A DNA stretch of 64,000 nt from Chlamydiota bacterium. Its GTDB lineage: Bacteria > Auribacterota > JACPWU01. Under the pieces are notes generated by a model. The model was given only the letters and a program-made list of their open reading frames with translations. It did no database searches and was not told the origin of the DNA. Below, piece after piece: positions 1 to 64,000 of the stretch; position 1 is the first letter of the stretch; each line of letters starts with the position of its first letter. The position numbers and the translations under genes are program-made. The stretch is taken from the NCBI GenBank assembly GCA_016178055.1, contig JACOUC010000036.1, forward strand, positions 9 to 64,008. The letters run 5' to 3'.

Positions 1-57
1 CTGGCTTCACTCGGTTCGTTGCCTCTCCAAGTGCAGAGTTCAGTTCTGAGTCGGTGG

Positions 58-1224
58 TTAGCCTTTACTCAGGCTCCTTATTTCGGCTTGCTTTTGTTGG
101 CTTGCTTGGCGCACTGAACTTTCAACTTTAAACCTTAAACTTTCGTGATACATCGCATCTCTCTCAACCGGCTCACGTCCCGCATCAGAAATGAGTTTAA
201 TGAGCGTCTCTCGGGTGAGCGCATTTTGAGTTTTTGCTCCGGCATCATGATAAATTTTTTCCTCGATTACGGAGCCGTCAATATCATCGGCTCCATAAGA
301 AAGAGCCACTTGAGAGAGAGCGGGGGTGAGCATAACCCAATAAGCCTTGATATGATTAAAATTATCCAGAAGAAGACGAGAAATGGCCAATGTTTTTAAA
401 TCATCCATTCCCATCGTCCAACCGATCTTTCCCATCCGATTATTTTCAGGATGATAGGCCAAAGGAATAAAACATCGGAAGCCTCCTGTCTCATCTTGAG
501 CACTCCTCAACGCTAAAAGATGTTCAACACGCGACTCTAATTTTTCCAGATGTCCATAGAGCATGGTCGCATTGGTTGGGATCCCTAACCGATGAGCAGT
601 CTTTGCGACCTGGAGCCAGCGAGCCCCTGTCGCCTTCTCTCCACAAATTTTTTTGCGCAATTTTTCATCGAAAATTTCAGCTCCTCCCCCTGGAAGAGAA
701 TCCAAACCCGCTTCTTTGAATTCTGCCAAAACTTCATGAGCTGATTTTTTATAAATTTGAGAGAAAAAATCAATTTCAACACAAGTAAAAGCTTTAATAT
801 GAAGCGTCGGATATGCCTTTTTAATGGCCGATAAAAGATCCAAATAATAAGAATAAGATAACTCCGGATGAAGCCCACCGACCATGTGAAGTTCTGTTAA
901 ACCCTGATCCCAAACATTCTCAATTTTTTTTAGAATTTGATCAATGCTAAGTGTGTATCCTTCAGAATGGCCCAGGTCACGTCGAAAGGAACAAAAGAGG
1001 CAATCGACGGCACAGATATTGGTATAATCAATATGGAGATTAATAACAAAATAAGCCTTATTTCCATTTTTCTTCTCACGCACAAGATTGGCAAGAGCCC
1101 CAATTCCGTTCAAATCTCGAGAACGAAAAAGAGTCAAACCCTCTTCAAACGAAAGACGCTTGCCATGCTCAACTTTTTCGGCAATCAAAGACAATTCAGA
1201 TTTTTCTAATAAAAGATTCATCAT
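58..1224 (-). CDS. Radical SAM menaquinone (futalosine pathway) enzyme, MqnE/MqnC family
   Basis: ORF 58..1242. It has the YTNIC-AVDCLFC (CxxxCxxC) cluster motif plus GGGAEIF, TMLYGH and QDETGGF motifs typical of MqnE/MqnC-type radical SAM enzymes. Start placed at ATG 1224, which overlaps the upstream TGA (ATGA coupling). MqnE versus MqnC cannot be resolved by eye. Confidence 0.8.
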   Translation of the reverse strand: MMNLLLEKSELSLIAEKVEHGKRLSFEEGLTLFRSRDLNGIGALANLVREKKNGNKAYFVINLHIDYTNICAVDCLFCSFRRDLGHSEGYTLSIDQILKKIENVWDQGLTELHMVGGLHPELSYSYYLDLLSAIKKAYPTLHIKAFTCVEIDFFSQIYKKSAHEVLAEFKEAGLDSLPGGGAEIFDEKLRKKICGEKATGARWLQVAKTAHRLGIPTNATMLYGHLEKLESRVEHLLALRSAQDETGGFRCFIPLAYHPENNRMGKIGWTMGMDDLKTLAISRLLLDNFNHIKAYWVMLTPALSQVALSYGADDIDGSVIEEKIYHDAGAKTQNALTRETLIKLISDAGREPVERDAMYHESLRFKVESSVRQASQQKQAEIRSLSKG

Positions 1225-2666
1225 AATCCAAACTTGTTCCACATTTGAGTGACCCGCTCTTTTACTTGAGCATCCATCACAATTTCATCAGGCCAATCAC
1301 GAGTAAAACCTTCTTCCTTCCATTTACGCGTGGCATCAATCCCCACCTTACTTCCCAGACAGGGTAAGCGACTCGCATGATCCAGAACATCAACCGGTCC
1401 AGTTGTAAAAAGAAAATCCCGTTCAGGATCAATATGGTTCAAAGCCTTCCAAGCAACTTCTCTGAGATTGTGAACATCCACATCTTTATCCACCACTACA
1501 ACCACTTTTGCAAAGCACAATTGAGCTAAACCCCAAATCGCACTCATCACTTTCCGAGCCTGACCCGGATAGCGTTTATCAATCGAAACGATTAAAAGAT
1601 TATGGAAAATACCCTCTGCGGGCATATTCATATCAATGAGTTCAGGAAGCTGTTTCTTCAAAAGGGGAAGAAAAATACGCTCCGTCGCCTTCCCCATAAA
1701 AAAATCCTCCTGAAGAGGAGGACCCACAATGATTGTAGGATAAATAGGATTTTTTCTCATCGTGATCGCGGTCACGTGAAATACAGGATAAAGATCAGCC
1801 AAGGAATAATAGCCGGTGTGATCTCCAAAAGGGCCTTCCGTTTTTGATTCTGTTGGGTTCACATACCCTTCTAAAATAATTTGAGAATTGGCTGGAACTT
1901 CTGAATCGATTGTTTTACAAGAAACCATTTCCACGGGACGATTGCGAATAAAACCGGCCAACATCATTTCATCGACTCCTTCAGGAAGAGGTGCAGATGC
2001 CGAATAAATGACCGCAGGATCAGGCCCTAAAGAAACCGCAACCTCTAGACGTTTTCCTAAAGACTTCGCCTTATGAAAATGGGCTGCTCCCCCCTTATGA
2101 ATTTGCCAATGCATCCCGATCGATCGTTCATCAAAAATTTGGAGCCGGTATATTCCATAATTTTTTGTTCCCGTCTCAGGATCTTTTGTAATCACGACCG
2201 GTAACGTAATATAGCGTCCACCATCTTTGGGCCAACATTGTAACGCGGGTAAATCAAAAAGTGAAAACCCTTCTTTTTTTACAATTTCCTGACATGGGGC
2301 CTGTTTTATCAACTTTGGTTTTAACGCCCTTAACGTTTGGAGCATGGGCAACATCTGAACAGATTCTAGAAAACCTGAAGGAATTTTAGGTTCTAAAAAT
2401 GAGGAAATGCGCTCCGCTAGCTCCTCTAGATTCTGAGCCCCTAAAGAAAGGGACATCCGCTTCGCACTTCCAAAAGTATTAATCAAAAGAGGAATGCTAG
2501 ACCCTTTGACTTTTTCAAAGAGAAGCGCAGGCCCACCCTGCTTGGTCACACGATCCGTGATCTCTGTAATCTCAAGAACAGGATCCACCTCGTAGGAAAT
2601 ACGCTTCAGCTCTCCTATTTTTTCAAGAGCCTGAACAAAATCATTAAGACTGTCGTAGGTATACAT
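1221..2666 (-). CDS. UbiD-family decarboxylase (menaquinone biosynthesis decarboxylase, SCO4490-like)
   Basis: 481 aa, the usual UbiD length, with UbiD-like motifs (HWQIHKGG, GPFGDHTGYY). It is translationally coupled to the downstream mqn radical SAM gene. Confidence 0.85.
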   Translation of the reverse strand: MYTYDSLNDFVQALEKIGELKRISYEVDPVLEITEITDRVTKQGGPALLFEKVKGSSIPLLINTFGSAKRMSLSLGAQNLEELAERISSFLEPKIPSGFLESVQMLPMLQTLRALKPKLIKQAPCQEIVKKEGFSLFDLPALQCWPKDGGRYITLPVVITKDPETGTKNYGIYRLQIFDERSIGMHWQIHKGGAAHFHKAKSLGKRLEVAVSLGPDPAVIYSASAPLPEGVDEMMLAGFIRNRPVEMVSCKTIDSEVPANSQIILEGYVNPTESKTEGPFGDHTGYYSLADLYPVFHVTAITMRKNPIYPTIIVGPPLQEDFFMGKATERIFLPLLKKQLPELIDMNMPAEGIFHNLLIVSIDKRYPGQARKVMSAIWGLAQLCFAKVVVVVDKDVDVHNLREVAWKALNHIDPERDFLFTTGPVDVLDHASRLPCLGSKVGIDATRKWKEEGFTRDWPDEIVMDAQVKERVTQMWNKFGL

Positions 2667-2757
2667 ATTTTATGGAGGAAACGATACCAAAAGGCTCATA
2701 AAAAAGGAAGGATTACCTCTTAGATATTTCAAGGTTCATAAGAGGTTCATAAAAAAA

Positions 2758-2786
2758 TTGACGTAATACTGAATTACTGATATTCT
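2758..2786 (+). promoter_or_regulatory. Putative sigma70-type promoter of the AbrB/RelE pair
   Basis: TTGACG (2758..2763), a 17-nt spacer, then TATTCT (2781..2786). The spacer contains the direct repeat TACTGA-AT-TACTGA, a possible operator. Confidence 0.35.
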
Positions 2787-2819
2787 TACTTTCATCAGTC
2801 TAGAAAGGCGAGATACTAA

Positions 2820-3083
2820 ATGATCCTACAACTTAATAATCGCTCAACCATTACGATCCCTTTGGTAACACGAAGAGAATTGGGTATTGGGCCAGGTGAT
2901 CCCTTGGAGGTATGGATCGAGAATGGTCGTTTGGTTCTTGTACCGGTATCCCCTGTTCCAAGGATGGCCAAATTGACTCCCAAAGGCGAACGGAAGGAAC
3001 GCGTTGCCCAAAGAGAGATGCGGAAGGGTAAAATTCGTAAATATGCATCATCGCGGGATCTTTTGAAAGATTTGTTACCTTGA
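2820..3083 (+). CDS. AbrB/MazE/SpoVT-family antitoxin
   Basis: 87 aa with a swapped-hairpin type sequence (STITIPLVTRRELGIGPGDPLEVWIENGRLVLVP). Its end overlaps the next ORF by 4 nt. Confidence 0.7.
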   Translation: MILQLNNRSTITIPLVTRRELGIGPGDPLEVWIENGRLVLVPVSPVPRMAKLTPKGERKERVAQREMRKGKIRKYASSRDLLKDLLP

Positions 3084-3343
3084 CCATTGCTAGAACAGAT
3101 ATTTTTAAAAAAGACTTTTTGGCTTTGCCTCCTGAAGTCCAGAAGGCTACAGCCAAGCAGATTGCTCAACTCTTAATTGATCACTTCCACCCTTCTTTGA
3201 ATTTAGAAGGGATCAAAGGACATCAGGGTTTGTTTTCTGCCCGAGTTAATCAAAGATACCGGATTTCCTTGAGCTTTCAAGGAAGTGATACCCTCTTATT
3301 AAGACGCGTTTTTGATCATGATGATCTCTATTGGAGGCCGTAG
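3080..3343 (+). CDS. RelE/ParE-superfamily toxin-like protein
   Basis: 87 aa. The pattern F.KDF..LP.E...K......L.....HP.L....K......S.RV...YRI...F....L.L.RV..HDD.Y is typical of RelE/StbE-like toxins. It is coupled to the upstream AbrB-type gene. Confidence 0.6.
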   Translation: MTIARTDIFKKDFLALPPEVQKATAKQIAQLLIDHFHPSLNLEGIKGHQGLFSARVNQRYRISLSFQGSDTLLLRRVFDHDDLYWRP

Positions 3344-3364
3344 CTTGCATCTACTCAAACGGCA

Positions 3365-3613
3365 CTAGGAGCTCAATACCAACATGCGATCTCGCAAGAA
3401 TTCTGGAGCTAAGTCAGCTCCATTTTCCCAGACCAGAGTTTCTAGTTCCGGGTCTACTCGAAAAGATTTAAATCTTTTAATATTTTTTAATGGTTCAAAC
3501 ATCTCTCCATAGAGCTCGTCTTTTAAATCTACAATCCCTTCAGACCCATCATTGAGTCGCAACCAAATCATATATTTTTTTTTATATCTAGCTTTCACAA
3601 TGTGTAAAATCAT
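3365..3613 (-). CDS. DUF2442-family protein
   Basis: Sequence MILHIVKARYKKKYMIWLRLNDGSEGIVDL...VWENGADLAPEFL fits DUF2442. Start moved to the internal Met at 3613, directly after the DUF4160 gene. Confidence 0.7.
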   Translation of the reverse strand: MILHIVKARYKKKYMIWLRLNDGSEGIVDLKDELYGEMFEPLKNIKRFKSFRVDPELETLVWENGADLAPEFLRDRMLVLSS

Positions 3614-3617
3614 GCTT

Positions 3618-3878
3618 TTACTCCAAGGGTGGAATACAACGAAGAGGGCTCCTTTTTCTTGCCCGATCCCAATCATCCACCAACTCACTCACATGAATTT
3701 TTCTCCACGCATTCACCAATCCCAAAGCCCGCTTGGACAAAGATCCTTTAATAATTTTCCCGCTTTCGATCTCAATCACAGCCTCCTCACCACCATACTT
3801 GGCATGAAAATGAGGCGGAGCATGATCATTCCAATAAATCGCAATGAGAATTCCAAAAAACCTACTGATGATTGGCAT
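3618..3878 (-). CDS. DUF4160-family protein
   Basis: MPIISRFFGILIAIYWNDHAPPHFHAKYG is the hallmark N-terminus of DUF4160. It is paired with DUF2442, as is usual for this two-gene module. Confidence 0.75.
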   Translation of the reverse strand: MPIISRFFGILIAIYWNDHAPPHFHAKYGGEEAVIEIESGKIIKGSLSKRALGLVNAWRKIHVSELVDDWDRARKRSPLRCIPPLE

Positions 3879-3930
3879 GCGTTGATTTTACCATAAGAAG
3901 AGACAGACTTTTCAAAAAAAATTGAACTCT

Positions 3931-6900
3931 TCACATGCTTCGTTCCGTCATCTCCGTCGCTTCACGAAATTTTTCCATTTGATCATGCCAACGGCTTACA
4001 TTTGCGAAGGGCGTAACCTGATGCTCGTCCACATCCACAAGCAATCCTTCCAACTCATCAGGTTTAAAACCATGCTGAAGCAATGCTCGGGTAATCGCTT
4101 CGGCATCCCCATAACAAATGGCAGCCATCACGGACACCATCTCCTGACCGTACATGAATTTGTCAAAGAGCCCTTGAATGGGTTCATATAAGTTCCTATT
4201 TTCGCGATGCCCCAGCAGCCACTTTTCTGCCTCCTTCCCGCGAAAAAGTTCCCTCACTTTTGTATCGATTGCAGATCTCGCATCTTGTTCATTCAAATCT
4301 GTCAGGAAAAGAACTCTATCTTGAGGAATTTGATGTTCCCTGCAAAGGGTATCAAACTCTTCTCGAGATCTTTTTCGTTCCACAAAAACCATTTTACGAT
4401 TTCCTGTTTCGGATTCTTTAATAAATTCTGTCGGACTCAAACCTCCCAAACTTTGAACCGGTAAATCCATATCGGGGAATAGACAAACAGGTTTTTGATC
4501 TGCAGATGGTTTTAGAGCCGCTAAAAATTTTTTCTGAAAATGACGCAGCTTGGTTTTTAATCCAATCAGATAAGCGAGGGCCAAAGATAAATCTCTAGGC
4601 CGTGACATCTGAACGTGTGTGACACCCAGCGTCTGGGAATTCAGCTGAGCGGTCATTTCTCCTATTTCCATTTCGAATGACGCACCATTCATATCCTGTC
4701 TGATAGACCAAGTCACATCCCCACTAAAGTCGAGCGTAATCGAGCTTTGCTGAAATTCTCCTCTTTCTACCTTTCCTTCAAGCTCTTGCTCAATATTTTG
4801 AACTGTTTGACCCAACCCCTCCTCATCCAAAAGCCTCCTTGCCTCTAGCTCGAGAGAAAGTCTTTCAGTTTTTGCCTGATGAGCCTCTGCCTCTCTAATA
4901 AGATCCGGATGTTTGACTTGGATCATGAGTTCGACCAGTACAGCATCTAAAGTCTTAAGATCATTCTCTGAAAGCGATGTCTCTTTAGCAAATGAATGTG
5001 TCGCATCTCCCAAAGTCCAAAGAATGTCATAAACGGTATGGCTCTCCATCCATTCCCTTAAGGAAAGTCCCGCCGTTATGTTCTCCTGGGCCCAGGATTC
5101 AAAATTTTGAATTAAATTTTGTTTATGGAATTGAACAACGCCCTCTAAAATTCTAGACTTCAAAGGTTCATCTTCGGGCACCAAATGAAGATAAGCTGAA
5201 AAAATTTCTACTAAACCCTTTCGTTCATTGATGGCCCTAACAGCCGCCCGAACACTGGCCCAGGGGAAGGCGTCTCTTCCTTGATAATGACAAACCAAAA
5301 GGTCCGCTCGATACAACCATTTGTTTATCTCTGTAAAAAAGGCATTTGTCTCGTCAGGGTATAACGACCGAATCCCTGAAGTGTTATAGCCCGGGAAAGA
5401 CAAGCCCGTTATAAGAAATTCTACAGAGGAGTAAACTTCATACTCTGGTTGAAACGGGATGGCCTCTTGATAAAGGCAGTATTGATTCTCACCAACACGT
5501 TGAATCACCAAATAAAGATCTTCATTCTGATTTTCAAAATAAATTTCCCCCCTCGGTAAATTTAAAAAGCAAACGCCTTGATGGGAAAGACGCTTTAACA
5601 ATCTCTCCACCACCTCCTGTTGAGTCTGGGTCAATAAATAAAAAGGCTGAATGGCATTTCCAGATTCATCAACCCAATCGACCCCCTTCGCCAAAAACCT
5701 GCGTTCTACCCCTTCATCAGGTTTCTTTAAATGGTGTAAAGTCATGCTAAGCGAAATAAAATCAAAAGATTCTGCAGAACGATTCTGCATAAACGATTCA
5801 CTCATTACATCATTTTGAGGAATTCTGGCGTCAAGATATGTCACCCCTTCTACATCCGTTTGTCCTCTCTCCCTAAAATCCGCACTGTTAAAAGCACTCT
5901 CTCTGATCTCTCCACTCTCTAGCGAATAACTGGGGAAAAAGGCATCTGTTCCTTCATAGCTAAAATGGGTCCCGGGCAAAGCCTCTTCAAAAGTTTTTCT
6001 CAAAAGATTGAGCGTGGGAGCCCCATAAGCCTTCGGGGCAGATCCAATGTCCAGCCAACGATAATGGTCTTTATGAGGTATCGACAAATGAAGTGAAGGA
6101 AGGTGAGTGGGAATCCATTCCGCTTCAACACCAAAGGGATTTGCATAAAGATGATACATGTCCAGTAAATATCGAAACTGAGGATTGATTTGGATAAACC
6201 GGACAATCGGCTCTCTTGAAAAAATATCTCTTCCTTCAAACATATTCACCACTGCAAGTGCAAGAGGCATGAAACGATGTTCTCCACTGGCATGCCAGGT
6301 CATGAATTTTAGAAAACGCACTATATTTTCTAAGACCTCTTTTCGCCGAGTCTCTGGCAAAGCAGCAACGATTGATAAAATCTTTCCTGCCTCTCGATGT
6401 CGTTCATCGTCATTAGCAAAATCCAACCCGAAAATAGCTGCAATTCCTTCTAAAATATTTTTCTCTTCAATCGTTTGGTGATTAATCTCCGTATAAATTC
6501 GTTTAATCTCAGTTAAGATATTCGTCCGACGCATAACACCTAAAAACAACTTCAAATGTCTCTCCAAATTCGCCTCTCGGGAAAACCTCTTGCCAGCCAC
6601 TTGTCTCGCCCTTTGTCCCATCGTAACTCTTAAATTTGGATGACGGATTAATTCCTCAATTTTCCCTCTAAACGCTTCAACATTTCCAGACTCAACAATA
6701 CAGCCTGTTTCTCCATCCACAACTGTTTCAGGCAATCCTCCCGATCGAGAAACAATAACGGGTTTTCCCATACTTTGAGCCTCTAAAGACACGAGACCAA
6801 ATGTTTCCTCATTTTTTAATGGTTCATCTCGTCTGCTTGGCATGGCAACGATATCGGAAAGAAAATACCAATCTCTCATTTCTTCCGCACTCAAAGGGCC

Positions 6901-9900
6901 TAAAAGAACAATTAAAACACCCTCTTCACGCAAATGTTGAATTTTCTCATACAAAGACTCTCTGAACTGTCTATTGTAGTCGTCATCTCCGTCTCTCAGC
7001 ATATCCTCCGTGAAACCCGCAATGACAACAGCCGCATTCCTCTTTAAATCATTTGATAAGCCCAATATGGCATCGAGCACGACGTCATATCCTTTCCGTT
7101 CCACTGGACGGCCCGACATCAAAATAACTGTCTTACCGGACAAAGAATGATTTACTCTCAAGTCATCTGTTTTGGTAGTAGTCACATAACGAGGATCGTA
7201 AAAACTTAAATCAGCAACAGGATAAAGGCACTCCACTTCAACACCAAAGTCCTTCTGAAATCTTTTTTGAACAGACTCACTAACCGTCAGAGCTAAATCA
7301 GCTTTCTTAAGAATATTTACCGTATTCGGAGAGAAAAATCTTGAATCACCAACCAAATCTTCTGGGACTCGATCTAACAAACGCCAGGGCCCTGAGTGAA
7401 ATTCTTGGATCACAGGTATTTTATTTTGTTTTCCGAACGCATTAAAAGCATTCCCTGCATAGTGAAAAGAAGATTCACTCACAATGAGATCTACTTTACC
7501 CTCTTCTTGTAAAATTTTCCTTAACAAGCCATTGACTTCATCTGCAAGATCTTGCCCTGGCTCATTATTCTGACGAGTCATATGAATTTGAACAACGCCT
7601 TCCAATTCCGATGAAACGACGACTTTACCCCCATCCCGTTTCAATAATGGAGACACCCTTTGACCACCACCCAGAACAATCACATGGATTTTGAGTCCTT
7701 TAATCTCTTGAGCCAATAATAAAAGCAGATGATCCATATAGGTCGATACCCCATTCATCTCCAAATACCCAGGGGCATAAAAAACAAGCACTTTTCCCGA
7801 AAATGCCTCTTTGAGTTGAGATAAGTTCTCTGTTGTTGAAGCTTCCCCCTGTGTAACAGTAATCGAACCCTCTGGACTTGTTTGGGAACCTTGGTCATCG
7901 TTCGCATCATCCCCTAACACCCCCTTCTGATAAAGGGCCCCTGTGACCGTTACCCAATGATTAGAGACAATGTGGGCAATCAGGCCCATGGCCAAAACCG
8001 GCCAGAGGCGAAGTATATTTGAAAAAAGGTTTGATACAACACTCGTCGGTTGAATATCCGGAAGAAGACCAGCAAGGGCAATGTCAGGTTGAATTAACGA
8101 AGTTAATATCAGCAACCCCATGCCCACTACTAAAAAAATCGCTGCTCTTTGACTCTTTCCCTTGACTTGCCTAAGCATCTGTCCTACGATTCCTGCCATG
8201 GAAGAAAATAAATCTGAAAATGATTCCGTAATGAAATCAAGCCACGTGGCTGTCATTCTTGAAGACCTTCGAGGCCAATTTAAGGTTTTTGGAGAAGGGT
8301 TATCCGGACTTCGTGAAAAGACAGAGGAAGGCTTCGCAAGAATCGATAAAAAGTTCGACCGTATCGAAAATGAGCTTGCTAATTTTCGCGTTCGTGTGCG
8401 CGGAGTTGAAGACGGCAATGCACGTATAGAGACCAAAGTCGATAAGATCGAAACCCGACTAGAGAAGGTTGAGACCAAGGTTGATAAGATCGAAATCAGG
8501 CTAGGGAAGATCGAAACCCGACTAGAGAAGGGTGAAATCAAGGTAGAAAAGATTTCAGAAAGTAACGTCCGAATTGAGGCCGATCTTAGGATCATCAAAA
8601 ATCTTGTCAAAGTGAAGGTTGATTTGGAAGAATATAAAATTCTGGAAGATCGTGTTGCCCTTCTTGAATCAAAATTTGCTGCTCTAGCGAGATAACGCGC
8701 TCCATACAAATTCCACACCAAATAAAAAGTTATCCCAACCACCAAAATCATCTCCCACGATGAGAGCCCTGTACGGAAAAATCCAAGAAGTGAGACCAGA
8801 GAAATCAAGGTTGGAATGAAAATTCTTCTGAAGCTAGATGAAAAACCGCTCGAAGCTCGAGGCTCAAAGCTCGAGGTAAATACTTCTTCGGTTCTTTGCT
8901 TTTCCCTCGAGCTTCGAGCCTCCAGCTCATTTTTAGCTTCTAGCCGCCTTTCATGCCCCCACACAAACACCACTCTCAAGACGGCGTAGAGCACAGGACT
9001 TCCTAAAGATAAGGCCCAAATAAAAATTTCTTCGATAAAAGGAACAACAAAATCTTCTTTAAAATCTCGACTCAAAGACTTTCGTCCAAGAACATTTACC
9101 CAAAACCAGTCGAGAGGTCGAGTAACCTGAGACGCCAGCCAATAGGAAGGAAGAAGAACGCCTTTGCCAGAAGAGAAAGAACCTAAAGCAGGATCAACAT
9201 AGCGACTTATAAATGCTTTTAACTCTTGCACTTTAAACAGAGGTTTTTCAGAAAGTTTTCGGGCTTGAATCTCATTAATATAGTGATTGAGCCAAACTTT
9301 TGCTAATTCTAGTCCCTCCTTATTGCCATGTTTTTTCATCATCTCTAGCAAAAATCCTTGCATGACCCCTGTTCGAAGAATGGCATCATGCCCCTGGCCA
9401 AGACTTTCATGTCGATAGCCCTTCTCACCTTCCCTCAACGAGCCAAGCCAGTGTAAATTAAAATAGTAATCAAGAAAGTGAGATGGATCGATCCCTCTTT
9501 TAGTTCCCCGCCATGTGATGAGAGAGAATTTCATTTCCCGACCCGAAATAACAGAAGCTCTCCCTTGTGCCGCTGTCAAATCTCGAACATCCACTCCCAC
9601 ATCTCCTGCATTAATTCTAAAGCCATCAATCAGGGTTTGAGCCTCAGGATTATAGTAACGAACCAAAAACCGTCCCATGGCCGCAAGGGTATTGATCATA
9701 TCTCCAGGCTCAACAAAAGCGCCCCACTTTCCAGGCAAACTTGTATTAACGAGTAAATATCCAGGAGGGATTCGATTTGCCCAAGCATGATGAGGCGAAA
9801 TATACTGAATCTCATCCCGACCATTGATGAATCGACTCGTGTAGGCGCTCACTTTTCCTTCCTGAGTCTCGACCTCTCCATCACGCAAAACCTCGACCAA

Positions 9901-12900
9901 TTCTGCATCCCCGCGATGGCTTAAAAGGGCTTGATACTCACTCGATGTAACACGTGATTTTTCTTGTGCGTCTCTGGCCATGACCATCACCAAAGGAATC
10001 ACTTCCTTCGTTTGTTTTAAAGTTGTCAAAATAAAATAAATATTCTGATAAACCCCCTCTTGAAGGCGAATGACTTGAACAGGAAATTCAATATCATCTA
10101 AAGAAAGTTTACGCCCTCCCAATTCATCCTGAAGAGAATCGAGCAAAATATTTCCCTCTCCCGTTTCAAGATTCTTCATCAACAGAGCCTCAACCGCATT
10201 TCTTGATTGTGCCAATGTCAAATCATTGCGATCCCGAGGCACATCCCACTGATCTCCCTGCCGCCACTGACCCGCTCGATAGAGGTCATAATGGCAAATC
10301 CTACCCCCTTGAGCCATCGAGGCATTGTCCGGCATTTTCTCCATCGCTTGAGATAATCTTTGATAGATCTCAAGCGTCTGAGAGAAAGTGGAGGGCATTT
10401 TGGTTTTGAGTATATTCAGCTTTGATTGATAACGCTCAAGCAAAGTCCGATCCTGCAAAATCACAAAATTGACTGCTGTTAGAAATAAGAGTTGGTCTAC
10501 TTGACTCTGAATCGCCCCTTCAATAAGTTTTCCAAGTGTCCCGATCTCCTCGGAAAGCAAGGCCTGTCTCACTTCTTCTGTGATACGCTGATGCACATTT
10601 TCTCGTCGAACCACAAGAGGTTGAAGAGTAGAGGCTGCAGGCAAAGCAGTTTCACCAGACAAAATATGCGCCTCAATAAACCTCCTCAACGCCTTGCCCA
10701 GGGGATTTTTGCCTTCGCGATTGAAAATTTTATCTGTGAGCTGGATAATCTGAGGATGCGTAAGACGGGTTCTTTCCAAGGCCTCATGAAGGGTCGCTTC
10801 ATCCACCAGATCCGAAATGCCAGTGCTCTTTTCCTCCGCCTCAAGAAACTGCATCAGATTGACCGCCAAAGCGCTTTCAGAGCCCAAGAAATATTTTTCT
10901 CTGCTCAAGACCCGAGCCTCAAACCATTTGAAAGCCTCTCGAGGATTTTGAAGAGCCGCCAAGACCTTTACTATTTCATCGTTTTCAATTCCTTGCTGAA
11001 CCAATGTGCTCCAAATCTCACTTCCAAGGCGCCCAGCCAAAGCCCTCGAGCGTTCTTCCACAAGCGTTACAACAGGCTCATGGGAACTTCTCACCTTGTC
11101 ACTTTGCTCTTCAATTTCTCTTCGCCACTGGGCTTCTTCGTCAGGCGTAACCTCTGGGCCAATGATGTTGCCTGAAGATGGCTCTTCTTCACTTAAGGCG
11201 AGTGACGGAGATTGGGAAGTTTGAAGTTGCCACACAATTTTAGAAGATCCATCACCATTCGTCGTTAACACCTGACTCCCATCTTCAGAAAACTTAGCAG
11301 AGCGCACCCAATTTTTTCCTCCATAAAAAGTCTCAAGGAGCTCTCTTGTTTCAACATTCCATACTTGACCACTCCAATATCGAGTTCGCTCTAGGTAATA
11401 GTTATATTGATCACCCCCCCAGCTTGTTTCAGTTCTATCAAAACGCATTGTTAATACTGTACGTCCATCAGGGGAAACAAGAATATGAACAAGTTTTTTG
11501 CCCATGTATTCCCTATAACGCTTGATAATGCGTTCCTTTGCTTCTTCGGTTAATAGAGAATCAGGAGATCGAGGAGTCGTGGTACCTAAAGGAGCGTCTG
11601 ACGCTGTCGAAGTTACACTTCCTTTTTTCCCCCTCTTTCGAGAAGGACTTGACGGAGGTGTGACTGTTGCTCCAGCAGAGTCAGCTGTTATCGTTGTCGT
11701 GGTCGAATCAGCCCCTGAGCCCGTTTCATCTCGCACAGGTTCAGGGACTATGACTACTTTTGGAGCTTCCGTACATTCCATCCTCAACCAATATGTCACT
11801 TCATTCTCCCCTTCTGTAAAGCCCAACTGACACCCTGGAATAGATGCCATTTGTGCCTTGAGTTCGAGTAGTTTATTCCTGACATTGGATTCTCCTGATT
11901 CTCTGAGACGAAGGGCCTCCTGTCTTGCAGCTTCAATGTCTGGATATTCACCGGTGAGATGTGTTTTTAAGAATTTCTCTTCGTTGGCAGACATTCTTCC
12001 TTCTCTGACAATCTGAATATTAAAGTGGCCTTCTTTTAATTCACTTCCCAGTTCAATGAATCGGCCTGGGTTGTGGGTTTTGGCGATGCGGACAAATTCA
12101 TTGAGCCAGTCTTTTGCGATGGGTCTTTGTTCTTCTGGTAGAGGGAGAGCTTGTGTGAATGGGGTGATGGCTGCATCTTTTAGTTGGGGGTCGTTGTGGT
12201 TTGAACGCTGCCTTTGTTGAGGGGGTGCAGGTAAAGGGGTTCTGGCCCAGAAGCAGCCATATTGTCCATTCATCTGATCGGTTTTGGGAGCGGTTCTTTC
12301 AGAGTCGATGAGATTTGAAAGCACGGCTGGCTCCACCCCATCATTCTGAGAATCCACTGTTTGGCCGACGAGTCCCATGATCTTCTGAAAGATGGGAGCG
12401 ACAGCTTGAGAAGCTGATAATCGATTGTCTGAAGGGGGCGCAGGGTCGAAGGTGAATTGAAAGCCTCTTTCTGGGTTGATGTCTATGTGGAAGGTTCCGC
12501 CATTGAGAATGTGGCCTTGAGCCATTTCTTCGAGGATTCTGTTGCTTAAGGGGTCTCTGATCTCCTGTTCGATGAGTCGTCGTAAGGGCCGTGCCCCATT
12601 GATGATGTCATAGCCTCTTTGAGCGAGGGTTTCATAGACGTTATCCGCGACTTCGACTTTGAATTTGTTTTCTGTGAAGTCACTGAGTTCCCGTTTTAAG
12701 AGGATGCGAGCAATTTGTCTTATGTTTTCAGGGGTGATGACGTTGCAGGCGATGATGTGGTCGATGCGGTTGATGATTTCAGGTTTGTATTTGGCTCTGA
12801 TGCTGGTTTCTACGGTTTGGGCAATGAGGTCGTTCATTTGGGTAATAATAGCTTGTGTTGCCTCTTCTGTTTCTGCGGTTTTAAGTTCTTCAGCCAGGGT

Positions 12901-15900
12901 TCGTAATGGACCTTGTATTTTCTCCATGCCAATGTTGGAGGTCATGATGATGAGGGTGTTTTTGAAGTCGACGGTGTTCCCTTGGCCGTCGGTGAGTTTT
13001 CCTTCGTCGAAGACTTGCATGAGGGTGGTAAGGACGTCCGAATGGGCTTTTTCGATTTCATCAAAGAGGAGAACGGAATAAGGACGTTTGCGGACGGCTT
13101 CGGTGAGTTGGCCGCCTTCTTGGAATCCCACATAACCCGGTGGGGAGCCGATGAGTCTGGATTTTTGATGGGATTCTTGGTATTCACTCATATTGAAGAC
13201 CGTTAAGGCCTGGTCGCTGTCAAAGAGGAATTGAGCTAAGGCTTTAGCCAGTTCTGTTTTGCCTACGCCTGTGGGGCCGGCCATGAAGAAGACGCCCATG
13301 GGACGTTTGCGCTCACCGGGGATAGCCCGGGCACGACGAATGGCTTGAGCGACGGCTTTGATGGCGTCTTCTTGGCCTACGACTCTTTTATGGAGTTCTC
13401 CTTCGATGTTCAAATATTTGGCTGCGTCGTCTTGGTCTAAGGCACCGACGGCCATGCCGGTCATGTCGGCTAAATATTCCTGGACGTCGGCTTGGGTGAT
13501 GCGGATGTCTTTTCTTAAATTGGATAATCGGCTCAAAATAGTATGGTAAGCCTCGAGTATGCCGATCATTTGGTTATGGACTTCGATGACGGTGGGGTCG
13601 GTGTCTGGAACTCCTTCTTTTTTAAGGTCGATGTATTCGTTAATGACGCTGTGGAGACGGTTGAGGAAGTCTTCTTTAGTCATTTCTAGACTGTTCCTTC
13701 GGGCGTTGACTCGGCCCATGGTTCCTTCTAAGACGTCAATGGCTTTGCGGGGTTGGGATTTTTCAGAGAGATAGCGTTGGGCGCATTTGACAGCGGCTTT
13801 AATGGTAGCACGATCTATTTTGAGTGAGAATTTTCCTTCTAAGTAGGTTTTGGCGCCCGTAAGAATGGTTTCTGTTTCCTGGACACTGGGTTCAGGGACA
13901 GAAACTTTGGTAAACCTGTCTTCGAAGGGTTTGTCTTGTTCGATGTAGGCTTTGTATTCAGGGTCTGTCGTGGCCCCAATCACAGTGACTCGCCCTTTTT
14001 CCAGGATGGGCTTTAAGAGGTCTGCGATTCGGGTGTCAATGCTGTTGCTGGGCCCTTTCAATAGGAAATGGATTTCATCGATGAAGAGAATGACGTTGTT
14101 GTTGGTTTTTTCAAGGAGTGGGATCAGTGTTTTGAGGTTGTCTGACATCTCTGAGAGGGTGCTTCCTAAAGCACCCGCTTTAAGGGCAATGATTCTCCTA
14201 CCCTTTAAAGGGCCATCGAGGTTGTTTCGGGCAAGTTTCAAAGAGACGAGTTCGACGAGGGCTGTTTTACCGACTCCTCTGGGGCCGACAAGAACTAAGC
14301 TGTTTTTGATTCTTACTGGAGTGGCCAGACGAGCCATGATGCGGCCGATTTCTTCAGAGCGCCCCACCAATGGGCGAGCGCTGTCAGCTTCAAGAGCGAG
14401 GTCATAGGTATAGTCTTTTAATACCTGCCACTCTTTTTTCTTTTGACCATTGCCTAAATCGACATCTGCGTTCAGTCCTATTCTCTTCAAGTAATCATCC
14501 AGGGGCTCCATCGGAGACTCACCTACAGAGAGTCGAAGGAATGGGACACCGAGGAGATATCCTAAAAGACCTGCAACTACGGTAAACAATAAGGAAGCAA
14601 TCGAAGATCTCCCATTGATCATCGAAGCCCCCCATGGTACTATTTTGATAAAGGAGGCTTTAAAATGTCCGCGAAACTGCAAGAGCTGACGGAATTGATG
14701 GGAGAATTGGAGCCTAAAAGTCTTTCTCGACGAAGTAGAAATGTTGCCAAAGCGCTCTTGGGTAGCTGCCGCGGCCTCATCACGCCTCGAGGTAAGTCCT
14801 CTACCCGGTGGATCCGACAAGAACGTTCCTCCCTCCACAGCAAGGTGAGATAGTTCTGTGCCCTCATTACCAACACTCATTCTCGATACAGATGTCATTG
14901 TCAACTGGCTATCGGAAGAGCTTGAAACAGGAACAGGTCGAGAGTTATGGAAAGCCCCATTTGACATTATCTCTAAAGCAGAAGAAGGTCGCTCTAGTGT
15001 ACTCATTTGTCTTACAACTCTGTTAGAGCTTAGATTTCTCTTGAGGAGAAAGAAACGGCTGAGTGACGCTTCGATTCGGTCTATTATTAATCGAATGTTC
15101 CAAATTATTTCGGTCAATGTTCCTGACAAAACTGAATTGCTCAGGGCCAACCATCTCCAGAGCCTCCATCCTTTGGACCCGTTTGACGCAATACTGCTCG
15201 CTTGCGCCATGTCGTCTGAAGAAGCTATTCTTGTTTCTCGTGACAAGCCACTCCTTCGCATTGCATCTGAATTCCTTGAAGCACTTAACCCTGAAGATGC
15301 CCTCGCCAAAATTTCAAAGTCTTGAATAGCATCAATGCTAAGACGAAAAACCGGAGAGCCAAAAATCCATCCTAAGAGGCCTGTCCCTATGGCTAATAAC
15401 ACAGAACCAATTTTGAGGATGTGTTGAGCATGTGTATGCTCTCCTTTTCCATCGCCATGAGAATGGGTGTGAGCGGGTTTCATCACTATGCTTGAGGTAG
15501 GGCCTCCTTCATTTGAGGATTGAAGAAGTTCGAGGATTTTAAATTCATCGAGCCAATTCCCAATGGCTTCTACGACGCTTACTCCGTCAGGGAGCCTACA
15601 CTCTTCTATAAGTTTTCTTACAGTGGCTTCATCATCGGCCCCCATTTTTCCCATTTCACGCAGTTTTTCAATCAGCCTGGGCGTTAAGGCCTCACGAAAG
15701 CGCTCTTGAGTATAAGCACCGCTATTGATCATTTCATCCAGGGCCTCAGGGACGGCATGGGAAGCAGCATGTTCTGCGTCTTCTGAGTCTAAGTTGCTTT
15801 TGATGTCGGGATTCTTTTCGGCATCTTGAGCAAGTTGCCGCCCGATCCGGCCTAAGATCTGAGTCAATTTCTTCGCCGCTTCGTCTAGTTTTTTCTGAAT

Positions 15901-18900
15901 AAATTCTTCCTTCATGAGAATATTGGCTTGAATCTCTTTAAAAGGCTTACCGTAATGCTGTTCCAGCTCTTTTTGAAAAAGTTTAATAAAAAGGTCCCGC
16001 GTCTTAGGATCAGCCGTTTTTAATCGATCCGCCAGAAATTCACGTAAGGGTCTTTCCTCACACCAGCCCAGGGCACCAAAACCAAAGAATGCAGATATGG
16101 GAGACGTCATTGCGAGGAGCGAGAGCTCCGAAGCAATCCCAGCTTTGCGCAAAACAGAGATGGCTTCGTCGGCTTCACCTCCCTGCAATGACGGCCAAAC
16201 ATAGCTTCCATCCAAAGACGGAAGAGGCAAAAGATTCACCAACCCTAAAGCCAAATTAATTTTGACTCCCCAAATAAGCGGGCCCATTAAAAATCCAAAA
16301 GGCCCAACGGCATTAGCGGCAAGGGCCCCTACCGCAAAGACCACGGCCAAAATTAAATTACTCACCGGCCCCGCAAGCGCTACTTTCTTCATCGAAGATT
16401 CTGAGAGCCGCCAAGAAGAAATAGGAACGGGCTTTAACCACCCGATCGGAATCCCGATCAAAAGCGTAGACGCTAAAAAAGAAATCGTCCCCCAAAAATC
16501 TAAATGCCTCCAAAACCTGAGCAACGTCAATCGCCCCGCCTCCTCAGCCGTCCGATCCCCCAACCTCGCCGCCAGCCATCCATGGGCATATTCATGAAGA
16601 ATCGCGGAGAAGAGAATAATTGCTATCAATGGAACAGCACTTCCTAAAAGGCCAGGGTTGGCCACAAATACAGCGGCAAAAGGAATGCACAAAAAGACAT
16701 AAATATTCTTGACTTGCCCCGGACTTGATTCTATGATTTTTCTCATGAATGAGAAAAAGACTCCAAAACCTATTCCTACTCCAGAAGAAGCCCAGCGATA
16801 CAACTCCGTTATTATTGAGGAGATGAGAAGCCAATTTAAGGTTTTTGGCGAAGGATTAACCGGTTTTAGAAAAGAAACGAATGCACGATTTGACAGACTC
16901 GAAGAAGTCGTTATGGATACGCGTGAACGTGTCTCTAGGGTAGAGAATAGACTCACCAAAGTTGAAGAGAGCAACGCTCGCATTGAATCTGACATTCGCC
17001 TCATCAAAAACCAAATCAAAGTCAAGGTGGATTTAGAAGAATTTAAAGTACTTGAAAATCGGCTTGTGATCGTTGAAAAAAGACTGGCTGCCCTTCCCAT
17101 CTCCGCTTGATTAGCGCTATTTGAAACTCTTCTGGAACCCCCTATACTGCGTATCAAGCCATCCACATCCCCCACATATCCTCCTAATTCCAAGGCTCTT
17201 CTAAGGTAAATTTCTATTGAATGAGCCGTTTGTGCGTGACTCAGGAAAAATCGCATCTGATCTTGCGTGAGCGTAGTCACGCGTTCAAGCCAAAGAAGAG
17301 GGTTTTTCTGCAATTCATCGGAAACTTCCGAACGATTTTCCTTTCCCGCTTTCCTCTCTATTTCTCGAATAACCCCTTCTAAATCTCTCGCCACCTCCTC
17401 CCAATTTTCTAAATTAAGTTCTCGGGCCAAAACCTCTTGATCCCTTTGCCATTGATCAAATTGGAGAGCCGTAAGCCCCGCAGCAAAAGCAGCCTCTTCT
17501 CCCAACGAGCGTATTTCCTCAAGAAAATGAAGCCTCGCGATTTTCTGAAGGGTCGGAAGTGAGGCTTCTTTTAAAGCATCAGGAGCGCCCGAAATAAATC
17601 CAAATTGCTCTTTCATCTTCCTAAAATAGGCGCTGCGATCGTCATGACCCGTCATACGAGGGGCAATGACCCAATAACCGATCTTGGCCTCTTTCAATTT
17701 CTTCGTGATCCCCTCCGTATGAAACCCACCCACCACAAGCGCTGCACAGGGAAGTTTCTTTTCCTGAATTAATTTAAGAGATTTTTCGAACATGATTTTG
17801 TCTCGTTTTAGAACTTGAGTGTAGAATTTTTGGGAGAGGTTAAAGATTTCTCCAAAATCAGGAGATTCATAGTCTATTGCTTCCTTTTTAGCTAATTCGC
17901 CAAGTTGAATTAGAAAATCTCCGATAAAGTCGTTCGGGCCTGCTTGGCTCGAGGCTCGAGGATAATACTTTGCTCGAGGCTCGAAGCTCGAGGCTCGAAG
18001 TAAATGCTTCTCCAGTTTTTGCTTTTGCCTCGAGCCTCGAGCTTCGAGCCGTTTTATGTCTTCCCTACTTCCTTCCATCGCAATCACACGCCTGAGTAGG
18101 TCATAGTCTTTTTCTAACGCCAGCAGCTCTTTCGCCTGAGGCGTTGTCGCCAAATTTTCAACGAGTTCTCCTTCGAGGTTTTTAATTTCTTCATCCAACT
18201 TCTCCCAAGAGATTTGTTTTAGGAGAGACATTTGTTGAATAAGGAGTTGAAGATTGGGATATGGAGCTGATTTCTCGACAGGCTCGAAACGTTTATTAAT
18301 TCTGTTATTGGAGTGCTTCTCGACTGCGCCTCTCGCTCCACTATCGTTTCTCGACGCGTTTCGACTAATGTCGAAACTTGCTTGAAAACTAAATTTATTG
18401 TTCGAGCGTAGTCGAGAACCTTCCTTCGCGTCCTCTACCTCCTCCTGGCCCCTCCTTGTGGTTTGCGCCGTGTTAGGCTCCAACCACTTCCTCGTCCACC
18501 CGCTACGGCGGGTACCCGGACTTGGTCGCAAGGAAGGGAGATTATTTCCCTCTAGCTTCGAGCCTCGAGCCTCGAGCATTCCTAAGTACTTGCTTAGGAA
18601 CAAATAATGCTCTTCATCACTGGTTCTGCCCAGCCGATGCTCTAAGATATTTCTCAAAACTTCATTGAGTTCTTCTTTTGGAAGCTTCTTCTCTAGTTCA
18701 GATAAAAATAAGAGGTATTCAGACTCAATTTTTGATGCGTCCGTTTTCTTTTCGAGTGCTTGGAGTCGAAGGTAGAAATCAAGCTGGGGGTAGTTTTGGC
18801 TCGAAGCTCGAGGCTCAAGGCTCGAGGAGGAAAGAGGAAGAGATTTATTTTCTACATTTTCAGTTTTTCCTTTTGTCTTTGCTTTTGCCTCGAGCTTCGA

Positions 18901-19887
18901 GCCTCGAGCCTTCAGCCCGTTTTCCGCTTCTAGCTGCTTTACATATTCCCCCATCTCTATCTTATGCTCCCTATACTTCTCCCTTTCTTCAATGAGCTCT
19001 ATCAATTCCTTTGGATAAATTTTTTCGGACAAACCCCTAAATATATCATCTAAACCCTGCCAGACATGCTCTTGTAAATTCCTCTCCTTCAAAAGCTCCC
19101 CCATCGCCCTTAAATTCTCGACATAATCAGACAGTTCTTCCACCCCCACTCCCTTAACCTTTTTTGGCCCTTCCTTAACGAGAAAAGTCTCCACCCCATC
19201 GAGTTCATTTTTATCCAAGAATTTTTTGAGAAGAGAAGCTAAAACCCTCTGATCTGGGAAAGACCAGAAAAAGGACATGTCCATTTCACCATCAGCAGCC
19301 TCACAAAATATATGAAATGGTTTAAAATTCTCAGATACGGCTCTAACTTTGAGATTGTTTTGGCTCGAAGCTCGCCCGCCTCGCCTGACTCGTTCGTCAG
19401 ACGAGTCGCCGCCTTTGGCGAGCCTCGCCCTTTGGCGGGAGGTGGGAGGCTCAAGGCTCGAGGTAAATACTTCTGCTTTCTTTGCTTTTGCCTCGAGCTT
19501 CCAGCTTCGAGCCTCGAGCCCGTTTTTTTCTTCGAGCTTCGAGCCTCGAGCCTCTAGCTGCTTTTGTAAAATTTTCAACATCCTCTGAATATTCTCTTGC
19601 GCCTGAGAATTACAATGAATATCTTCAATAATGAAGAGATGAGGTGCTCCGGGGACATAGAATTGATCGGTCACTTCCCCTATTTCATGGGGAATACGCA
19701 TCTCCTCCAAAACTGAACTTAAATCGAGGGATTTGCGATCCACAGGATTAAACTCATTTACAGAAGTGACTGCTTTCAAATGAGTTGCGAATTGAGTATT
19801 CTGGCCAACAGAATAAGAAATGTCATAAAAGAGGAAGGAAAAACAAACGCACAAACTAATCAATGAACGCATAAACCTGACAAGCAT
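3931..19887 (-). CDS. Giant composite ORF1. Order: signal/TM, ChaN/TraB-like N-domain, M50 protease, Clp-type 2xAAA+, beta-propeller-like segment, large unknown region, GT4 glycosyltransferase, SAM-methyltransferase-like block, unknown C-terminus. It may be four fused cistrons.
   Basis: No stop from 19998 to 3931 (5355 codons). Likely start is ATG 19887 (MLVRFMRSLISLCVCFSF, signal-like), preceded by GAGAGGGG. The blocks are separated by stretches that are antisense to real plus-strand genes. In the ORF1 frame these stretches translate as S/T/L/R-rich low-complexity sequence. Confidence 0.55.
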   Translation of the reverse strand: MLVRFMRSLISLCVCFSFLFYDISYSVGQNTQFATHLKAVTSVNEFNPVDRKSLDLSSVLEEMRIPHEIGEVTDQFYVPGAPHLFIIEDIHCNSQAQENIQRMLKILQKQLEARGSKLEEKNGLEARSWKLEAKAKKAEVFTSSLEPPTSRQRARLAKGGDSSDERVRRGGRASSQNNLKVRAVSENFKPFHIFCEAADGEMDMSFFWSFPDQRVLASLLKKFLDKNELDGVETFLVKEGPKKVKGVGVEELSDYVENLRAMGELLKERNLQEHVWQGLDDIFRGLSEKIYPKELIELIEEREKYREHKIEMGEYVKQLEAENGLKARGSKLEAKAKTKGKTENVENKSLPLSSSSLEPRASSQNYPQLDFYLRLQALEKKTDASKIESEYLLFLSELEKKLPKEELNEVLRNILEHRLGRTSDEEHYLFLSKYLGMLEARGSKLEGNNLPSLRPSPGTRRSGWTRKWLEPNTAQTTRRGQEEVEDAKEGSRLRSNNKFSFQASFDISRNASRNDSGARGAVEKHSNNRINKRFEPVEKSAPYPNLQLLIQQMSLLKQISWEKLDEEIKNLEGELVENLATTPQAKELLALEKDYDLLRRVIAMEGSREDIKRLEARGSRQKQKLEKHLLRASSFEPRAKYYPRASSQAGPNDFIGDFLIQLGELAKKEAIDYESPDFGEIFNLSQKFYTQVLKRDKIMFEKSLKLIQEKKLPCAALVVGGFHTEGITKKLKEAKIGYWVIAPRMTGHDDRSAYFRKMKEQFGFISGAPDALKEASLPTLQKIARLHFLEEIRSLGEEAAFAAGLTALQFDQWQRDQEVLARELNLENWEEVARDLEGVIREIERKAGKENRSEVSDELQKNPLLWLERVTTLTQDQMRFFLSHAQTAHSIEIYLRRALELGGYVGDVDGLIRSIGGSRRVSNSANQAEMGRAASLFSTITSRFSSTLNSSKSTLTLIWFLMRRMSDSMRALLSSTLVSLFSTLETRSRVSITTSSSLSNRAFVSFLKPVNPSPKTLNWLLISSIITELYRWASSGVGIGFGVFFSFMRKIIESSPGQVKNIYVFLCIPFAAVFVANPGLLGSAVPLIAIILFSAILHEYAHGWLAARLGDRTAEEAGRLTLLRFWRHLDFWGTISFLASTLLIGIPIGWLKPVPISSWRLSESSMKKVALAGPVSNLILAVVFAVGALAANAVGPFGFLMGPLIWGVKINLALGLVNLLPLPSLDGSYVWPSLQGGEADEAISVLRKAGIASELSLLAMTSPISAFFGFGALGWCEERPLREFLADRLKTADPKTRDLFIKLFQKELEQHYGKPFKEIQANILMKEEFIQKKLDEAAKKLTQILGRIGRQLAQDAEKNPDIKSNLDSEDAEHAASHAVPEALDEMINSGAYTQERFREALTPRLIEKLREMGKMGADDEATVRKLIEECRLPDGVSVVEAIGNWLDEFKILELLQSSNEGGPTSSIVMKPAHTHSHGDGKGEHTHAQHILKIGSVLLAIGTGLLGWIFGSPVFRLSIDAIQDFEILARASSGLSASRNSDAMRRSGLSRETRIASSDDMAQASSIASNGSKGWRLWRWLALSNSVLSGTLTEIIWNIRLIIDRIEASLSRFFLLKRNLSSNRVVRQMSTLERPSSALEIMSNGAFHNSRPVPVSSSSDSQLTMTSVSRMSVGNEGTELSHLAVEGGTFLSDPPGRGLTSRRDEAAAATQERFGNISTSSRKTFRLQFSHQFRQLLQFRGHFKASFIKIVPWGASMINGRSSIASLLFTVVAGLLGYLLGVPFLRLSVGESPMEPLDDYLKRIGLNADVDLGNGQKKKEWQVLKDYTYDLALEADSARPLVGRSEEIGRIMARLATPVRIKNSLVLVGPRGVGKTALVELVSLKLARNNLDGPLKGRRIIALKAGALGSTLSEMSDNLKTLIPLLEKTNNNVILFIDEIHFLLKGPSNSIDTRIADLLKPILEKGRVTVIGATTDPEYKAYIEQDKPFEDRFTKVSVPEPSVQETETILTGAKTYLEGKFSLKIDRATIKAAVKCAQRYLSEKSQPRKAIDVLEGTMGRVNARRNSLEMTKEDFLNRLHSVINEYIDLKKEGVPDTDPTVIEVHNQMIGILEAYHTILSRLSNLRKDIRITQADVQEYLADMTGMAVGALDQDDAAKYLNIEGELHKRVVGQEDAIKAVAQAIRRARAIPGERKRPMGVFFMAGPTGVGKTELAKALAQFLFDSDQALTVFNMSEYQESHQKSRLIGSPPGYVGFQEGGQLTEAVRKRPYSVLLFDEIEKAHSDVLTTLMQVFDEGKLTDGQGNTVDFKNTLIIMTSNIGMEKIQGPLRTLAEELKTAETEEATQAIITQMNDLIAQTVETSIRAKYKPEIINRIDHIIACNVITPENIRQIARILLKRELSDFTENKFKVEVADNVYETLAQRGYDIINGARPLRRLIEQEIRDPLSNRILEEMAQGHILNGGTFHIDINPERGFQFTFDPAPPSDNRLSASQAVAPIFQKIMGLVGQTVDSQNDGVEPAVLSNLIDSERTAPKTDQMNGQYGCFWARTPLPAPPQQRQRSNHNDPQLKDAAITPFTQALPLPEEQRPIAKDWLNEFVRIAKTHNPGRFIELGSELKEGHFNIQIVREGRMSANEEKFLKTHLTGEYPDIEAARQEALRLRESGESNVRNKLLELKAQMASIPGCQLGFTEGENEVTYWLRMECTEAPKVVIVPEPVRDETGSGADSTTTTITADSAGATVTPPSSPSRKRGKKGSVTSTASDAPLGTTTPRSPDSLLTEEAKERIIKRYREYMGKKLVHILVSPDGRTVLTMRFDRTETSWGGDQYNYYLERTRYWSGQVWNVETRELLETFYGGKNWVRSAKFSEDGSQVLTTNGDGSSKIVWQLQTSQSPSLALSEEEPSSGNIIGPEVTPDEEAQWRREIEEQSDKVRSSHEPVVTLVEERSRALAGRLGSEIWSTLVQQGIENDEIVKVLAALQNPREAFKWFEARVLSREKYFLGSESALAVNLMQFLEAEEKSTGISDLVDEATLHEALERTRLTHPQIIQLTDKIFNREGKNPLGKALRRFIEAHILSGETALPAASTLQPLVVRRENVHQRITEEVRQALLSEEIGTLGKLIEGAIQSQVDQLLFLTAVNFVILQDRTLLERYQSKLNILKTKMPSTFSQTLEIYQRLSQAMEKMPDNASMAQGGRICHYDLYRAGQWRQGDQWDVPRDRNDLTLAQSRNAVEALLMKNLETGEGNILLDSLQDELGGRKLSLDDIEFPVQVIRLQEGVYQNIYFILTTLKQTKEVIPLVMVMARDAQEKSRVTSSEYQALLSHRGDAELVEVLRDGEVETQEGKVSAYTSRFINGRDEIQYISPHHAWANRIPPGYLLVNTSLPGKWGAFVEPGDMINTLAAMGRFLVRYYNPEAQTLIDGFRINAGDVGVDVRDLTAAQGRASVISGREMKFSLITWRGTKRGIDPSHFLDYYFNLHWLGSLREGEKGYRHESLGQGHDAILRTGVMQGFLLEMMKKHGNKEGLELAKVWLNHYINEIQARKLSEKPLFKVQELKAFISRYVDPALGSFSSGKGVLLPSYWLASQVTRPLDWFWVNVLGRKSLSRDFKEDFVVPFIEEIFIWALSLGSPVLYAVLRVVFVWGHERRLEAKNELEARSSREKQRTEEVFTSSFEPRASSGFSSSFRRIFIPTLISLVSLLGFFRTGLSSWEMILVVGITFYLVWNLYGARYLARAANFDSRRATRSSRILYSSKSTFTLTRFLMILRSASIRTLLSEIFSTLISPFSSRVSIFPSLISILSTLVSTFSSRVSILSTLVSIRALPSSTPRTRTRKLASSFSIRSNFLSILAKPSSVFSRSPDNPSPKTLNWPRRSSRMTATWLDFITESFSDLFSSMAGIVGQMLRQVKGKSQRAAIFLVVGMGLLILTSLIQPDIALAGLLPDIQPTSVVSNLFSNILRLWPVLAMGLIAHIVSNHWVTVTGALYQKGVLGDDANDDQGSQTSPEGSITVTQGEASTTENLSQLKEAFSGKVLVFYAPGYLEMNGVSTYMDHLLLLLAQEIKGLKIHVIVLGGGQRVSPLLKRDGGKVVVSSELEGVVQIHMTRQNNEPGQDLADEVNGLLRKILQEEGKVDLIVSESSFHYAGNAFNAFGKQNKIPVIQEFHSGPWRLLDRVPEDLVGDSRFFSPNTVNILKKADLALTVSESVQKRFQKDFGVEVECLYPVADLSFYDPRYVTTTKTDDLRVNHSLSGKTVILMSGRPVERKGYDVVLDAILGLSNDLKRNAAVVIAGFTEDMLRDGDDDYNRQFRESLYEKIQHLREEGVLIVLLGPLSAEEMRDWYFLSDIVAMPSRRDEPLKNEETFGLVSLEAQSMGKPVIVSRSGGLPETVVDGETGCIVESGNVEAFRGKIEELIRHPNLRVTMGQRARQVAGKRFSREANLERHLKLFLGVMRRTNILTEIKRIYTEINHQTIEEKNILEGIAAIFGLDFANDDERHREAGKILSIVAALPETRRKEVLENIVRFLKFMTWHASGEHRFMPLALAVVNMFEGRDIFSREPIVRFIQINPQFRYLLDMYHLYANPFGVEAEWIPTHLPSLHLSIPHKDHYRWLDIGSAPKAYGAPTLNLLRKTFEEALPGTHFSYEGTDAFFPSYSLESGEIRESAFNSADFRERGQTDVEGVTYLDARIPQNDVMSESFMQNRSAESFDFISLSMTLHHLKKPDEGVERRFLAKGVDWVDESGNAIQPFYLLTQTQQEVVERLLKRLSHQGVCFLNLPRGEIYFENQNEDLYLVIQRVGENQYCLYQEAIPFQPEYEVYSSVEFLITGLSFPGYNTSGIRSLYPDETNAFFTEINKWLYRADLLVCHYQGRDAFPWASVRAAVRAINERKGLVEIFSAYLHLVPEDEPLKSRILEGVVQFHKQNLIQNFESWAQENITAGLSLREWMESHTVYDILWTLGDATHSFAKETSLSENDLKTLDAVLVELMIQVKHPDLIREAEAHQAKTERLSLELEARRLLDEEGLGQTVQNIEQELEGKVERGEFQQSSITLDFSGDVTWSIRQDMNGASFEMEIGEMTAQLNSQTLGVTHVQMSRPRDLSLALAYLIGLKTKLRHFQKKFLAALKPSADQKPVCLFPDMDLPVQSLGGLSPTEFIKESETGNRKMVFVERKRSREEFDTLCREHQIPQDRVLFLTDLNEQDARSAIDTKVRELFRGKEAEKWLLGHRENRNLYEPIQGLFDKFMYGQEMVSVMAAICYGDAEAITRALLQHGFKPDELEGLLVDVDEHQVTPFANVSRWHDQMEKFREATEMTERSM
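5560..6070 (-). other. ORF1 block: class I SAM-methyltransferase-like region
   Basis: WLDIGSAPKAYGAPT (motif I-like) and FDFISLSMTLHHL (motif III/post-II-like). Weak call made by eye. Confidence 0.35.
6530..7800 (-). other. ORF1 block: GT4-type (GT-B) glycosyltransferase domain
   Basis: VLVFYAPGYLEMNGVSTYMDHL at the N-terminal end of the block. GRPVERKGYD and the EX7E-type ETFGLVSLEAQSMGKPVIVSRSGGLPETV motif lie toward its C-terminal end. Confidence 0.75.
8162..8190 (+). promoter_or_regulatory. Sigma70-type promoter giving a leaderless transcript of the nested coiled-coil gene (copy 1)
   Basis: TTGACT (8162..8167), 17-nt spacer, TACGAT (8185..8190), 7 nt, then ATG at 8198. The geometry is identical to 16709..16737. 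Confidence 0.6.
8198..8695 (+). CDS. Coiled-coil protein of unknown function (copy 1), nested antisense in ORF1
   Basis: MEENKSEN... with six near-perfect heptads (IETKVDK IETRLEK VETKVDK IEIRLGK IETRLEK GEIKVEK). It is a paralog of 16745..17110, sharing QFKVFGEGL and the conserved tail N.RIE.D.R.IKN..KVKVDLEE.K.LE.R. The TTG at 8162 used by the ORF track is the -35 box. Confidence 0.7.
   Translation: MEENKSENDSVMKSSHVAVILEDLRGQFKVFGEGLSGLREKTEEGFARIDKKFDRIENELANFRVRVRGVEDGNARIETKVDKIETRLEKVETKVDKIEIRLGKIETRLEKGEIKVEKISESNVRIEADLRIIKNLVKVKVDLEEYKILEDRVALLESKFAALAR
8848..8945. repeat. In-frame palindromic (GCTCGAG)n hairpin element
   Basis: Left arm 8848..8876, loop TAAATACTTCTTCGGTTCTTTGCTTTTC, right arm 8905..8928. 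In ORF1 it translates as LEAKNELEARSSREKQRTEEVFTSSFEPRASS. Confidence 0.85.
12480..14420 (-). other. ORF1 block: Clp/Hsp100-type double AAA+ ATPase
   Basis: Walker A motifs GPRGVGKT (~14264..14290) and GPTGVGKT (~13255..13280). Also ILFIDEIH, VVGQEDAI, LLFDEIEKAH and GARPLRRLIE motifs. A single TM helix precedes the block (MINGRSSIASLLFTVVAGLLGYLLG). Confidence 0.85.
14615..14643 (+). promoter_or_regulatory. Sigma70-type promoter of the nested PIN module
   Basis: TTGATC (14615..14620), 17-nt spacer, TACTAT (14638..14643). It is followed by the SD AAGGAGG (14651..14657) and ATG 14665. Confidence 0.5.
14665..14853 (+). CDS. Small protein upstream of the PIN gene, putative cognate antitoxin
   Basis: Perfect SD AAGGAGG 7 nt before the ATG. 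The ORF ends 4 nt before the PIN start. No recognisable antitoxin fold by eye. Confidence 0.45.
   Translation: MSAKLQELTELMGELEPKSLSRRSRNVAKALLGSCRGLITPRGKSSTRWIRQERSSLHSKVR
14858..15325 (+). CDS. PIN-domain (VapC-like) ribonuclease, nested antisense in ORF1
   Basis: LILDTDVIVNWL at the N-terminus, LLEL, DPFDAILLACA and SRD acidic-residue motifs of PIN domains. GTG start, with AAGGTGAG upstream. Confidence 0.8.
   Translation: MPSLPTLILDTDVIVNWLSEELETGTGRELWKAPFDIISKAEEGRSSVLICLTTLLELRFLLRRKKRLSDASIRSIINRMFQIISVNVPDKTELLRANHLQSLHPLDPFDAILLACAMSSEEAILVSRDKPLLRIASEFLEALNPEDALAKISKS
16150..16746 (-). other. ORF1 block: M50 (site-2 protease) family metalloprotease
   Basis: HEYAHGW at 16582..16596 (HExxH within a TM helix) and the NLLPLPSLDG motif. 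The block begins at an in-frame Met at 16746 (MRKIIESSPGQVKNIYVFLCIPF). Confidence 0.8.
16709..16737 (+). promoter_or_regulatory. Sigma70-type promoter giving a leaderless transcript of the nested coiled-coil gene (copy 2)
   Basis: TTGACT (16709..16714), 17-nt spacer, TATGAT (16732..16737), 7 nt, then ATG at 16745. Confidence 0.6.
16745..17110 (+). CDS. Coiled-coil protein of unknown function (copy 2), nested antisense in ORF1
   Basis: MNEKKTPKPIP...IIEEMRSQFKVFGEGLTGFRKE...KVKVDLEEFKVLENRL. Paralog of 8198..8695. Confidence 0.7.
   Translation: MNEKKTPKPIPTPEEAQRYNSVIIEEMRSQFKVFGEGLTGFRKETNARFDRLEEVVMDTRERVSRVENRLTKVEESNARIESDIRLIKNQIKVKVDLEEFKVLENRLVIVEKRLAALPISA
17946..18050. repeat. In-frame palindromic (GCTCGAG)n hairpin element
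   Basis: Arms 17972..18000 and 18028..18050, loop TAAATGCTTCTCCAGTTTTTGCTTTTG. Translated as LEARGSRQKQKLEKHLLRASSFEPRA. Confidence 0.85.
18290..18577. repeat. Composite GC-richer insertion ending in a (CCTCGAG)n arm
   Basis: Contains the 20-mer GTTCGAGCGTAGTCGAGAAC (18400..18419), an internal IR CCTTCCTTCGCG/CGCAAGGAAGG, and the arm 18550..18577. ORF2 and ORF3 have no counterpart in their N-domains. Confidence 0.6.
18798..18917. repeat. In-frame palindromic (GCTCGAG)n hairpin element, long-loop variant
   Basis: Arms 18798..18827 and 18888..18917, with a ~60-nt loop similar to that of 54885..55004. Confidence 0.85.
19362..19556. repeat. In-frame (GCTCGAG)n element with a nested GC-rich hairpin insertion
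   Basis: GGCTCGAAGCTCG ... [GACTCGT-TCGTCAG-ACGAGTC hairpin] ... GGCTCAAGGCTCGAGG TAAATACTTCTGCTTTCTTTGCTTTTG CCTCGAGCTTCCAGCTTCGAGCCTCGAGCC. Confidence 0.8.
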
Positions 19888-20069
19888 GACAACCCCTCTC
19901 GATCTTGAAAAAATCAATAATGACTGCAAGCTTACATAAGTAAAGACACTTTGGGGACTAGAAATGTAAAAATAAAAATTTAGAAATTTCCATCTCACAA
20001 TTGATAAAGGAAGGTTTCTTATAGAATAACCAGCTATTCCTTCAAGCCCTTACATAATGATTTCCTCTA

Positions 20070-20232
20070 CTTTATGGAACTGTTGCAAAATGTAAGCTTT
20101 ACCGTTCGAGCGCAGTCGAGAACAAATGTTTTGAGCTCGAACTTCTCGATTCGGCTCGAAATCTTCGACTTCTCGAGACTCGGCTCGAAGAATAACGGGT
20201 GATGCACATTTTGCAACAGAGCCTTTATGAAC
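20070..20232. mobile_element. MITE-like element in the intergenic region upstream of ORF1
   Basis: 13-bp perfect terminal IR, TGTTGCAAAATGT (20081..20093) and ACATTTTGCAACA (20206..20218). Flanking direct repeats CTTTATGGAAC and CTTTATGAAC. The interior is rich in TCGAG/CTCGAA motifs and carries the 20-mer GTTCGAGCGCAGTCGAGAAC (20104..20123). Confidence 0.55.
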
Positions 20233-20286
20233 TAAAAGTAACTGTTTTTATATACCTTTAGTTCACATTGTTTTCCAATCTCCCTT

Positions 20287-21978
20287 TCACCCCACCTTAA
20301 CAAGCCCCAACGTCACATCATCGGTTTGGGGCTGATCTTGGATGAATTCTGTTACTTGCTTTAAAAGTTTTTGGAGAATCACTTTCGCCTTCTCGTGTGA
20401 GGCCTCTTTGAGGACATTTTCGATGGCAGGTATAAAATAATGCTCGAAAGTTTGATGAAAAGCATTTCGAGCATGAAGGGCTCCATCCGTGTAAAAGAAA
20501 ATTTTATCTCCTTTTTTTAATTCTATATTTTTTTCTTCAATCATATTTTCAGAATCCCAATCAGAGACCCCTAATGCAACACCCTTGGTAGTTAATTGAA
20601 TCTTTTCCTTTCCTTCATCCCTCATGATTAAAAGAGGTAAATGCCCAGCTCTCGCAAAAGAAAGAACATCATTCTTAACATCTAAAAAAACAATATTGCA
20701 ACTGATCAACATATCTTTTTTCAAGTTCTTCAAAAGCCATTGATTAAGTGTGTTAAGTAATTCCTTCGGCGATAAAGCCCCTTTTATTTTGGTCTTAAGC
20801 ATTAAACGAAACATCGCCATCGCAAGCGCTCCCGAAATACCCTTGCCGCTCACATCCGCCAAGACCAAGGCCAATCGATAATCATCGACCCAATACCAGT
20901 CATAATAATCATTCCCGACTTCTTTTGCAGCCCAGCGGCAAAATGAAAAATCAAATCCTGGAATTTCTGGAAATTCTTTTGGAAGTAAAGCCTGATGAAT
21001 TTGATCAATGGCTTCAGATTCATATTTCACATTCTGCCCTTCTCCATAAATCTTTTGATACTGCCGCACTTGAGAAAGACTCACCGCCACTTGTGCCGCA
21101 AATCCGCTCAAAAAACGCAAATCATCTTCTTCAAATTGACCCATTTTAAAAAGCGTATCGCAATAGATCATCCCTAGAACATTTTTCTTTAAAATAATCG
21201 GAACACAAATCGCTGATTTGATCCCATGAATCTGTACGGTTTGCGATTTTCGAAATCTTTCATCCTGACCTGCATGCACACAAAGAACGCCCACCCCTTC
21301 ACGAAGAACGGTATCCAAAATTTCCTTACTGATCTCCAAAGGATAATATCCAGCCCGATCCGTTCCACGTCGAATGCTCCGGGGAACAAATTCTTGAGTC
21401 TTTTCATCACAGCAAAGAATGACATAGCGGTCTGCAGAAATAACTTCTCCTATCAAGTCCAAAATTTTATAAATCAAAAAATCCTCTTCTAAAATAGAAT
21501 TTAAAATAGAGCTTGCCCGATAAAAAAGTGAAAGATTTTTTTCTGTTTTTTTGATGAGTTCTAAATCTGAAAAAGAAGGTTCAAATTCAAGATAAGAAGA
21601 AAGATCCTGACTCGGAAAGATTTGAGCAATCGGCGGAGAAATTAATTTTTTGGTAACGACTTCCAAAGGGTTTTCTCTTTCTTCATGAGATAACGCAAGG
21701 GCACTCGAAAATTTTAGAAGCGTCCCTCCCAAAAGAATTTCATCCCCCTCTTTGAGCACATACCGATTAATAAATATGCCATTGACATATGTCCCATTAA
21801 CGGCATCTAGATTTCGAAGAATGTAGGAGCCTTCATCCTTGCTAATTTGGGCATGAAACTCTGAGACGCGCAGATCATGAAGAACCCATTGATTGCTCTT
21901 ATCTCGCCCAATGGAAACCCCCTCATGAATAGGATAGACCTGTCCTTCTTCAACACCATGAATAACAATGAGATTCAT
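20287..21978 (-). CDS. FHA - GAF - PP2C/SpoIIE-type phosphatase regulator
   Basis: N-terminal FHA (VSIGRDKSNQWVLHDLRVSEFHAQI...NGTYVNG), a central GAF-like region, and a C-terminal SpoIIE-like PP2C (GNDYYDW...ADVSGKGISGALAM...TDDVTL). Confidence 0.85.
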   Translation of the reverse strand: MNLIVIHGVEEGQVYPIHEGVSIGRDKSNQWVLHDLRVSEFHAQISKDEGSYILRNLDAVNGTYVNGIFINRYVLKEGDEILLGGTLLKFSSALALSHEERENPLEVVTKKLISPPIAQIFPSQDLSSYLEFEPSFSDLELIKKTEKNLSLFYRASSILNSILEEDFLIYKILDLIGEVISADRYVILCCDEKTQEFVPRSIRRGTDRAGYYPLEISKEILDTVLREGVGVLCVHAGQDERFRKSQTVQIHGIKSAICVPIILKKNVLGMIYCDTLFKMGQFEEDDLRFLSGFAAQVAVSLSQVRQYQKIYGEGQNVKYESEAIDQIHQALLPKEFPEIPGFDFSFCRWAAKEVGNDYYDWYWVDDYRLALVLADVSGKGISGALAMAMFRLMLKTKIKGALSPKELLNTLNQWLLKNLKKDMLISCNIVFLDVKNDVLSFARAGHLPLLIMRDEGKEKIQLTTKGVALGVSDWDSENMIEEKNIELKKGDKIFFYTDGALHARNAFHQTFEHYFIPAIENVLKEASHEKAKVILQKLLKQVTEFIQDQPQTDDVTLGLVKVG

Positions 21979-22070
21979 GAGTTATCCATTTTCAATTTTA
22001 AATTATCAATTTGTTTTAGATAGCCAATCGCCACAACTTATTCTACAATCTTTTTCCAAAATCTAATGTA

Positions 22071-22236
22071 ACCCAAGAACAGAGATAGGAAAATGGAATT
22101 CGACGCAAGATCTTGGCCATCTTGTCCTTCAGAAAGCCTCGACAGACACCTCTCAGTGTATGCCTACGTTTTCTTCAGGCCAATCTAGCTCAAGCTTTTG
22201 CGTCTCGGTTCTCATTTCCTATCTCTGTCCTTGGGT
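22071..22236. repeat. 166-bp element with ~48-nt imperfect terminal inverted repeats (MITE-like, or a structured 5' leader)
   Basis: ACCCAAGAACAGAGATAGGAAAATG (22071..22095) pairs with CATTTCCTATCTCTGTCCTTGGGT (22213..22236). Complementarity continues inward (GACGCAA/TTGCGTC). The element ends 12 nt before the debranching-enzyme ATG. Confidence 0.6.
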
Positions 22237-22247
22237 ACGAATGAATC

Positions 22248-24209
22248 ATGATCGCATTTCATAAAGAAATTCTAAAGAACTATGATCGGGCCTCTAAACG
22301 AGAATGGGTCGTCACCAATGGCCTGGGCGGTTACGCCTCTTCGACCATCTGTGGCGCCAATACTCGCCGATATCACGGCCTCCTGGTTGCAAGTATAGAG
22401 CCCCCCACCAACCGCATGGTCATTCTCTCTAAAGTAGAGGAAACCATTCACATCGATGGAAAATCCTATGATCTTTCTTGCAACAAATTTCCTGAAACCA
22501 TTCATCCGATGGGTCATCAACATTTAGAACTTTTTTCTTTTGAATTCTACCCCAAATTCATTTACTCCGTTGATGGGGTTCGACTCGAAAAAAATGTTTA
22601 TATGATTTTTGAAAAGAATGCGACAATTATTTTTTATCGCCTGCTTGAGAGTCCTAAACCGATTAAACTCAGTCTCATGAGTTTTGTGGCTTGTCGAAGA
22701 TTCCATGAACTCACCCATGAGAATCCTTTCTTTAATCCCAAAGTCGAATGTCAAGAGGGCCTACTCAGACTGAAGCCCTACAAAAATGCCCCGATGATTC
22801 ATTTCTTTTTTAGCCCTGCGCAATTTGCCGATAACCCATTATGGTATCAAAATTTTGAATATGAAAAGGAATACCGTCGAGGCCTGGATTATCGTGAAGA
22901 TTTATTTACCCCTGGCGACTTAACGTTTGACATCGCTCCGGGAGGCTCCTGTTTCCTGATTGTTTCAACCGACGAGCTTTCATCCTCAGATCTTCTTCAG
23001 GCAGAATTTAAAGAAACAGAACGAAAAAAACTGATTCTAAAAAATTGCAATAAAGACGATAAGCTTGCCTTTTCCCTCTTCTTGGCGGCAGATACTTTTC
23101 TTGTCCAAAGAGGAGAAAAAGGTTCTGCCTCTGTCATTGGGGGATATCACTGGTTTAGTGATTGGGGGCGTGACACCATGATCAGCCTTCCCGGACTTAC
23201 CTTAGCGACAGGTCGATTTGACCTTGCAAAAAGCATTCTCACCACCTATTCAAAATATTGTTCACAGGGAATGCTCCCGAACCGATTTCCTGATGAAGGA
23301 AAAGAGCCTGACTACAACACCGTCGATGCAACCCTGTGGTTTTTTAATGCGATCTACCAATATTTTCTTTATACCGGCGATGAAATTTTTATTCGCTCGA
23401 CGCTTTTTCCTGTTCTTAAAGATATGATTCACTGGCATGAACAGGGAACCCGCTATCAAATTCACGTGGAAGAGGACGGTCTTCTTTTTGCAGGAGAAAA
23501 AGGCAGCCAATTGACTTGGATGGATGCAAAAATTGGTGACAATGTCATCACTCCCCGTGTAGGGAAAGCCGTTGAAGTGAACGCCCTTTGGTATAACGCC
23601 CTCAAAATCATGGAATTTTTTTCCGATCGATTTGGTTTTCTCCCACTCAGAGACCATTATAGCTCAATGGCCGACCTGGCAAAAAAAAGTTTTAACCACC
23701 TCTTTTGGAATCCCGAACTCGAATGCCTCTATGATGTTATTCAAGAAAATCAGGGAGATCCGTCGATTCGCCCCAATCAAATTTTTTCAATCAGCCTTCC
23801 CTTCCCTATTCTTAAAACAGAGCACCATCGTCCCGTTTTAAAAATCATTGAACAAGAACTCCTCACCCCTTATGGGCTTCGAAGTCTCTCCCCTCAAAAT
23901 CCAAAATACACAGGAAAATATTCCGGTAACGCCATTGTCCGTGACAAATCTTATCATCAAGGAACCGTTTGGCCCTGGCTCTTGGGGCCCTATGTTACTT
24001 CTTTTTTAAAAGTCCATGGTCGTACGGGCCGCACCCTTGATAAAGTCAAAGAAATGCTTGAACCTTTTCGGGATCATCTTTATGAAAATGGCATTGGAAC
24101 CATCTCCGAACTCTTTGATGGAGACGCACCCCATGAGCCCAATGGATGCATTTCTCAGGCCTGGAGTGTTGCAGAAATTTTGAGAGTCGTTGTGGAAGAA
24201 CTGAAATAA
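22248..24209 (+). CDS. Glycogen debranching enzyme (amylo-alpha-1,6-glucosidase family)
   Basis: 653 aa. It has GGYASSTICGANTRRYHGLL, GYHWFSDWGRDTMISLPGL and the C-terminal QAWS motif typical of the archaeal/bacterial GDE family. Confidence 0.85.
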   Translation: MIAFHKEILKNYDRASKREWVVTNGLGGYASSTICGANTRRYHGLLVASIEPPTNRMVILSKVEETIHIDGKSYDLSCNKFPETIHPMGHQHLELFSFEFYPKFIYSVDGVRLEKNVYMIFEKNATIIFYRLLESPKPIKLSLMSFVACRRFHELTHENPFFNPKVECQEGLLRLKPYKNAPMIHFFFSPAQFADNPLWYQNFEYEKEYRRGLDYREDLFTPGDLTFDIAPGGSCFLIVSTDELSSSDLLQAEFKETERKKLILKNCNKDDKLAFSLFLAADTFLVQRGEKGSASVIGGYHWFSDWGRDTMISLPGLTLATGRFDLAKSILTTYSKYCSQGMLPNRFPDEGKEPDYNTVDATLWFFNAIYQYFLYTGDEIFIRSTLFPVLKDMIHWHEQGTRYQIHVEEDGLLFAGEKGSQLTWMDAKIGDNVITPRVGKAVEVNALWYNALKIMEFFSDRFGFLPLRDHYSSMADLAKKSFNHLFWNPELECLYDVIQENQGDPSIRPNQIFSISLPFPILKTEHHRPVLKIIEQELLTPYGLRSLSPQNPKYTGKYSGNAIVRDKSYHQGTVWPWLLGPYVTSFLKVHGRTGRTLDKVKEMLEPFRDHLYENGIGTISELFDGDAPHEPNGCISQAWSVAEILRVVVEELK

Positions 24210-24214
24210 AGCCT

Positions 24215-24245
24215 ATTTCGAATCTCGGATTTCGAATTTCGAATT
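24215..24245. repeat. Left heptamer-repeat arm of the four-helix-bundle cassette
   Basis: ATTTCGA ATCTCGG ATTTCGA ATTTCGA ATT. Its reverse complement shares an 18-19 nt perfect core with 24617..24649. Confidence 0.8.
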
Positions 24246-24255
24246 GAAAAACAAA

Positions 24256-24618
24256 ATGAATTCTCAAGAGTTAAAAACGAGGACTAAACTGTTTGGACTT
24301 AAAATCATTCTTTTGGTTGAAAAATTGCCACGTTCAAAAACATTGGATATTATAAATCGTCAACTTCTACGCTCTGCAACATCCATCGGGGCAAATTATA
24401 GAGCTGCATGTCGTGCAAGATCCAAAGCGGATTTTGTGTCAAAAATTGGCATTGTCGAAGAAGAATCCGATGAATCAGTTTATTGGCTTGAATTGCTTAT
24501 AGAAACTAAGCTGGTTACTGATACCCAAATACATGTCTTGCTTAAAGAAGCAAACGAGTTAACAGCGATCTTTACCGCAACAGGAAGAACTACAAAAGAA
24601 AAACAGAAAAATGAATAA
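24256..24618 (+). CDS. Four-helix-bundle protein (23S rRNA intervening-sequence protein family)
   Basis: LPRSKTLDIINRQLLRSATSIGANYRAACRARSKADFVSKIGIVEEESDESVYWLELL fits the family pattern. ATG at 24256; the track start 24244 is a TTG inside the repeat arm. Confidence 0.8.
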   Translation: MNSQELKTRTKLFGLKIILLVEKLPRSKTLDIINRQLLRSATSIGANYRAACRARSKADFVSKIGIVEEESDESVYWLELLIETKLVTDTQIHVLLKEANELTAIFTATGRTTKEKQKNE

Positions 24619-26113
24619 ATCCGAGATTCGAAATCCGAAATCCGAAATCAAGAGGCTTTCCCTCGAATCCCTTGCCCAAAATGCCCTCGATGAGGCTATT
24701 TCGCTTGGAGCTTCCTACGCCGATGTCCGATTAATTGAATCCACCAGCCGAAATCTGGCCACCAAAAATGGAGTTCCAACCAGTTTGGATATTGAAGAAT
24801 CGCAAGGCCTAGGAATCAGGCTTCTTTATCATGGGGCCTGGGGATTTGCGGCTACGCATGATCTTTCAAATGAAAATGTATTACGGACAGCCTTTAAAGC
24901 CATTAAAATTGCTAAGGCCAGCGCCCTCACAAAAAAAGAGCCTGTTCGACTGGCCGAAGAAAAACCGATTCAAACAGAATGGTCCAGCCCCTTCTCCATC
25001 GATCCTTTTTCAGTTCCTATTGAAGAGCAACTTAATTTTTTATTACAAATCGATGAAGAAATCAGAAAAACCAAAGGGATCAGCATCTCTGAAACATCCA
25101 TGCATTTTCATAAAGAACACAAACTTTTTCTCTCGAGCGAAGGAAGCCGTATTCTCCAGCACTTTATCACCAGTGGAGCAGGGTTTGTTGCGATGGCTTT
25201 TCGAGATGGAGAATTGCAAAAACGTTCTTACCCTAATTCCTTTGGGGGACAATACCAAAAAAAGGGTTATGAGCTCATTCAAGAGCTAGAACTTCTCAAA
25301 AACGTTCCAAGAATCGCTGAAGAAACCGTTCGCCTTTTAGATGCCCCCAGTTGCCCTGTTGGAGAAAAGGATCTCATTTTAGACAGCTCTCAACTCGGTC
25401 TTCAAATCCATGAATCGGTTGGACACCCTATTGAGCTCGATCGAGTGCTCGGAAGTGAGGCCAATTACGCCGGAAAAAGTTTTCTTACGCTAGATCAATT
25501 AAAAACCCTTCAGTACGGATCCCCTATTGTTCACGTCGTCGCTGACGCTAGACTTTCACATGGTCCAGGTCTCGGCACGTTTGGCTATGATGATGAGGGC
25601 GTCCCTGCACAAGGAACGGATATTATTCGAGAGGGACAATTTGTAGGCTATCTCTCCTCTCGCGAGACCGCTCAAGATATCGGCGAAACACGCAGCAATG
25701 GAACCATGCGAGCTGAAAGCTGGAATCGGATTCCATTAATCCGCATGACCAATATTAGCCTCATGCCAAAAAATTGGGACTTTGAAAACTTAATTGCAGA
25801 CACAAAAGATGGAATTTATTTAGAAACAAATCGAAGCTGGAGCATTGATGATCGTAGGCTCAATTTTCAATTTGGAACTGAAATAGGATGGGAAATTAAA
25901 AATGGCAAGAAGATGAATAGGGTCAAAAACCCAATTTATTGGGGAATCACACCCGAATTCTGGAACGCCTGCGATGCCATTTGTAGTGATCGATATTGGA
26001 CGCTCTGGGGAACTCCCAATTGTGGCAAAGGACAACCCTGCCAAACCATGGGAACAGGTCACGGTTCTAGTCCAGCTAGGTTTCGCGGGATAAAGGTTGG
26101 AGCCAGTCATTGA
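24611..26113 (+). CDS. tldD: TldD-family metalloprotease
   Basis: 500 aa. The HESVGHPIELD (HExxxH) motif and overall TldD/PmbA architecture are present, and it pairs with the PmbA-like gene downstream. The only in-frame start lies inside the cassette arm. Confidence 0.8.
   Translation: MNKSEIRNPKSEIKRLSLESLAQNALDEAISLGASYADVRLIESTSRNLATKNGVPTSLDIEESQGLGIRLLYHGAWGFAATHDLSNENVLRTAFKAIKIAKASALTKKEPVRLAEEKPIQTEWSSPFSIDPFSVPIEEQLNFLLQIDEEIRKTKGISISETSMHFHKEHKLFLSSEGSRILQHFITSGAGFVAMAFRDGELQKRSYPNSFGGQYQKKGYELIQELELLKNVPRIAEETVRLLDAPSCPVGEKDLILDSSQLGLQIHESVGHPIELDRVLGSEANYAGKSFLTLDQLKTLQYGSPIVHVVADARLSHGPGLGTFGYDDEGVPAQGTDIIREGQFVGYLSSRETAQDIGETRSNGTMRAESWNRIPLIRMTNISLMPKNWDFENLIADTKDGIYLETNRSWSIDDRRLNFQFGTEIGWEIKNGKKMNRVKNPIYWGITPEFWNACDAICSDRYWTLWGTPNCGKGQPCQTMGTGHGSSPARFRGIKVGASH
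24617..24649. repeat. Right heptamer-repeat arm of the four-helix-bundle cassette
   Basis: AAATCCG AGATTCG AAATCCG AAATCCG AAATC. Translated as the first residues of TldD (KSEIRNPKSEI). Confidence 0.8.
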
Positions 26114-26119
26114 CAAGAA

Positions 26120-26178
26120 GATCTATAAACGCGGATCTAACGCAGATCTATAAACGCAGATCAAATGCGGATCTATTT
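26120..26178. repeat. Left repeat arm of the GxxExxY cassette
   Basis: Tandem GATCTATAAACGCG / GATCTAACGCA / GATCTATAAACGCA / GATCAAATGCG units, complementary to the right-arm units GATCCGCGTTT. Confidence 0.75.
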
Positions 26179-26655
26179 ATGGCTATAGAAGAAAAATTGC
26201 TGTATCAGGAGATTACATATGAGATTAGAGGAGCGTGTTTCTGGATATGGAAGGAATTCGCAAGTGCATTCAAAGAATCTATCATTGATAAAGCCCTCAC
26301 GGAGGAACTCAAGAAAAGGGGACTTAAGGTTGATAACCAAAAACACATAGACATTTTCTACAACAAAAAGAAAGTAGGAACTTATATTCCTGATAAAGTT
26401 ATCAATGATTGTGTGCTCGTTGAACTCAAAAGAAAACCTTTTTTACTACGGCAAGATAAAGAACAATTGTGGCATTATTTAAAAGGATCCGAATACAAAT
26501 TGGGTTTGCTAATCAACTTTGGAGAAAACGAACTAGAGTTTGAACGCATCGCCTACGACACTAAAAGAAGATCAAAGAGAGATCAGCGCCAGATCCGCGT
26601 TGCAGATCCGCGTTTGATCCGCGTAGTAGATCCGCGTTTGATCCGCGAACAATGA
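26179..26655 (+). CDS. GxxExxY protein (PD-(D/E)XK-like family)
   Basis: MAIEEKLLYQEITYEIRGACF... and LGLLINFG are typical of the GxxExxY family. The C-terminal 25-30 aa (IRVADPRLIRVVDPRLIREQ) are read from the right repeat arm. The track start 26110 is a TTG. Confidence 0.75.
   Translation: MAIEEKLLYQEITYEIRGACFWIWKEFASAFKESIIDKALTEELKKRGLKVDNQKHIDIFYNKKKVGTYIPDKVINDCVLVELKRKPFLLRQDKEQLWHYLKGSEYKLGLLINFGENELEFERIAYDTKRRSKRDQRQIRVADPRLIRVVDPRLIREQ
26581..26650. repeat. Right repeat arm of the GxxExxY cassette
   Basis: Five units of (CA)GATCCGCGTTTG type. The arm ends at the ATGA stop/start overlap with pmbA. Confidence 0.75.
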
Positions 26656-27992
26656 AAATACTCAAAGAGAAATCTGAACAAGTTTTTGATACGGTTTTCA
26701 AAACCAGTCAGGCTGATGAAACTGAAATTCATTTTAACTGGATCACCCATGCCCTCACCCGGTTTGCCAATAACGAGATTCATCAAAATATGGGGGACGA
26801 AGATATTGAAGTTTCGATTCGTTCATCCTTTGGAAAAAAAACGGCTCGGGTCACTACGAATAAAACGGACATGGAATATCTCAAAAAAATGACCCAGTTG
26901 TCAAATCATCTGGCTTCCCTAACCCCTGAGGATCCCGACCTTCTTCCCATGCCAGGGCCCCAAACTTATCCCACAGTGAAACACGCTTATGAAAGAACAG
27001 ATCACATCAAAGCTGAAACCAGAGCTCGTGCGGTTTCAGTCCCCATCAAAATCGCACAACTAAAAAATCTGACTTGCGCAGGTATTTTCGCAAATGATCT
27101 CACACGTCATGCCCTTGGAAATTCCAAAGGACTTCGAGCCTATTCTGAGGAAACCTACGCTGTTTTTTCAACCACCATGATGGATAACAAACTAGGTTCA
27201 GGTTGGGCAAAAATGGGTCACCCCGATTCTACTCAAATCCCCGTCGAAACCTTGGCCTTACAGGCTTCTGAAAAAGCTATTTTAAGTAAGAATCCGATTG
27301 ATATTTCTGCAGGTGCTTACACCGTGATTCTCGAACCCTCTGCTGTGCTTGATCTCCTTGAATTCATGCTTCTTGATTTTGGAGGACTTTCCGTTTTAGA
27401 ACAAAGGAGTGCCTTTACAGAAAAATTGGATAAAAAAATTTTTGGTTCAAATATTACTTTTAAGGATGATATTTATCACCCCTTACAATCAGGAGCCCCC
27501 TTTGACGGTGAAGGATTTCCAAAAAAGCAAATTGAGTTGGTCCAAAATGGCATTTTAAAAAATTTGGTCTATAGCCAATCAAGCGCTCTTCGCTCTCAAA
27601 AAAAGCCTACAGGCCATGGATTTCCGGTTCCCAACGCTTATGGAGAAGCACCCATGAATTTCGTCATGAACGGGGGAAACTCCTCCCTCAAGCAAATGAT
27701 TGAAGGAACGGATCGAGGGCTTCTCATGACTCGTTTCTGGTATATCCGTGAAGTCGATCCCATGCAAAAAATCTTGACGGGAATGACAAGAGATGGGACT
27801 TTTTTAATTGAAAATGGCGTTTTAAAATCGGCCGTTAAAAATTTAAGATTCAACGAAAGCTTATTTCATCTATTAAATAATGTGGTTGAATTAGGACCCA
27901 GTGTCCGTGCCTCTGGAGAGGAAGGAATGGATATGATTGTCCCTGCTTTAAAAGCGAACGATTTTCACTTTACAAGCAGTACTAAATATTAA
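26652..27992 (+). CDS. pmbA: PmbA/TldE-family protein (TldD partner)
   Basis: 446 aa with the TldD/PmbA-family fold pattern but no HExxxH motif. It lies downstream of tldD. Confidence 0.75.
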   Translation: MKILKEKSEQVFDTVFKTSQADETEIHFNWITHALTRFANNEIHQNMGDEDIEVSIRSSFGKKTARVTTNKTDMEYLKKMTQLSNHLASLTPEDPDLLPMPGPQTYPTVKHAYERTDHIKAETRARAVSVPIKIAQLKNLTCAGIFANDLTRHALGNSKGLRAYSEETYAVFSTTMMDNKLGSGWAKMGHPDSTQIPVETLALQASEKAILSKNPIDISAGAYTVILEPSAVLDLLEFMLLDFGGLSVLEQRSAFTEKLDKKIFGSNITFKDDIYHPLQSGAPFDGEGFPKKQIELVQNGILKNLVYSQSSALRSQKKPTGHGFPVPNAYGEAPMNFVMNGGNSSLKQMIEGTDRGLLMTRFWYIREVDPMQKILTGMTRDGTFLIENGVLKSAVKNLRFNESLFHLLNNVVELGPSVRASGEEGMDMIVPALKANDFHFTSSTKY

Positions 27993-27994
27993 TA

Positions 27995-28226
27995 AAATCC
28001 AAAATTTAAACATCAAAAATCAAAATGACATCTCAAAATCCAAAATATATCTATGTCATAGATCATGAAATCATTTTAAATTTTAATATGTCATTTTGAT
28101 TTTTGTCATCATGAACTTTCAGTCCACCCAAGTGGATGAAAATTGAGTTCCTCCCCTTTGGGGTACAAAGGAGGGAAATAGCCAGTAACAACGTCTCATT
28201 TTCATGACTGAATTTTGATTTTTGGA
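27995..28226. repeat. Intergenic inverted-repeat element with AAAATCA-type heptamer arms
   Basis: CATCAAAAATCAAAATGAC (28010..28028) pairs with GTCATTTTGATTTTTG (28091..28106). A further copy GAATTTTGATTTTTGG lies at ~28210..28225. There is an internal hairpin CCTCCCCTTTG-GGGTA-CAAAGGAGGG. Confidence 0.55.
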
Positions 28227-28242
28227 ATATCGAAAGGATACT

Positions 28243-29085
28243 ATGTTTTACTCTAAAACTAAAATGTCTCTTAAACTCGCCCACAGTCCCGACGCCGATG
28301 ACGCATTCATGTTTTACGGTCTAGCCAAAGGTTTTGTTCCGTCTGAAGAAATTGAATTCACACATATCTTAAGCGATATCGAAACCCTTAATCAAAAAGC
28401 CAAAGAAGGGATTTATGAAGTCACCGCCCTTTCAGTCCATGCCTATCCTTATGTCAGCGACCGCTATAACATTTTAAAATCTGGCGCAAGCATTGGAGAT
28501 AACTATGGCCCCCTTTTAGTCGCTCGAGAAAAAATGAGCATTGAAGATCTTAAATGGAAAATCATTGCGGTTCCCGGAACCCTGACCACAGCTTATCTTG
28601 CTCTTAAACTTTTTGACCGAAATATTCGAACCAAAATCATTCCTTTCAATCAAATTATTGCAGCCGTGGAAAAAAAAGAAGTGGATGTTGGCCTGATCAT
28701 TCATGAAGGACAGCTTACATTTTCAAAAAATGGCCTTCATAAAATTTTAGATTTAGGAGTTTGGTGGAACGAAACAACCGGACTTCCTCTTCCCCTCGGA
28801 GTGAACGGAATTCGAAAAGATTTAGAACCCTCTCTTCAGAAAAAAATCGCCCGTCTTATTAAAGAAAGTATTTGTTATTCACTTTCCCATCGAAAAGAAG
28901 CGGTAGAGTACGCCCTTCAATTTGCTCGTGGAATGGATCCCGTCCTTGCGGATAAATTTATTGGCATGTATGTGAACGACGACACCATTGAAATGAGCGA
29001 GCAAAGCCAAAAAGCCATTGACGTCCTTCTCACTAGAGCCTTTGAGGAAGGATTAATCCTCCAAAAAAAATTAGAATATATCTAA
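28243..29085 (+). CDS. MqnA/MqnD-family menaquinone (futalosine pathway) protein
   Basis: LKLAHSPDADDAFMFYGL and a periplasmic-binding-like architecture typical of the MqnA/MqnD family. Start set at ATG 28243 (AAAGGA upstream); the track start 28222 is a TTG. Confidence 0.65.
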   Translation: MFYSKTKMSLKLAHSPDADDAFMFYGLAKGFVPSEEIEFTHILSDIETLNQKAKEGIYEVTALSVHAYPYVSDRYNILKSGASIGDNYGPLLVAREKMSIEDLKWKIIAVPGTLTTAYLALKLFDRNIRTKIIPFNQIIAAVEKKEVDVGLIIHEGQLTFSKNGLHKILDLGVWWNETTGLPLPLGVNGIRKDLEPSLQKKIARLIKESICYSLSHRKEAVEYALQFARGMDPVLADKFIGMYVNDDTIEMSEQSQKAIDVLLTRAFEEGLILQKKLEYI

Positions 29086-29244
29086 TATAACTCCCTTTTT
29101 AGCAATGAGTTATCGATGTTCAAAACTGTTTAATGTCAGGATTCATTTTCCCTTGACATCGCCCACTCAGCAGCGTGAGAATGGGGGTAAGAGGTCTTAT
29201 AAAGAGACCTTGTGGTGTTAGTAAAAGCAGAATAAAGCAAGGTT

Positions 29245-29345
29245 ATAGCCCGATAAAGGCAAACTATTCGAAAGAATGGGGCGCAAAGTTACAGATCCGA
29301 AGATTTTGAGTTCGTGAATCGTATAACATTCCACGAGTCAGGAAC
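29245..29345 (+). promoter_or_regulatory. c-di-GMP-I (GEMM-I) riboswitch aptamer
   Basis: 29258..29288 reads GGCAAACTATTCGAAAGAATGGGGCGCAAAG. This matches the core of the V. cholerae Vc2 aptamer as I recall it (GGCAAACCAUUCGAAAGAGUGGGACGCAAAG) at 28 of 31 positions. Two of the three differences keep the GAAA-capped stem paired. A second hairpin follows. Confidence 0.7.
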
Positions 29346-29403
29346 CCAGAGTCAGGGTGGCTGAACTGCCAAAGGCTGTGAACTTAGAGTTCCTTTGTGC
29401 ACA

Positions 29404-29435
29404 CCTGTTCTTCGAATAGAAGAACAGGTTTTTTT
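29404..29435 (+). terminator. Intrinsic terminator (riboswitch expression platform)
   Basis: CCTGTTCTTC-GAATA-GAAGAACAGG followed by TTTTTTT, 22 nt upstream of the pseudopilin ATG. Confidence 0.8.
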
Positions 29436-29456
29436 ATGGGCACGAAGAGGAACTCT

Positions 29457-30494
29457 ATGAAAAAGCGACGGGTCAAAGAATTTAGTCTGGGATTCAGTCT
29501 GATCGAAGTTGTTTCAGGCATTGCGATTATTCTAAGCATTGCAGGACTTCTCTTATCTGCAATTACATCCGCACGAGAAAAAGGACTCCAAGCAAAATGC
29601 ATCAGCAACCAGAAGAATTTAACCGCAGCGCTCATCATGTATGCTGTCGACCATGAAAATTTTCCGACAGAACTTGCCCAACTAAAATTATCCCCTCTCC
29701 AAAAAGAACGTCTATCTGGAGCATGGGTTTACGCTGATTCTTCCGTACCATTTTACTACGACTTACAATTTGGAGTCACTCAATGTCCTAAGGTACAAGG
29801 TAAAATTACAGATCCAACACCCACTTACTCCTATGGAATTAATGAATGGGTTCAAGGAAAAAGTCTAAGCCTTATTACGAACCCTTCCGAAACCATCGTC
29901 ACCTCTGACAGTCTTAACAAGGCCGCTATCTCAAGCGTCCAGGATGTCGACCCTCGCCACATGGGAGGAGCCTTTGCCGGCTTTGCGGACGGCCATGTAG
30001 AGTTAGTCAAATTCTCTCAACTTGAAACCTTTTTCACTTCAAGTGACACATCCTCTTCTTTAAACACGACTGACACTTTCCCCTCTCTTCCTGAAGGGGA
30101 TACAACAGGCGGCATTCTTTTTTACCGTGGCGGGGTCCCCACTGAGGAACCAGTAGCCGATGAGAATGAAGATGTTGAAGACAATGATGACTCTGCTGAA
30201 AGTGAAGACAGCCCTCCTTCAGACGAAGATGAAACAGAAGGGAAAAATTCTGAAGATGAAAATGAAGATGAAAATATTGAAGAACCCATCGAAGAAAATG
30301 ACGAAGAAGATCTTGAGGATCCTACTAAAGACGAAGAAGACCTTGAGGATACCGAAAATGATGATGATTCGGGAGAGGCTCACGATAATAACGGACATGG
30401 CAATAATGAGGACCACGATGACGAAGACAATCCTGGTCAAGGTAATGGAGATCACGGACATGACCACGACGAAGATACCGAGGACCTCCCATGA
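29457..30494 (+). CDS. Prepilin-type N-terminal cleavage/methylation protein (H-X9-DG / DUF1559-like pseudopilin) with an acidic His-rich tail
   Basis: MKKRRVKEFSLGFSLIEVVSGIAIILSIAGLL is a class III signal. H-MGGAFAGFA-DG is the H-X9-DG motif. The last ~120 aa are a D/E/H/N low-complexity tail. Confidence 0.8.
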   Translation: MKKRRVKEFSLGFSLIEVVSGIAIILSIAGLLLSAITSAREKGLQAKCISNQKNLTAALIMYAVDHENFPTELAQLKLSPLQKERLSGAWVYADSSVPFYYDLQFGVTQCPKVQGKITDPTPTYSYGINEWVQGKSLSLITNPSETIVTSDSLNKAAISSVQDVDPRHMGGAFAGFADGHVELVKFSQLETFFTSSDTSSSLNTTDTFPSLPEGDTTGGILFYRGGVPTEEPVADENEDVEDNDDSAESEDSPPSDEDETEGKNSEDENEDENIEEPIEENDEEDLEDPTKDEEDLEDTENDDDSGEAHDNNGHGNNEDHDDEDNPGQGNGDHGHDHDEDTEDLP

Positions 30495-30579
30495 TGGCAT
30501 CGATGATGACGAGATGGGAGGAGGAAACAAAAGTGGAGATGATGAGGATACTACTTCTAAAGGAAAGAAAAAATGAGTG

Positions 30580-31797
30580 TTACCGATCCCGCCCAGGTCT
30601 ACCTACTCCTGAGTCTCCCCCAGACATTCCAGGGTCATGAACATCAGTTCCAGAATGATCCCCTATCCCTCTACCCTCAGGTGCGTGAGATTCAATAGGC
30701 CCTATACCTCCATCCCCACCATGGGAAGGGCCTGGACTTTCAACAGCATTGGAAATGGTTTCCCTCAAAGATGAAGCAACACTCTCTCTTACATGACCTG
30801 ATGGAGCTCCAGAACCTAAATTTGAAGATGAAGGAAGATTAAGATTCAAATGAGCAGCTCCTTGATTTCTATCAAAATCCGGCCTCGAAAAATCCATTCT
30901 TCCCAACCCATTTTTAAAATCATTTCCTAATGTCTTAAAGTCATTCCCCTGAAGTTTCAGTGCATCCTTAAATTCTTGAAGGTCTTTGAAATCAAATTTT
31001 CCTCTGAGATCTTCTTTGATATTCTCCGCCCAATTTACATTTTGATGATTCTCTTGATATTCTTCATGAAGCTCTTTTAATTTCTTTTTAATTTTATGCC
31101 TTACCTTGCCATACCCTGGCCTTCCCTCTTCCATATTTTGACTGCCAGAATTAATAGTATCTGTCAGTCCTCCCGTTGAAGAACCTCCTCCAAACGAAGT
31201 CGGAGAACTCCAAAAATTACTACCTCCCACAAATCCTTCGTAATAATAATTATTTGAGGAATCACCCCCTTGAGCACTATCCTGGGTTGTATTTAAAGAT
31301 GAAGAATCACCCCCTGAACTCCCTGAACTACTCGTTCCTGAACTGCTCGTTCCGCCACTGCTTTCATTACTTGTATCCGTATTTGTATTTGAGTTTTCTT
31401 GATGATGTTTAATCAATTTTTTAATGACCTTTCGCCTACGTTGACGACGTTCTTTGGGAGATAATTTGCCATGGCCTAAAAGAGTTCCTTCCTTCAAATT
31501 TTTTAAATTTGGATTTTTCGGATTTCCTTTATTTCCATCTCCCTTTTTTCCTTTTCCTCCCGGCTGATCGCTATGAACCTCGCCCTCGCCCTTCTGACCA
31601 TGATGGTCTTGAACAGTTTCCGAACGCTTTTCTTCATGAGATCCCTCTCCTCCAGAAGACGGGTTATTACTCTGATTCACCTGTTCTCCAGGAGAGGAGG
31701 CCAGAGGGTCTCCTTCTCCAGAAGGCCCAGCGTCTGAAGAGAATCCACTGATGACAAACAAGGTGAGAAAAACAATTAGAGAAACCTTTCGTCCCAT
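30580..31797 (-). CDS. Secreted low-complexity G/S/N/H-rich protein, unknown function
   Basis: Start chosen at MGRKVSLIVFLTLFVISGFSS (signal-like), with GGGAGA 7 nt upstream and TATAAT further upstream. The remainder is compositionally biased. Confidence 0.45.
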   Translation of the reverse strand: MGRKVSLIVFLTLFVISGFSSDAGPSGEGDPLASSPGEQVNQSNNPSSGGEGSHEEKRSETVQDHHGQKGEGEVHSDQPGGKGKKGDGNKGNPKNPNLKNLKEGTLLGHGKLSPKERRQRRRKVIKKLIKHHQENSNTNTDTSNESSGGTSSSGTSSSGSSGGDSSSLNTTQDSAQGGDSSNNYYYEGFVGGSNFWSSPTSFGGGSSTGGLTDTINSGSQNMEEGRPGYGKVRHKIKKKLKELHEEYQENHQNVNWAENIKEDLRGKFDFKDLQEFKDALKLQGNDFKTLGNDFKNGLGRMDFSRPDFDRNQGAAHLNLNLPSSSNLGSGAPSGHVRESVASSLRETISNAVESPGPSHGGDGGIGPIESHAPEGRGIGDHSGTDVHDPGMSGGDSGVGRPGRDR

Positions 31798-31885
31798 AAA
31801 AGAATCTCCCATTACATTATAGCATGTAAAAGGAAAGGCGGTAGGGTAGCGGTAAATTTTACATAATATACTAGAGAGCAATAAG

Positions 31886-32230
31886 TTAAATATAAAAAGA
31901 GGCTTGCATTTGTGTTGATTTATTACTTGATGATTTGTCTTTTAGGAGGGGATCAAACTGACTTTCAATCACTTCCTTCAAATCTTTCATCTCGACATGG
32001 CGATACCAGATATTATCAGGGAAAATCATCACATTAGGCCCTTGAGCACAAAGATCAAAACACCCCGACCGACTCACACGGACTTTCCCTTTTAGACCAT
32101 GATCTTTCACATAAGACTTTAAATATTCGCAAATCTCTTCCCCTGCTTGAGCGCAAGACACTTCACCATTTTTACGATGGTTCGTGCAGATAAAGATATG
32201 CTTTTGATAAGGATTTTTAGAGGCTTTCAT
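31886..32230 (-). CDS. Thioredoxin-like [2Fe-2S] ferredoxin
   Basis: HIFICTNHR...C and GCFDLCAQGPNVMIFPDNIWY give the four-Cys pattern of (2Fe-2S) ferredoxin-domain proteins. Confidence 0.7.
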   Translation of the reverse strand: MKASKNPYQKHIFICTNHRKNGEVSCAQAGEEICEYLKSYVKDHGLKGKVRVSRSGCFDLCAQGPNVMIFPDNIWYRHVEMKDLKEVIESQFDPLLKDKSSSNKSTQMQASFYI

Positions 32231-32300
32231 TGTTGACCTTCTTTTAGCACAATCATTTTACCATGAATATTTTGTATTTACTCACTCTAAGAGAAAGAAT

Positions 32301-33170
32301 ATGATATCTCCACTTATGCAAAAATTATCGATTAAAGAACTTGAAAATTTAGCCCATGAGATGAGAAAAGACATCATTATCATGATTGGAAAAGCCGCCT
32401 CGGGTCATCCAGGAAGTTCGCTTTCCGCCATTGATATAATCACAGCCCTTTTCTTCAATATCATGCGGCATGACTCTAAAAATCCGCACTGGCAGGATCG
32501 AGACCGCTTTGTTCTCAGCAAAGGCCATGCAGCCCCTGCCCTTTACGCCGCTTATGAAAGATCCGGCTATTTTCCCTATGAGTGGATTTATAATTTGCGA
32601 AAATTAGGCTCTCCCCTGCAGGGACATCCCGATCGTAGAAAAATGGATTTTGTCGAAGCCTCCACGGGTTCGCTTGGCCAAGGCCTTTCAGTCGCTTTAG
32701 GAATTGGGCTTGCAGCCAAGCTCGACAAAAAAGACTACTGGACTTACTGCATGATTGGCGATGGAGAATCCAATGAGGGGCAAATATGGGAAGCTGCGAT
32801 GTTTGCCTCCCATCAGAAAATAGACAATGTCACTGTCATTTTAGATTACAACAAATTTCAACTGGATGGGGCCGTCAAAGACATTTTAAACATGGAGCCC
32901 ATGAAACATAAGTGGGAATCCTTTGGCTGGCATGTTCAGGAAATTGATGGTCACAACATGAAACAAATTATTGATTCTTTAGAACAAGCTAAAAAAATCA
33001 AAAATCAACCTACGATGATCATTGCCCATACGGTCAAAGGGAAAGGAGTCTCTTTCATGGAAAATAACAATCACTTTCATGGGGTTGCTCCTACGCCTGA
33101 TGAAATGAGAAAAGCGCTCTCAGAATTAGGTGAAAAATCAGAACGAATTGAAGAAATTTTAAAAAGATAG
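32301..33170 (+). CDS. Transketolase, N-terminal (TPP-binding) subunit
   Basis: GHPGSSLSAIDI, LSKGHAAPALYA and GDGESNEGQIWEA motifs. Confidence 0.9.
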   Translation: MISPLMQKLSIKELENLAHEMRKDIIIMIGKAASGHPGSSLSAIDIITALFFNIMRHDSKNPHWQDRDRFVLSKGHAAPALYAAYERSGYFPYEWIYNLRKLGSPLQGHPDRRKMDFVEASTGSLGQGLSVALGIGLAAKLDKKDYWTYCMIGDGESNEGQIWEAAMFASHQKIDNVTVILDYNKFQLDGAVKDILNMEPMKHKWESFGWHVQEIDGHNMKQIIDSLEQAKKIKNQPTMIIAHTVKGKGVSFMENNNHFHGVAPTPDEMRKALSELGEKSERIEEILKR

Positions 33171-33183
33171 CGATGAACAACGA

Positions 33184-33262
33184 GTCCACGGTCAACGGTC
33201 TACAGTCCATAGAAAAAAATAATTCCTTTAAAGCTGTGAACCGTTGACTGTGGACTGTGGAC
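33184..33262. repeat. Empty hairpin with heptamer-repeat arms between the transketolase subunit genes
   Basis: GTCCACG GTCAACG GTCTACA GTCCAT (33184..33210), a 23-nt A/T loop, then CTGTGAA CCGTTGA CTGTGGA CTGTGGA C (33234..33262). The arms are complementary arrays of GTCNACR. Confidence 0.75.
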
Positions 33263-33327
33263 CATTTTCCTCTAGATGGGTGGACGAAAGTTGGATGAAT
33301 TAAAATTACAATGACTAGGAAACATCT

Positions 33328-34287
33328 ATGCCTCTCGAAAAAAAATTAGGTGCAGCAACGCGTGATGCTTATGGGAAAGCCCTCATAGAGCTTGGGAAGA
33401 AAAACCAAAACATTGTCGTCTTGGATGCGGATCTCTCCAAATCAACTAAAACCGAACTTTTTGGAAAAGAATTCCCGGATCGATTTATTAACTGCGGCAT
33501 CATTGAAGCAAACATGGTGGGTGTTGCATCGGGACTCGCCCTTTCAGGAAAAATTGTCTTTGTTTCAAGCTTTGCCTGCTTTGTCATCTGCAAATCCTAC
33601 GATCAACTGCGCATGTCTATCGCCAATCCCATGGCCAATGTCAAAATCGTCGCCTCTCATGGTGGAATCAGTGTCGGTGAGGACGGAGCCTCTCAACAGG
33701 CGATCGAAGACATTGCTCTTGCAGCTTCTCTTCCAGGATTCACCGTCATCCTCCCTTCGGATGAACATTGCACGCGAGAGCTCGTCATTCAAGCAGCCCA
33801 AACTCCTGGCCCCTTTTATATTCGCACCGGACGCCCGAAAGCCCCACTTGTTCACACTGAAAAAACGAAATTTAAAATTGGAAAAGGGGTCCTCCTCCGG
33901 GAAGGACAGGATGTCACACTCATTGCAAATGGCCTTCTTGTCTTTGAAGCCTTAATGGCTGCAGAAAAACTTCAAAATGAAGGAATGAGCGCTTCTGTCA
34001 TTGACATGCACACCATTAAGCCTCTGGATTTGGAGCTCTTAAAATCCGAGTGCAAAAAAACGGGAGCCATTGTAACCGCCGAAGAGCATCTTTTAATTGG
34101 AGGCTTAGGAAGTGCAGTAGCCCAAGCAACGGCTCAAATCCATCCTGTTCCCATCGAATATGTTGCCATCAACGACACCTACGCAGAATCTGGAAAAGGT
34201 GACGAGCTTCTTGTAAAATATGGCCTCACCTCCCGCCATATTGTCGAATCTGTCCGAAAAGTGTTTAAGAGAAAATCTCTACGCTAA
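33328..34287 (+). CDS. Transketolase, C-terminal (pyrimidine-binding) subunit
   Basis: FINCGIIEANMVGVASGLA, HGGISVGEDGASQQ and the C-terminal domain pattern. Confidence 0.9.
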   Translation: MPLEKKLGAATRDAYGKALIELGKKNQNIVVLDADLSKSTKTELFGKEFPDRFINCGIIEANMVGVASGLALSGKIVFVSSFACFVICKSYDQLRMSIANPMANVKIVASHGGISVGEDGASQQAIEDIALAASLPGFTVILPSDEHCTRELVIQAAQTPGPFYIRTGRPKAPLVHTEKTKFKIGKGVLLREGQDVTLIANGLLVFEALMAAEKLQNEGMSASVIDMHTIKPLDLELLKSECKKTGAIVTAEEHLLIGGLGSAVAQATAQIHPVPIEYVAINDTYAESGKGDELLVKYGLTSRHIVESVRKVFKRKSLR

Positions 34288-34502
34288 TTAATCTTTTTTT
34301 AAATCTTTTTACACAATAACACTAGAACCTTCGTAGGCAACCTTGATATGAAACTTACTCACCTTAGAAATCAAGCCACCAAAGCCATATCAAAATCTGG
34401 AAATAAAATAACGGCTGGATGAACCTTAAGGGCTTTTGCTAGAACCAAAGCCCTTTCTCTACCCATATAATGTGCATCTGTTTCCATGGCAAGAGAGAAC
34501 TA

Positions 34503-34679
34503 TCAAATGTTTTCTAAATGAGAACTGGGAAATTCTTGGAGATAAAGTTCCGTGGCTTCTTTTAAGTTCGAAATGGCCTCTTCCAATGCAGAACCTTGAC
34601 TGACAGTTCCAACCTCTGGACATTCCGCAACGTAAAGATGATCTTCTTTATGAATAACTGCGCAAAAGGACTGAAACAT
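34503..34679 (-). CDS. HicB-like (UPF0150) antitoxin-family protein, 58 aa
   Basis: My own translation, since the ORF is below the track cutoff: MFQSFCAVIHKEDHLYVAECPEVGTVSQGSALEEAISNLKEATELYLQEFPSSHLENI. AGGAG lies upstream. No hicA partner was seen. Confidence 0.65.
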   Translation of the reverse strand: MFQSFCAVIHKEDHLYVAECPEVGTVSQGSALEEAISNLKEATELYLQEFPSSHLENI

Positions 34680-34714
34680 TTTACTATAGCTCCTATATAT
34701 CTTTAATTTAAGTA

Positions 34715-34740
34715 TTGCGGAAATCTATTACGCTGCGGCG
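34715..34740. repeat. Duplicated copy of the ORF2 3' end and downstream sequence
   Basis: TTGCGGAAATCTATTACGCTGCGGCG compared with TGCGGGAATCTGTTACGCGGCGGCGG at 35551..35577. On the minus strand both read GCNGCNGCG-TAA-YAGATTYCCGCA. Confidence 0.7.
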
Positions 34741-34768
34741 TCAGAGAGTGTTAAGAGTTATAAGGTGA

Positions 34769-35215
34769 TTAAATAAACTTTTTTTTGAGTTTTTTTAAGA
34801 AATCTTCGATTTCACCCTGTTGCATTCTTTGATGATCAATCAAGGCACAATCAATGGCCTCAATTAAACTATTTTTTTCAGAGTAGTTTAGAACTAATTC
34901 ATGAACTACCTTGTCAAGCAGTGGAAGCTCTTCTCTTAAGACAGACCAAACAATATCGATATCAATCCCAAAATATTCATGCGTAATTTTATTTCTAAAG
35001 TCTACTATTGGGCGATATTGTTCATTCAAAATTTTATATCGAATCAAATTACCAATCGCTTCCCCTATCACTTGTAGTTCTCTCAAAACTGCATCGTATG
35101 ACCTAAAATCTCGCAAGAGCTCTTGCTTGGAGAAAAAACTGCGAACAAGGTGATTTACCTTATAAATAGCCACTAAAACATCAACAATATAATGTTCCAC
35201 ATCACGCTTAGGCAT
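34769..35215 (-). CDS. HepT/DUF86-family toxin (nucleotidyltransferase substrate-binding protein-like)
   Basis: The RNKITHEYFGIDIDIVW (RxxxHxY) motif. It overlaps the upstream MNT gene by 8 nt. Confidence 0.8.
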   Translation of the reverse strand: MPKRDVEHYIVDVLVAIYKVNHLVRSFFSKQELLRDFRSYDAVLRELQVIGEAIGNLIRYKILNEQYRPIVDFRNKITHEYFGIDIDIVWSVLREELPLLDKVVHELVLNYSEKNSLIEAIDCALIDHQRMQQGEIEDFLKKLKKKFI

Positions 35216-35498
35216 AAATCACATCTTTTTGAATACGACGGCGAATAAATTCTTTTAAGGAAGACTCAAGTCCAAGATCGACCTTTTTTTTGAAAGAAGA
35301 TTCAAGAAAATGGTTCAAATTAAAAAAACTCCTGAATTTATTTGGACTTACAATATCGACAAGAATATCAATATCACTCTCCTCACGAGCCTCATTTCGT
35401 GCGTAGCTCCCAAACAAACCGATGCTGACGACCCCAAAGTTTGTCTTAAGCTCTGCTTTATGTCTTTGAAGAAAATGGAGAATTTCGTCACGTGTCAT
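35208..35498 (-). CDS. MNT-type nucleotidyltransferase antitoxin
   Basis: The GLFGSYARNEAREESDIDILVD (GSxxRGx...DxD) motif. Confidence 0.85.
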   Translation of the reverse strand: MTRDEILHFLQRHKAELKTNFGVVSIGLFGSYARNEAREESDIDILVDIVSPNKFRSFFNLNHFLESSFKKKVDLGLESSLKEFIRRRIQKDVIYA

Positions 35499-35550
35499 AA
35501 ATATATTTATTTAAGTATAGCGTATTTTTAAAGTTGATGGTCACAAAAAA

Positions 35551-35577
35551 TGCGGGAATCTGTTACGCGGCGGCGGC
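35551..35577. repeat. Original copy of the repeat at the ORF2 stop codon
   Basis: See 34715..34740. The two copies bracket the MNT-HepT pair. Confidence 0.7.
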
Positions 35578-38500
35578 GGCGAGTTCTGAGATGGCTTTGA
35601 GGTTGTTGCGAGTGATTTCGTCAGAAAGGTTTTTGCGTTCGATATGAATAGTTTTATTTTCTCTAAATTGTTGTGCAAGATTCGGGTCAATTTTCCCAAT
35701 CATTTCTAACACCTCGGGACTGACAGAATCTACCTGAATATTGATTTCATCATTGCTTAAGAGAATGATGTTAAGATCTTTCGAAATCAAACCTTCATAG
35801 AGACTACGATGTTCCATATGAACGATAAATTGAAAGTCTTTTTTCTCCAGTGCTTCTAATCCATATCCAGGTTTGGCAAGTTCAGCCTTAATAAAGTTGA
35901 ACAGTGCCTCACCCGCTAGGTCCTTACTTTCAGGAGTAAGTAATAAGACACTTCTATTGTTTTCCTCTCCTGTTATGCTAAGCAAGCTGTCAAACTCTGG
36001 CCCCAATGCACTCTTTAAAGAATCCTTTTTAATCTGATCATGATTCATGAGCACAATTTTAAATCCCTTATTATTTTTCATCTTCTGAGCAGCTTCTTTC
36101 AAAATCTCAATATAAAAATCCGCCTCAGGTCGCTTGACTCCCTTTGCATCGACCAAATTAGCTAAATCAAAATCAACGACGCCTTTTCCTTTACCAAACG
36201 ACTCGCGGCTGTTCACAAAGAGATTTAAGAAAGCTTTTGTTGCAACACGAAGATGATTGGGTAGCACTCGTATGTTTTTCAGCTCCTCGTCCTTCCATCG
36301 ATCAATCTGTTCAGATTTGGTTTTTAAACTTAGCTTTTCAGCATCCGTCATTTCATATTGATCAATTTTGGATTTGAAAGTGCTCGAAGGCTCTAATCCA
36401 TTCAGCTCTTCTCCACTGGCAAGTTTCATCTCAAGCTGCAATCTCCAACCAGCCTCGGCTGCAACGCCCGAGCGATGGGCATTAAGGCTCGAGGCTCGAG
36501 GCTCGAGGCTCGAGGTAGAAGACTTTTTCAGGCCAAACTCCCTATCTTCATGATTAAAAATATCATCAACAACATCTTTAAAGTGAATCCGCCCATCAAA
36601 AAGGGTTACCGTCGCGGCTTCAATCAAATATTCAATGGGGATGACTGACCAGCGAACGCCATCCACATCTACCGTGACAGAAGAAGCAGTAGAGACGACT
36701 CCATCTGCATCCGTCGTTGTGAAATAATAGGGATGCCGCCCCCTATCTGGCGAGTCGTTGCGACTTGCAAAAATAATGTTGCGGTCTGTAAACCATTCTT
36801 TGATCTGAGCATCGGTCAACGCCATTCCCCTAACGCTTAAACTATTCTTTAAACGCTCCACATATCCATCAGGTCCCGATTGACGATGTTTAACCTGCTC
36901 ATAAATATCTTGGGCATTTTCTTCAGAAAAATGACCGGACCCAATGGTGCGGGAGGTGATAGAAGAGGGCATCGCTGGAGCTATCGCAAGTGGATCCATA
37001 AGGCTCTGAACCTGAACAGTCTTATCATCCGAACCCTTGCTTCGAATGTTTAAGTTTGGTTGGGTCCTGTCGTCTAAGATATCTATCCCTTCTGCCTGCT
37101 CAACCAGGACGCGTGGAACATCTCTCACAGGAACCCTTGAAATCACTCTTCCCATCTGCGAGTCACTGAGGGGATCAGAGATTCCATCCGTCATTTCAAG
37201 TAGCCAAGACCCTGATGGAACCTCTTCTGCTACAACGACTATTGGAAAATATAGATGATTGGCAATCAGGCTATTCACCACCCTGTTTCTTCTCTGCCAC
37301 AGTTGCTCAGGAGTATATCGATTGAAGTCACTTGGAATGAGATGTTCCCACTTCTCAAAATCACCCTCCTGCTCCACAGTAGAATAAAAGGGCTGCAAGG
37401 TCCATATCAAACGTATTTTTTTTGCCCTTCGGGCATCGTAAATAAGAAGTGACGAAGAGGTTGTCACTGGATAATTGTCTATCGTTAAAGGTAAAAGTTT
37501 TGTCTTAGGCCTTCGTAAATAGACCCGAGAATCGCCCGCATTAATGGTATAGACCATATAGGTTCCGTCTTTTTTTGGGATCACAAGAGACACGGCTGCT
37601 GTTGTCCCCATTCTATTGATCGGAAAAAGTTTTAAAAAAATATTCCAATCCTTTCCGTAGAAGAAAGATTCCAACTCATTAATCCGCGCCTCAGATCGAG
37701 ATACTGCATCAAAAGCCTCTAATATACCCCTTTGATTATCGCGAAAATGTTTCCTTAAAGATTCGACATCACCCTGGGTCGTTGACCCTCTCTTCATCTC
37801 CTCGACCCATTCGGGTGTAAAAATTGACGGCTCAGAAGAAAAGGATTTTCTCAAAACTCTTTTGATCTGATTGCGATCATGGGCGCTTAAGGGGATGCGC
37901 AACACACGAGAGATGATGTTATCTAAGTAGGACTCGATCATCGATTCCGGCACTTCTTCTAAGATCATATAAGGATTTGGAACTTGGCTCATCTTCTCTA
38001 TGACAGAGTGGGCCCTTTTAAAAGAGCGAGCAAGGATTGTATAAACCTGATCTTCATCCGAGGCCTCCTCTAATTCCTCGGAAAGGATAGAGGAAATCAC
38101 AATCTTGGCAAGGGTACTGGCGACCTGCCCTCCAGGACGACCTCCCACGCCATCCAAAACGCCCGATACCCTCCAGCCATTCCTTAAAACCATCGCAAAT
38201 CGATTGTCCTCATTTCGATCCGGATGCGCACTGGAAGCCTTTGTCAGATGTGAAAACACAGTGGCTTCAACCCTCCATCGGTCGACATCCTGTGCTAAAC
38301 TCTCAAGGGAAGCTTGATCATTATGAGAAATGTTTGGATCATTGCGGATTTCGAGAATCAATTTTTCAGAGGGCGCTAAACCTTGTAAATATTTCTGGTC
38401 GCTTCTCTTCCTAGCCAGCAAAAGATCATGATGGATGCGCTCACCCTTTGAGGCACGGTATTCAGCGGCGACACCCACACGATGGGCTTGTTGACGAAGG

Positions 38501-41500
38501 TCAATAGACAACTGGTCGATTCGACTGACTCCCACTTTCTTCATTAGCTCAAGCAATCTTTGATATTCACTTCCTTCATGGGTCACAATGCCACTCACCA
38601 CTCTATCAATGTCTGTATCAAGCTCGCCAGAGGGTTCAAGATAATCGACGGTGATGAGGGTGTAAAGCTGGTTATTCGCCACAAAACTGATGGATGGACT
38701 GCGGGCTCCGATGATATTGGTAAGATAGTGAGAATCTCTTTGACGATCACCTCCCGGCATTTCTCGTAAGTCGCTTAACCGAACATAAAGAACTTGCACG
38801 TTTTGGGCCAATGCCGTTTGATCTATCTCTTCGAGATCGAGGCCCCACTGGGCACACTGATCACGCGTGTTTGTTTGAGTCGTTTTAATTCGATTTACAA
38901 AATCCGTCACACTCAAACTCGTCACATCCGAAAGCTGAATATCCGGGTGATTTCCAACGACATGGGAGTTAAAGCTTCCAGAACCTCCTGAAGTTTCAGT
39001 GTCCCATCCTTCCATACCCATTAGACCCCACTCACCCTGTCCAGTAAAGCTCATATCTCCTCCTGCCGATAAGAAGCTGGCCATGCTGGATTCTTCCGCC
39101 TTCAGCTTTTCACCAAGGCTAATAATCTCGAGCAACTTTTCTCTCGCTTCCTCAAAATCCATTCTGTTTTTTGCTGGATTCAAAACTTTTTGAGTTTCTC
39201 CATCAACAACCACCGAGGAACGATTTGCCGCAAGCTCGTTATGTAATCCCTTCTTTACCCACTCGATCCACAATTTCCACATTTCTCCCTCTCCTCGACC
39301 CAGAGGCCTGTTATCTTCCAAAATATTCAGATTAGGCTGTGCAAACAATTTTCTTAAAAACACATTCACTGTTTTTCTAAATGCTGGATATTGTTGAACA
39401 AGTACTCTCAAACCTCCATGAACTCCTTTTAAAAATTGGTTTGCATTTATCCACGAAATTTCTTCTTCTTGAATATCTTGATCAGAAAAAGGATCTTTTC
39501 CATGACTCAAAACATGAAAAATCATAACAGCCATGCCATATAAATCAGAACGTCTTAAAGGATCTGGATCACTGACATCAACCGGTTCTAAATGTTGCTG
39601 AAACATCTGTGTTAATAACTTTTCCGGTGATAAATAAGAGGAACTGCCTGATACTTGTCCTCCATCTTTAGAAAGGTCATCTGTTTTAGACCTTGCAAGT
39701 CCAAAATCGATCAATTGGGTCTGAAGCGTTATCGGATCTACGATCACATTATCTTCTTTAACATCATGATGATTGACATCACCGTCTTGAACTCCTTGTA
39801 AGGAGTTCAGAAAATTCAGCGATACGCGAGCCAGTTTGATCATGTCGTCCACCGAAAAAGCCCCAGATGATGGAAAATCCTTCACCCAATCATCGAAGGT
39901 CACCCCTTCTACCCATTCCATCGCAATAAAAAAGGACTTTTTCTCTTTTTTCTCTACACCTGAAACGAAAGTTCCTTCTCCAAAATCATAAATTGCTGCA
40001 ACATCTTTACGATGAATTTTGGCTTGAAGTTCAGCCTCCCTCTTAAAGAAAGGTAATTTGTCTTGATCCAATGCCTCTTTAATCAGAACGCGTCTGCCAT
40101 TCTCATCCTCTGCAATCCAAATCCTTCCCATTCCGCCTTGGGCAAGGTAGCCAACAATGTCATAACGATTTTCGAGCCTTGACCCCATATAGGGATATTC
40201 TGATAATTGCTTGCCTTCTAATTTACGAATAGCATCTTGGGCTTCTCCAATCGATAAATCTATACTTGCAATTATATTCTTATGATCAGTGATACGACTT
40301 TTATAGATATTCTTATCTAATCCATTTAAGAAACTCTCAGAAAAAGAAGCAATTCGTTTTATATCTTTAGTAATCTCCCATTTTTCCAACCTTGTAAGCA
40401 TAGTATTCAAGGAGCCTGTGAATGCGGCAGTAAAGGCATCAAAATTTAAAATGACGGTTTTTGGAGAAGTTGTAAGTGTCTGTAAAATAAACTCACAAGA
40501 TTGCTCAAAGGAATCCAATGTTCTTGGAGTTTGAACACTGTTTAAGTTTTCAAGACCTGCAATTAGAGCAATATAGGCATTGGCTAAATGAAGCTGGCTT
40601 TCAAGAGAGGCACCTCCTCTTTGAAGGGATTCAAGATTATTTCTGACCTCTGGTAAAAGAGGAGAAACAAGAGGATTCGTCGAATGATAACTCAAAAGGG
40701 CTTCGATCTTCCACTCATCTACTTGATTGGCTAAGCCCTCAAGATCTTTTGCACCTGTTGGAAGCTTAAGTTGAGAAGCAGGTTTCAGAGATTGAAGATA
40801 TTGAATATTTCCTGTCTTGGCAGCAAGGAGGATGTCCCAATGAATTCTTTCGCCATGAGTCTGAGCAAATTCTGTTCTGACACCCGTCTGATGGGCTTCT
40901 CTTCTAAGCGATTCAGGAAGAGCAGCTATCGTGTCTACCTGAGCTTCACCCATCCTCTCTATCAGCTCTTGATATTCCGACCTCTCATGAACGACAATAC
41001 CTCGGGCAGTTTTTTGAACATCTAAGCTTTCATCAGGCTTATCTTTTAAATAATCCACACTGATCACCGTGTAAAGCTGACCATTCACCACAAAACTGAT
41101 GGAGGAGCTTCTGCTCTTACCCGTTGAATCCGTGAAATAATGAAGATCTTGAGAACTGATCCGGCCAGGAAGGCCATTTAGAGTTGTGAAGAGAATATGA
41201 TGGGTTGGGTCCCCTGCTGTGACTGTCTCTAAAGACTGAGCATCAAGACCAAACTTGCTACATGCTTTTCGCATCTCCTCTTGCATACCTTCTAGCTGCT
41301 CAACAAATTGAGTATCTGTAAGGGTAGTTAAATCAGAAAGTTGAATGTCCTTATTTTCTCCAATGGTGTGGGATTGGAAAATTGGAGTAACTCCAGAAGC
41401 AGAAACAAGTGCTTCCCAACGGTATTGGGTGGGGAATGTCTGCCCTATTTGAGTGATGATAAGGGTTTGTCCATCTTGGCTTAAATTTAAGGAAAACTGA

Positions 41501-44500
41501 GGTGTTGAAATCTTTCTAGCGTTAGTATCATCTGGCAAGAGAAGATCCGATTCAGCAGTTTTTTTAGCGCGGCTTCCAACTGTGACGACTTTACCTTGTT
41601 CTAAGATAAAGTTTTCAACACCCGGCTGCCGGCCAGGGGCAAAAATCTTATCCCCCTTTTTAGGAAGAGAAAGGACAAACTGTCCTGAACGGTAATCTAT
41701 ATGTAATATCTCTTTATCAAAGCTTTCGGGTGCGCCAAGTTTTTTAACTAACCCTTTCACTCCTAAAACTAAGGTTCGGTTTGAGAAGTTGCCGGGTCCT
41801 ACCGGAAGACTGTCTCCGCTTTTCAATTCATTTATCCATTTTTCTGCTTCTACTTTGACAGCAGATTCAACGAATGGCGTGGGTGGTTTTTCTTCACCCC
41901 TAAATGAGGTTCGAGAACCCAAATGTTCTACTTCCAAGTCATCTTCAACTCTTTGGATTCTGACATGTTTTTCTGAAAGAGCTTGAAACAGACGGAGTAA
42001 AGTCTTATCATCCCTTCCTAAAATTTGGCCAGCAGTAAGATGATCCTTATTCCATTTACAAAGACTCGTAGAAGAAATTCCTTTCCCTTCAAAAGACAAA
42101 GCAACCCCTCCATCCAGTTGGAGTGAAACTCTGACTTCAATCGACTCCTCACTGCGTGCTCCAGGCACTCTAAGAATCAAATCTTTCTTTTCCAAAACAC
42201 TCATCGGAAAACGCAATAAAGGCCCCGGTTGATCCTTTGCAGTCTTTACTTCACCTAAGGGGGTATTTTCTAGAGGCAAATCTTTCAGTTCTAAAACTTT
42301 TCTTTGAGCTGAAGGCTGGACTGCAAGAGGAGCAAATTTTGAAGGCTGAATCACCTCTTCATAACCGGTCATGTCATCATCTTTTGCACGACCTCGTAAA
42401 GGATGTGTAGAACCTTTATTGGCAGATGTATCTCTAACTTCACGACTCTTTTGAATCAGAAGAAGAGGGGCCTCTCCAGGGGCTGTTTCATCCATGATTT
42501 TATCAATTGAATCGTGGATCGAACCGCCTGGAGTCTCGTCGGGTAAATTATCTCTCAGTCCATCGCACACCCCTATTAAGCGAGTGCCAGCCTTCACTCC
42601 CTCAGCTTTTACGATAACAGGAATACATTTCATACCCGGTGTTAGAGAAGTTCCGAGGGCGTTCCTGTTTTCAAAAACTTCTTTAGGGTTTCCTTGAAGA
42701 TTGCTAGGAAGCAAGTTCTCACAACGATCACAATCACGAAGACTTAGAACGGAGGCCAAGAAAAGTTGAGGGGTGTTTTTTCTAGCCTTATCAGCCTCAT
42801 CCAAAGAGATAGACCTGTTTCTTTGTTCTTCTGAAGGAATATAATTATCAATGGTCATCACACGTAATTTTTTACCGGGTTCCTTCAAATAAAAACCGGT
42901 ATCCCCTACATTAATCACGTAAATATTGGAAGTCCCATCAGATTGGGGAACAATGATCGAAGTTCCTCCCGCTGTTCCCATATTTGAAAGGGGGAAAAAC
43001 GCCTTCCAAAATGCTTCTATAGATTGATTCTCATTGATTGCCCGATCCATTTTCCTATTCATTTCCTTTACAAAATTTCCTATCAATTTTTTAGCATCAT
43101 CTTGTTTCAAATTAAGAAAAGTATTTGAAAACTGTTTTCCTACCTCTATAGTAAAGAATCTCTTCCAATCATTTAAAACAGAATCTTTTAAAGTAAGAAA
43201 ATTATATTGTTTATCTACATCCTGACCATATACAGATTTCAGATAACCCAGAACGGCGTTAGATAAAAGATTTTCAATTGAATAAGCAGCAAAATGACTC
43301 TTCATCACCCCACGAATTTCCGAGACATCAAATGAAAACTTCAAACGCCCCGGAAGCAAATTCAAAACTTTTTCTAAAAATGAATCCAAAAACTCATCCT
43401 CAAAAAGAGGACGGGGAAGACTTGCAACTAATTCAATCGCAAGTTGAGCTTTTTGATAAGCCTCACCCAAAATCGAAGGGATTTGCTCTTCTGAAGCATT
43501 TGAAATTTTTTGTTTAAGATATTCGCTCACGACAACTCTGGCAATGGTGCTGGCCACTTCTCCTCCTGCCGCCCCTCCCATTCCATCAAAGACGCCTCCT
43601 ACAATCATCTCATCCTTCAAAACAATTCTAAAATAACTGTCTTCATTTCGCCCCATGTGTGCATTTGCAGCGAGAGTCGCCATGCTATAGACTCCAGGTT
43701 CTCTCTTGACTTCAATCCCTATCTCCTCCTCTTCAAGTGAAAGTTGGCCCGGCTTATCCTCATAAGAAATCGTTAGACCTTCTCTATAGCCAATGAAAAG
43801 CTTCCCATCGCTAACACGAAGCGAAACACGACCGATCGGTGTGCCTCCGTTAACCGAAGGAAGGCGAATATTTCTAGTATTGGTATGAGGTCCTAAACTG
43901 CCCAAAAGAATTTTTTCTTCTAAAATATCAGTGGCTCTTGATCCCAAACTTACTTCCTCATCATTAGATCCGATCCGAGAAAAATTAAAATTCCCATCTT
44001 CGAGACTAACTTTCACAACAACCGAATTTCCTAAATCTGGCGAAGAACCCGTCCATGTCAGAAGAATATCCTGAGACTCTAGATCTGTCAGATTGATCTC
44101 TTCAAGTCCGGTAGAAGCTATAACATCAAAGTCATCAATGGCTTGATCTATGGTTTGAGTTCGTTGCTGTGGGTCTTTCTCAAGAAGTTTTCTCAACCAA
44201 TCGACCCATGGAGAAGGTAAATTCAGCAAGCGGGGATGATGAGGATTTTTCTCGAAAAAATCTACCGCAACAGTATTCGTTAAAACTTGCCGTTTTTGAC
44301 CTTCGTCAAGAAATGCCTCTGCCCCAAAAGGATTTTTGCCAGTCAAGGCCTCTAAAAAAAGAGTTCCCAGTGAAAATAAATCTGAAGAGAATCGAACGCG
44401 ATAGCCAGGGGCACTTTCAGAAATTTGATCTATATCTACAATCTCAGGGGCCATATAACCAAGCGTTCCAACTATGCGATGAATCTCTTCATTGACCGAA

Positions 44501-47500
44501 ACTGAGATTCCAAAATCTAAAAGGGTTATCCTTCCCGTCTCCTCATCATAAATGATATTTTCCGGCTTAAGATCAAGATGAACAATATTTGCCTGATGCA
44601 CCTTTTGAACAGCCAAGAGAATCCTCCTAAAACATAGCAGCATTCTCTGAATATCGGCCTCTTCCAGAGTCTCCTTAGCCCTAAACCTCTGAATGAAATC
44701 TTTCAGTTGTTTTCCAGATCCATACTCCATCGCAAAATAGTGACGTGTCCCCCCTGTCGTCGGATCTCGATAGGAACTCTTTTCTAACACCCTTGGGACA
44801 ATATTTTCACCTTCCGAAATTTTAACTACAGCCTCTTGCATCTCCATTTCACGATTTCTTGCCTGACCCTGACTCATAGCGGGTTCTTGATCTAATGGGA
44901 CTTTGACAACACACCGTGTTCCTGCGGAATAAGAGCCTTTTGGTTCATCTGATTCAAGAGGTTTAACTAATTCAACCTCGAAGACCTTGGCGATACTTGA
45001 ACTCACCAATAATCCAAGAATTTTGTACTTTTCTCCAAGCGGTGGCAAATTTTGTTCAGGAAAAGAAGCCATCCAATTTTCCGGGGCTGAATCTTTTAAA
45101 AATGGGAATAATTTTTGTTTCATCTGACGAGTTCGTTCAGGCCCCACAATAGAAACAACTCGATCGTAATCAAAATGATTTCTTCGCTCATAGGCTCTTT
45201 GAGCAACATTCTCAAAACCCTTCATGATATCGTTAAATGTCTTTTCGAAAATAGGTCTTAATGTTGAATCTAATGTGGCATTAGGACTTAACCGTCCTTG
45301 GGTTATATTAAATGCCCGTTGAAATTTAGCAATGGCAAAACCCGTTTGATTAAGCTCAAATTCCCTTAACCCTTCAAGAAAACTAACACTCGCTCGGGTA
45401 TAATCAAGCATGCACTCGTGTAATAAATCTAAGCTTTTATCTCGATCAGAGGATTTCTGTTTAATCGTAATCCCTGGAGTTTTTTCCCAAAATTTCTTTA
45501 GGCTTTCCGATAACTGCATCGCACTAGATTTATCACCCCTTTCAAGAGCTTCGCGAACGACCTGATCGTGCCTCTGAACAAGCCCTATCAATCGCGTGTA
45601 TGTACTCTGAAATTGAGTCGGATCTTTAAGAAGGTTATTCCACAAAAGTTCACAGGCTTTCGCATCATCTTGCGTTTGAAGAGCGGCTTCAACCGAATCT
45701 TGTCCCCTTGCTGAGGGGGAATTACGCGGCGGCGCAAGGGCCGCCATCGAAGCCAGAGGAAGGATCTTAAGAAAATCACTGACCCCTCGTGGCACCCATG
45801 AAGGGAGTCTTCCCTCTCGAGCCCGTAAAATAAGACGGTTATATATCGAGTGAATCAACGCAAGACCGATAGAAGCACTGACTAAAGGTGCCACAGGTGC
45901 ACTAAAAATAAATATAGCTACATCATAAATTCCAAGATAAAAAATGGAAAAGTAGACATAGACGACAAAATAGTTTAAAAATTCTCTTTTAAACGCATCC
46001 CCAAAATTTCGATAGCGCTGATCGCTGGGCAAGCGATAGCGATCGATCATCCACAGCACAATCACATGTCCAGCCGAAAAAAGAAACCCGCTCACGAAAA
46101 ATGCAGTCAAAGCCAAAGGCGCCTGCAAAGAGAAATAATCCACACTTCCATGCACTAAAGACCAAAAGAGACCCGTTTCAAGAATGGGTGCTACCCACGT
46201 GATCAGGATCCTTCCCCAGAAGGTCTTTGATGGCTTGATCAGAAATCGCTCACGAAGACTAAGAGCTGCCTCGCTCACTTCTTGACCGTTACGAATATAA
46301 GTTCTGCCAGACTCATGCGCGGACATCCAGGCTGTATCTTCAATAAAAACTGGAATCTCTTTAAACTCCCTTTTATAGAACTCTTTCAATAGTTCTAGAG
46401 CAATCTCACGAATTTTTTTAGAATCACGGCCTGCTGCCTCCCAAATTTGACCTGAAACTGCAAGTAGTTTTTCCTTTTGTTTCTCTCTATCCAGGTTTCT
46501 CATTGCTTCAGGCTCTGGTATGATGATCTGTGTTCCTGTCGGCGAAGAAAGTTTTTTTGCAAACTCCTTGAACAAGTGATGAATGGCCTGGGCATGTCCC
46601 TTTTCAATTTGGGGTATGGCCATAGTACCAGTGTCTAAACCGCCTTGCTGACGAACTTGCTCTTTTACCTCTTCAACCTTTTTCCAATATTCAAAAAGCT
46701 CTGTTTCAAAAAATCTCATAACGTTGATTTCATCCGGGATGGCCGCTAAAGAACCCAGGTAAGCCGTGTATTCATCGTTAGGGCGTGAAAGCCCCTTGTT
46801 CAACAAGTCTGCCAACTCATTCAATTTATGAATCGCTTCATGATAAACGGTGGATAATGTCAAGCGCTCGTCTCTCCCCTCTTTAAGAAGAACATAAACC
46901 TCATCCTGCTTGCTCGGAGCAAAACATCTGTAATTATCCTTATTCGTATAATCTGGTCTGACAAAGGCAACCCGAAATTCTGAATAGGGCTCAAGATGAA
47001 TCGGGATATAAGAGTCTAGGCGGCCCAAAAGAACGATGTCGGACGGGTGGGCATAAAAGACAAGATGATAGGGCTTGAAGAATTGTCTTAAGAATTCAGC
47101 GGCTTGTGTATAATTCCAGCTCTTTTGAAGAACGGCTCCCACAGATTCCACAAGTTTGGGATTTTTCCTTTTCATGTCACTGATCCAGGTCTGATATTCA
47201 CCACCATCCGCCTGAAGCTTGCCTTGAAAGAATTTCAATAACATTGAATAAATCCCTTCTGCTTGAGGCTGGGTATAGGTTGGTCTGAAAGATTCACCCT
47301 TTAGAAGAACCTCCCCATAAACCTTCAGGCTTGTCTCAAACCAATCAAATACAAATATTTCACCATCCTTTCCGTCAAAGAACAATTTCCTCAACTGGCT
47401 GTGAGCACTTCGATCTTGGCTAAAAAAAGCGCTTTTATCTTGAGAAGAAACCTCAACATTCGAAACGTACTCATTCACCTGACGTGTGAGAAAGGTTGAA

Positions 47501-50500
47501 TTGTCAACGATGCTCCAACTATTTTCTTTAATCAAAGAGCCCCAGGCCAGCACATGAGCCATTCGAATAATATTGGGGCGGCCTTTCTCCATAAAGGATG
47601 GAGGAATTTTTGCTTGTAACTCCAAATCTTGCGGCAATGTCCAACGCAGCTTGTGATACCAAGCGGCTTTCAGCTTTTCAAACTGAAGCGCCTCGGCACG
47701 TTCGGACTCATTAAGACTCTGATCCATAAAGATGTAATAAACAGGATTTTGTCCATCACTACTTTCAACAGGCAAGAGATAGGCCCCTGTAAAAGATTTT
47801 AGATGCTGGCCGATGACATCACTTTCATTCTGACTGTCATAATTAAAAATACGACAAGTGATGGCTTCATTATTAATGGTTTCCGTTGTCACCTCTCCCT
47901 GTGTGGAAATAGGCAATTCAACTGTTTTCTCTAGGTTAATGGTTTTCCCAAGACGGAGCGCTACCCTTTGCCCCTGAATCTGTTGCGCTTTGATTAGAAT
48001 CACTCCATCACCCTCTTTCCCCAAACTATCTCCCTCGCTCCAAATATTCTTACGAGCGCCGCCACCGGTGATATTGGGCGGATTAATCGAGGGAACTCGC
48101 AGAAGAGCGGGGGCTAAACTTCCACTGCTTAAGAGGCTTAGGCTCAAAATGACACCGCTCATTCTTCGGGCAAGAATTCCATGCTGCCTCAACCAATTCC
48201 AAACGGGATAGAGCCAATTCATCCTTCCTTTAAGTTCTCTTCTCGCCTCATCTCTAAACCTTTCTTCATAGGTATGAATAGAATCTATCGAAAGAATCGG
48301 ATAGCGATATTTTTGCAAAAGAGGATTGATGAGCCCAGACAATTGATTTTGATAATTAATTCTTGCTTGAATATTTTCGGCCTTAAATGCACTTTCAACA
48401 AATCCTGCCAATTCAGTCCCATTCATCTCTAATATTTTCAAACGGCTTAATTGAGTCAATCCTTCAGGTGTTTGACCCGCTTCAAGGTAGGATTGAACTT
48501 GATGGGCAATGATTGTGGCTAGAATAAGAGCTTTATCAGTATTGGGATGATCCCGCTCATCAGCATCAAAACGCTCCTCTACACCCGGAAGAGCAAGTAG
48601 CTGTGTTTTTAATTGAGAGTCCCTTTCACCCAAAGCAGCTAAAATAATCTGAATGATTTGCCATTCTCCACTTTCATGTCTCAAAACTTCGTCAAATGCT
48701 TGACTTGGCTTCCCCTGACTGCAAAGATCTTGCCTTACCTGAATAGCAAGGGCTGTAGCAGTGCCCTCATGCCCTCCATGATGGCCTCTTGGAAAATTTT
48801 TCAGAGAAAGAGAAGGTTCTACTGCTTGATCCGTTACAGGATTTAAAATGGGCTGACCTGACCATACAAGAGAAGGCGAAACTTTATCAGTCACAGATCC
48901 AGATGCAGCCAAGGAAAGTGGAAGAGCTGAGTCATCACCCGGATAGCCCACAAATGGTTCCCGTCTCATAGATCCGACTAGAGGTATTTCACCTAAAGAT
49001 GGAGCAACAACCGCAGGCACACTCGCAAGTCTAGGCAAGAGCCCAAGCCGAGATTGAGTCGGAGGTTGAAGCTCACGCATGGCCGTGGGTAAAAGGCCTT
49101 GATAAATATTTAGAATGATTTCTCTAGAAAGATCTACCATTGCTTGAGCAATTTGTTCAGCTGAAATTTGTTGTTCTCGTCCTGGAGGGCCACGAACACC
49201 TGCAAGTTTATTTAACAAAACAGGAGGAGCTCTTCCCGAAGAGGGTTCTACCCATTTTTGAAGTTCTAGAGCAACAGCCTCACGTGATTTAAGAATACCC
49301 TTTACATATAACGCCTTCTTTGCGAGTGCATGAAGTGTTTCCATTCCTGGGCCTGAGAGACCTGCCTTCAATCCTGCATCACGAATTCGAGCCATATATT
49401 TGGCAGTCTTCATTAAAGTTTGGATCGGATCCCCCTGATACGACTCTCTCTGGTGCTCAAATTTACCTAAGAGCTCAGTCATGGAATGAAGGTAACGCAA
49501 GGGCGTCATATCGATGAATTCAATTCTCTCACCCTCTTTCTGCATTTGATTGACCACATGGAAAATAGCCCCTGTAGAATAGTGAGGATCTTTCTCGAAA
49601 AGACGGACTTCCATGGAGAGGCTTAACAACTGAACTCTCTGGGACATACTCAGCGGTATAATATTTTCTTGAGTGACGACATTATTTTCTTCCTTGAAAC
49701 GAGCTAATCTCTCAAGCTTCCTTCGTAAAATTCGACGTCTGGCTTCTTCTTCCCGCAATCCCTCTGGAATTGTTGGATCCAAATTTGAGATTTCAGCGGC
49801 AAGCTGCCCTTGTACTTTTCCATAGTAGGCCTCGGCTTGTGCCAAAAAATCTTGCAAGGAAGGAATTTCCTTTAAAGACTTCCACATTTCATGGGAAGGA
49901 CCCCCCCCATCGATCAAAAAAGCAGTATAGGCGACCTGAGTCTCCAATAGCAATGCCTGTTGACGACGAAGAGAATCTTCTTGGCGAGAGATATCGATGA
50001 TCAAGGGGTCTCCATAAGAATTTGCATCGAAAACCTGATAAGAAGAATCTTGAAAGCCCGCCTCTTTCCAAACATCATCAAAGGCCATCAAAATCCGCTC
50101 GGACCCTTCATTGAGAATGCTGAGGTCATAATCACTCCCCATTCCAACTGAACCTGTAGAGTTTAAACGGACTTCTCGGAAATTTTTGATTTTTGAATGA
50201 ACTTTAATCCAAGAATAATTCTGATGAGCCCTTTCTTCCGCCTTCATTAAAAGGGTATCCACAACCGCCTTTCTCTGTCGTTCAAAAGCCTTTTGAAGTT
50301 CTTCAGAAAGATTAAATTCTTTCACCCATGCACGAATCTGATCCCAATCTTGCACCTCTTTAAAAAAGGCAAGAAAACGCTCATCCACCCCCTCATCGGT
50401 GACTTGGGAAAGTCCATTTCCAACAGAAGATAAAAGCTTTTGAAGAGGAAGAGGAAGCGGCTGATGAATCCTCTGGATAATATTTCCTTTATAAAAATCA

Positions 50501-53500
50501 AAGTCATAGGTCAAAAGATTTCCCTTTCGATCGGTAGAAGTAAAAAAAGTTTCTTTCAAAACGCCCAGGGCATCGCGAAAATAAGTTTCTGCCTCTACTC
50601 CAAACTTCTGAAGTAATTCTGAGCTCCGCGAAAGATTTTTTAAGAGATATTCCAACTCCTTTGAATTCATCATGTACCATGAACCCGCAATGGCGACCAC
50701 CTCATGGGGATTTTGTTTCCAATGAGACCGGTCTCCCTCTTTATCTTCTCTAAGTTGGCTGAAAGAAATACCTGCCTGACGAAGTTGAATCGCTCGAGCC
50801 TCAAGAAAACCAAATAGATCATCCCCTTTTGTCTCTTTAAATTGAGCGATTTCCTCATCTATTTGGAAAACATCGCCTGTTAGCTGGATCATATCTTTTT
50901 TGTTCAACAAATTCATATATTCATAAAGATCCGAACTCACATAAACCACCTCTTCTCCTCGTTCCTGACGAACCCAACCGTCTGGTTGCAATGATCTAAA
51001 GCCCTCAATACTGAGGGAAGCAAGCTGATCCATTGTAAACCTGCTCCCTGCATCATCAATATAAGCGGTAAACCCCGAAGCCTTACTCATACGAATCCAA
51101 CGATCAACAGAGAAGAGAGGCGTTTTTTCACGATTTGAGCCCGTCGAGAGTTTGTGACACAGCTCATGAAAAAATGTGACCGCCATCGGCTCACTTGTTC
51201 TTTGTTGCTCTAACAGTTGAAAATTAAGTGAAAGGGAAAGAACCGTTTGAGCAAGCCGAGCTACCCCCAGTGAAGACATTCCTCTTTCCGCACCTGAAAA
51301 AGCAATAAAGGTACGATAGGCATCCGTCATGGGGCGGGGAAGAAAACTGACGGCCTCTTCCATTTCTTTTATGAAAGACTCTGGAATGGGTGCCTCAATC
51401 GCAATGTTACGTGCTCGAGCCTCAAGGTGGAGCAAAACTAGATGATATAAAATAGATGATTTCCACTCTGCTTCTCTTCCCAGGACAAAATTTCTTTGGA
51501 GATATGAAAGCAAATTTTGTCCTTCCCGATCTATGCCTCTTTCCTCTTTTTTATATTTTTGAAAGAGAAAATCATTAAAAAGATGGCTAACCATATGATT
51601 GAGAATTGCATCCCCAACATCCGGAATGTAGGATAGTGCGATCATCAAAGCCCCTATCTCATCTTGGGTCAGCTCAAGTCCGCCAAGAGGATTTTGGAAA
51701 GTGCGGTCAAACACGGAAAGATGAACCGTCCTGGTTTCAAGACAATTTGATACAAATAGGACCAGTTGATCCTTAAGCTCAGGTCGTATAGGTAAAGGCC
51801 TCAGCTTTTGTTTGAAGCTCTCTAATTCAGGCCTTTCTACAACCGTTTGTCCCCCCAAAACTTCCAGTTTCACCGTTTCAGCTATATCAAGTCTGCGAGG
51901 CTCAACCGAAGGAACCAATATCGCTGAATCCCCTTCCACAGAACGGGCCGGCATAGATGTAAAAATACCGCTGGGTTTAAAAGCAATGGAAACTGGAACA
52001 ACCTCGCGTACAGTAGAATCATGTTTTCCATTAATACCCTCAACAATTGTGGCTGTACTCGTAAGAGCTTGCTTCAAAGCACTTATTTTATCCTTTATGT
52101 TTAAATATGAACCATTTAAAAAATTAATCACTTCCTTCAAAGCAGGGGTCACCACAGCAACATTTGCTTGGTAAAAACGAAGAGCGGCCTCTAAATCAGA
52201 ATAGCTATAATGTACCGCCAAATAAGCAGCAACTTTCTTTACAGAATCAAGGTCCCCTTCTTCGAGAAGAGGAAGCTGTTTATTTAACCCAACTTCTTTG
52301 CCGTCTCTAACATAGACACGAGACAATTCATGAGCCCTCATCCAGCTTGTATCCTCTACAAAATCTGGGACATACCCAAGTCCTTTTTCATCCCTGTAAA
52401 ACTCTTTCATGAGTTCCAAAGCAATATCATGAATCTTGTTGGAATCCTGGCCTAAATCTAGCCAAATTTTTTGCGAGATAGCCTTTAATTTTTCCTTTTG
52501 TTCACTCCTAGACAACCCCTGCAAATCAATAAACTTAGGAATAACAATTGGAATTGCGGTCCTTGCAGAAACTTTTTTGGCAAATTCTTTGAATAAATGA
52601 TGAATGGCCTTGGAATGCCCCCCTTTATCGTCGCTTTCAACAGCCAAAGTGTTTGAAGTTGATTCACCTCGTCCACGCGCTTGGGCTTTAGCTAATTCGG
52701 CCTCTTCCCAATAGCCAAAAAGCTCTGTCTCAAAAAAACGCTTCACATTGACTTCATCAGGAATGGCAATCAAGGAGGCAACGTAAGCCGTATATTCATC
52801 ATCAGCAAAACTCAATTTAAAATGTGGATTTATCTTTTTTAATAAAGCATTAAAATTATGCAAAGCTTCATGATAACCTGTGGAAAGTCTTAAGCGCTCA
52901 AGTTCTTCACTAGAAAGTTCCCGCCGACTCTCGCTATCCTGCAATAGAACATAAACTTCATCATTTATTCCCGGAATTTTAAAACCTCGGGCATTTCCTC
53001 GATTATCGTAATCTGGATGAACAAAAAGGATACGAAATGGGGGATGAAGACCTAAACTGATCGGAATGTATGAATCTAGGCGACCGAGCAAGATCGAACC
53101 ATAAGCTCTTCTACTCTGGAAAACAAAATGGTAGGGTTTAAAAAATTCCCTTAAAAATTCTGCGGCGGCAGCATAGCCCTGTCCTTTTTTGAGGATAATT
53201 TCAATATTTTTAAAAAGCTCTGTATCTCTATTTTTGGGGGAAAAGCTTACTTCTATTGAAGGATTTCCACTTTGAAGAGATACTCGAAAGCGGTTGTAAA
53301 TTTCTTCAACCTCTGCCTGTGTGTAGGACAACGGTTTTTCTACAGAGGATAGTGAATAAGGGCTCTTATTCTTTCCAAGATGCCTTACAATCAAATGACC
53401 CTGACTATCCTTCTTTAATGAAAGATGAAAACGAGATATCAGACTTTCAGAATCCTTAATAACTAAATTGAGACTCTTCGGAGAGCTTCCAGCAAATGGC

Positions 53501-56500
53501 GAACTTCCAACCCGTAATTCTTGATCACCAACCTGAATGACGCTCTCACCAGAAACCACAATGAATTGACCCTTTGCTGAATCATATGTAATAGTAATAG
53601 GCGCCTCTGAATAACCTGCGAGTTTGACCTGTAAAATTTTTCCAGATAAGAGATCAGGTGAAATGCGGTAGAATTCTCCTTTCTTCCAAACTCCTTCTTC
53701 CAGCGATATAGATTGTGAAAATCTGATTAAGGCTTCTTCCTTCCATTGATCTATTTTTTGGGCCAGCTCACCAAGGACATCCGCATATTTAACAGGCAAA
53801 CCTTGCTGGACATATTCTTTAATCTTTGATTTATATTCACGAGCACTTTTGAGATTGTCTAAATAAGCCCAATCGCCTCGTTGAGTTGCACTGAAAATTT
53901 CATAACGAATTCTTTCTCCTTGAGAAGCTCTATATTCTGCAACCACCCCAACTCGATGCGCATGAAGTTGAACTTTAGAATCCTTAGATTGTTTGGCCAA
54001 ATTTTCTTTTGTCTCATGGAGAGCGACACCTCTGATCATTTTCATGATATCAAAATCAAGGGCTCTCGCTTCTTTCAAAGACTCTAGGCTCATCACCGTA
54101 TAAAGTTTTCCATCCACTTCAAAACTGAGGGTCGAACTCTTGCCGCGCGAGCCTTCAAAGAAAACAGAAGTCGAATCTGTCCCCGAACGCAAAGCCCCCG
54201 GTAAATCTTTTAGAGAGGTAATAAAAATATTATTCTCTTTAAGCCAATCAGATTCATCTTTTTTCAAACCTAGTCCAGGGGAACTTCCATTCACCAAACC
54301 AATCTGTAAACGTTGAAGAACCATTACAAAATCTATCGAACTCAATGAAGTTAAATCCCCTAATGCCAATTCCTGATGCTCGCCCACCGGCTGAGCGGTG
54401 GAAAGAGGAATTATTTCCGCTACCGGAGGGCCACTGGCTTCGAGAGCAGCTATATTAACTTCTACCTCAGACAGCTGTAACCCCATAACCTGACTGGTTT
54501 TTCCATCGATTAAAAAAGTAGCGAGATTAATTATTAAATTTTTTCCGGGCAAACCTTCAAGAGGAATCGCACATAAAAGCTCGCTTCCTTGTAAAATGAA
54601 TTTTAAATTTTGAAGATCTAGAGAGAAATCTCGAAGAATAGCCCCTGGCGACGACCGATCTTGTTCGAGCGCAGTCGAGAACCCGCTCTTTCCCATAGCC
54701 TGAAGCCTTGCCCCAACAAAATCACCAAAAGATTGTGGACTGACAGCCGCATCAGTTGCTTTAAATTCAGCATAAAGACTTTTTAAAATGGTCGAAATCA
54801 ACTGAAGTTCATAGGCAATAATCGGAGCTCGGTCTTCGGGAAGGCCTTCAGCATTGGTCATGAGCCAATGCATGAGACTCTTCTGGCTCGAGGCTCGAGG
54901 CTGGAGGCTAGAGGAGGAAATAGGAAGAGATTCATTTTCTGCTTCTTCGGTTTGTTTTTTTTCTTTTGTTTCTGCCTCGAGCTTCGAGCCTCGAGCTTCG
55001 AGCCTAAGATTTTCCCCCACCCATTTCTCAAAAGGGGTCAGCTCCCCCATCATTACAGATTCATAGCGGTCCGCAGAAGATGCATTAAAATGAGGGATGA
55101 AGACAACATACGAGTAGCCCGCCTGTTTCAAGGCTTCCTTTAGAGCTGGAGTATGGAACCCCCCGGTCATCACGGCCCCGAAAGACTCATCAGACTCTTT
55201 CAAGCGATTTAACGCCCGAAGCGTCATTTCATGATCCCGTTCAAGCGTTGCTTCATAATAAGGTTCGATCTGGCTAAGCCGATCGGCCAAGGGATAATGG
55301 ATATCTTCAGCATGCTCTTCTACAGTGTAAGCCCCCGATTCATGCTGAATGAATTTTAAAATTTTTGGAATGAGCTTATCTTTTTTAGAAACGTATTCCT
55401 GATATTCAGATTTCTCAATGGAGAGATCTGTAAGGCGATCCAGAAGATTAATAAAGGATGAATAGAGGCATAAAGATTTTTCTTCCTCGGTCACACATTC
55501 AGCAAATAAGGTTTCAAAGGCAAGTTTTTGGATTTGTTCAAAGAGGAGGGCATCACTGACTTTTTGCACCGCTTCGAGATAGTTCATGTAGTTTTGGATA
55601 TTTGGATAAGAATTTGAAATGCTCGAGGCTCGAGGCTCGAGGATCGAAGCAGGCATAGAAAGCTCCATAAACCTCTTCACTGTCTGATAAAATTCTAAGG
55701 GGGCAATCTCATTCAAACGATACGATAAAGTCTGCTCTAAAAATTTGGCCATTTCCTCATCACTGGCCTTTCCGTTGACGGCGATGAGAAGCTTTCCCAT
55801 TTCATTGTGAATTTTCTTTAGATCAATATTTTTCTTGAAGGGAAGCGTTGCAAGATAAGGCTTAATCTCTGAAAAATTTTCAAGATTGATTTTTGCCTTT
55901 TCGCTCTCCCTCATGAGACTTCCCATAAAATGCTCTAAATCTATTTTGTAGGTAAGATAGTCATTCAATTCCCTTACAAAACTCTGAACTTCACCTGTAT
56001 AGACATAATCCGAAAACTGAGCCATTAAAATTTTTAATTTAGCAATATGCTCTTTCAATTCTTTGCGAAGAGAGACCGTATCCCGGTAGGCATGATAATT
56101 TTTTAAGTAGAGATGGATATCCTCAATCCCATAAAGTTGAAGAGGCTTTTCTCCATTGATCGCTTCAAACTCAGCACCCGTGAGCTGACCCAAATTGAGA
56201 TATTCCTCGGACACCTCTTTTAATATTTTTTTATCGGGGAAAGATCGAAAGCGTTGGGTCGAGAGCTCACCCGAGGCGGCTTCGATGTTGATCCTTTTAA
56301 GATTATATTTTTGAGCGAGATATTCTAAGAGGTCCACCGTATTTTTCTGAGCTTGAGGATGGGCATGAATATCCTGAAAGAGGAAAACGGTATGGCTTGA
56401 GTTCGGCGCTTGATACGTCTCGATCACCCGTCCCAGCTCTGTCGGAATAAAAATAGAGGAAGAATTTTCAAGAGAAGAAATGGACGCCGCTTCTTTAGCC

Positions 56501-56601
56501 CCTAAAGAGGCGTAAAGGGAGAGGTTGTCCTGAGCCAGAAAGGCCAGAACAACCGTTGAGCTGATAATTTTTTTGAAAAATTTAAAATTAAAAATCCCCA
56601 T
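35563..56601 (-). CDS. Giant multidomain ORF2 (7012 aa). Order: signal/TM, ChaN/TraB-like N-domain, repeated unknown modules, FHA-like segments, three HExxH sites, CPBP-like membrane block, 2x Ser/Thr kinase, 2x PP2C, shared C-terminal domain.
   Basis: Uninterrupted ORF with recognisable catalytic motifs along its whole length. No convincing ORFs on the opposite strand. N-terminus MGIFNFKFFKKIISSTVVLAFLA. Confidence 0.8.
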   Translation of the reverse strand: MGIFNFKFFKKIISSTVVLAFLAQDNLSLYASLGAKEAASISSLENSSSIFIPTELGRVIETYQAPNSSHTVFLFQDIHAHPQAQKNTVDLLEYLAQKYNLKRINIEAASGELSTQRFRSFPDKKILKEVSEEYLNLGQLTGAEFEAINGEKPLQLYGIEDIHLYLKNYHAYRDTVSLRKELKEHIAKLKILMAQFSDYVYTGEVQSFVRELNDYLTYKIDLEHFMGSLMRESEKAKINLENFSEIKPYLATLPFKKNIDLKKIHNEMGKLLIAVNGKASDEEMAKFLEQTLSYRLNEIAPLEFYQTVKRFMELSMPASILEPRASSISNSYPNIQNYMNYLEAVQKVSDALLFEQIQKLAFETLFAECVTEEEKSLCLYSSFINLLDRLTDLSIEKSEYQEYVSKKDKLIPKILKFIQHESGAYTVEEHAEDIHYPLADRLSQIEPYYEATLERDHEMTLRALNRLKESDESFGAVMTGGFHTPALKEALKQAGYSYVVFIPHFNASSADRYESVMMGELTPFEKWVGENLRLEARGSKLEAETKEKKQTEEAENESLPISSSSLQPRASSQKSLMHWLMTNAEGLPEDRAPIIAYELQLISTILKSLYAEFKATDAAVSPQSFGDFVGARLQAMGKSGFSTALEQDRSSPGAILRDFSLDLQNLKFILQGSELLCAIPLEGLPGKNLIINLATFLIDGKTSQVMGLQLSEVEVNIAALEASGPPVAEIIPLSTAQPVGEHQELALGDLTSLSSIDFVMVLQRLQIGLVNGSSPGLGLKKDESDWLKENNIFITSLKDLPGALRSGTDSTSVFFEGSRGKSSTLSFEVDGKLYTVMSLESLKEARALDFDIMKMIRGVALHETKENLAKQSKDSKVQLHAHRVGVVAEYRASQGERIRYEIFSATQRGDWAYLDNLKSAREYKSKIKEYVQQGLPVKYADVLGELAQKIDQWKEEALIRFSQSISLEEGVWKKGEFYRISPDLLSGKILQVKLAGYSEAPITITYDSAKGQFIVVSGESVIQVGDQELRVGSSPFAGSSPKSLNLVIKDSESLISRFHLSLKKDSQGHLIVRHLGKNKSPYSLSSVEKPLSYTQAEVEEIYNRFRVSLQSGNPSIEVSFSPKNRDTELFKNIEIILKKGQGYAAAAEFLREFFKPYHFVFQSRRAYGSILLGRLDSYIPISLGLHPPFRILFVHPDYDNRGNARGFKIPGINDEVYVLLQDSESRRELSSEELERLRLSTGYHEALHNFNALLKKINPHFKLSFADDEYTAYVASLIAIPDEVNVKRFFETELFGYWEEAELAKAQARGRGESTSNTLAVESDDKGGHSKAIHHLFKEFAKKVSARTAIPIVIPKFIDLQGLSRSEQKEKLKAISQKIWLDLGQDSNKIHDIALELMKEFYRDEKGLGYVPDFVEDTSWMRAHELSRVYVRDGKEVGLNKQLPLLEEGDLDSVKKVAAYLAVHYSYSDLEAALRFYQANVAVVTPALKEVINFLNGSYLNIKDKISALKQALTSTATIVEGINGKHDSTVREVVPVSIAFKPSGIFTSMPARSVEGDSAILVPSVEPRRLDIAETVKLEVLGGQTVVERPELESFKQKLRPLPIRPELKDQLVLFVSNCLETRTVHLSVFDRTFQNPLGGLELTQDEIGALMIALSYIPDVGDAILNHMVSHLFNDFLFQKYKKEERGIDREGQNLLSYLQRNFVLGREAEWKSSILYHLVLLHLEARARNIAIEAPIPESFIKEMEEAVSFLPRPMTDAYRTFIAFSGAERGMSSLGVARLAQTVLSLSLNFQLLEQQRTSEPMAVTFFHELCHKLSTGSNREKTPLFSVDRWIRMSKASGFTAYIDDAGSRFTMDQLASLSIEGFRSLQPDGWVRQERGEEVVYVSSDLYEYMNLLNKKDMIQLTGDVFQIDEEIAQFKETKGDDLFGFLEARAIQLRQAGISFSQLREDKEGDRSHWKQNPHEVVAIAGSWYMMNSKELEYLLKNLSRSSELLQKFGVEAETYFRDALGVLKETFFTSTDRKGNLLTYDFDFYKGNIIQRIHQPLPLPLQKLLSSVGNGLSQVTDEGVDERFLAFFKEVQDWDQIRAWVKEFNLSEELQKAFERQRKAVVDTLLMKAEERAHQNYSWIKVHSKIKNFREVRLNSTGSVGMGSDYDLSILNEGSERILMAFDDVWKEAGFQDSSYQVFDANSYGDPLIIDISRQEDSLRRQQALLLETQVAYTAFLIDGGGPSHEMWKSLKEIPSLQDFLAQAEAYYGKVQGQLAAEISNLDPTIPEGLREEEARRRILRRKLERLARFKEENNVVTQENIIPLSMSQRVQLLSLSMEVRLFEKDPHYSTGAIFHVVNQMQKEGERIEFIDMTPLRYLHSMTELLGKFEHQRESYQGDPIQTLMKTAKYMARIRDAGLKAGLSGPGMETLHALAKKALYVKGILKSREAVALELQKWVEPSSGRAPPVLLNKLAGVRGPPGREQQISAEQIAQAMVDLSREIILNIYQGLLPTAMRELQPPTQSRLGLLPRLASVPAVVAPSLGEIPLVGSMRREPFVGYPGDDSALPLSLAASGSVTDKVSPSLVWSGQPILNPVTDQAVEPSLSLKNFPRGHHGGHEGTATALAIQVRQDLCSQGKPSQAFDEVLRHESGEWQIIQIILAALGERDSQLKTQLLALPGVEERFDADERDHPNTDKALILATIIAHQVQSYLEAGQTPEGLTQLSRLKILEMNGTELAGFVESAFKAENIQARINYQNQLSGLINPLLQKYRYPILSIDSIHTYEERFRDEARRELKGRMNWLYPVWNWLRQHGILARRMSGVILSLSLLSSGSLAPALLRVPSINPPNITGGGARKNIWSEGDSLGKEGDGVILIKAQQIQGQRVALRLGKTINLEKTVELPISTQGEVTTETINNEAITCRIFNYDSQNESDVIGQHLKSFTGAYLLPVESSDGQNPVYYIFMDQSLNESERAEALQFEKLKAAWYHKLRWTLPQDLELQAKIPPSFMEKGRPNIIRMAHVLAWGSLIKENSWSIVDNSTFLTRQVNEYVSNVEVSSQDKSAFFSQDRSAHSQLRKLFFDGKDGEIFVFDWFETSLKVYGEVLLKGESFRPTYTQPQAEGIYSMLLKFFQGKLQADGGEYQTWISDMKRKNPKLVESVGAVLQKSWNYTQAAEFLRQFFKPYHLVFYAHPSDIVLLGRLDSYIPIHLEPYSEFRVAFVRPDYTNKDNYRCFAPSKQDEVYVLLKEGRDERLTLSTVYHEAIHKLNELADLLNKGLSRPNDEYTAYLGSLAAIPDEINVMRFFETELFEYWKKVEEVKEQVRQQGGLDTGTMAIPQIEKGHAQAIHHLFKEFAKKLSSPTGTQIIIPEPEAMRNLDREKQKEKLLAVSGQIWEAAGRDSKKIREIALELLKEFYKREFKEIPVFIEDTAWMSAHESGRTYIRNGQEVSEAALSLRERFLIKPSKTFWGRILITWVAPILETGLFWSLVHGSVDYFSLQAPLALTAFFVSGFLFSAGHVIVLWMIDRYRLPSDQRYRNFGDAFKREFLNYFVVYVYFSIFYLGIYDVAIFIFSAPVAPLVSASIGLALIHSIYNRLILRAREGRLPSWVPRGVSDFLKILPLASMAALAPPRNSPSARGQDSVEAALQTQDDAKACELLWNNLLKDPTQFQSTYTRLIGLVQRHDQVVREALERGDKSSAMQLSESLKKFWEKTPGITIKQKSSDRDKSLDLLHECMLDYTRASVSFLEGLREFELNQTGFAIAKFQRAFNITQGRLSPNATLDSTLRPIFEKTFNDIMKGFENVAQRAYERRNHFDYDRVVSIVGPERTRQMKQKLFPFLKDSAPENWMASFPEQNLPPLGEKYKILGLLVSSSIAKVFEVELVKPLESDEPKGSYSAGTRCVVKVPLDQEPAMSQGQARNREMEMQEAVVKISEGENIVPRVLEKSSYRDPTTGGTRHYFAMEYGSGKQLKDFIQRFRAKETLEEADIQRMLLCFRRILLAVQKVHQANIVHLDLKPENIIYDEETGRITLLDFGISVSVNEEIHRIVGTLGYMAPEIVDIDQISESAPGYRVRFSSDLFSLGTLFLEALTGKNPFGAEAFLDEGQKRQVLTNTVAVDFFEKNPHHPRLLNLPSPWVDWLRKLLEKDPQQRTQTIDQAIDDFDVIASTGLEEINLTDLESQDILLTWTGSSPDLGNSVVVKVSLEDGNFNFSRIGSNDEEVSLGSRATDILEEKILLGSLGPHTNTRNIRLPSVNGGTPIGRVSLRVSDGKLFIGYREGLTISYEDKPGQLSLEEEEIGIEVKREPGVYSMATLAANAHMGRNEDSYFRIVLKDEMIVGGVFDGMGGAAGGEVASTIARVVVSEYLKQKISNASEEQIPSILGEAYQKAQLAIELVASLPRPLFEDEFLDSFLEKVLNLLPGRLKFSFDVSEIRGVMKSHFAAYSIENLLSNAVLGYLKSVYGQDVDKQYNFLTLKDSVLNDWKRFFTIEVGKQFSNTFLNLKQDDAKKLIGNFVKEMNRKMDRAINENQSIEAFWKAFFPLSNMGTAGGTSIIVPQSDGTSNIYVINVGDTGFYLKEPGKKLRVMTIDNYIPSEEQRNRSISLDEADKARKNTPQLFLASVLSLRDCDRCENLLPSNLQGNPKEVFENRNALGTSLTPGMKCIPVIVKAEGVKAGTRLIGVCDGLRDNLPDETPGGSIHDSIDKIMDETAPGEAPLLLIQKSREVRDTSANKGSTHPLRGRAKDDDMTGYEEVIQPSKFAPLAVQPSAQRKVLELKDLPLENTPLGEVKTAKDQPGPLLRFPMSVLEKKDLILRVPGARSEESIEVRVSLQLDGGVALSFEGKGISSTSLCKWNKDHLTAGQILGRDDKTLLRLFQALSEKHVRIQRVEDDLEVEHLGSRTSFRGEEKPPTPFVESAVKVEAEKWINELKSGDSLPVGPGNFSNRTLVLGVKGLVKKLGAPESFDKEILHIDYRSGQFVLSLPKKGDKIFAPGRQPGVENFILEQGKVVTVGSRAKKTAESDLLLPDDTNARKISTPQFSLNLSQDGQTLIITQIGQTFPTQYRWEALVSASGVTPIFQSHTIGENKDIQLSDLTTLTDTQFVEQLEGMQEEMRKACSKFGLDAQSLETVTAGDPTHHILFTTLNGLPGRISSQDLHYFTDSTGKSRSSSISFVVNGQLYTVISVDYLKDKPDESLDVQKTARGIVVHERSEYQELIERMGEAQVDTIAALPESLRREAHQTGVRTEFAQTHGERIHWDILLAAKTGNIQYLQSLKPASQLKLPTGAKDLEGLANQVDEWKIEALLSYHSTNPLVSPLLPEVRNNLESLQRGGASLESQLHLANAYIALIAGLENLNSVQTPRTLDSFEQSCEFILQTLTTSPKTVILNFDAFTAAFTGSLNTMLTRLEKWEITKDIKRIASFSESFLNGLDKNIYKSRITDHKNIIASIDLSIGEAQDAIRKLEGKQLSEYPYMGSRLENRYDIVGYLAQGGMGRIWIAEDENGRRVLIKEALDQDKLPFFKREAELQAKIHRKDVAAIYDFGEGTFVSGVEKKEKKSFFIAMEWVEGVTFDDWVKDFPSSGAFSVDDMIKLARVSLNFLNSLQGVQDGDVNHHDVKEDNVIVDPITLQTQLIDFGLARSKTDDLSKDGGQVSGSSSYLSPEKLLTQMFQQHLEPVDVSDPDPLRRSDLYGMAVMIFHVLSHGKDPFSDQDIQEEEISWINANQFLKGVHGGLRVLVQQYPAFRKTVNVFLRKLFAQPNLNILEDNRPLGRGEGEMWKLWIEWVKKGLHNELAANRSSVVVDGETQKVLNPAKNRMDFEEAREKLLEIISLGEKLKAEESSMASFLSAGGDMSFTGQGEWGLMGMEGWDTETSGGSGSFNSHVVGNHPDIQLSDVTSLSVTDFVNRIKTTQTNTRDQCAQWGLDLEEIDQTALAQNVQVLYVRLSDLREMPGGDRQRDSHYLTNIIGARSPSISFVANNQLYTLITVDYLEPSGELDTDIDRVVSGIVTHEGSEYQRLLELMKKVGVSRIDQLSIDLRQQAHRVGVAAEYRASKGERIHHDLLLARKRSDQKYLQGLAPSEKLILEIRNDPNISHNDQASLESLAQDVDRWRVEATVFSHLTKASSAHPDRNEDNRFAMVLRNGWRVSGVLDGVGGRPGGQVASTLAKIVISSILSEELEEASDEDQVYTILARSFKRAHSVIEKMSQVPNPYMILEEVPESMIESYLDNIISRVLRIPLSAHDRNQIKRVLRKSFSSEPSIFTPEWVEEMKRGSTTQGDVESLRKHFRDNQRGILEAFDAVSRSEARINELESFFYGKDWNIFLKLFPINRMGTTAAVSLVIPKKDGTYMVYTINAGDSRVYLRRPKTKLLPLTIDNYPVTTSSSLLIYDARRAKKIRLIWTLQPFYSTVEQEGDFEKWEHLIPSDFNRYTPEQLWQRRNRVVNSLIANHLYFPIVVVAEEVPSGSWLLEMTDGISDPLSDSQMGRVISRVPVRDVPRVLVEQAEGIDILDDRTQPNLNIRSKGSDDKTVQVQSLMDPLAIAPAMPSSITSRTIGSGHFSEENAQDIYEQVKHRQSGPDGYVERLKNSLSVRGMALTDAQIKEWFTDRNIIFASRNDSPDRGRHPYYFTTTDADGVVSTASSVTVDVDGVRWSVIPIEYLIEAATVTLFDGRIHFKDVVDDIFNHEDREFGLKKSSTSSLEPRASSLNAHRSGVAAEAGWRLQLEMKLASGEELNGLEPSSTFKSKIDQYEMTDAEKLSLKTKSEQIDRWKDEELKNIRVLPNHLRVATKAFLNLFVNSRESFGKGKGVVDFDLANLVDAKGVKRPEADFYIEILKEAAQKMKNNKGFKIVLMNHDQIKKDSLKSALGPEFDSLLSITGEENNRSVLLLTPESKDLAGEALFNFIKAELAKPGYGLEALEKKDFQFIVHMEHRSLYEGLISKDLNIILLSNDEINIQVDSVSPEVLEMIGKIDPNLAQQFRENKTIHIERKNLSDEITRNNLKAISELAAAAA
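35566..36210 (-). other. ORF2 block: C-terminal domain shared with ORF3
   Basis: VVDFDLANLVDAKGVKRPEADFYIEILKEAAQKMKNNKGFKIVLMNHD aligns with LLLIDLSTLVDGNNIARPGAEASIAVLVKAAAQMRQSQGQMKIVLVDHE of ORF3 (56705..57337). Confidence 0.6.
36486..36515. repeat. In-frame (GCTCGAG)x4 tract
   Basis: GGCTCGAGGCTCGAGGCTCGAGGCTCGAGG, translated as SSLEPRASSL. Confidence 0.85.
37130..38255 (-). other. ORF2 block: PP2C phosphatase domain B
   Basis: HPDRNEDNRF...VLDGVGGRPGGQVAS...INAGDSRVYL...TDGISD. Confidence 0.75.
39340..40165 (-). other. ORF2 block: Ser/Thr protein kinase domain B
   Basis: LAQGGMGRIW, VLIKE, HHDVKEDNVIV, IDFGLA. Confidence 0.8.
42490..43695 (-). other. ORF2 block: PP2C phosphatase domain A (with a large internal insertion)
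   Basis: GRNEDSYF...VFDGMGGAAGGEVAS...INVGDTGFYL...CDGLRDN. Confidence 0.7.
44125..45030 (-). other. ORF2 block: Ser/Thr protein kinase domain A
   Basis: CVVKVP, HLDLKPENIIY (~44560..44583), LLDFGIS, GTLGYMAPE. The Gly-rich loop is degenerate (LVSSSIAKVF). Confidence 0.8.
45820..46235 (-). other. ORF2 block: CPBP/CAAX-protease-like membrane region
   Basis: Several TM helices with APILETGLFW, FSAGHV and LIHSIYN. These resemble the CPBP motifs EExxxR, FxxxH and HxxxN, though the first is degenerate. Confidence 0.4.
46545..47105 (-). other. ORF2 block: HExxH module, copy 2
   Basis: HEAIH at 46828..46842. Paralogous to 52565..53175 over ~190 aa (AEFLRQFFKPYH...GRLDSYIPI...DEYTAY...RFFETELF.YW...AIHHLFKEFAKK). 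Confidence 0.55.
52565..53175 (-). other. ORF2 block: HExxH module, copy 1
   Basis: HEALH at 52858..52872. A third site, HELCH, lies at 51154..51168 in a different context. Confidence 0.55.
54885..55004. repeat. In-frame palindromic (GCTCGAG)n hairpin element, long-loop variant
   Basis: Arms 54885..54914 and 54974..55004. Translated as LEARGSKLEAETKEKKQTEEAENESLPISSSSLQPRASS. Confidence 0.85.
55085..56460 (-). other. ORF2 block: N-terminal ChaN/TraB/Tiki-like domain
   Basis: LFQDIHAHPQAQ ... MTGGFHTPAL. Homologous to ORF1 and ORF3. Confidence 0.4.
55621..55650. repeat. In-frame (GCTCGAG)x3 tract
   Basis: GCTCGAGGCTCGAGGCTCGAGGATCGAAGC, translated as ILEPRASSI. Confidence 0.85.
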
Positions 56602-56701
56602 AATCCTTCTCTTGAGAAAAGCATAACTTTTCTCTCCGTTTGATAAAGTAAACTTCTCGACTCTCTCTCGATAAACTCAAGATCACTCGAAGAATAAAAG
56701 A

Positions 56702-59700
56702 CTACGCCTTTACCGCAGCCAAGTCATACATCTGACGCGTTGCTTTATATTTTTCCTCGTCTAATTCTTCTTTCTTAAGATGCACGCTATAGGTCTTCAC
56801 TCCTTGTCCCACCTCTTTTGCCTTAAACCGTTTTGCAAGCTCTGCATTCATTGCGCTCAATTTATCAAACATCGTTTGATCAAGCTGGATATCAATCGCA
56901 TCGCCCAGTATGAGTTGATTCAAAATTTTCGAGTAAATAGATTGATGGCTGGGGTCGATCACAACCTGAATATTTTGAACTTGTAATCCCATTAAACCCT
57001 TCGCCTCAGCCGCTTTTATAATATAATTTTCCATATTTTCAGGGCTTGCCTCTTCTCGAGTGGGTGCCTGCTCAAAAATAATTCCTTCATTTCTAAATCT
57101 CAACAAAACTTCGGCTCCAGGAATTTTCTTATCAACCAATGCCTGAAGGCCACCGATCTTACCTTCATGGTCAACCAATACTATTTTCATTTGGCCTTGA
57201 CTCTGACGCATCTGGGCCGCTGCTTTTACTAAAACTGCAATTGAAGCCTCAGCCCCAGGACGAGCGATATTATTACCATCCACAAGAGTCGAAAGATCGA
57301 TCAGCAAAAGCGCCGGAGCTCTATCCAGTGCCTCTGGTCTGTCCATAAAAAGTCCACGAACAACTCCCTCAAGCGCTTCAGCCTTAGACGCTTCAAAACG
57401 ATTCGCAGATGTTTTCCGGATTGACTTCTGAAGCAATGCAAATTGTTTAACCGAGGTCTCAAATTTTTCAATTTGGAATATGACATTATCCGGAGACTTT
57501 CCTAAGGCTGTTAATATCAAGGGTAAATATTGCTTAATAAATTCTCTCTGCTCAGCACGATCATCTCCAATCACAGCTTGAAGGGCATCTAGATCCATTT
57601 CTCGAATTTCATTCCAGAGAAATTCTACTTGAGTAATATCAGTCCAACCATTTTCAATGATTTGAAGGGCCCAGGCCAATATATGACTGACACGAGCAAG
57701 ATCTGGTAACTCCCCCAACCCCTCTTGAACCAAGAGGGGAGTCCCTCCTACTGAAGTCTCTCCCCTTTCTTTTAAGGGGGAGCTGGAGAGGTTACTCTCC
57801 ATCCAATTTTTAATAAATATTTCCATCTTTTCATGCTGAAGAGCAATTTTTTTATCTTGGGCATTCCTAGAAATAAATATATAGAGCTTGCCATCATTCC
57901 CATAGCAGTGATAGGCCCCGCCGACCGTCTTTAAAATATCTTTTAAACCTGGAAACAATTTTTCCAGATGAGGATCATTTTCATCATAGTTCACTTCCTG
58001 ATACGTTGTAACCCCTCTAACTCCCCTTAAACTAAGGGGAGAGCCCGTCTCCCTTCCCGATTCAAGAGTAGCCATCTCCCCTCTTGGTTCAAGAGGGGTT
58101 GGGCGAGTTACGTTCTTTAACTTACTTAAATAAGGGTCGCCATCATCAATTGTCACCGTCCGACTCTTACTAATTTTTTTTAGATTTACTGCAAATTCAA
58201 TCATCTTTAATTCCTTATCACGACTCAAACTCACTTGATGATGCACCAATTTCTTACGAGCTCCGCCGCTTCCTGGCGTACCAGAGCCCGGAGGTGTTTT
58301 GGAGCCTGAAATTCGGGCGAGCCATCGGACGAAGGGAGATTGCGCAAACGCTTCAACCTTAAGCCAAGAAATTCCTGCCAATGTTGTATAAATTAGACTT
58401 TTTCGAAAGGTTAATTCCTCTAATGCCCTTTCCCTGAACCTTGATTCATAAGCGTTTAACTCGTCCATATTAATCTGCATAGTTCGCATAGGTTCTGGCA
58501 TGCGCCTATTTAAAGTTTCTATGACCCGATGCTGAAGAGATGCCCGCATTTCAGACGTTTCTGCTTCAACTCTTTCGAGAAATGCAGTGTCTTTCTCCCT
58601 CATTTTTCTTTCATGAAGTAGTGTCAACCCTTGTTTTCCATATTTGATGACCTCTAAAGCCGCCGCCCCTATGTGAGCTGCAAGGACAGCGATGCTATAT
58701 TCACGAGTTTCTCCACTATATCTTGCTCTACGCTGGACAAGTCTCTCTTCTAAAATAGGCTCTAGTTCATCTATCAAATCTGGATTGCTTATAATCCACT
58801 GCATCAAGTGCCATTCTGAAATTTCATGAACACCCACTTCGTCACGTTCTTCCATTTTAAGGTTTCGACTCATCCAAATTTCAACACGATTCCTTTCAGC
58901 AACTTTAATCACCGCATCATTTCCTTGAAGTTTATCAGCAGGCACCAAATAACAGCTTAGTTCGGCATCTTCACCCAAAAAGTTTTTAATCTGTTTATAA
59001 GGAAAAGATGGAATTAAAAATGACTCGTACTTATTTGACTCTGCCGGCTCATGAAGTGAGGGAAGACCCATCTCACCCTGAGAAGAACGGCTTTGATCGG
59101 CCCTTTGACCCGTAGAAGTAGTTGTAGAAACTGCATGAGCAAGCGTACCAAAAGCACCCGCCACCTCTGGAGCCAAAACATCATCAACGATTTCGATGTC
59201 AGGTGAAATTTCCTCTGGTAAAACAATGTCTAATTGATCTAGGGCCTCTGAAGTCGACATTCTCTGTGTAACGTCCTTCGCGAGAAGTCCTCTGAAAAAA
59301 GTTTGAAGATCGGAATTCAATTTTGAAAAAGCTGCTTCATATTGTCCATCAAAGGGATCGACATTTGTCACCTTTTCACGCCCTTTTACTGCACGACCTT
59401 GCCCCGTGGGCACTTCTCTATCCATGACTCGAAAGGGACTTGTGTTTAAAAGGGACATATATAAAATAACCCCCAGTGCAAAAAGATCACTTTTAAAACT
59501 GAAATTGCCATCATAAGTTTCTGGAGACATATAGGTAAGAGAGCCAATAATGAATCCGGATCGAACCTTTATTTCAGGAGAACCCGCAGCCCCAAAATCG
59601 ATCAGGGTCATTTTGTTTGTTTTAGGATTATAAAAGAAGTTTGCAGGCTTAAGGTCTCGATGGACTAAATTTAGGCCATGAACTTCTTCCAAGGTTTTCA

Positions 59701-62700
59701 GCAGCTCTTTAAAAGCCGTCAAAATATTATTCTGAAATGTTTCATATGTTAACTCTCCACTCACCAGTTGAGTTCGAAGGTTATGAACATATTGATCCCA
59801 TCTGATTGTCCCTTCTTCTTGAGTTACATCATCCATTGCAATGAATGAATCCCCATTTTCTAGAACACCAAACTCACGAACCGCAGGGTCTGGATTGTTT
59901 GGAAGGTCATGTACTTGTTTCTGAATTTGAGCTTCTCTTTCAGGGGTTGGGAGATAATGATAATCATCCTCTGGGCGAGGCGAAATAATTTTTAAAGCTA
60001 CGTGCTCGTTAGCATTTGTATCCAGAGCTCTAAAAACAGAACCTTGACCTCCTTCACCTAACTTCTCCAAAATCTGATAGTGACCCATGACTGTTCCAAT
60101 CTCATAAACATGTCTAGGTGTAGAAGGTGAAGCAGAGGGCGACAATCCACTCTCCCCTTCAGGAGCAGGTTCTTCTAGCAAGGCTTCGACTGGGACTTCA
60201 GGTCTAGCTAAAAAAGAGGAAGCCTCTGCCTCAGCCAAAATAACCGGTGTTATTCTCTCTAACTCATTCAAAGCCTGAGCGGCATTTTTGAATCTTTGAC
60301 TCACATGCTGATCTAGAATTTGTCTTATATAAGACATCAAGGGAGGAGAAATAGAAGCAATATCTTGTCCCTGAAACGCATCATTACCCAATTTCTTCGT
60401 TGCAATCACAACTTCTACATCTCCTGGAGCAATGCCAAAGGGAAAAGAAGCAGCGATCATATTAAAAAAGATTACGCCAGCAGAATACAAATCTGATTGA
60501 ACCGTTCGTCTTGTCTCAGGAGCTGCGTATAAGAAAGAAAGCTGCTGAAGGGCTTGTTCTTCTTCCGTCTCACTTGTTGAAGAACCAAAATCAAGGAAGG
60601 TGATTTGATGCTTAGAGGCATTGTAGCGTATATTTTCAGGTTTAAGGTCATTGTGTAATATCCCCCGAGCATGAAGTTCACCCAAAGCAGTCAGTAAAGC
60701 TTTAAAAAACGTTAGCATCTCTTGCATGTATACATCTCTTGAAAGAGTTCCTTCATCCATCCCATCTTGTAAGCGTACAATATAATCCTGAAGATCTTCA
60801 TCTTGATTAAAGTCCATCACAAGAAAATGACGTTGGCTCCCCTGATCATAACCATATCCATAAACTGAGGGGGCAGGTCCTCCATCGCGGGATGCAGATA
60901 ACTGACGTTGATATTCTTGCTCAATTTTTCTTTCGGCATCCTCAGCTCCCTCTTTCATCCACTTAATAGCACGTACATTGCCATCAACATCCTTAGCCTC
61001 CCAGGTTTCTGCAGTCGTTCCTTCACCTAATTTATTTACTAAGCGATAGCGACCATCAATAATCGTTGCCCCCTGACGATTCCATTGACTTAACACTTCA
61101 AAAGCTTGGACTTCAGCATTCAAAGCTTCTAAGGCATCATTGATATTCCAATAAAGCTCATCCAGTTGTTTTCTATCTTCCGCCGAAAGTTGAGCCAAAG
61201 CATCTCTTGCACTAACAAAATCATTCACTAAATTTGCTTCGCTCAGATTTAACGACGTCACCTCATCAGGTGAGGCAGAAGATAAATCTTCCCTCCATCC
61301 CTCAACTTGATTCATTGCCTCAGCAATACGATTCCGTAGAGAAAGCATTTGAGACCGAAGCGTCTCTTCTCCTTCAGACCCAGCCAATTCAGGAGACGGA
61401 GCTTCTTCTCCTCCACCAGCCAATTGAAATTCATCTAAAGAAGCGCTGTTAAAATCAATTCTCAAAACGGGCAGAAGATGATCATAAGTATGCTGATCTG
61501 GCGAAGACAAAACCTGCTTCAAAATTGCCTTTCGTTGCTGGTGAATTCCTGTTTCTAATACAGGATCATTTAATTGGTTTAAAATAGATCTCAAGTCCTG
61601 ATCACTTTCAAGAAGTCCTAAAAATTCGACATATCGCTCATCGATTCTTTTCAAGGAGGCCCCGCTCCCTTTCGGAAGTTTCCGAGCTCGATCAAGGAGA
61701 CAATCCATCCAAAAGGCTGAAACAGCATGAGGAGTAAGCGTCTCCACAAAAGTATTCCCTAAAACGCCACGAGCAAGAACCTGTAAGGGTGCTTTAAAAG
61801 GTTTCATTCCCTTTTCACTGTAAGGTCTAAATCGAAAAATGAGGGGCTCCCCTTTTATTAATCCAAATACAAGCCGGGCCCCTTCTTCATCCAAAGCACT
61901 ATATAAAATTTTAATCCCTTCACGATCTCTATCTTTTAACCACTGCGCTAATTCAGGATTTTTCTCTCTCCGCTTACGCGCATAAGCAAGCGTTGCTGCC
62001 GTCAGAGCAAATTCAGCCTTAAAATCATCTCCCACTTGCGTTTTTCTTCTGGGATCCGTGCTGATAAATCCAATGCCATCCTCTAGAGCAAGCATTTCTC
62101 CAATCCCCTTTAGATCTTCAGCCGTCAACGCATATTCTGGATCGCCCATTCTCTTCAGATAAAGCTGATAAGCCTCTTCAATAGAGTCCCTCGGAATCAC
62201 AGGAGAAATCACATGATAGGAAATATTTTTTTGTTGAAAGAATTTTTCCAAACCAGGGGTATGATAACCCCCAACCATCAGAACAGCACTCTTAACATTT
62301 TTTTCAGAAAACGAAGCCATGAAATTTTTGGCGATTTCTCCATCGCGAGATTTAATAGTTTTGTAATATTGCTCATACAATGGAAAATATTTTTTCAATG
62401 GAGCACTATCTTCGCCCATAAACTGCTGAATTTTATCCCAGCCCAAACGCTCAATCGTTTCCTCAACAAGCGTTAAGTCATCTTCACGACCTCTTAATTC
62501 CGCCATTCTTTTAAGGGCATAGAGCCATTCAAAAATAATTGCGGATTTATCAGAAATAAAACTCAGTTTAAGATTCTCTTCAATCTCACGAATTTCTTCC
62601 ATCAATTGATTGTCATTAATTTCAGTTCTAAACTGATAGGCCTGAATCGAACGGTCAATATTAGGGTAATCTTTTAGATTAATTTCTGAGCGCTTAGAGA

Positions 62701-63754
62701 AATCAATCAGAGCCAGATAATATTCATTAATTGAAAGCTCATTCATTCGATATTGAAGCGTCAGTTCAAGTAATTGAATGAGATCCTTTCGGGATAATTC
62801 ATCACCTAAAACATCCAGAAGCTTTCTCTCCTCATCTCCCAAGAGACTTGGATGAATTTCTTTTTCCATTTCAAAGTAATGAAGAACGTTTACATAATTT
62901 CGGATTTTGGATTTTGGATTTTGGATTTTTAAGGAGATCTGTAAATCGCTTAAAGCCTGGCAATAATCAAAAAGGCTTAATTCGTGACGAACATATTGAT
63001 CATGAAATTTAATCAATGAAATAAGTTGAGAGTTTTTTGCCTCGAGCCTCGAGCCTCGAGCCTCGAGCTGCTTTATTAATTCCTCTAAAACGGGCAGGAC
63101 TTCATCCTTCACCTTTAAAACATCTAAAAAGAGTTTCTTATTTTTTAAATAGTAAAGAGGCGTTTCAATTCCATAGAGAAGTGGATTGGACTCACTTGTA
63201 ATGGCATAAAACTCAGGCCCATTGAGCTTGGCATTTTTCATCAAAAATTCTGCAGTATCTCGGCGGATTTCTGGATCTGGAAGATTCTTAAAATAAGAAT
63301 AATCAAGGGCGCCACTGGCGCCTTCAAGGGCGATGAGAAAGCTGGAGCTTCGAGCTTCGAGGCTACTTTGGCTCGAGGCTCGAAGCTCGAGGCTCGAGGT
63401 AAATACTTTCTCAGTTTTTGCTTTTGTTTCTGCTTCGAGCTGATTTTCAATAATTTCCAAGATCCTGGCCATTCGCCATTGGACTTCAAAGTTCCCGTGG
63501 GCGTCTTGAAGGAGATAAATGGTTTTTGCATCTTTATCGGGAGAAATCCAGCTTCGCTCAATCCATCCTAATTTTTGAGGAATATAAAAATCTATATTTT
63601 TACCGAGAGAAGAAACGGAAGCAGGATTAAAGGGCAGCGTTTGCGCAAAAAGACTCTGGGAAGAGAAAATCATATCTTTCTCTATCAAAGAGAATGCGAA
63701 GGCAACCGTCACCCCAATACGGATCAATTTTATAAATAATGTTTCTCTTTTCAT
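56702..63754 (-). CDS. Giant multidomain ORF3 (2350 aa). Order: signal/TM, ChaN/TraB-like N-domain, 2x Ser/Thr kinase, unknown modules, shared C-terminal domain.
   Basis: Uninterrupted ORF. N-terminus MKRETLFIKLIRIGVTVAFAFSL. It lies 100 nt upstream of ORF2 on the same strand. Confidence 0.8.
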   Translation of the reverse strand: MKRETLFIKLIRIGVTVAFAFSLIEKDMIFSSQSLFAQTLPFNPASVSSLGKNIDFYIPQKLGWIERSWISPDKDAKTIYLLQDAHGNFEVQWRMARILEIIENQLEAETKAKTEKVFTSSLELRASSQSSLEARSSSFLIALEGASGALDYSYFKNLPDPEIRRDTAEFLMKNAKLNGPEFYAITSESNPLLYGIETPLYYLKNKKLFLDVLKVKDEVLPVLEELIKQLEARGSRLEAKNSQLISLIKFHDQYVRHELSLFDYCQALSDLQISLKIQNPKSKIRNYVNVLHYFEMEKEIHPSLLGDEERKLLDVLGDELSRKDLIQLLELTLQYRMNELSINEYYLALIDFSKRSEINLKDYPNIDRSIQAYQFRTEINDNQLMEEIREIEENLKLSFISDKSAIIFEWLYALKRMAELRGREDDLTLVEETIERLGWDKIQQFMGEDSAPLKKYFPLYEQYYKTIKSRDGEIAKNFMASFSEKNVKSAVLMVGGYHTPGLEKFFQQKNISYHVISPVIPRDSIEEAYQLYLKRMGDPEYALTAEDLKGIGEMLALEDGIGFISTDPRRKTQVGDDFKAEFALTAATLAYARKRREKNPELAQWLKDRDREGIKILYSALDEEGARLVFGLIKGEPLIFRFRPYSEKGMKPFKAPLQVLARGVLGNTFVETLTPHAVSAFWMDCLLDRARKLPKGSGASLKRIDERYVEFLGLLESDQDLRSILNQLNDPVLETGIHQQRKAILKQVLSSPDQHTYDHLLPVLRIDFNSASLDEFQLAGGGEEAPSPELAGSEGEETLRSQMLSLRNRIAEAMNQVEGWREDLSSASPDEVTSLNLSEANLVNDFVSARDALAQLSAEDRKQLDELYWNINDALEALNAEVQAFEVLSQWNRQGATIIDGRYRLVNKLGEGTTAETWEAKDVDGNVRAIKWMKEGAEDAERKIEQEYQRQLSASRDGGPAPSVYGYGYDQGSQRHFLVMDFNQDEDLQDYIVRLQDGMDEGTLSRDVYMQEMLTFFKALLTALGELHARGILHNDLKPENIRYNASKHQITFLDFGSSTSETEEEQALQQLSFLYAAPETRRTVQSDLYSAGVIFFNMIAASFPFGIAPGDVEVVIATKKLGNDAFQGQDIASISPPLMSYIRQILDQHVSQRFKNAAQALNELERITPVILAEAEASSFLARPEVPVEALLEEPAPEGESGLSPSASPSTPRHVYEIGTVMGHYQILEKLGEGGQGSVFRALDTNANEHVALKIISPRPEDDYHYLPTPEREAQIQKQVHDLPNNPDPAVREFGVLENGDSFIAMDDVTQEEGTIRWDQYVHNLRTQLVSGELTYETFQNNILTAFKELLKTLEEVHGLNLVHRDLKPANFFYNPKTNKMTLIDFGAAGSPEIKVRSGFIIGSLTYMSPETYDGNFSFKSDLFALGVILYMSLLNTSPFRVMDREVPTGQGRAVKGREKVTNVDPFDGQYEAAFSKLNSDLQTFFRGLLAKDVTQRMSTSEALDQLDIVLPEEISPDIEIVDDVLAPEVAGAFGTLAHAVSTTTSTGQRADQSRSSQGEMGLPSLHEPAESNKYESFLIPSFPYKQIKNFLGEDAELSCYLVPADKLQGNDAVIKVAERNRVEIWMSRNLKMEERDEVGVHEISEWHLMQWIISNPDLIDELEPILEERLVQRRARYSGETREYSIAVLAAHIGAAALEVIKYGKQGLTLLHERKMREKDTAFLERVEAETSEMRASLQHRVIETLNRRMPEPMRTMQINMDELNAYESRFRERALEELTFRKSLIYTTLAGISWLKVEAFAQSPFVRWLARISGSKTPPGSGTPGSGGARKKLVHHQVSLSRDKELKMIEFAVNLKKISKSRTVTIDDGDPYLSKLKNVTRPTPLEPRGEMATLESGRETGSPLSLRGVRGVTTYQEVNYDENDPHLEKLFPGLKDILKTVGGAYHCYGNDGKLYIFISRNAQDKKIALQHEKMEIFIKNWMESNLSSSPLKERGETSVGGTPLLVQEGLGELPDLARVSHILAWALQIIENGWTDITQVEFLWNEIREMDLDALQAVIGDDRAEQREFIKQYLPLILTALGKSPDNVIFQIEKFETSVKQFALLQKSIRKTSANRFEASKAEALEGVVRGLFMDRPEALDRAPALLLIDLSTLVDGNNIARPGAEASIAVLVKAAAQMRQSQGQMKIVLVDHEGKIGGLQALVDKKIPGAEVLLRFRNEGIIFEQAPTREEASPENMENYIIKAAEAKGLMGLQVQNIQVVIDPSHQSIYSKILNQLILGDAIDIQLDQTMFDKLSAMNAELAKRFKAKEVGQGVKTYSVHLKKEELDEEKYKATRQMYDLAAVKA
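57719..58106. repeat. Two inverted pairs of perfect short hairpins inside ORF3
   Basis: CCCCTCTTG-AAC-CAAGAGGGG (57719..57739) with CTCCCCTT..AAGGGGGAG (~57759..57782). In reverse-complement order, CTCCCCTTA-AAC-TAAGGGGAG (58029..58049) with CCCCTCTTG-GTT-CAAGAGGGG (58086..58106). Confidence 0.75.
59225..60082 (-). other. ORF3 block: Ser/Thr protein kinase domain 2
   Basis: LGEGGQGSVF, VALKII, HRDLKPANF, IDFGAA, SLTYMSPE. Confidence 0.8.
60260..61051 (-). other. ORF3 block: Ser/Thr protein kinase domain 1
   Basis: LGEGTTAETW, RAIKWM, HNDLKPENI, LDFGSS. Confidence 0.75.
62902..62929. repeat. In-frame (GGATTTT)x4 heptamer tract
   Basis: Translated as KIQNPKSKI in ORF3. Confidence 0.85.
63039..63068. 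repeat. In-frame (CCTCGAG)x4 tract
   Basis: GCCTCGAGCCTCGAGCCTCGAGCCTCGAGC, translated as LEARGSRLEA. Confidence 0.85.
63341..63441. repeat. In-frame palindromic (GCTCGAG)n hairpin element
   Basis: Arm 63371..63398, loop TAAATACTTTCTCAGTTTTTGCTTTTGTTTCTG. Translated as LEAETKAKTEKVFTSSLELRASSQSSLEARSSS. Confidence 0.85.
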
Positions 63755-63844
63755 ACTCCTTCTCTAACTCCCCCATCTCCAAACTCCCAATTTAAAGATA
63801 CGATCGAGATGGACATTTCCAACATAAAAAAACCTCTTTTTTGT

Positions 63845-64000
63845 TTACGCTGCTTCTTGGGCCATCGGATGCACCCTTCTTCTTTCATCTAATCTTTGAG
63901 AAGGACTTGAATTCGTAGATGGATCATTCGATAATCCTGCAAGCAAGAGATCCACAGCCCCAATAAAATCCGCTTCAGTTGCAATATCTCTAAAATGGGC
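63845..64000 (-). CDS. 3' end of a further minus-strand ORF, truncated by the window edge
   Basis: My own translation of the open frame running from the window edge: AHFRDIATEADFIGAVDLLLAGLSNDPSTNSSPSQRLDERRRVHPMAQEAA, then a stop. The Ala-rich C-terminus resembles the ends of ORF2 and ORF3. Confidence 0.4.
   Translation of the reverse strand, partial: AHFRDIATEADFIGAVDLLLAGLSNDPSTNSSPSQRLDERRRVHPMAQEAA

Follow-up and report, generated by a model that had tools for sequence, protein, structure and literature searches.

The movement of chromosomal toxin-antitoxin systems is poorly understood, and hitch-hiking on plasmids, phages, transposons or integrons is usually assumed. In the type VII systems that have been studied, MntA AMPylates the tyrosine of the Rx4HxY motif of HepT, and we take the SO_3165/SO_3166 pair of Shewanella oneidensis to be an example of this type. 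The cassettes of chromosomal superintegrons are small promoter-less units, often toxin-antitoxin pairs, arranged head to tail, and ICESt1-related elements integrate in the 3′ end of fda. In the ICESt1-related elements and CIMEs of Streptococcus thermophilus, the 3′ end of the target is found in direct repeats, the gene is kept intact by its proximal copy, and decayed elements without an integrase can persist and stack (PMC5704250). A further published class comprises complete addiction modules that carry no mobility gene and are flanked by a duplication of more than 30 bp, a repeat found nowhere else in the genome (Furuta et al., 2010, PMC2853133; Mruk & Kobayashi, 2013, PMC3874152); the criteria of PMC2853133 also include an insert of less than 20 kb and a related genome with an empty site, the single copy of which aligns to both repeats, and the module there consists of R plus M genes. 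[quoted passage not shown]

We compared with these systems a two-gene module present in a 64-kb window (the whole stretch of DNA analysed, 64,000 nucleotides) from an uncultured chlamydia-like bacterium, where it lies behind the 3′ end of a giant gene, ORF2. The genes of the module are as follows.

35208..35498, minus strand: MntA-like minimal nucleotidyltransferase (MNT, antitoxin), 96 aa; PF01909, 1.1e-14, above the gathering score
34769..35215, minus strand: HepT (HEPN) RNase toxin, 148 aa; PF01934, 1.2e-17

The two form an antitoxin-first bicistron in which MNT and HepT overlap by 8 nt, and the homologous loci that we examined showed the same antitoxin-first, overlapping layout. The GSX10DXD motif is intact in the translation of the MntA-like protein (G30-S31-X10-D42-I-D44), which also matched PDB entry 1WOT (1e-6). 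The Rx4HxY motif of HepT is likewise intact (R74-NKIT-H79-E-Y81), and the columns of R74, H79 and Y81 were invariant across an alignment of 20 HepT homologues; 79 homologues were found, and no PDB relative of HepT was detectable by sequence. In gene order, overlap and both motifs, the pair therefore has the sequence features of a type VII MntA/HepT toxin-antitoxin system, as which it is predicted from its translations. Unlike the known type VII proteins, both window proteins scored under the NCBIfam equivalog cut-off of 60 (NF047752 MntA, 2.3e-11 and 43.5 bits; NF047751 for HepT, 2.7e-10 and 40.2 bits). The G+C content of the cassette region is 33-35%, compared to 38-52% in the neighbouring genes. 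The ORFs around the module are as follows.

35563..56601, minus strand: ORF2, the giant gene, 7,012 codons; Pkinase (3e-49) and PP2C_2 domains (Pfam); ends in ISELAAAAA and the stop
34503..34679, minus strand: orphan HicB-like (UPF0150-type) ORF, 58 aa; PHROG 497 'HicB-like', 4e-7
34371..34487, minus strand: 38-aa ORF in the frame of the HicB-like ORF, with TGA, TAG and 4 codons between the two; no family match
33328..34287, plus strand: transketolase C-terminal subunit (PF02779, PF02780), convergent with the cassette stack

Two toxin-antitoxin-type units are thus adjacent behind the giant gene, as had been pictured from the sequence. The HicB-like ORF gave Pfam matches to PF15919 (4.6e-4), PF21748 and PF24113 at about 5e-4 to 1e-3, all under their gathering scores; all four of its PDB matches were weak (E 0.1-0.7) and all were to HicB/TTHA1756, and its single-sequence AlphaFold model was of low confidence (pLDDT 68), the Foldseek search being uninformative. 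No HicA partner gene adjoins it, since the upstream spacer is made up of two repeats (R1 and R2, below) and the 38-aa ORF, which may be the end of a longer gene that has decayed, lies downstream. On its far side, the accessory region is bounded by the transketolase gene. The window has three giant ORFs, paralogous to one another and two of them in tandem, and the C-terminal ~220 aa of ORF2 align flush with the end of a paralogous 2,350-aa ORF (26% identity, E 3e-17), for which look-up returned no exact record. A search of 5.8 billion proteins with the last 500 aa of ORF2 gave no match, and a profile of the giant N-terminal domain retrieved proteins of ~475-1,100 aa (mostly ~500 aa) and no giants. 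Toxin-antitoxin-like pairs follow each of the two free giant-gene 3′ ends of the window, and a giant gene likewise adjoins the homologue of the module at a related locus, L020 (contig JACOUD010000054.1).

The module is bracketed by two units of repeated sequence.

35551..35603, minus strand: R1, proximal copy (B); the last ~38 nt of ORF2, the stop TAA (35563-35565) and the next 12 nt
35519..35550, minus strand: 32-nt segment, TTTTTTGTGACCATCAACTTTAAAAATACGCT; present in the proximal unit only, as an indel between R1 and R2
35501..35518, minus strand: R2, proximal copy, ATACTTAAATAAATATAT; terminates 2 nt short of the MNT ATG
34716..34766, minus strand: R1, distal copy (A); a frame-broken remnant of the ORF2 3′ end with the stop and 12 nt; begins 2 nt past the HepT stop
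34695..34715, minus strand: R2, distal copy, ATACTTAAATTAAAGATATAT; followed by 15 nt with AGGAG and then by the HicB-like ATG

The original prediction had described a recurrence of about 26 nt, and this part of it was borne out: 34716-34741 and 35551-35576 (plus strand) are identical at 22 of 26 positions, and the minus-strand pattern that it gave, GCNGCNGCG TAA YAGATTYCCGCA, fits both copies of R1. On alignment, R1 was longer than claimed; the ungapped match extends to 41 nt (32/41 identical, 78%, with 9 positions differing), and with one 2-nt indel it reaches 53 nt (34716-34766 versus 35551-35603). The module was said to lie exactly between the copies, and the proximal unit does stop 2 nt before the MNT ATG while the distal unit starts 2 nt past the HepT stop, leaving an insert of ~742 nt with MNT, HepT and nothing else, and with no mobility gene. 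The distal copy, held to be a remnant, has a TAA 9 codons before the shared stop (stop-LLTLSDAAA-stop), and the 2-nt indel further disrupts its frame upstream of this premature TAA. The flush end of ORF2 likewise points to the proximal copy as the functional end of the gene, with the distal copy as the remnant. R1 and R2 are colinear in both units, and the remnant with R2 accounts for almost all of the sequence separating HepT from the HicB-like ORF. The two copies of R2 (34697-34715 versus 35501-35518) are identical at 17 of 19 positions with a 1-nt indel; an alternative register is possible, in which GCTATACTTAAAT is paired with GCTATAGTAAAAT beside the HicB-like ATG. As a check on the assembly, an independent Logan contig of 3,325 nt (run SRR12113417) was identical to the window over its full length.

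The most economical history of the bracketed pair is an insertion with a duplicated target. We lean, by somewhat more than even confidence, towards one insertion of the MntA/HepT module with a long, variable target duplication, as opposed to integration at a fixed att site. The two-gene type VII module of ~742 nt would have inserted once, just behind the ORF2 stop and before the resident HicB-like gene, and ~75-105 nt of target, consisting of the last ~38 nt of ORF2, the stop, the next 12 nt and the AT-rich segment, would have been duplicated. The copy contiguous with ORF2 would have preserved the giant ORF to its native C-terminus, and the flush alignment with the end of the paralogue indicates that the insertion neither shortened nor lengthened ORF2. 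The distal copy, being unconstrained, would have decayed by the 2-nt indel, the premature stop and ~22% substitutions. Plausibly, the incoming fragment was joined to replicated or nicked target DNA with a stagger between the positions of its two ends. The copies are ~78% identical and a 32-nt indel apart, and the history is old and possibly more complicated.

The locus resembles the restriction-modification insertions in having a small addiction module, direct repeats of more than 30 bp that copy target sequence unique within the window, and no transposase or integrase; in those insertions too, the length and target of the repeat vary, and part of a neighbouring gene may be duplicated. Set against the criteria of Furuta et al. 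(2010), we found a complete module of less than 20 kb with no mobility gene, a repeat longer than 30 bp (41 nt ungapped and 53 nt gapped, plus the colinear 19 nt), and a repeat that is unique within the 64-kb window, with none in the fetched loci or the sequence collections. Unlike those insertions, the cargo here would be a type VII toxin-antitoxin pair, and since HepT is an RNase, models that ascribe the DNA breaks to a nuclease of the module itself are inapplicable. The restriction-modification cases were proven against empty sites and have repeats that are 94-100% identical, in contrast to the ~78% seen here. No empty site or close relative of the region was found in genome, metagenome and exact-protein searches, so we infer the insertion event itself, as we do its preference over a duplication followed by a deletion, its direction and its molecular mechanism. 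Searches anchored on the transketolase gene revealed no relative in which synteny is conserved; the top match (locus L002, 75% aa) has a different neighbourhood, and matches in metagenomes were at or below 66%. HepT, the transketolase and the HicB-like ORF, each looked up as an exact protein, led to one set of three contigs, all with the same arrangement.

The sole close relative of the module is that at L020, with HepT 68% identical in amino acids and the module 70% identical in nucleotides. The homology spans exactly the MNT ATG to the HepT stop (35498-34769 in the window, 469-1198 in L020) and the flanks are unrelated, so the shared unit is the bare ORF pair; the unrelated region upstream of the L020 homologue also indicates that the AT-rich segment is a local duplication and not borne by the cassette. 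The gene immediately downstream of MNT-HepT at L020 is a giant of 4,541 aa, and its N-terminus shares 41% identity with ORF2. Homology was limited to the ORFs in the same way between L043 and L045 (80% nt, 1721-2445). Flanking duplications were seen at further loci of the same HepT subfamily. At L040/L041, 113-nt direct repeats (86% identity, E 2e-34) enclose the module; the proximal repeat includes the initial 51 nt of a divergent response-regulator gene that is intact, and the distal repeat is a truncated remnant of it. The L045 module lies between two copies of neuB, 82% identical over 1,012 nt, the second of which begins 4 nt before the annotated HepT end; this repeat could be a pre-existing tandem duplication of neuB. 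A flanking duplication is therefore present at three of the seven independent loci of the HepT subfamily, the window included, and the same score was reached by 8 of 1,178 random placements in the sequence analysed, five of these unrelated to MNT-HepT loci, an enrichment estimated from very few loci with the window itself as the ascertaining case.

Simple flanking duplication was absent at the other four of the seven subfamily loci and at six distant plasmid loci, and no further MNT-HepT loci were found in viral contigs. The plasmid homologues are distant (~30-35% identity); of the six plasmid loci sampled, five had flanks with no significant direct repeat or with just a 23-nt match that was weak and distant. 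At L050, the sixth, the perfect 25-nt flanking repeat was rejected as a target duplication, being a palindrome beside parAB and probably a partition site; L038 was also rejected, its flanking repeats being multi-copy hairpin elements in swapped order. We raise only tentatively, as something that we hold to be less than probable, the wider possibility that this MntA/HepT subfamily is a minimal mobile unit, a bare ORF pair with an enzyme-independent, non-site-specific mode of spread, within genomes and between them, that leaves long, variable duplications of its targets. These would range from the end or start of a gene to an entire gene, both in Chlamydiae and in the unrelated bacteria of L040 and L045. 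A weaker corollary would be that the ends of giant genes in environmental chlamydiae are preferred landing or retention sites for addiction modules.

The similarity of the two units might be due to chance, inflated by the run of GCN (alanine) codons and by AT-rich low complexity. When flanks of 1,500 nt were compared by BLAST, the window repeat missed E<0.01, a 21/24 match in a 64-kb window is not rare by our own estimate, and R2 alone scores 13, a value attained in 0.6% of mononucleotide shuffles, if in 0 of 602 AT-rich real segments. The significance of R1 therefore rests on its copies being 2-65 nt from the cassette ends, and its local-alignment score of 23.5 was equalled by none of 5000 dinucleotide shuffles (mean 8.7, maximum 19) and by none of 1028 real window segments used as a control (maximum 16). 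Furthermore, an 18-nt core of R1 outside the alanine run is identical at 16 of 18 positions and had just its two matches in the window at ≤3 mismatches, where 0.08 was expected, and the two repeats are colinear, each ≤2 nt from a cassette end. We consider chance to be extremely improbable. It is very unlikely, too, that both small operons need the shared sequence functionally, as a promoter, operator or RNA signal that was conserved or copied for regulation. Both units are directly upstream of a start codon, and conservation in their non-coding part (13/15 for the stop plus 12 nt and 17/19 for R2) matches or exceeds that in the former coding part (~29/40), a difference based on too few positions to mean much. 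However, a consensus scan of 34200-35800 revealed neither a sigma-70-like promoter nor a terminator, the fold stability of the R1-R2 units was no better than that of shuffles (z 0.26 and 0.07), the repeat takes in ~38 nt of ORF2 coding sequence with no apparent regulatory role, and the region upstream of the L020 homologue is different. The second shared AT-rich segment of the original prediction is thus present as R2, weaker than R1, but its proposed role as a common promoter found no support. We conjecture that expression may occur by read-through from ORF2 or from the duplicated AT-rich segment.

Two other histories would leave repeats at these positions. The locus may have seen no insertion and be the scar of a tandem duplication of a segment that ended with the 3′ end of ORF2, most of whose second copy was then deleted, or of a giant paralogue behind HepT that was deleted save for its last ~50 nt. 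The paralogy of the three giant ORFs and the tandem arrangement of two of them would suit such a history, as would the order of cassette and then giant gene at L020 and the whole-gene duplication at L045. The distal copy, however, matches the non-coding 12 nt of ORF2 and R2, which are absent from the 3′ flank of the other paralogue, so the donor would be a very recent duplicate of ORF2; at least two events would be needed, with breakpoints falling by chance 2 nt from the HepT stop and the MNT start, and the deleted giant gene has left no other trace. We regard such a scar as unlikely. Slightly less likely still is the site-specific integration of the original prediction, in which R1 would be an att site over the ORF2 stop and a tyrosine or serine recombinase encoded elsewhere would insert circular cassettes, each of which regenerates the 3′ end of the gene. 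The geometry is like that of attL and attR, since the direct repeats hold the 3′ end of the gene and the proximal copy is intact where the distal one is a remnant; two addiction-type units are neighbours, and decayed integrase-less elements are documented to stack at the end of a target gene (PMC5704250). In contrast to ICEs and CIMEs, the Pfam-scanned ORFs of the 64-kb window contain no integrase, transposase or other recombinase domain (for the 5,355-aa ORF, among the precomputed families listed), the repeats form a single pair with no third copy past the HicB-like unit, as accretion would leave, the R1 copies have diverged at 9 of 41 positions, and the two-ORF insert leaves no room for arm-type sites. 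No tRNA or tmRNA was found in the window. There is no such site at the homologous L020 module, and the related modules lie at unrelated targets with duplications of 113 and 1,012 nt; such variation, in length as in target, is contrary to a fixed att site. No further copy of the repeat was present in the window or the fetched loci, the 24-nt repeat pattern had 0 matches in the genome and metagenome collections, and the 18-nt core had 0 matches in viral contigs. Integron cassettes are similarly small, stacked toxin-antitoxin units; unlike at their junctions, there is no attC-like palindrome, inverted repeat or junction fold here and no IntI domain in the window, and the repeats are copies of the end of a neighbouring gene and not cassette-borne sites. 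R1 and R2 were also rejected as dif/Xer-like or attC-like, with no dyad symmetry by eye and no inverted repeat detected by tools. Nor did the serial character of the predicted insertions hold, because MNT-HepT alone is bracketed, with no second duplication around the HicB-like gene and no flanking repeat at the two toxin-antitoxin-like pairs (DUF4160/DUF2442 and MazE/RelE-like) behind the other giant ORF. One candidate bracket of the HicB-like unit, a T-rich match of 26 nt (34285-34310 versus 34770-34795), was rejected because its second copy encodes the native C-terminus of HepT and is conserved in L020.

The region from ORF2 to the transketolase gene is a small accessory patch with one intact toxin-antitoxin pair and decayed remnants, and no recombination platform; for the genome itself, the practical message is modest. 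If a single insertion with target duplication is the correct reading of the locus, a two-gene type VII module would enter the chromosome alone, leaving a long duplicate of its target and the neighbouring gene intact, and would gain a copy of the local upstream sequence. The three examples provide a concrete and testable signature for a genome-wide survey. Behaviour known for restriction-modification modules would then extend to RNA-targeting toxin-antitoxin modules and, since HepT is an RNase, would be independent of a DNA-cutting cargo.

The genes around ORF2, a giant open reading frame of 7,012 codons, lie in this order:

63754-56702, minus strand: giant ORF of 2,350 codons, from the ORF list
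56601-35563, minus strand: ORF2, 7,012 codons, from the ORF list
35498-35208, minus strand: minimal nucleotidyltransferase (MNT), 96 codons (PF01909, 1e-14)
35215-34769, minus strand: HepT, 148 codons (PF01934, 1e-17), overlapping MNT by 8 nt
34679-34503, minus strand: HicB-like ORF, 58 codons (PHROG 497, 4e-7)
34487-34371, minus strand: ORF of 38 codons, no family match
end at 34287, plus strand: transketolase C-subunit gene

The GSX10DXD motif of the 96-aa MNT and the Rx4HxY motif of the 148-aa HepT/HEPN RNase are both intact, and on this motif and domain content the two genes are predicted to be a type VII MntA/HepT-type pair. Pfam matches of the 58-aa HicB-like ORF were below the gathering scores, and no HicA partner is present at the locus. 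This ORF ends in two successive stops, TGA TAG (34487-34505), and the 38-aa ORF, for which family searches gave no match, resumes in the same frame four codons on; the two may represent a decayed longer gene or a chance agreement of frame. The G+C content of the patch (33-35%, compared to 38-52% in neighbouring genes) would fit foreign or accessory DNA.

It had been predicted that 26 nt at the end of ORF2 recur beyond the MNT-HepT module. This repeat is real (22 of 26 positions identical), and extends to 41 nt at 78% identity without gaps and to 53 nt with one 2-nt indel (35551-35603 versus 34716-34766; R1). Not one of 5,000 dinucleotide shuffles (maximum 19) or of 1,028 real window segments (maximum 16) reached the local-alignment score of R1 (23.5), and the 18-nt core of R1 occurs at these two places alone in the window with up to three mismatches allowed. 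A second shared segment, the AT-rich R2, was also recovered but is weaker than R1: 17 of 19 positions are identical with one indel, the score was met by 0.6% of shuffles and by none of 602 AT-rich real segments, and an alternative register can be aligned too. R1 and R2 are colinear, with 32 additional nt between them in the ORF2-proximal unit. The module is indeed bracketed: 2 nt separate the end of the proximal unit from the MNT start, and the distal unit opens 2 nt past the HepT stop; the 89-nt spacer before the HicB-like gene thus consists of 2 nt, R1, R2 and 15 nt with AGGAG. A contig from an independent assembly is identical to the window along 3,325 nt, and the repeat structure is therefore not an artefact of a single assembler.

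The three giant ORFs (3931-19998, 35563-56601 and 56702-63754) are paralogues with a common N-terminal domain of ~520 aa. ORF2 and the 2,350-aa ORF also share kinase domains and a C-terminal domain of ~220 aa that runs flush to both stops (...ISELAAAAA and ...MYDLAAVKA, respectively), indicating that the ORF2 terminus is native and that the proximal copy of the repeat serves as the functional end of the gene. Nothing like R1 is seen in the 3' flank of the 2,350-aa paralogue, so the sequence duplicated at the distal position is the end of ORF2 itself, together with 12 non-coding nt. With its frame broken and a stop interrupting it, the distal copy is a remnant, as the original prediction had stated.

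The N-terminal domain also stands alone in metagenome proteins (P0080-P0095, mostly ~500 aa, E down to 2e-82), one of which matched PF23202; a search of the protein database did not recover the giant proteins themselves. Tandem heptamers (GCTCGAG/G) in blocks of 3-4 lie within the giant ORFs in either orientation, frequently forming inverted pairs separated by 30-40 nt (8847-8925, 17947-18050, 18560-18577, 18806-18910, 19456-19560, 36487-36515, 54886-55000, 55621-55642, 63040-63068 and 63371-63400). GCTCGAGG is present 21 times and CCTCGAGC 17 times in the window, every copy within the three giant ORFs. The blocks are translated in frame as LEARGSKLE or SSLEPRASS, and look like the in-frame palindromic repeat elements of Rickettsia.

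The 5,355-aa giant ORF (3931-19998) likewise has a free 3' end, followed directly by toxin-antitoxin-type pairs (2820-3878):

3618-3878, minus strand: DUF4160
3365-3613, minus strand: DUF2442, pairing with DUF4160
3080-3343, strand opposite to these two: RelE/ParE-like toxin
2820-3083, same strand as the toxin: MazE/AbrB-type antitoxin, pairing with it

Addiction-type pairs thus follow each of the two free giant-gene 3' ends, and the rest of the window showed none; the pairs at 2820-3878 have no flanking duplications. A 23S-rRNA-intervening-sequence-type four-helix gene (24244-24618) and a PD-(D/E)XK (PDDEXK_3) gene (26110-26655) are wedged around and between two PmbA/TldD-family peptidase genes, the PDDEXK_3 gene being flanked by mutually inverted GATCCGCG-type tandem repeats (26119-26168 and 26580-26651).

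Database searches for relatives found no genome with conserved synteny to the window region, and hence no empty site for comparison. They gave a single close relative of the module (HepT P0002, 68% at the amino acid level), in locus L020 of another Chlamydiae MAG. Nucleotide homology there (70%) begins precisely at the MNT ATG and ceases at the HepT stop, with unrelated flanks on either side. What is conserved is hence the ORF pair by itself, so that R2 is not a promoter carried by the cassette. Downstream of the module in L020 is a 4,541-aa giant gene with an N-terminus 41% identical to that of ORF2. Directly upstream, near the contig start (192-385), ACGTCCCCTAAA occurs ~11 times, spaced irregularly by 16-19 nt, in what may be an iteron- or operator-like array.

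We looked for bracketing at loci of other members of the window HepT subfamily (39-45% identity). Two independent metagenome assemblies (L040 2527-3580, and L041) share one arrangement: MNT-HepT, under its own TTGATT...TATAAT promoter, has a response-regulator gene on one side and a relB-pemK pair on the other, and direct repeats of 113 nt (86% identity, E 2e-34) flank it. The first 51 nt (17 codons) of the intact, divergent regulator gene fall within the proximal copy; the distal copy retains the regulator 5' end as a truncated remnant, followed by the relB-pemK promoter. [quoted passage not shown] In L045 (563-3457) a neuB gene stands on either side of the pair; the two neuB copies are 82% identical along 1,012 nt (85.5% aa), and the second begins 4 nt ahead of the annotated HepT end. 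L043 and L045 show 80% nucleotide homology confined to the ORF pair, in differing contexts. The pairs of L042 (Nitrosophilus kaiyonis, 1686-2426; between rho and a glutamate-racemase-family gene, which HepT overlaps by 4 nt) and L043 (1711-2448; between UDP-glucose dehydrogenase and glycosyltransferase genes, spacers 9 and 6 nt) sit tightly within housekeeping operons; their upstream spacers measure 9-34 nt, and neither pair has a visible promoter of its own. No flanking repeat was found in L020, L042 or L043. The flanks of L038 are multi-copy hairpin elements and were rejected as a target duplication. Six distant plasmid-borne pairs had no flanking repeat except for a 25-mer in L050, which is palindromic and probably partition-related. 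Simple duplication of adjacent unique sequence was thus seen at three of seven independent subfamily loci, a small set in which the window is the ascertaining case; the same score was obtained in 8 of 1,178 random placements (740-nt gap, ~516 kb of sequence), five of them unrelated to MNT-HepT loci. On the P0012 contig (JGI sample 3300072015), MNT-HepT is directly upstream of Lcl_C-domain, bAvd and reverse-transcriptase genes, which look like a diversity-generating retroelement, and a second MNT-like gene lies ~2.7 kb further upstream.

What else could R1 and R2 be? Chance similarity is highly improbable in view of the controls and of where the two copies lie. A shared regulatory element, such as the common promoter proposed originally, is improbable: a consensus scan of 34200-35800 found neither terminator nor promoter, and the flanks of the L020 homologue are unrelated. 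Fold z-scores of 0.26 and 0.07 do not indicate a structured RNA, no inverted repeat was detected, and there were no further copies in the window or the collections searched. The geometry would fit an att site for a recombinase encoded elsewhere, with CIME-like accretion (PMC5704250). However, recombinase and transposase domains are absent from all scanned window ORFs, neither a third copy nor any other occurrence of the core was found in the window or the collections searched, and sites differ among related modules, making this doubtful and leaving the "serial, site-specific" part of the original prediction unsupported. No tRNA or tmRNA was found in the window. A duplication-and-deletion scar, for example of a lost downstream giant paralogue, might be suggested by the L020 order of module then giant gene, but calls for a larger number of events and for a duplicate of the ORF2 end of very recent origin; we consider it unlikely, if slightly less so than an att site.

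Across the bracketed loci the targets vary (the 3' end of a gene in one, the 5' end in another, most of the gene in the third), as do the repeat lengths (53-75, 113 and 1,012 nt); a mobility gene is absent, and the insert is hardly more than an addiction module. Such a class has been described for restriction-modification modules by Kobayashi's group, who set it apart explicitly from site-specific recombination (PMC2853133; PMC3874152); in the literature searched, the pattern was linked to restriction-modification genes alone and not to toxin-antitoxin pairs. These features lead us to a single insertion with target duplication as the best reading of the window, one we hold to be somewhat probable, and the predicted insertion duplicating a gene 3' end stands to that extent. 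The event, direction and mechanism that we infer are as follows: an MntA/HepT pair would have inserted long ago behind ORF2 and ahead of a resident HicB-like gene, duplicating ~75-105 nt of target, with selection on ORF2 preserving the proximal copy and leaving the distal one to decay. There is a modest hint that long-duplication insertion is general for the HepT subfamily. Under the single-insertion reading, the window feature would be a further example of an event class already described, differing in its cargo, here a type VII toxin-antitoxin pair of an environmental chlamydia.

Follow-up and report, generated by a model that had tools for sequence, protein, structure and literature searches.

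The window analysed here, a stretch of 64,000 nucleotides, raises the question of what its three very long open reading frames (ORFs) encode, whether they form one family, and what their common N-terminal domain (the head) does. ORF1 (3931..19998; 5,355 aa), ORF2 (35563..56601; 7,012 aa) and ORF3 (56702..63754; 2,350 aa), like every other feature located below, lie on the (-) strand. ORF2 consists, in order, of a signal, the head, dark modules, a membrane cluster, a kinase/PP2C half and a HAD-like tail; ORF3 consists of a signal, the head, two Hanks kinases, module X and a HAD-like tail. ORF1 is a third paralogue, and the head is the only part that it shares with the other two. An FHA-GAF-SpoIIE phosphatase gene adjoins ORF1.

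The first-pass annotation had described two frames of 7,012 and 2,350 codons lying head to tail across a 100-nt gap, and this reading held. None of the three frames (5,355, 7,012 and 2,350 codons) contains an internal stop, and exactly 100 nt separate ORF3 from ORF2. A ribosome-binding site (AGAAGGA) is found 5' of the ATG of both ORF2 and ORF3, and for ORF1 the ATG at 19887 (M38) is probably the true start. The ORF2 protein has been deposited in identical form from two assemblies (MBI1870667.1 and MBI3276470.1), the ORF2 and ORF3 proteins recur, identical or near-identical, in two assemblies, and another metagenome-assembled genome (MAG) carries an orthologous pair (P0021/P0022) in the same tandem order, with head and tail kept. 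Relaxed selection had been named as a sign that the ORFs are pseudogenes; instead, across the heads and tail, pN is 0.27-0.38 and pS is 0.68-0.74, and the frames are intact. Thus, ORF1, ORF2 and ORF3 are intact genes under selection. A further ORF on the same strand (63845..64000) runs off the window, leaving its last 51 codons visible. It had been credited with a similar Ala-rich end; it does stop at 63845 and ends in AQEAA, but the likeness is confined to the Ala-rich last few residues. Its 51 visible residues gave no match whatever to the tail-domain profile, and they bear no similarity to the end of the 19,623-aa protein encoded at the corresponding position in a related MAG.

All three ORFs begin with a signal-like segment followed by a homologous domain, as first proposed. 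The heads align between ORF2 (residues 8-503) and ORF3 (6-518) at 24% identity (E = 2e-29) and between ORF1 (37-471) and ORF3 (E = 8e-18). In ORF2 the head (55042..56460; aa 48-520) comprises an alpha/beta core and an all-helical insert (162-469), with D77, H79, E107 and H483 conserved; the equivalent residues are D84, H86, E144 and H498 in ORF3 (62165..63592; aa 55-530) and D126, H128, E233 and H760 in ORF1 (17599..19707; aa ~98-800), where in-frame hairpin-repeat insertions enlarge the domain. The motifs read QDIH (76), IEAASG (106) and GGFHT (480) in ORF2, QDAH (83), LEGASG (143) and GGYHT (495) in ORF3, and EDIH (125), CEAADG (232) and GGFHT (757) in ORF1. Thus, the (E/Q)D(I/A)H and GG(F/Y)HT motifs said to bracket a domain of ~450 aa are present in all three proteins, but in ORF1 they stand ~640 aa apart because repeat-derived peptides have been inserted in frame.

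Across 18 head sequences, Q76, D77, H79, E107 and G480-P485 (ORF2 numbering) are invariant, a pattern present in ORF1 to ORF3; the D, H, E and H positions hold across 18-22 divergent head sequences and all three paralogues. This pattern corresponds to the 2His/2Glu constellation of the active TIKI/TraB/ChaN/EreA proteins, as reported for RRSP and Bcr135 (PMC6254334), except that the first acid is Asp rather than Glu. The spacing also agrees: H79 and E107 are 28 residues apart, as are H85/E113 of Bcr135 and H3902/E3930 of RRSP (PMC6254334). The head has a central parallel β-sheet core flanked by helices, and its AF2 model has a pLDDT of 79.9. Taken together, these data support a head core with the TIKI/TraB/ChaN/erythromycin-esterase fold, split by a helical bundle of ~300 aa, and suggest that the head keeps the catalytic constellation of the superfamily, namely, Asp-x-His, a Glu 28 residues on, and, within GG(F/Y)H, another His. 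The head is probably a hydrolase.

The suggestion that the head is ChaN/TraB/GumN/Tiki-like therefore stands for fold and catalytic pattern but not for any sequence profile, as no significant match to a superfamily member (PF01963, PF04187, Ere) was found in Pfam, NCBIfam or the PDB. The window's own heads matched nothing in Pfam at E ≤ 0.01. ChaN (PF04187) appeared in just 2 of 18 head members, below threshold (best E = 0.0037), and the other Pfam matches in head homologues were likewise sub-threshold, mostly spurious, and fell on the helical insert (PAH_ZNF598 and DUF7952, among others). Removing the insert yielded nothing relevant, whether the core-only heads were compared with Pfam or a core-only profile of 22 head sequences with PDB sequences, and the full-length head profile matched no PDB sequence. 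Alignment of the head alignments with Escherichia coli YbaP alone by hhalign was not significant. Against a TraB/GumN reference alignment of nine members from plasmid records, R455...GGFH of the head fell in register with RN...VGAxH of TraB, in an alignment that as a whole was not significant (P = 0.0026; probability, 11%). A Foldseek search of the PDB with the head model was also not significant, with EreC at rank 22 (E = 0.61).

How far the head extends beyond this locus was addressed by homologue searches. A word search returned 18 homologues, and GTDB species genomes contain at least 322 head loci, almost all in Omnitrophota MAGs. Among 80 head loci, 44 are fused and ~34 stand alone; that is, the head occurs either as a protein of ~520 aa or at the start of long, varying chains of enzyme modules. 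The cargo of the Omnitrophota relatives includes PGK, PFK, PGI, PGM, NTP-transferase, GAPDH and PPDK. Even among the nearest relatives that share both head and tail, the interiors are highly dissimilar: P0022 combines an ORF2-type head (E = 1e-105) with the tail in 3,866 aa that lack modules A, B and X. The idea of one modular family with swapped cargo is thus borne out well beyond the window, and ORF1 to ORF3 belong to a widespread, undescribed family of proteins whose hallmark is a signal-like N-terminal segment leading into a head of ~470 aa and whose members come mostly from Omnitrophota MAGs. The ORF2 and ORF3 heads are as distant from each other as from their Omnitrophota homologues, which rules out a recent tandem duplication; the three heads are ancient paralogues under purifying selection. 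The window's own MAG is labelled "Chlamydiae bacterium" at NCBI. A flanking GDE gene has close relatives only in a small group of "Chlamydiae bacterium" MAGs and, beyond these, is ~52% identical to genes from many phyla.

At the other end, ORF2 and ORF3 do share their last ~210 aa. The tails (35566..36225, aa 6793-7012, in ORF2; 56705..57355, aa 2134-2350, in ORF3) are homologous over ~215 aa (ORF2 6794-7012 versus ORF3 2135-2350; 26% identity, E = 4e-13). The tail profile found no such domain in ORF1, so the proposal of shared ends applies to the head in all three proteins and to the tail in ORF2 and ORF3. The tail has a Rossmannoid HAD fold. Of HAD motifs I-IV (DxDxT/V, S/T, K/R, DD/GDxxxD), it keeps only the first Asp (FDL[AS]N), and it has no HAD match in Pfam or NCBIfam. 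A word-indexed homologue search returned no match, and an exhaustive search of 1.84 billion representatives found the tail in only five proteins. The C terminus of ORF2 and ORF3 is therefore a HAD-fold domain known in five proteins only.

The interiors had been thought to differ completely, which is wrong for ORF2 and ORF3: both contain Hanks kinases and a module of ~470 aa. ORF3 has two Hanks-type Ser/Thr kinase domains (59165..61099; aa 886-1186 and 1221-1530; PF00069, E = 2.9e-58), the second with canonical GxGxxG, VALK, HRDLKPAN, DFG and SPE motifs. ORF2 kinase domain 1 (44077..44766; aa 3946-4175) has HLDLKPEN, DFG and APE with a degenerate Gly-loop, and domain 2 (39472..40212; aa 5464-5710) has HHDVKEDN, DFG and SPE. 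In the kinase domains other than the second of ORF3, the catalytic Asp, DFG and APE are kept and the Gly-loop or HRD is degenerate. PF00069 scores (197.8 bits for ORF3 and 168.1 bits for ORF2) lie far above the cut-off of 31.7, which together with the catalytic motifs identifies Hanks-type kinases, and bacterial PknB/PknA rank first among their PDB relatives. ORF2 also carries two PP2C-like modules, the second a duplicate of the first (42325..43803, aa 4267-4759, PF13672, 30.7 bits, cut-off 24; 36973..38364, aa 6080-6543, PF00481, 21.1 bits, cut-off 20.3), and both scores exceed their cut-offs marginally. A Kyte-Doolittle scan located a hydrophobic cluster of three to four predicted helices in ORF2 (45853..46209; aa 3465-3583). 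Its motifs recall CPBP/Rce1 intramembrane proteases, a reading that we treat as a lead rather than an assignment because the Rce1-like match in Pfam reached only E = 0.61.

Module X, with HExxE[W] and AH motifs in ORF2 (47314..48711; aa 2631-3096), is the ~470-aa module that recurs in ORF3 (57437-58861; aa 1632-2106). Module B is present twice in ORF2 (52288..53328, aa 1092-1438; 46273-47280, aa 3108-3443); the copies are 51% identical and conserve YHEAxH (HExxH). The first copy of module A (53713..54417; aa 729-963) has an invariant H-E-x-x-E ... A-H ... E, and other copies lie at 40675-41403, 38239-38997 and 36277-36804. Modules A, B and X and the linkers found no assignment in Pfam (E ≤ 1), NCBIfam or PDB profiles. 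Collectively, the predicted cargo in this lineage consists of signalling and processing enzymes: Hanks kinases, PP2C, HExxH/HExxE modules and membrane-embedded protease-like segments. ORF1 differs, with a predicted ClpB-like double AAA+ module, a GT4 glycosyltransferase and a methyltransferase instead, beside an M50-like membrane segment.

Where these proteins reside was considered from their N termini, by hand rules. The signal-like segment of ORF2 (56491..56601) has a positive n-region (KFFKK) and an uncharged core of 12-13 residues, and nearly all family members have a positive n-region before an uncharged core of 9-20 residues. In split operons, each downstream multi-enzyme ORF bears its own signal-like segment, followed by [D/N]xLR in 26 of 44 cases versus a 2.7% background (p = 1e-29). 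Two observations favor a common compartment for head and cargo: ORF3 lacks any additional hydrophobic segment between head, kinases and tail, and modules A and X are found on both sides of the ORF2 membrane cluster. Against this, ORF1 and ORF2 contain internal hydrophobic clusters of uncertain helix number, so their parts may lie on different sides of the membrane. No cleavage sites were found and, among the window ORFs scanned, no secretion system beyond one pseudopilin-like gene. That family proteins are secreted or delivered is our inference from the signal-like N termini.

The best explanation as a whole, which we hold tentatively and at somewhat less than an even chance, is that head and cargo are exported, that the head is an active processing hydrolase, and that recombination exchanges the cargo. 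The N-terminal segment would be a Sec signal or signal-anchor, in which case head and cargo would reach one extracytoplasmic compartment (envelope, surface or partner cell). There the head may process or mature the attached chain in cis and, in split operons, act in trans on co-encoded cargo proteins with their own signal and D-x-L-R motif, while recombination would exchange cargo and retain head and tail. Such cis or trans processing is proposed by analogy with TIKI, PrgY/TraB and RRSP. What counts against export is that all recognizable cargo needs ATP, NDP-sugar, SAM or NAD (kinases, AAA+, GT4 and methyltransferase here, glycolytic enzymes in relatives), cofactors expected in the cytoplasm and not the periplasm. 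The same cofactors favor membrane-tethered cytoplasmic mega-enzymes, unlikely on balance but a serious contender, in which the helix does no more than anchor a chain that stays in the producer's cytoplasm, serving here as a kinase/phosphatase signalling hub and in Omnitrophota as an assembly line for glycolysis or sugar nucleotides. Within the superfamily, EreA/B and Bcr135/136 are established as cytoplasmic (PMC6254334), the organism may rely on fused PFK-GAPDH-PGK and PPDK proteins for its glycolysis, and the FHA-GAF-SpoIIE phosphatase gene beside ORF1 is consistent with intracellular Ser/Thr signalling. However, the n-regions carry a charge of +2 to +4 before the core, which under the positive-inside rule places the N terminus inside and the rest outside, and a membrane anchor would normally be longer than these cores of 9-16 residues. 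It is also hard to see why cytoplasmic enzymes should have the arrangement in which heads encoded alone, like cargo proteins encoded separately, each bear such a segment with AxA-like sites after it.

Alternatively, the head could be a non-catalytic binding or docking module that directs the chain to a component of the envelope or to a partner cell and cuts nothing. Haem-binding ChaN and the inactive PMT C2 domain offer precedents, since neither ChaN nor PMT, although in the superfamily, acts as a hydrolase (PMC6254334). We consider this decidedly improbable: the 2His/2Glu motif is no longer present in the inactive members (PMC6254334), and the invariance of D, H, E and H in the divergent heads and three paralogues argues for catalysis. 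It is hardly credible that pseudogenes, chimeric assembly or chance account for the long ORFs, despite the repeat-derived peptides that interrupt them and the absence of detectable relatives for about half of ORF2, given 7,012 stop-free codons at 42% G+C (beyond chance), repeat insertions that are in frame in every case, and the selection, ribosome-binding sites, second assembly and conserved orthologous pair described above.

A broader proposal is one that we regard as speculative and, as a whole, improbable: the head might mark an undescribed export-and-maturation pathway in Omnitrophota-like PVC bacteria. Its TIKI-fold enzyme would act in cis on the fused chain and in trans on cargo with a signal and D-x-L-R-x-x-S/A, placing ATP-dependent enzymes (Hanks kinases/PP2C here, stretches of glycolysis elsewhere) outside the producer's cytoplasmic membrane or in a host or prey cell. 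Omnitrophota and uncultivated bacteria related to them were already known for giant genes, whose N-terminal regions were described as being without identifiable domains. If the present assignments hold, hundreds of giant proteins carry a conserved, probably catalytic head that can be used to sort the family, and D-x-H/E/H offers a concrete enzymatic hypothesis on processing. The paradox of cytoplasm-type enzymes behind export signals would be sharpened, and separately encoded glycolytic fusion proteins that pair a signal with DxLR point to a sorting or processing system.

Compared with the superfamily of TIKI, TraB-PrgY-GumN, ChaN, EreA/B-Bcr135/136 and RRSP-PMT-HopBA1, the head is alike in having acid-x-His after strand 1, a Glu 28 residues on after strand 2 and, following a late strand, G-x-H with its second His (PMC6254334); it differs in its Asp for the first Glu, in the ~300-aa helical bundle between its two halves, and in serving very long multi-enzyme proteins as their constant N-terminal head. 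The tail differs from the HAD superfamily by substitutions (MNHD, H-x-S-H-x-x-x-Y) at the second Asp of DxD, the motif II Ser/Thr and the acidic motif IV, and by occurring only at the extreme C terminus of five giant proteins.

The giant proteins of Omnitrophota (West-Roberts et al. 2023, 10.1101/2023.11.21.568195; 2026 preprint, 10.64898/2026.06.07.730766; Seymour et al. 2023, PMC10066038) come from the phylum of nearly all head relatives. As in the head family, strings of enzymes of cytoplasmic type, among them glycolytic and sugar-nucleotide ones, fill long ORFs; signal/TM predictions conflict with the kinds of enzyme, and the genes form same-strand tandem arrays. The proteins described here differ in their length of 2,350-7,012 aa, in being defined by a conserved head, and in their origin from a MAG labelled Chlamydiae (NCBI). 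Pfam found no SecA_DEAD, C39, S8 or dockerin domains in ORF1 to ORF3, and with few hydrophobic segments they fall outside the "archaeovorin"/dockerin type (>30,000 aa, many TM helices, SecA_DEAD or dockerin). MARTX and polymorphic toxin systems follow the same logic, with constant ends, interchangeable internal enzyme or effector modules and a protease that could release them, and the MARTX effector RRSP has the same fold as the head. ORF1 to ORF3 are set apart from MARTX by the absence, in Pfam scans, of a cysteine protease domain and of RTX-type or glycine-rich repeats, and the scanned window ORFs included no type I secretion genes. In the proteins described here, by contrast with MARTX, the TIKI-fold domain is the constant head rather than cargo, and a Sec-like N-terminal signal takes the place of the C-terminal T1SS signal.

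ORF1 (3931..19998, 5355 aa), ORF2 (35563..56601, 7012 aa), and ORF3 (56702..63754, 2350 aa) are giant minus-strand genes of one family; none has an internal stop, and in total they cover 69% of the window. As the first-pass annotation had claimed, ORF3 and ORF2 lie head to tail with a 100-nt gap, and a further ORF stops at 63845; it is on the same strand and enters from outside the window. AGAAGGA is present at Shine-Dalgarno distance 5′ of both the ORF3 and ORF2 ATGs. An identical ORF2 protein has been deposited from two assemblies, deposits of ORF3 are near-identical, and NCBI names both "protein kinase [Chlamydiae bacterium]." A second MAG (GCA_016178005.1) carries an ORF3-like gene (P0021, 2688 aa), a 158-nt gap, and then an ORF2-like gene (P0022, 3866 aa); thus, the tandem arrangement is conserved. 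Upstream of P0021, on the same strand, this MAG has a gene for 19,623 aa (L083 1-9853), in the place where the window has its upstream ORF (63845-64000). The last 51 residues of the window's upstream ORF matched neither the end of the 19,623-aa protein nor the tail profile; the two proteins end in ...AQEAA and ...DAQAA, respectively, and short Ala-rich C termini are also found on ORF2, ORF3, and P0021 to P0023. The listed GTG start of ORF1 (19887-19998 region) adds an odd 37-residue leader, and the ATG at 19887 (M38), which opens a typical signal-like N terminus (MLVRFMR followed by SLISLCVCFSFLFY), is more likely the start.

Nei-Gojobori counts between orthologues gave a pN of 0.27 and a pS of 0.74 for the ORF2 head (the ~470-aa N-terminal domain after the signal-like segment), 0.34 and 0.74 for the ORF3 head, and 0.38 and 0.68 for the tail (the ~215-aa HAD-like C-terminal domain). 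Synonymous sites are saturated and replacement sites constrained. The relaxed selection of pseudogenes, named earlier as an objection, was not seen, with pN well below pS; the heads and tail are under purifying selection, and decay does not fit.

The N-terminal regions are homologous by BLASTP (ORF2 8-503 versus ORF3 6-518, 24% identity, E = 2e-29; ORF1 versus ORF3, E = 8e-18), and the bracketing motifs reported previously were found in all three ORFs. A word-indexed search with ORF2 1-530 retrieved 18 homologues, 17 of them stand-alone proteins (~500 to 520 aa) and one an 896-aa protein with a kinase. Scanning one genome per GTDB species yielded at least 322 head loci, nearly all titled as Omnitrophota or uncultured Planctomycetia-type MAGs. 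Among the best 80, the head begins a long ORF in 44 (reaching more than 3,800 aa, with many running past the locus edge) and constitutes a gene of its own (~520 aa) in about 34. Invariant in the alignment are Q76, D77, H79, Q85, E107, and G480-G-F-H-T-P485 (ORF2 numbering).

The first pass had read this domain as ChaN/TraB/GumN/Tiki-like, a reading that is supported for the fold and catalytic pattern but not by sequence profiles. Comparison of the head gave a "Succinoglycan biosynthesis protein" (2rad, 9.4), a TraB family protein (8bqs_DQ, 9.0), ChaN (2g5g, 8.9), EreC (6xcq, 8.9), HopBA1 (5t09, 8.6), PMT (2ebf, 8.1), and RRSP (5w6l, 7.6). Active members of this superfamily are defined by a 2His/2Glu constellation, which is E3900, H3902, E3930, and H4030 in RRSP and includes H85/E113 in Bcr135 (PMC6254334). 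The head has D77-x-H79, then E107 at exactly +28, then H483, the same order and spacing, and all three paralogues retain this pattern. However, every sequence profile tried missed the relationship. Pfam gave only two ChaN matches among 18 head members, both subthreshold, one of which extends over the ChaN model's GGFH end; insert-free constructs and profiles, as well as NCBIfam, gave no matches, and Foldseek gave no significant match. An hhalign comparison with a self-assembled TraB/GumN alignment reached only P = 0.0026, in a register that sets R455...GGFH of the head over RN...VGAxH of TraB. Thus, a TIKI/TraB/ChaN-type fold is probable, and the head matches no named Pfam family.

At the other end, the common C-terminal ~210 aa proposed for ORF2 and ORF3 proved homologous (26% identity over 229 aa, E = 4e-13), with no counterpart in ORF1. 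A word-indexed search found no homologue of this tail. Run exhaustively over 1.84 billion representatives, HMMER identified it in five proteins: ORF2, ORF3, P0021, P0022, and P0023 (4541 aa). All five come from "Chlamydiae bacterium" MAGs, all five also have the head, and in each the tail is at the extreme C terminus.

The interiors had been described as completely different, which is wrong for ORF2 and ORF3: they have in common Hanks kinase domains and module X, of ~470 aa. ORF3 runs as two kinases, the second with fully canonical motifs, then module X and the tail. ORF2 carries four copies of module A (invariant HExxE...AH...E), two of module B (51% identical, YHEAxH), an isolated HExxH (aa 1812), module X, a hydrophobic cluster with CPBP-like motifs (aa 3465-3583; Pfam only E = 0.61), two kinases, and two PP2C-like modules; searches of Pfam, NCBIfam, and PDB sequences found no relative for about half of it. 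ORF1 carries an M50-like membrane segment (HEYAH) and other hydrophobic segments, together with a ClpB-like double AAA+, a GT4 glycosyltransferase, and a methyltransferase. P0022 keeps the ORF2 head (E = 1e-105) and the tail within 3866 aa that lack modules A, B, and X, and Omnitrophota relatives share only the head with the window proteins and carry PGK, PFK, PGI, PGM/PMM, and NTP-transferase. Constant ends with exchanged cargo, as first proposed, is therefore a fair description.

The giant ORFs are also interrupted by repeats. GCTCGAG heptamer arrays and their complement form 80- to 130-nt hairpin elements with stems of ~22 to 25 bp and A-rich loops (8845-8930, 17946-18052, 18538-18588, 18794-18920, 19432-19560, 36484-36528, 54881-55007, 55608-55652, 63031-63079, and 63342-63420). 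Within the window they are confined to the three ORFs, in frame and in one orientation relative to the gene, and six folded stretches gave DNA folding z-scores of −2.7 to −7.1. Translated as ...LEARGSKLEAK...SSLEPRASSQ..., they lie mostly in head-domain loops, and the ORF1 head is ~640 aa long because of them. The heptamer pair occurs in 0 of 83 related loci, sister MAGs included; the same loops in sister-MAG orthologues hold different peptides derived from repeats. The elements are reminiscent of Rickettsia palindromic elements within coding genes. A 36-nt inverted repeat in ORF3 module X (57706-57741 and 58076-58111, 97% complementary), each arm holding its own small hairpin (CCCCTCTTG..CAAGAGGGG), reads in frame as ...TPLEPRGEM... 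and ...TPLLVQEGLGEL... and represents a second insertion family that keeps the frame. P0021 to P0023 are interrupted by similar G/P-rich peptides, and hairpins resembling this repeat fill the intergenic gaps of L083.

A recent tandem duplication giving ORF2 and ORF3 was rejected, since their heads lie on separate deep branches of a crude neighbor-joining tree. There, the ORF2 head groups with P0022 and P0023, the ORF3 head groups with P0021 and the 896-aa head-kinase protein, and the ORF1 head stands alone on a third deep branch; fused and stand-alone heads form separate clades. The three heads are thus ancient paralogues. Between UbiD and GDE, the window (2667-22247) has ORF1 and an FHA-GAF-SpoIIE phosphatase gene (20287-21978), whereas a sister MAG whose GDE is 83% identical (L081 1831-10000) has ResB/CcsA-type cytochrome c biogenesis and cytochrome genes; ORF1 therefore sits in a variable interval. 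The closest GDE relatives form a small isolated clade (69 to 83% identity), after which identity falls to ~52%. Transketolase is split into N- and C-terminal subunit genes (32301-34287) just upstream of the end of ORF2, and the end of L081 also reaches the N-terminal gene. A c-di-GMP-I riboswitch (29248-29373, plus strand; RF01051, 56.9 bits, E = 1.8e-08) lies immediately 5′ of the gene at 29397-30494, which is GspG/pseudopilin-like and has an HX9DG/DUF1559 domain. NCBI labels the MAG "Chlamydiae bacterium," whereas nearly every relative of the head is in an Omnitrophota MAG; which phylum the MAG belongs to is not decided by its flanking genes (futalosine pathway, DUF1559 pseudopilin, and PDDEXK_3 between TldD and PmbA).

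Nearly all family members begin with an n-region of +2 to +4 charge and then an uncharged core of 9 to 20 residues, the composition expected of a Sec signal or an N-in signal anchor. Because ORF3 lacks any further hydrophobic segment, its head, kinases, and tail lie in one compartment; ORF2 modules A and X are found on either side of the membrane cluster. At loci where the head stands alone (L022-L080), the large ORFs that come after it on the same strand encode fused glycolytic enzymes (PFK-GAPDH-PGK, aldolase-PFK-GAPDH, and PPDK; e.g., L055 1905-7013 and 7064-11446, L079 11439-18947, and L075 5495-11284), each starting with a signal-like segment of its own. Of 44 such downstream ORFs, 26 have [D/N]-x-L-R-x-x-[S/A] within ~40 residues after that segment, compared with 2.7% of background windows (p = 1e-29). 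This DxLR motif, which goes with the head, is a candidate for an as yet undescribed N-terminal signal for sorting or processing; the window has no glycolytic fusion ORF with signal and motif. At L015 9968-15076, an 1177-aa ORF comes directly after a "stand-alone" head (525 aa) and begins with a linker typical of fused relatives (...KGSMLAP...), apparently a fused gene broken by one stop through sequencing error, pseudogene formation, or recoding.

TIKI, PrgY/TraB, and RRSP are peptidases of the superfamily fold. With the catalytic constellation kept, the simplest reading is that the head would be a processing or maturation hydrolase traveling the same route as its cargo, acting in cis where it is fused and, where it is a separate protein, in trans on partners that carry the motif. 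A strong argument against this is that every recognizable cargo enzyme depends on cytoplasmic cofactors; therefore, a membrane-tethered cytoplasmic mega-enzyme stays a serious alternative, if the less likely one. The conflict between export signal and cytoplasmic cofactors would be resolved for an exported hydrolase and cargo if the putative destination were the cytoplasm of another cell; a host-dependent way of life, as has been proposed for Omnitrophota (PMC10066038), would agree with this.

Omnitrophota are already known for giant multi-enzyme ORFs (10.1101/2023.11.21.568195, 10.64898/2026.06.07.730766, and PMC10066038), with N-terminal regions generally lacking identifiable domains (10.1101/2023.11.21.568195). 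Term matching in these three sources brought up no head of TraB, ChaN, or Tiki type, and a noisy, limited search of the wider literature pairing Omnitrophota with TraB, Tiki, or ChaN returned nothing relevant. Compared with those giants, ORF1 to ORF3 are smaller, lack SecA_DEAD, C39, S8, and dockerin domains, carry signaling rather than metabolic cargo, and come from a MAG labeled Chlamydiae. Beyond the giant Omnitrophota ORFs known before, what is new here is a conserved head, a HAD-like tail that is rare, and a DxLR motif associated with the head.

Follow-up and report, generated by a model that had tools for sequence, protein, structure and literature searches.

Gene arrangement of the locus

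The window (the whole stretch of 64,000 nucleotides that was analysed) carries ORF2, a single open reading frame of 7,012 aa (35563..56601), and, 100 bp upstream of it, the paralogous ORF3 (2,350 aa, 56702..63754). These genes, and all other features described here, lie on the minus strand. The two proteins have in common an N-terminal domain, a middle region and a C-terminal domain, the last of which (aa 6775-7012 of ORF2, 35566..36279) matches no known family. The ORF2 product is present at NCBI under two accessions (MBI1870667.1 and MBI3276470.1, identical, "protein kinase [Chlamydiae bacterium]"), and the source of the record is a groundwater metagenome-assembled genome (MAG). A separate FHA-GAF-PP2C gene had been reported directly upstream of ORF1, and is found there at 20287..21978, on the same strand and separated by 288 bp, with all three domains detected by profile (FHA, 1.6e-17; GAF, 5e-15; SpoIIE-type PP2C, 1.9e-39). 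In a relative, this FHA-GAF-SpoIIE gene is conserved beside the GDE gene and is itself followed by an ordinary kinase gene.

Domain content of ORF2

Pfam searches of ORF2 returned two Pkinase matches (3e-49), PP2C_2 at aa 4318-4385 (2.6e-7) and PP2C at aa 6330-6373 (2.5e-4). Together with the conserved motifs, these bear out the domain order and coordinates given in an earlier note on this DNA: kinase A (aa 3855-4170, 44092..45039), PP2C A (aa 4300-4752, 42346..43704), kinase B (aa 5476-5790, 39232..40176) and PP2C B (aa 6113-6545, 36967..38265). Catalytic residues are kept in both kinases and both phosphatases, so the note's description of a writer and an eraser, each present twice in one chain, holds.

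Kinase A is a Hanks-type, non-RD kinase (HLD at aa ~4008) with DFG and APE motifs. Its G-loop is degenerate, as had been claimed (VSSSIAKV, without a single glycine), a beta2-beta3 loop is inserted, and the N-lobe has diverged beyond recognition by Pfam, whose alignment starts only at profile position 69, so that the VAIK lysine and the alpha-C glutamate were assigned by eye. The best solved relatives are non-RD kinases of the CAMK group, namely STK17A (7.5e-18; HLD in common), DAPK3 and phosphorylase kinase (PhK), from which kinase A differs by the glycine-less G-loop, the insertion and the unrecognisable N-lobe. Kinase B is PknA/PknB-like (6e-16) and aligns with these across the entire catalytic core, but with HHD in place of HRD; its other motifs are QGGMGR (G-loop), VLIK, KEDN, DFG and SPE. 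ORF3 contains two kinases (aa ~888-1180, HND; aa ~1221-1527, HRD) and no PP2C. Of the four kinases, three are thus confirmed as non-RD, and none has lost its catalytic Asp or Asn or its DFG and APE motifs (SPE at the APE position of kinase B). Kinases A and B can be aligned but are not sister sequences: kinase A matches the two kinases of ORF3 at 84-89 bits but kinase B at only 61 bits, and the top score of kinase B (77 bits) is to an ordinary RD kinase of a relative. The two are of different lineages, with kinase A grouping with those of ORF3 and resembling eukaryotic CAMK kinases, and kinase B resembling PknA/B.

The two phosphatases display the motifs of the PPM/PP2C enzymes tPphA, PstP and Stp1 (NED, DG(M/V)GG, GD(S/T), DG, DDxT), with NED, DGMGG, GDT, DG and DDDMT in PP2C A, and NED, DGVGG, GDSR, DG and DDKT in PP2C B. 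All metal-binding Asp positions are occupied in both, although PP2C A has GDTG where GDSR is expected. A single-sequence search of the PDB gave only E=0.005, whereas a profile built from both domains and three relatives matched tPphA at 1.7e-21. Compared with tPphA, PstP and Stp1, both are very divergent, with a flap of ~95 aa (the flap region of PP2C A is long, as it is in relatives) and, past the first helical hairpin, a large insertion. The insertion was earlier put at ~200 aa in PP2C A; it exists, but measures 143 aa (aa 4393-4535, 42997..43425), lies between the helical hairpin after DGMGG and the GT(A/T)A strand, and has a homologous counterpart of 121 aa at the same site in PP2C B (aa 6205-6325, 37627-37989). 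Since this shared insertion is absent from the relatives P0002, P0003 and P0004 (and also from tPphA), the alignment of PP2C A with PP2C B identifies them as true sisters, intragenic duplicates made after an insertion of ~120-140 aa had entered the catalytic domain.

Interleaved with the other domains of ORF2 are four copies of an orphan alpha/beta module, designated X, for which no homologues were detectable by sequence or by fold. X1 (aa 718-967, 53701..54450) lies in the N-terminal half, X2 (aa 5064-5311, 40669..41412) displays the invariant HExxE ... AHxxGVxxE motif, X3 (aa 5871-6120, 38242..38991) separates kinase B from PP2C B and shares 40% identity with X2, and X4 (aa 6578-6774, 36280..36870), truncated at its N-terminus, has diverged the most.

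A family of giant proteins

ORF1, ORF2 and ORF3 belong to a family of giant proteins that share an N-terminal domain of ~500 aa and begin with a signal-peptide-like sequence, which in P0004 is a canonical APAYA|QAS. The same domain occurs together with a PP2C in P0002, P0004, L001, L002, L008 and L029, none of which has a kinase, X or Y. The closest members come from MAGs labelled Elusimicrobia, and members so labelled have the same type of PP2C and lack the kinase. Genes for multihaem cytochromes and for cytochrome c biogenesis are present in the genome of one close relative and suggest a free-living respirer rather than an obligate intracellular chlamydia.

Predicted membrane topology and proposed function

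Just upstream of the kinase/phosphatase half of ORF2 is a hydrophobic block of about four helices (aa 3465-3592, 45826..46209), both flanks of which are rich in Arg and Lys. Under the positive-inside rule, such flanks would put the 3,400-aa tail on the cytoplasmic side. The topology was derived from a crude hydropathy scan, and a weak helix at aa 2816-2834 makes it uncertain how many helices separate the signal peptide from the tail. In P0002 and P0004 the PP2C follows directly after a transmembrane block. A match of the aa 3465-3592 block to Rce1-like proteins was not significant (E=0.58).

The reading we favour, at a probability of about 0.5, is that ORF2 specifies a Sec-targeted, polytopic giant membrane protein with a cytoplasmic kinase/phosphatase tail. 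In this tail, non-RD kinases, which are not gated by activation-loop phosphorylation, would act together with tethered PP2Cs to determine whether sites on ORF2, on ORF3 or on recruited substrates are phosphorylated. The long flap and the insertion of the PP2Cs would be the likely regulatory handles, and the whole would amount to a giant, receptor-like scaffold of kinases and phosphatases. A point against this model is that it would place copies of modules X and Y on either side of the membrane.

ORF3 has a signal-peptide-like N-terminus but no other clear membrane helix, so its two kinases might be exported, and this would better fit a different explanation, in which ORF2 and ORF3 are giant Sec-exported toxins or multi-effector proteins, comparable to MARTX-type or Legionella kinase effectors. 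On this reading the enzymatic modules, kinases and phosphatases alike, would be set free, possibly by the peptidase-like HExxH/HExxE modules within the proteins, and would act in another cell, that of a eukaryotic host or of bacterial prey. The signal-peptide-like N-termini of all family members are consistent with this, as are the eukaryotic CAMK kinases that best match kinase A, the Chlamydiae label of the source, and weak NCBIfam scores, far under the cut-offs, for LegK1 and XopAU, which are effector kinases. We nevertheless regard export as unlikely, since domain searches recognised no translocation, receptor-binding or autoprocessing domain, the enzymatic half of ORF2 is preceded by the four-helix block with its basic flanks, and P0002 and P0004 are clearly polytopic, with the PP2C in the loop following the transmembrane block. 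The Elusimicrobia labels of the nearest family members and the cytochrome genes of the relative also argue against a chlamydial effector.

It is less probable still that ORF2 is largely a non-catalytic scaffold, in which kinase A, and perhaps other modules, are pseudo-enzymes kept for binding and the toolkit is only partly functional. Such a role could account for the glycine-free G-loop and Pfam-invisible N-lobe of kinase A, the GDTG of PP2C A, the predominance of non-RD kinases and the extreme divergence of the protein (only 75 of 1.84 billion proteins match aa 4170-5320 at E<=1e-3). However, non-RD status is normal among active kinases, for example DAPK, STK17 and PhK, which are the best matches of kinase A, and the catalytic motifs of the four kinases and the metal-binding Asp positions of both PP2Cs are complete.

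FHA-like segments and the proposed duplication within ORF2

The earlier note also proposed that a writer (kinase), a reader (FHA) and an eraser (PP2C) had been duplicated in tandem as one super-module of ~2,000 aa. On such a model each half would be a self-sufficient phospho-switch, with FHA docking phosphothreonine. When aa 3600-5320 were compared with aa 5321-7012 by a sensitive method, four alignments were obtained: kinase with kinase, PP2C with PP2C, X2 with X4, and, out of order, X2 with X3. The in-order blocks (kinase, PP2C, X) have offsets of 1,621, 1,813 and 1,474 aa, and collinearity between the halves is confined to these three blocks. Their order is the same in each half, and the PP2Cs are sisters, but kinases A and B are not, X2 is nearest to X3 (176 bits) and not to X4 (46 bits), and nothing in the other half corresponds to the linkers or the FHA-like segments.

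The candidate readers are seg2, which links kinase A to PP2C A (aa 4170-4300, 43702..44094), and seg3 and seg4 (aa 4795-4950 and 4950-5064, 41410..42219), while half B lacks an FHA-like segment altogether. FHA-PP2C fusions are known, the neighbouring gene included, and seg1, seg3 and seg4 align in the correct register with real FHA domains around the SxxH strand, with seg3 retaining both GR and SxxH. They also beat most shuffled sequences (0/60, 2/60 and 4/60, respectively), although the similarity of seg3 and seg4 is marginal, at motif level, and spans the SxxH strand region only; seg2 (31/60) is indistinguishable from chance. Profile searches did not find FHA domains among them: Pfam gave zero FHA matches at E<=0.1 over all of ORF2 and none at E<=10 for seg2, seg3 and seg4 scanned alone, and an N-terminal segment outside the kinase/phosphatase region reached E=0.013 when scanned alone, short of the Pfam cut-off. 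Probabilities from hhalign were 6.4% for the segment profile against the genuine FHA of the same window and <=10% for each segment against a four-sequence FHA profile, and a PDB profile search with the segments returned no FHA. Seg3 and seg4 had no homologues in anything searched, and an AlphaFold2 model of aa 4785-5070 (pLDDT 34) was too low in confidence to read a fold. The reader claim is thus not supported, in that the segments are not demonstrable FHA domains, and duplication of a complete writer-reader-eraser unit seems improbable.

Authenticity of the gene

It is barely credible that ORF2 is an artefact, with separate genes joined by misassembly or a wrong genetic code, for although it comes from a MAG and no orthologue was recovered from the other collections searched, it runs for 21 kb without a stop in the standard bacterial code (stops are not more numerous under any alternative code), its GC is uniform (0.39-0.45), the identical 7,012-aa product occurs on two contigs, and relatives have multi-thousand-residue ORFs with the same N-terminal domain. 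The DNA of the paralogous copies is only 61-81% identical, so that they are neither recent duplicates nor an assembly repeat. The 7,012-aa gene is genuine, and its source is an uncultured bacterium from groundwater that is labelled Chlamydiota.

Comparison with known systems

Kinase-PP2C fusions and giant multi-enzyme proteins are both already known, and ORF2 is an unusual variant of the former rather than a new kind of system. Kinase domains (Pkinase) are among the commonest partners of bacterial PP2C (PMC12088040), and composite proteins with an antagonistic Hanks-type Ser/Thr kinase and PPM phosphatase in one polypeptide, as in ORF2, were described in Pseudomonas aeruginosa, P. putida and Deinococcus (Krupa & Srinivasan 2005, PMC1262709). 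Those are of ordinary size, with a single pair and the PP2C N-terminal to the kinase, whereas ORF2 has 7,012 aa, two pairs with the kinase ahead of the PP2C, interleaved orphan modules and PP2C insertions of 121-143 aa.

The giant genes of Omnitrophota, as described in two preprints (bioRxiv 10.1101/2023.11.21.568195 and 10.64898/2026.06.07.730766), also specify multi-thousand-residue, membrane-anchored proteins with unrelated enzymatic domains tiled amid undetectable sequence, and Ser/Thr phosphatase domains are among those they share. Neither Hanks-type kinases nor kinase/PP2C pairs are mentioned in the passages searched, and ORF2 differs in its lineage label (Chlamydiota, with relatives labelled Elusimicrobia) and in its conserved N-terminal domain. 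In KAPP and bacterial FHA-PP2C proteins, which join a reader to an eraser, such as the product of the neighbouring FHA-GAF-SpoIIE gene and DRA0334 of Deinococcus (bioRxiv 10.64898/2026.01.23.701218), the order is FHA then PP2C. Seg2, with its FHA-like motifs, likewise precedes PP2C A, but is at chance level, and the ORF2 segments, unlike those proteins, are not demonstrably FHA.

No phage or defence context was detected around ORF2, and the PADLOC matches were to the kinase domain only. The kinase-kinase-phosphatase (KKP) module of Pf prophages similarly combines two Ser/Thr kinases and a PP2C-type phosphatase in one functional unit (PMC11341870), but these are separate small prophage genes, while in ORF2 they are domains of one chain.

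ORF2 and Its Deposited Product

Three very long ORFs lie on the minus strand of the window: ORF1 (3931..19998; 5,355 aa), ORF2 (35563..56601; 7,012 aa) and ORF3 (56702..63754; 2,350 aa). The region examined here, 37130..45030, corresponds to residues ~3858-6490 of ORF2. A deposited protein with two NCBI accessions (MBI1870667.1 and MBI3276470.1) matches ORF2 residue for residue; its record is titled "MAG: protein kinase [Chlamydiae bacterium]", and two contigs encode it (the longer is 66,813 bp). A look-up for ORF3 returned no exact product on record. The GC content is even along the ORF2 gene, and the DNA repeats between paralogous modules are 61-81% identical, so it is not a recent assembly duplication. 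Downstream of ORF2, a 1.27 kb stretch (34288-35562) has no ORF of at least 150 aa and falls in the lowest-GC bin of the window (0.377). The window as a whole yielded no tRNA.

Apart from the four catalytic domains described below, no part of the protein is recognized by Pfam, NCBIfam or PADLOC. No NCBIfam model attains its cut-off, and Pfam gives nothing significant for the N-terminal domain, the transmembrane block, the pre-kinase regions, the PP2C insertions, the C-terminal domain or the repeated modules X and Y. A Ribonuclease_P match in the insertion of the second PP2C (E=1.6e-4, 22.2 bits, cut-off 22.3) covers 18 residues only and was dismissed as spurious. PADLOC matches to PD-T4-6, mad6 and MkoA are generic kinase-domain matches with no system context, and a role as a defence system was rejected.

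Two Kinases in One Chain

The Pfam Pkinase profile (PF00069) matches ORF2 twice (3e-49, 168 bits against a cut-off of 31.7, over two stretches), and both matches show the pattern (H/Y)xDxKxxN followed by DFG and APE: kinase A (aa 3855-4170) as HLDLKPEN, DFG and APE, kinase B (aa 5476-5790) as HHDVKEDN, DFG and SPE. The closest solved structures to kinase A are eukaryotic CAMK-group enzymes, namely STK17A (7.5e-18), with which it has the HLD catalytic-loop motif in common, DAPK3 and phosphorylase kinase. Kinase B aligns over its whole core with mycobacterial PknA/PknB (6e-16), and this alignment takes in the G-loop, the VAIK lysine, the alpha-C glutamate, HHD, DFG and SPE; the corresponding N-lobe elements, aligned to PknA, are QGGMGR, VLIK and REAE. 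The G-loop of kinase A reads VSSSIAKV, with no glycine at all, and its N-lobe lysine (in CVVKV) and glutamate were assigned by eye and with MAFFT only, because Pfam aligns this domain from profile position 69 onward. An alignment of the four kinases of ORF2 and ORF3 gives the catalytic-loop motifs HLD, HHD, HND and a single HRD, which agrees with the earlier note that three of them are non-RD and that the glycine loop of kinase A is degenerate.

Two Phosphatases with a Common Insertion

PP2C A (aa 4300-4752) is matched by Pfam PP2C_2 at aa 4318-4385 (2.6e-7, 30.9 bits, cut-off 24), and PP2C B (aa 6113-6545) by Pfam PP2C at aa 6330-6373, where the score is borderline (2.5e-4, 21.3 bits, cut-off 20.3). 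Searched alone against solved structures, PP2C A gives a weak match (E=0.005) in which three aligned pieces are collinear with tPphA; a profile built from both domains and three relatives matches tPphA at 1.7e-21. The relatives were found by searching 1.84 billion representative proteins exhaustively with HMMER (query aa 4170-5320, E<=1e-3); only 75 proteins matched, all except ORF2 itself via the PP2C. The best three are P0002 (1,962 aa), P0003 (279 aa) and P0004 (4,812 aa), and in an alignment of these with PP2C A and B the metal-binding Asp motifs NED, DG(M/V)GG, GD(S/T), DG and DDxT are invariant. Since the Pfam and PDB matches are accompanied by retained catalytic and metal-binding motifs, a kinase ("writer") and a phosphatase ("eraser") are each present twice in ORF2, as had been proposed, and look catalytically competent.

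The three relatives align with PP2C A and B on either side of a gap. Compared with them, PP2C A is longer by 143 residues (aa 4393-4535) and PP2C B by 121 (aa 6205-6325), inserted at exactly the same point. The earlier note had described an insertion of ~200 aa in PP2C A; the insertion is real, but it is shorter than stated and is not confined to that domain. The two insertions are identical at 25/102 positions, and the domains at 101/313 positions outside them. As a shared derived character, the insertion shows that PP2C A and B are duplicates that arose within this gene lineage. The alignment also reveals a long flap of ~95 aa in every member of this PP2C clade.

The FHA-like Segments

A phosphopeptide "reader" was the component that made the signalling toolkit look complete. 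Four FHA-like segments were defined by the motif pattern G(R/S) ... S..H ... hLG, which is probably what had been seen originally: seg1 (aa 975-1095, outside the region examined), seg2 (aa 4170-4300), seg3 (aa 4795-4950) and seg4 (aa 4950-5064). An HMM built from them finds these four alone in ORF1-3. Pfam FHA (PF00498) has no match in the whole of ORF2 at E<=0.1; searched singly, seg1 gives E=0.013 (16.4 bits, cut-off 20.7), and seg2, seg3 and seg4 give nothing at E<=10. A segment-profile search of all PDB sequences returned no FHA domain, and the HMMER search of 1.84 billion proteins returned no homologues of seg2-seg4.

Aligned by hhalign with the genuine FHA domain encoded in the window, the four-segment profile falls into the correct register at SxxH with a probability of 6.4%. 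Against a profile of four FHA sequences (the window FHA, Rv1747, TB39.8 and OdhI), seg1 scores 23.1 (0/60 shuffles as good), seg3 15.6 (2/60), seg4 15.4 (4/60) and seg2 11.1 (31/60), with probabilities all <=10% over 13-44 columns only. The residues expected to bind phosphothreonine are Gly-Arg (beta3-4), Ser-x-x-His (beta4-5) and Asn (beta6-7); seg3 has GR and SEKH without the Asn, seg4 has GS and S..Q, and seg2 has none in register. For the eleven-stranded beta-sandwich of FHA, an AlphaFold2 model of aa 4785-5070, made without homologues, gave no usable fold (pLDDT 34). The likeness to FHA thus lies at the level of motifs, best in seg3 (GR and SxxH), and falls below every accepted threshold; the profile support on which the earlier reading depended is absent for seg2-seg4, a reader in ORF2 is unproven, and for seg2 the resemblance is at chance level.

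Modules X and Y

Self-comparison of ORF2 reveals four copies of a module, X (X1-X4; aa 718-967, 5064-5311, 5871-6120 and 6578-6774), with the invariant residues HExxE ... AHxxGVxxE ... DxWxxE. ORF1-3 contain no further copy, ORF2 itself is the sole entry with X in the 1.84-billion-protein library, and the X profile retrieved no relative in JGI metagenome contigs and no match among PDB sequences. A moderately confident AlphaFold2 model from the four paralogues (pLDDT 69.7, pTM 0.72) consists of a small sheet followed by long helices bearing the invariant residues, and a Foldseek search of the PDB with this model gave nothing below E=0.1. Zincins are recognized by HExxH, a third ligand on a following helix and a fold of mixed beta-sheet and active-site helix, whereas X has HExxE and then AHxxGVxxE; a zincin-like metal site is a lead rather than a result.

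Module Y, of 340 aa, occurs twice (aa 1092-1440 and 3108-3445; window 52282-53328 and 46267-47280). The copies, 51% identical, share an invariant YHEAxH (HExxH) and extended invariant stretches, among them AIHHLFKEFAKK, and Y may be an undescribed metallopeptidase-like domain. It has no Pfam match, and its profile gave no match in the PDB and no relative in JGI metagenome contigs. Another HExxH, in FFHELCHKL at aa ~1810, gives a SprT-like match below threshold (E=0.016). At aa ~2140-2165 (window ~50100-50200), GSVGMGSDYDLSIL resembles the hG(G/S)x9-13Dx(D/E) signature of Pol-beta-fold nucleotidyltransferases.

Was a Super-Module Duplicated?

It had been suggested that the kinase-PP2C pairs arose by tandem duplication of a unit of ~2,000 aa that included the repeated module. 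Searching aa 3600-5320 against aa 5321-7012 at high sensitivity (E<=5) gave exactly four alignments: kinase A with kinase B (offset 1,621 aa), PP2C A with PP2C B (1,813 aa), X2 with X4 (1,474 aa) and X2 with X3 (802 aa). These establish a common order of kinase, PP2C and X in the two halves, and to that extent the suggestion stands. The rest of it does not: the spacers are not homologous, seg2 occupies the place that X3 takes in the second half, and seg3 and seg4 have no counterpart there. The pairwise scores also contradict a simple duplication, in that kinase A is closer to the ORF3 kinases (84-89 bits) than to kinase B (61 bits), kinase B gives 77 bits against an ordinary RD kinase from a relative, and X2 gives 176 bits against X3 and 46 bits against X4. 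The most economical history is one in which the insertion-bearing PP2C was duplicated, X was duplicated repeatedly, and each of the two kinases was recruited from a different lineage.

An Apparent Family of Giant Membrane Proteins

The three ORFs have in common an N-terminal domain of ~500 aa (ORF2 aa 36-620, window 54742-56496; ORF1 aa ~40-780; ORF3 aa 7-606), which follows a signal-peptide-like start, contains an LxQD(I/A/V)H motif and has no Pfam match. ORF2 and ORF3 also share a middle region and a C-terminal domain. P0002 and P0004 combine the same N-terminal domain with the same type of PP2C as ORF2. When species-representative genomes were scanned with the PP2C profile, the best loci were giant ORFs in MAGs labelled Elusimicrobia (L001, L002, L003, L008 and L029), and tblastn placed the N-terminal domain (L001 6614-8236, L002 3878-5512, L008 7862-9262) upstream of the PP2C in four of them, at a distance of 1.2-1.4 kb in L001 and L002, 0.7 kb in L008 and ~6 kb in L029. 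The domain seems to define a family of giant membrane proteins, and the features of a giant multi-enzyme membrane protein (>5,000 aa, membrane-anchored, several unrelated enzymatic domains per ORF, recurring in relatives) are all found in ORF1 and ORF2. A likeness of the N-terminal domain to TraB/TIKI proteases, and of the transmembrane block to CPBP proteases, found no profile support (the latter gave a Rce1-like match at E=0.58).

No kinase, X, Y or FHA-like segment was detectable in the Elusimicrobia-labelled loci, and Pfam gave no kinase match for either P0002 or P0004; among the genes that could be retrieved, ORF2 is thus the only one with the double kinase/PP2C arrangement. Scans of metagenome contigs with the X and Y profiles gave no ORF2 orthologues, and any of 50-90% identity may be hidden within the 50% cluster of the HMMER search.

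All family members have signal-peptide-like N-termini, with a canonical site in P0004 (APAYA|QAS). P0002 and P0004 are polytopic, and their PP2C comes directly after a block of membrane helices. In a crude hydropathy scan, ORF2 has one such block (aa 3465-3592, about four helices), which is bordered on either side by Arg/Lys-rich sequence and followed by no clear helix. By the positive-inside rule, these basic flanks would place the kinase/phosphatase half in the cytoplasm.

ORF1 carries a ClpB-like double AAA+ region (aa ~1876-2493; AAA_2, 1.3e-61) and a GT4 glycosyltransferase (aa ~4080-4470; 2.4e-29), together with several hydrophobic blocks and a short stretch resembling M50 peptidases. 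Base composition is locally anomalous at 12001-14000 (GC 0.488, GC skew +0.21, AT skew -0.26), which coincides with the ClpB-like part. For a tandemly repeated heptanucleotide, (GCTCGAR) x3-4, there are 28 overlapping matches (<=3 mismatches), clustered at ~14 sites, and none in shuffles. The sites include 8848-8926, 17972-18049, 18549-18577, 18799-18916 and 19491-19558 in ORF1, 36487-36515, 54886-55003 and 55621-55649 in ORF2, and 63040-63068 and 63371-63399 in ORF3. They are confined to the three giant ORFs, occur in both orientations, often as inverted pairs 50-90 nt apart, and encode LEPRASS or LEARGSK peptides, always in frame. The pair at 54876-55013 is predicted to fold as RNA at -53 kcal/mol (z = -6.3), and the repeat is absent from 74 related loci. 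These sites may represent palindromic mini-insertions that keep the frame, or hairpins in the mRNA, and are the probable cause of a 43%-identical patch between ORF1 and ORF2.

A Possible Mode of Action

Two kinases and two PPM phosphatases, all with intact catalytic motifs, lie in one chain downstream of the membrane block. We give a probability of about one half to a scaffold model in which they form a membrane-tethered tail in the cytoplasm. Non-RD kinases do not need activation-loop phosphorylation, and net phosphorylation might therefore be set by the tethered PP2Cs. The lineage-specific PP2C insertion and the flap are plausible regulatory surfaces, and the substrates would either lie on ORF2 or ORF3 or be proteins that are recruited.

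The main alternative, an unlikely one, is that ORF2 and ORF3 are exported multi-effectors. In its favour, ORF3 combines a signal-peptide-like N-terminus and two kinases with no further convincing helix, kinase A is CAMK-like, and the peptidase-like modules could process the chain. A further, improbable reading takes ORF2 as a giant receptor-like signalling machine of type-I topology (signal peptide, ~2,800-aa exoplasmic part, membrane helices, cytoplasmic tail), in whose tail two kinase/PP2C pairs that differ in mechanism would turn the interspersed X modules (HExxE) on and off through phosphorylation, X being an undescribed metal-dependent enzyme fold and the FHA-like segments a highly degenerate, lineage-specific phospho-reader.

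If both pairs are active, ORF2 would be the most compact natural case known to us of two opposing kinase/phosphatase pairs on one chain, and a ready-made system for how tethering sets phosphorylation steady states. Its practical value is limited because the organism is uncultured, no orthologues could be retrieved for comparison and the reader is unsupported.

Composite PP2C and kinase proteins were described in 2005 from Pseudomonas and Deinococcus (PMC1262709), Pkinase ranks with the most frequent partner domains of PP2C in bacteria (PMC12088040), and Pf prophages carry a kinase-kinase-phosphatase module as separate genes (PMC11341870). From Omnitrophota, giant multi-enzyme membrane proteins have been described whose listed domains include Ser/Thr phosphatases (bioRxiv 10.1101/2023.11.21.568195, 10.64898/2026.06.07.730766). 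What is new in ORF2 is that the arrangement is doubled, its order, a pair of PP2Cs that bear the insertion, the company of orphan modules and the lineage. ORF2 also shows that Hanks-type signalling domains can form part of giant multi-enzyme proteins in a deep lineage other than Omnitrophota, from which most such proteins have been described until now.

The Neighbouring FHA-GAF-PP2C Gene

A separate gene directly upstream of ORF1 (20287-21978) does have the FHA-GAF-PP2C architecture ascribed to it (FHA 1.6e-17, GAF 5e-15, SpoIIE 1.9e-39). Window 3931-21978 was compared with 3061-6846 of L073, a locus in a related genome (GCA_964640155.1; MqnE 82% identical), where the gene order is GDE, FHA-GAF-SpoIIE, a 677-aa RD kinase with HEAT repeats, desaturase, UbiD and MqnE, and no giant gene stands at the place of ORF1. 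The FHA-GAF-PP2C gene has the same position beside GDE in both and is thus part of a conserved local synteny. Its natural partner appears to be the ordinary kinase, and it probably adjoins ORF1 incidentally; this gene order speaks against a functional tie to the giant genes. With a kinase and a desaturase at that position in L073, ORF1 appears to be a replacement or an insertion specific to its lineage. In a second relative, genes for cytochrome c biogenesis and multihaem cytochromes lie nearby, which is unexpected for an obligately intracellular organism, so that the 'Chlamydiae' label is to be treated cautiously. Elsewhere in the window, a PD-(D/E)XK nuclease-family gene (PDDEXK_3, 1.2e-27; 26110-26655) lies between the two genes for TldD/PmbA-type peptidases and overlaps their ends.
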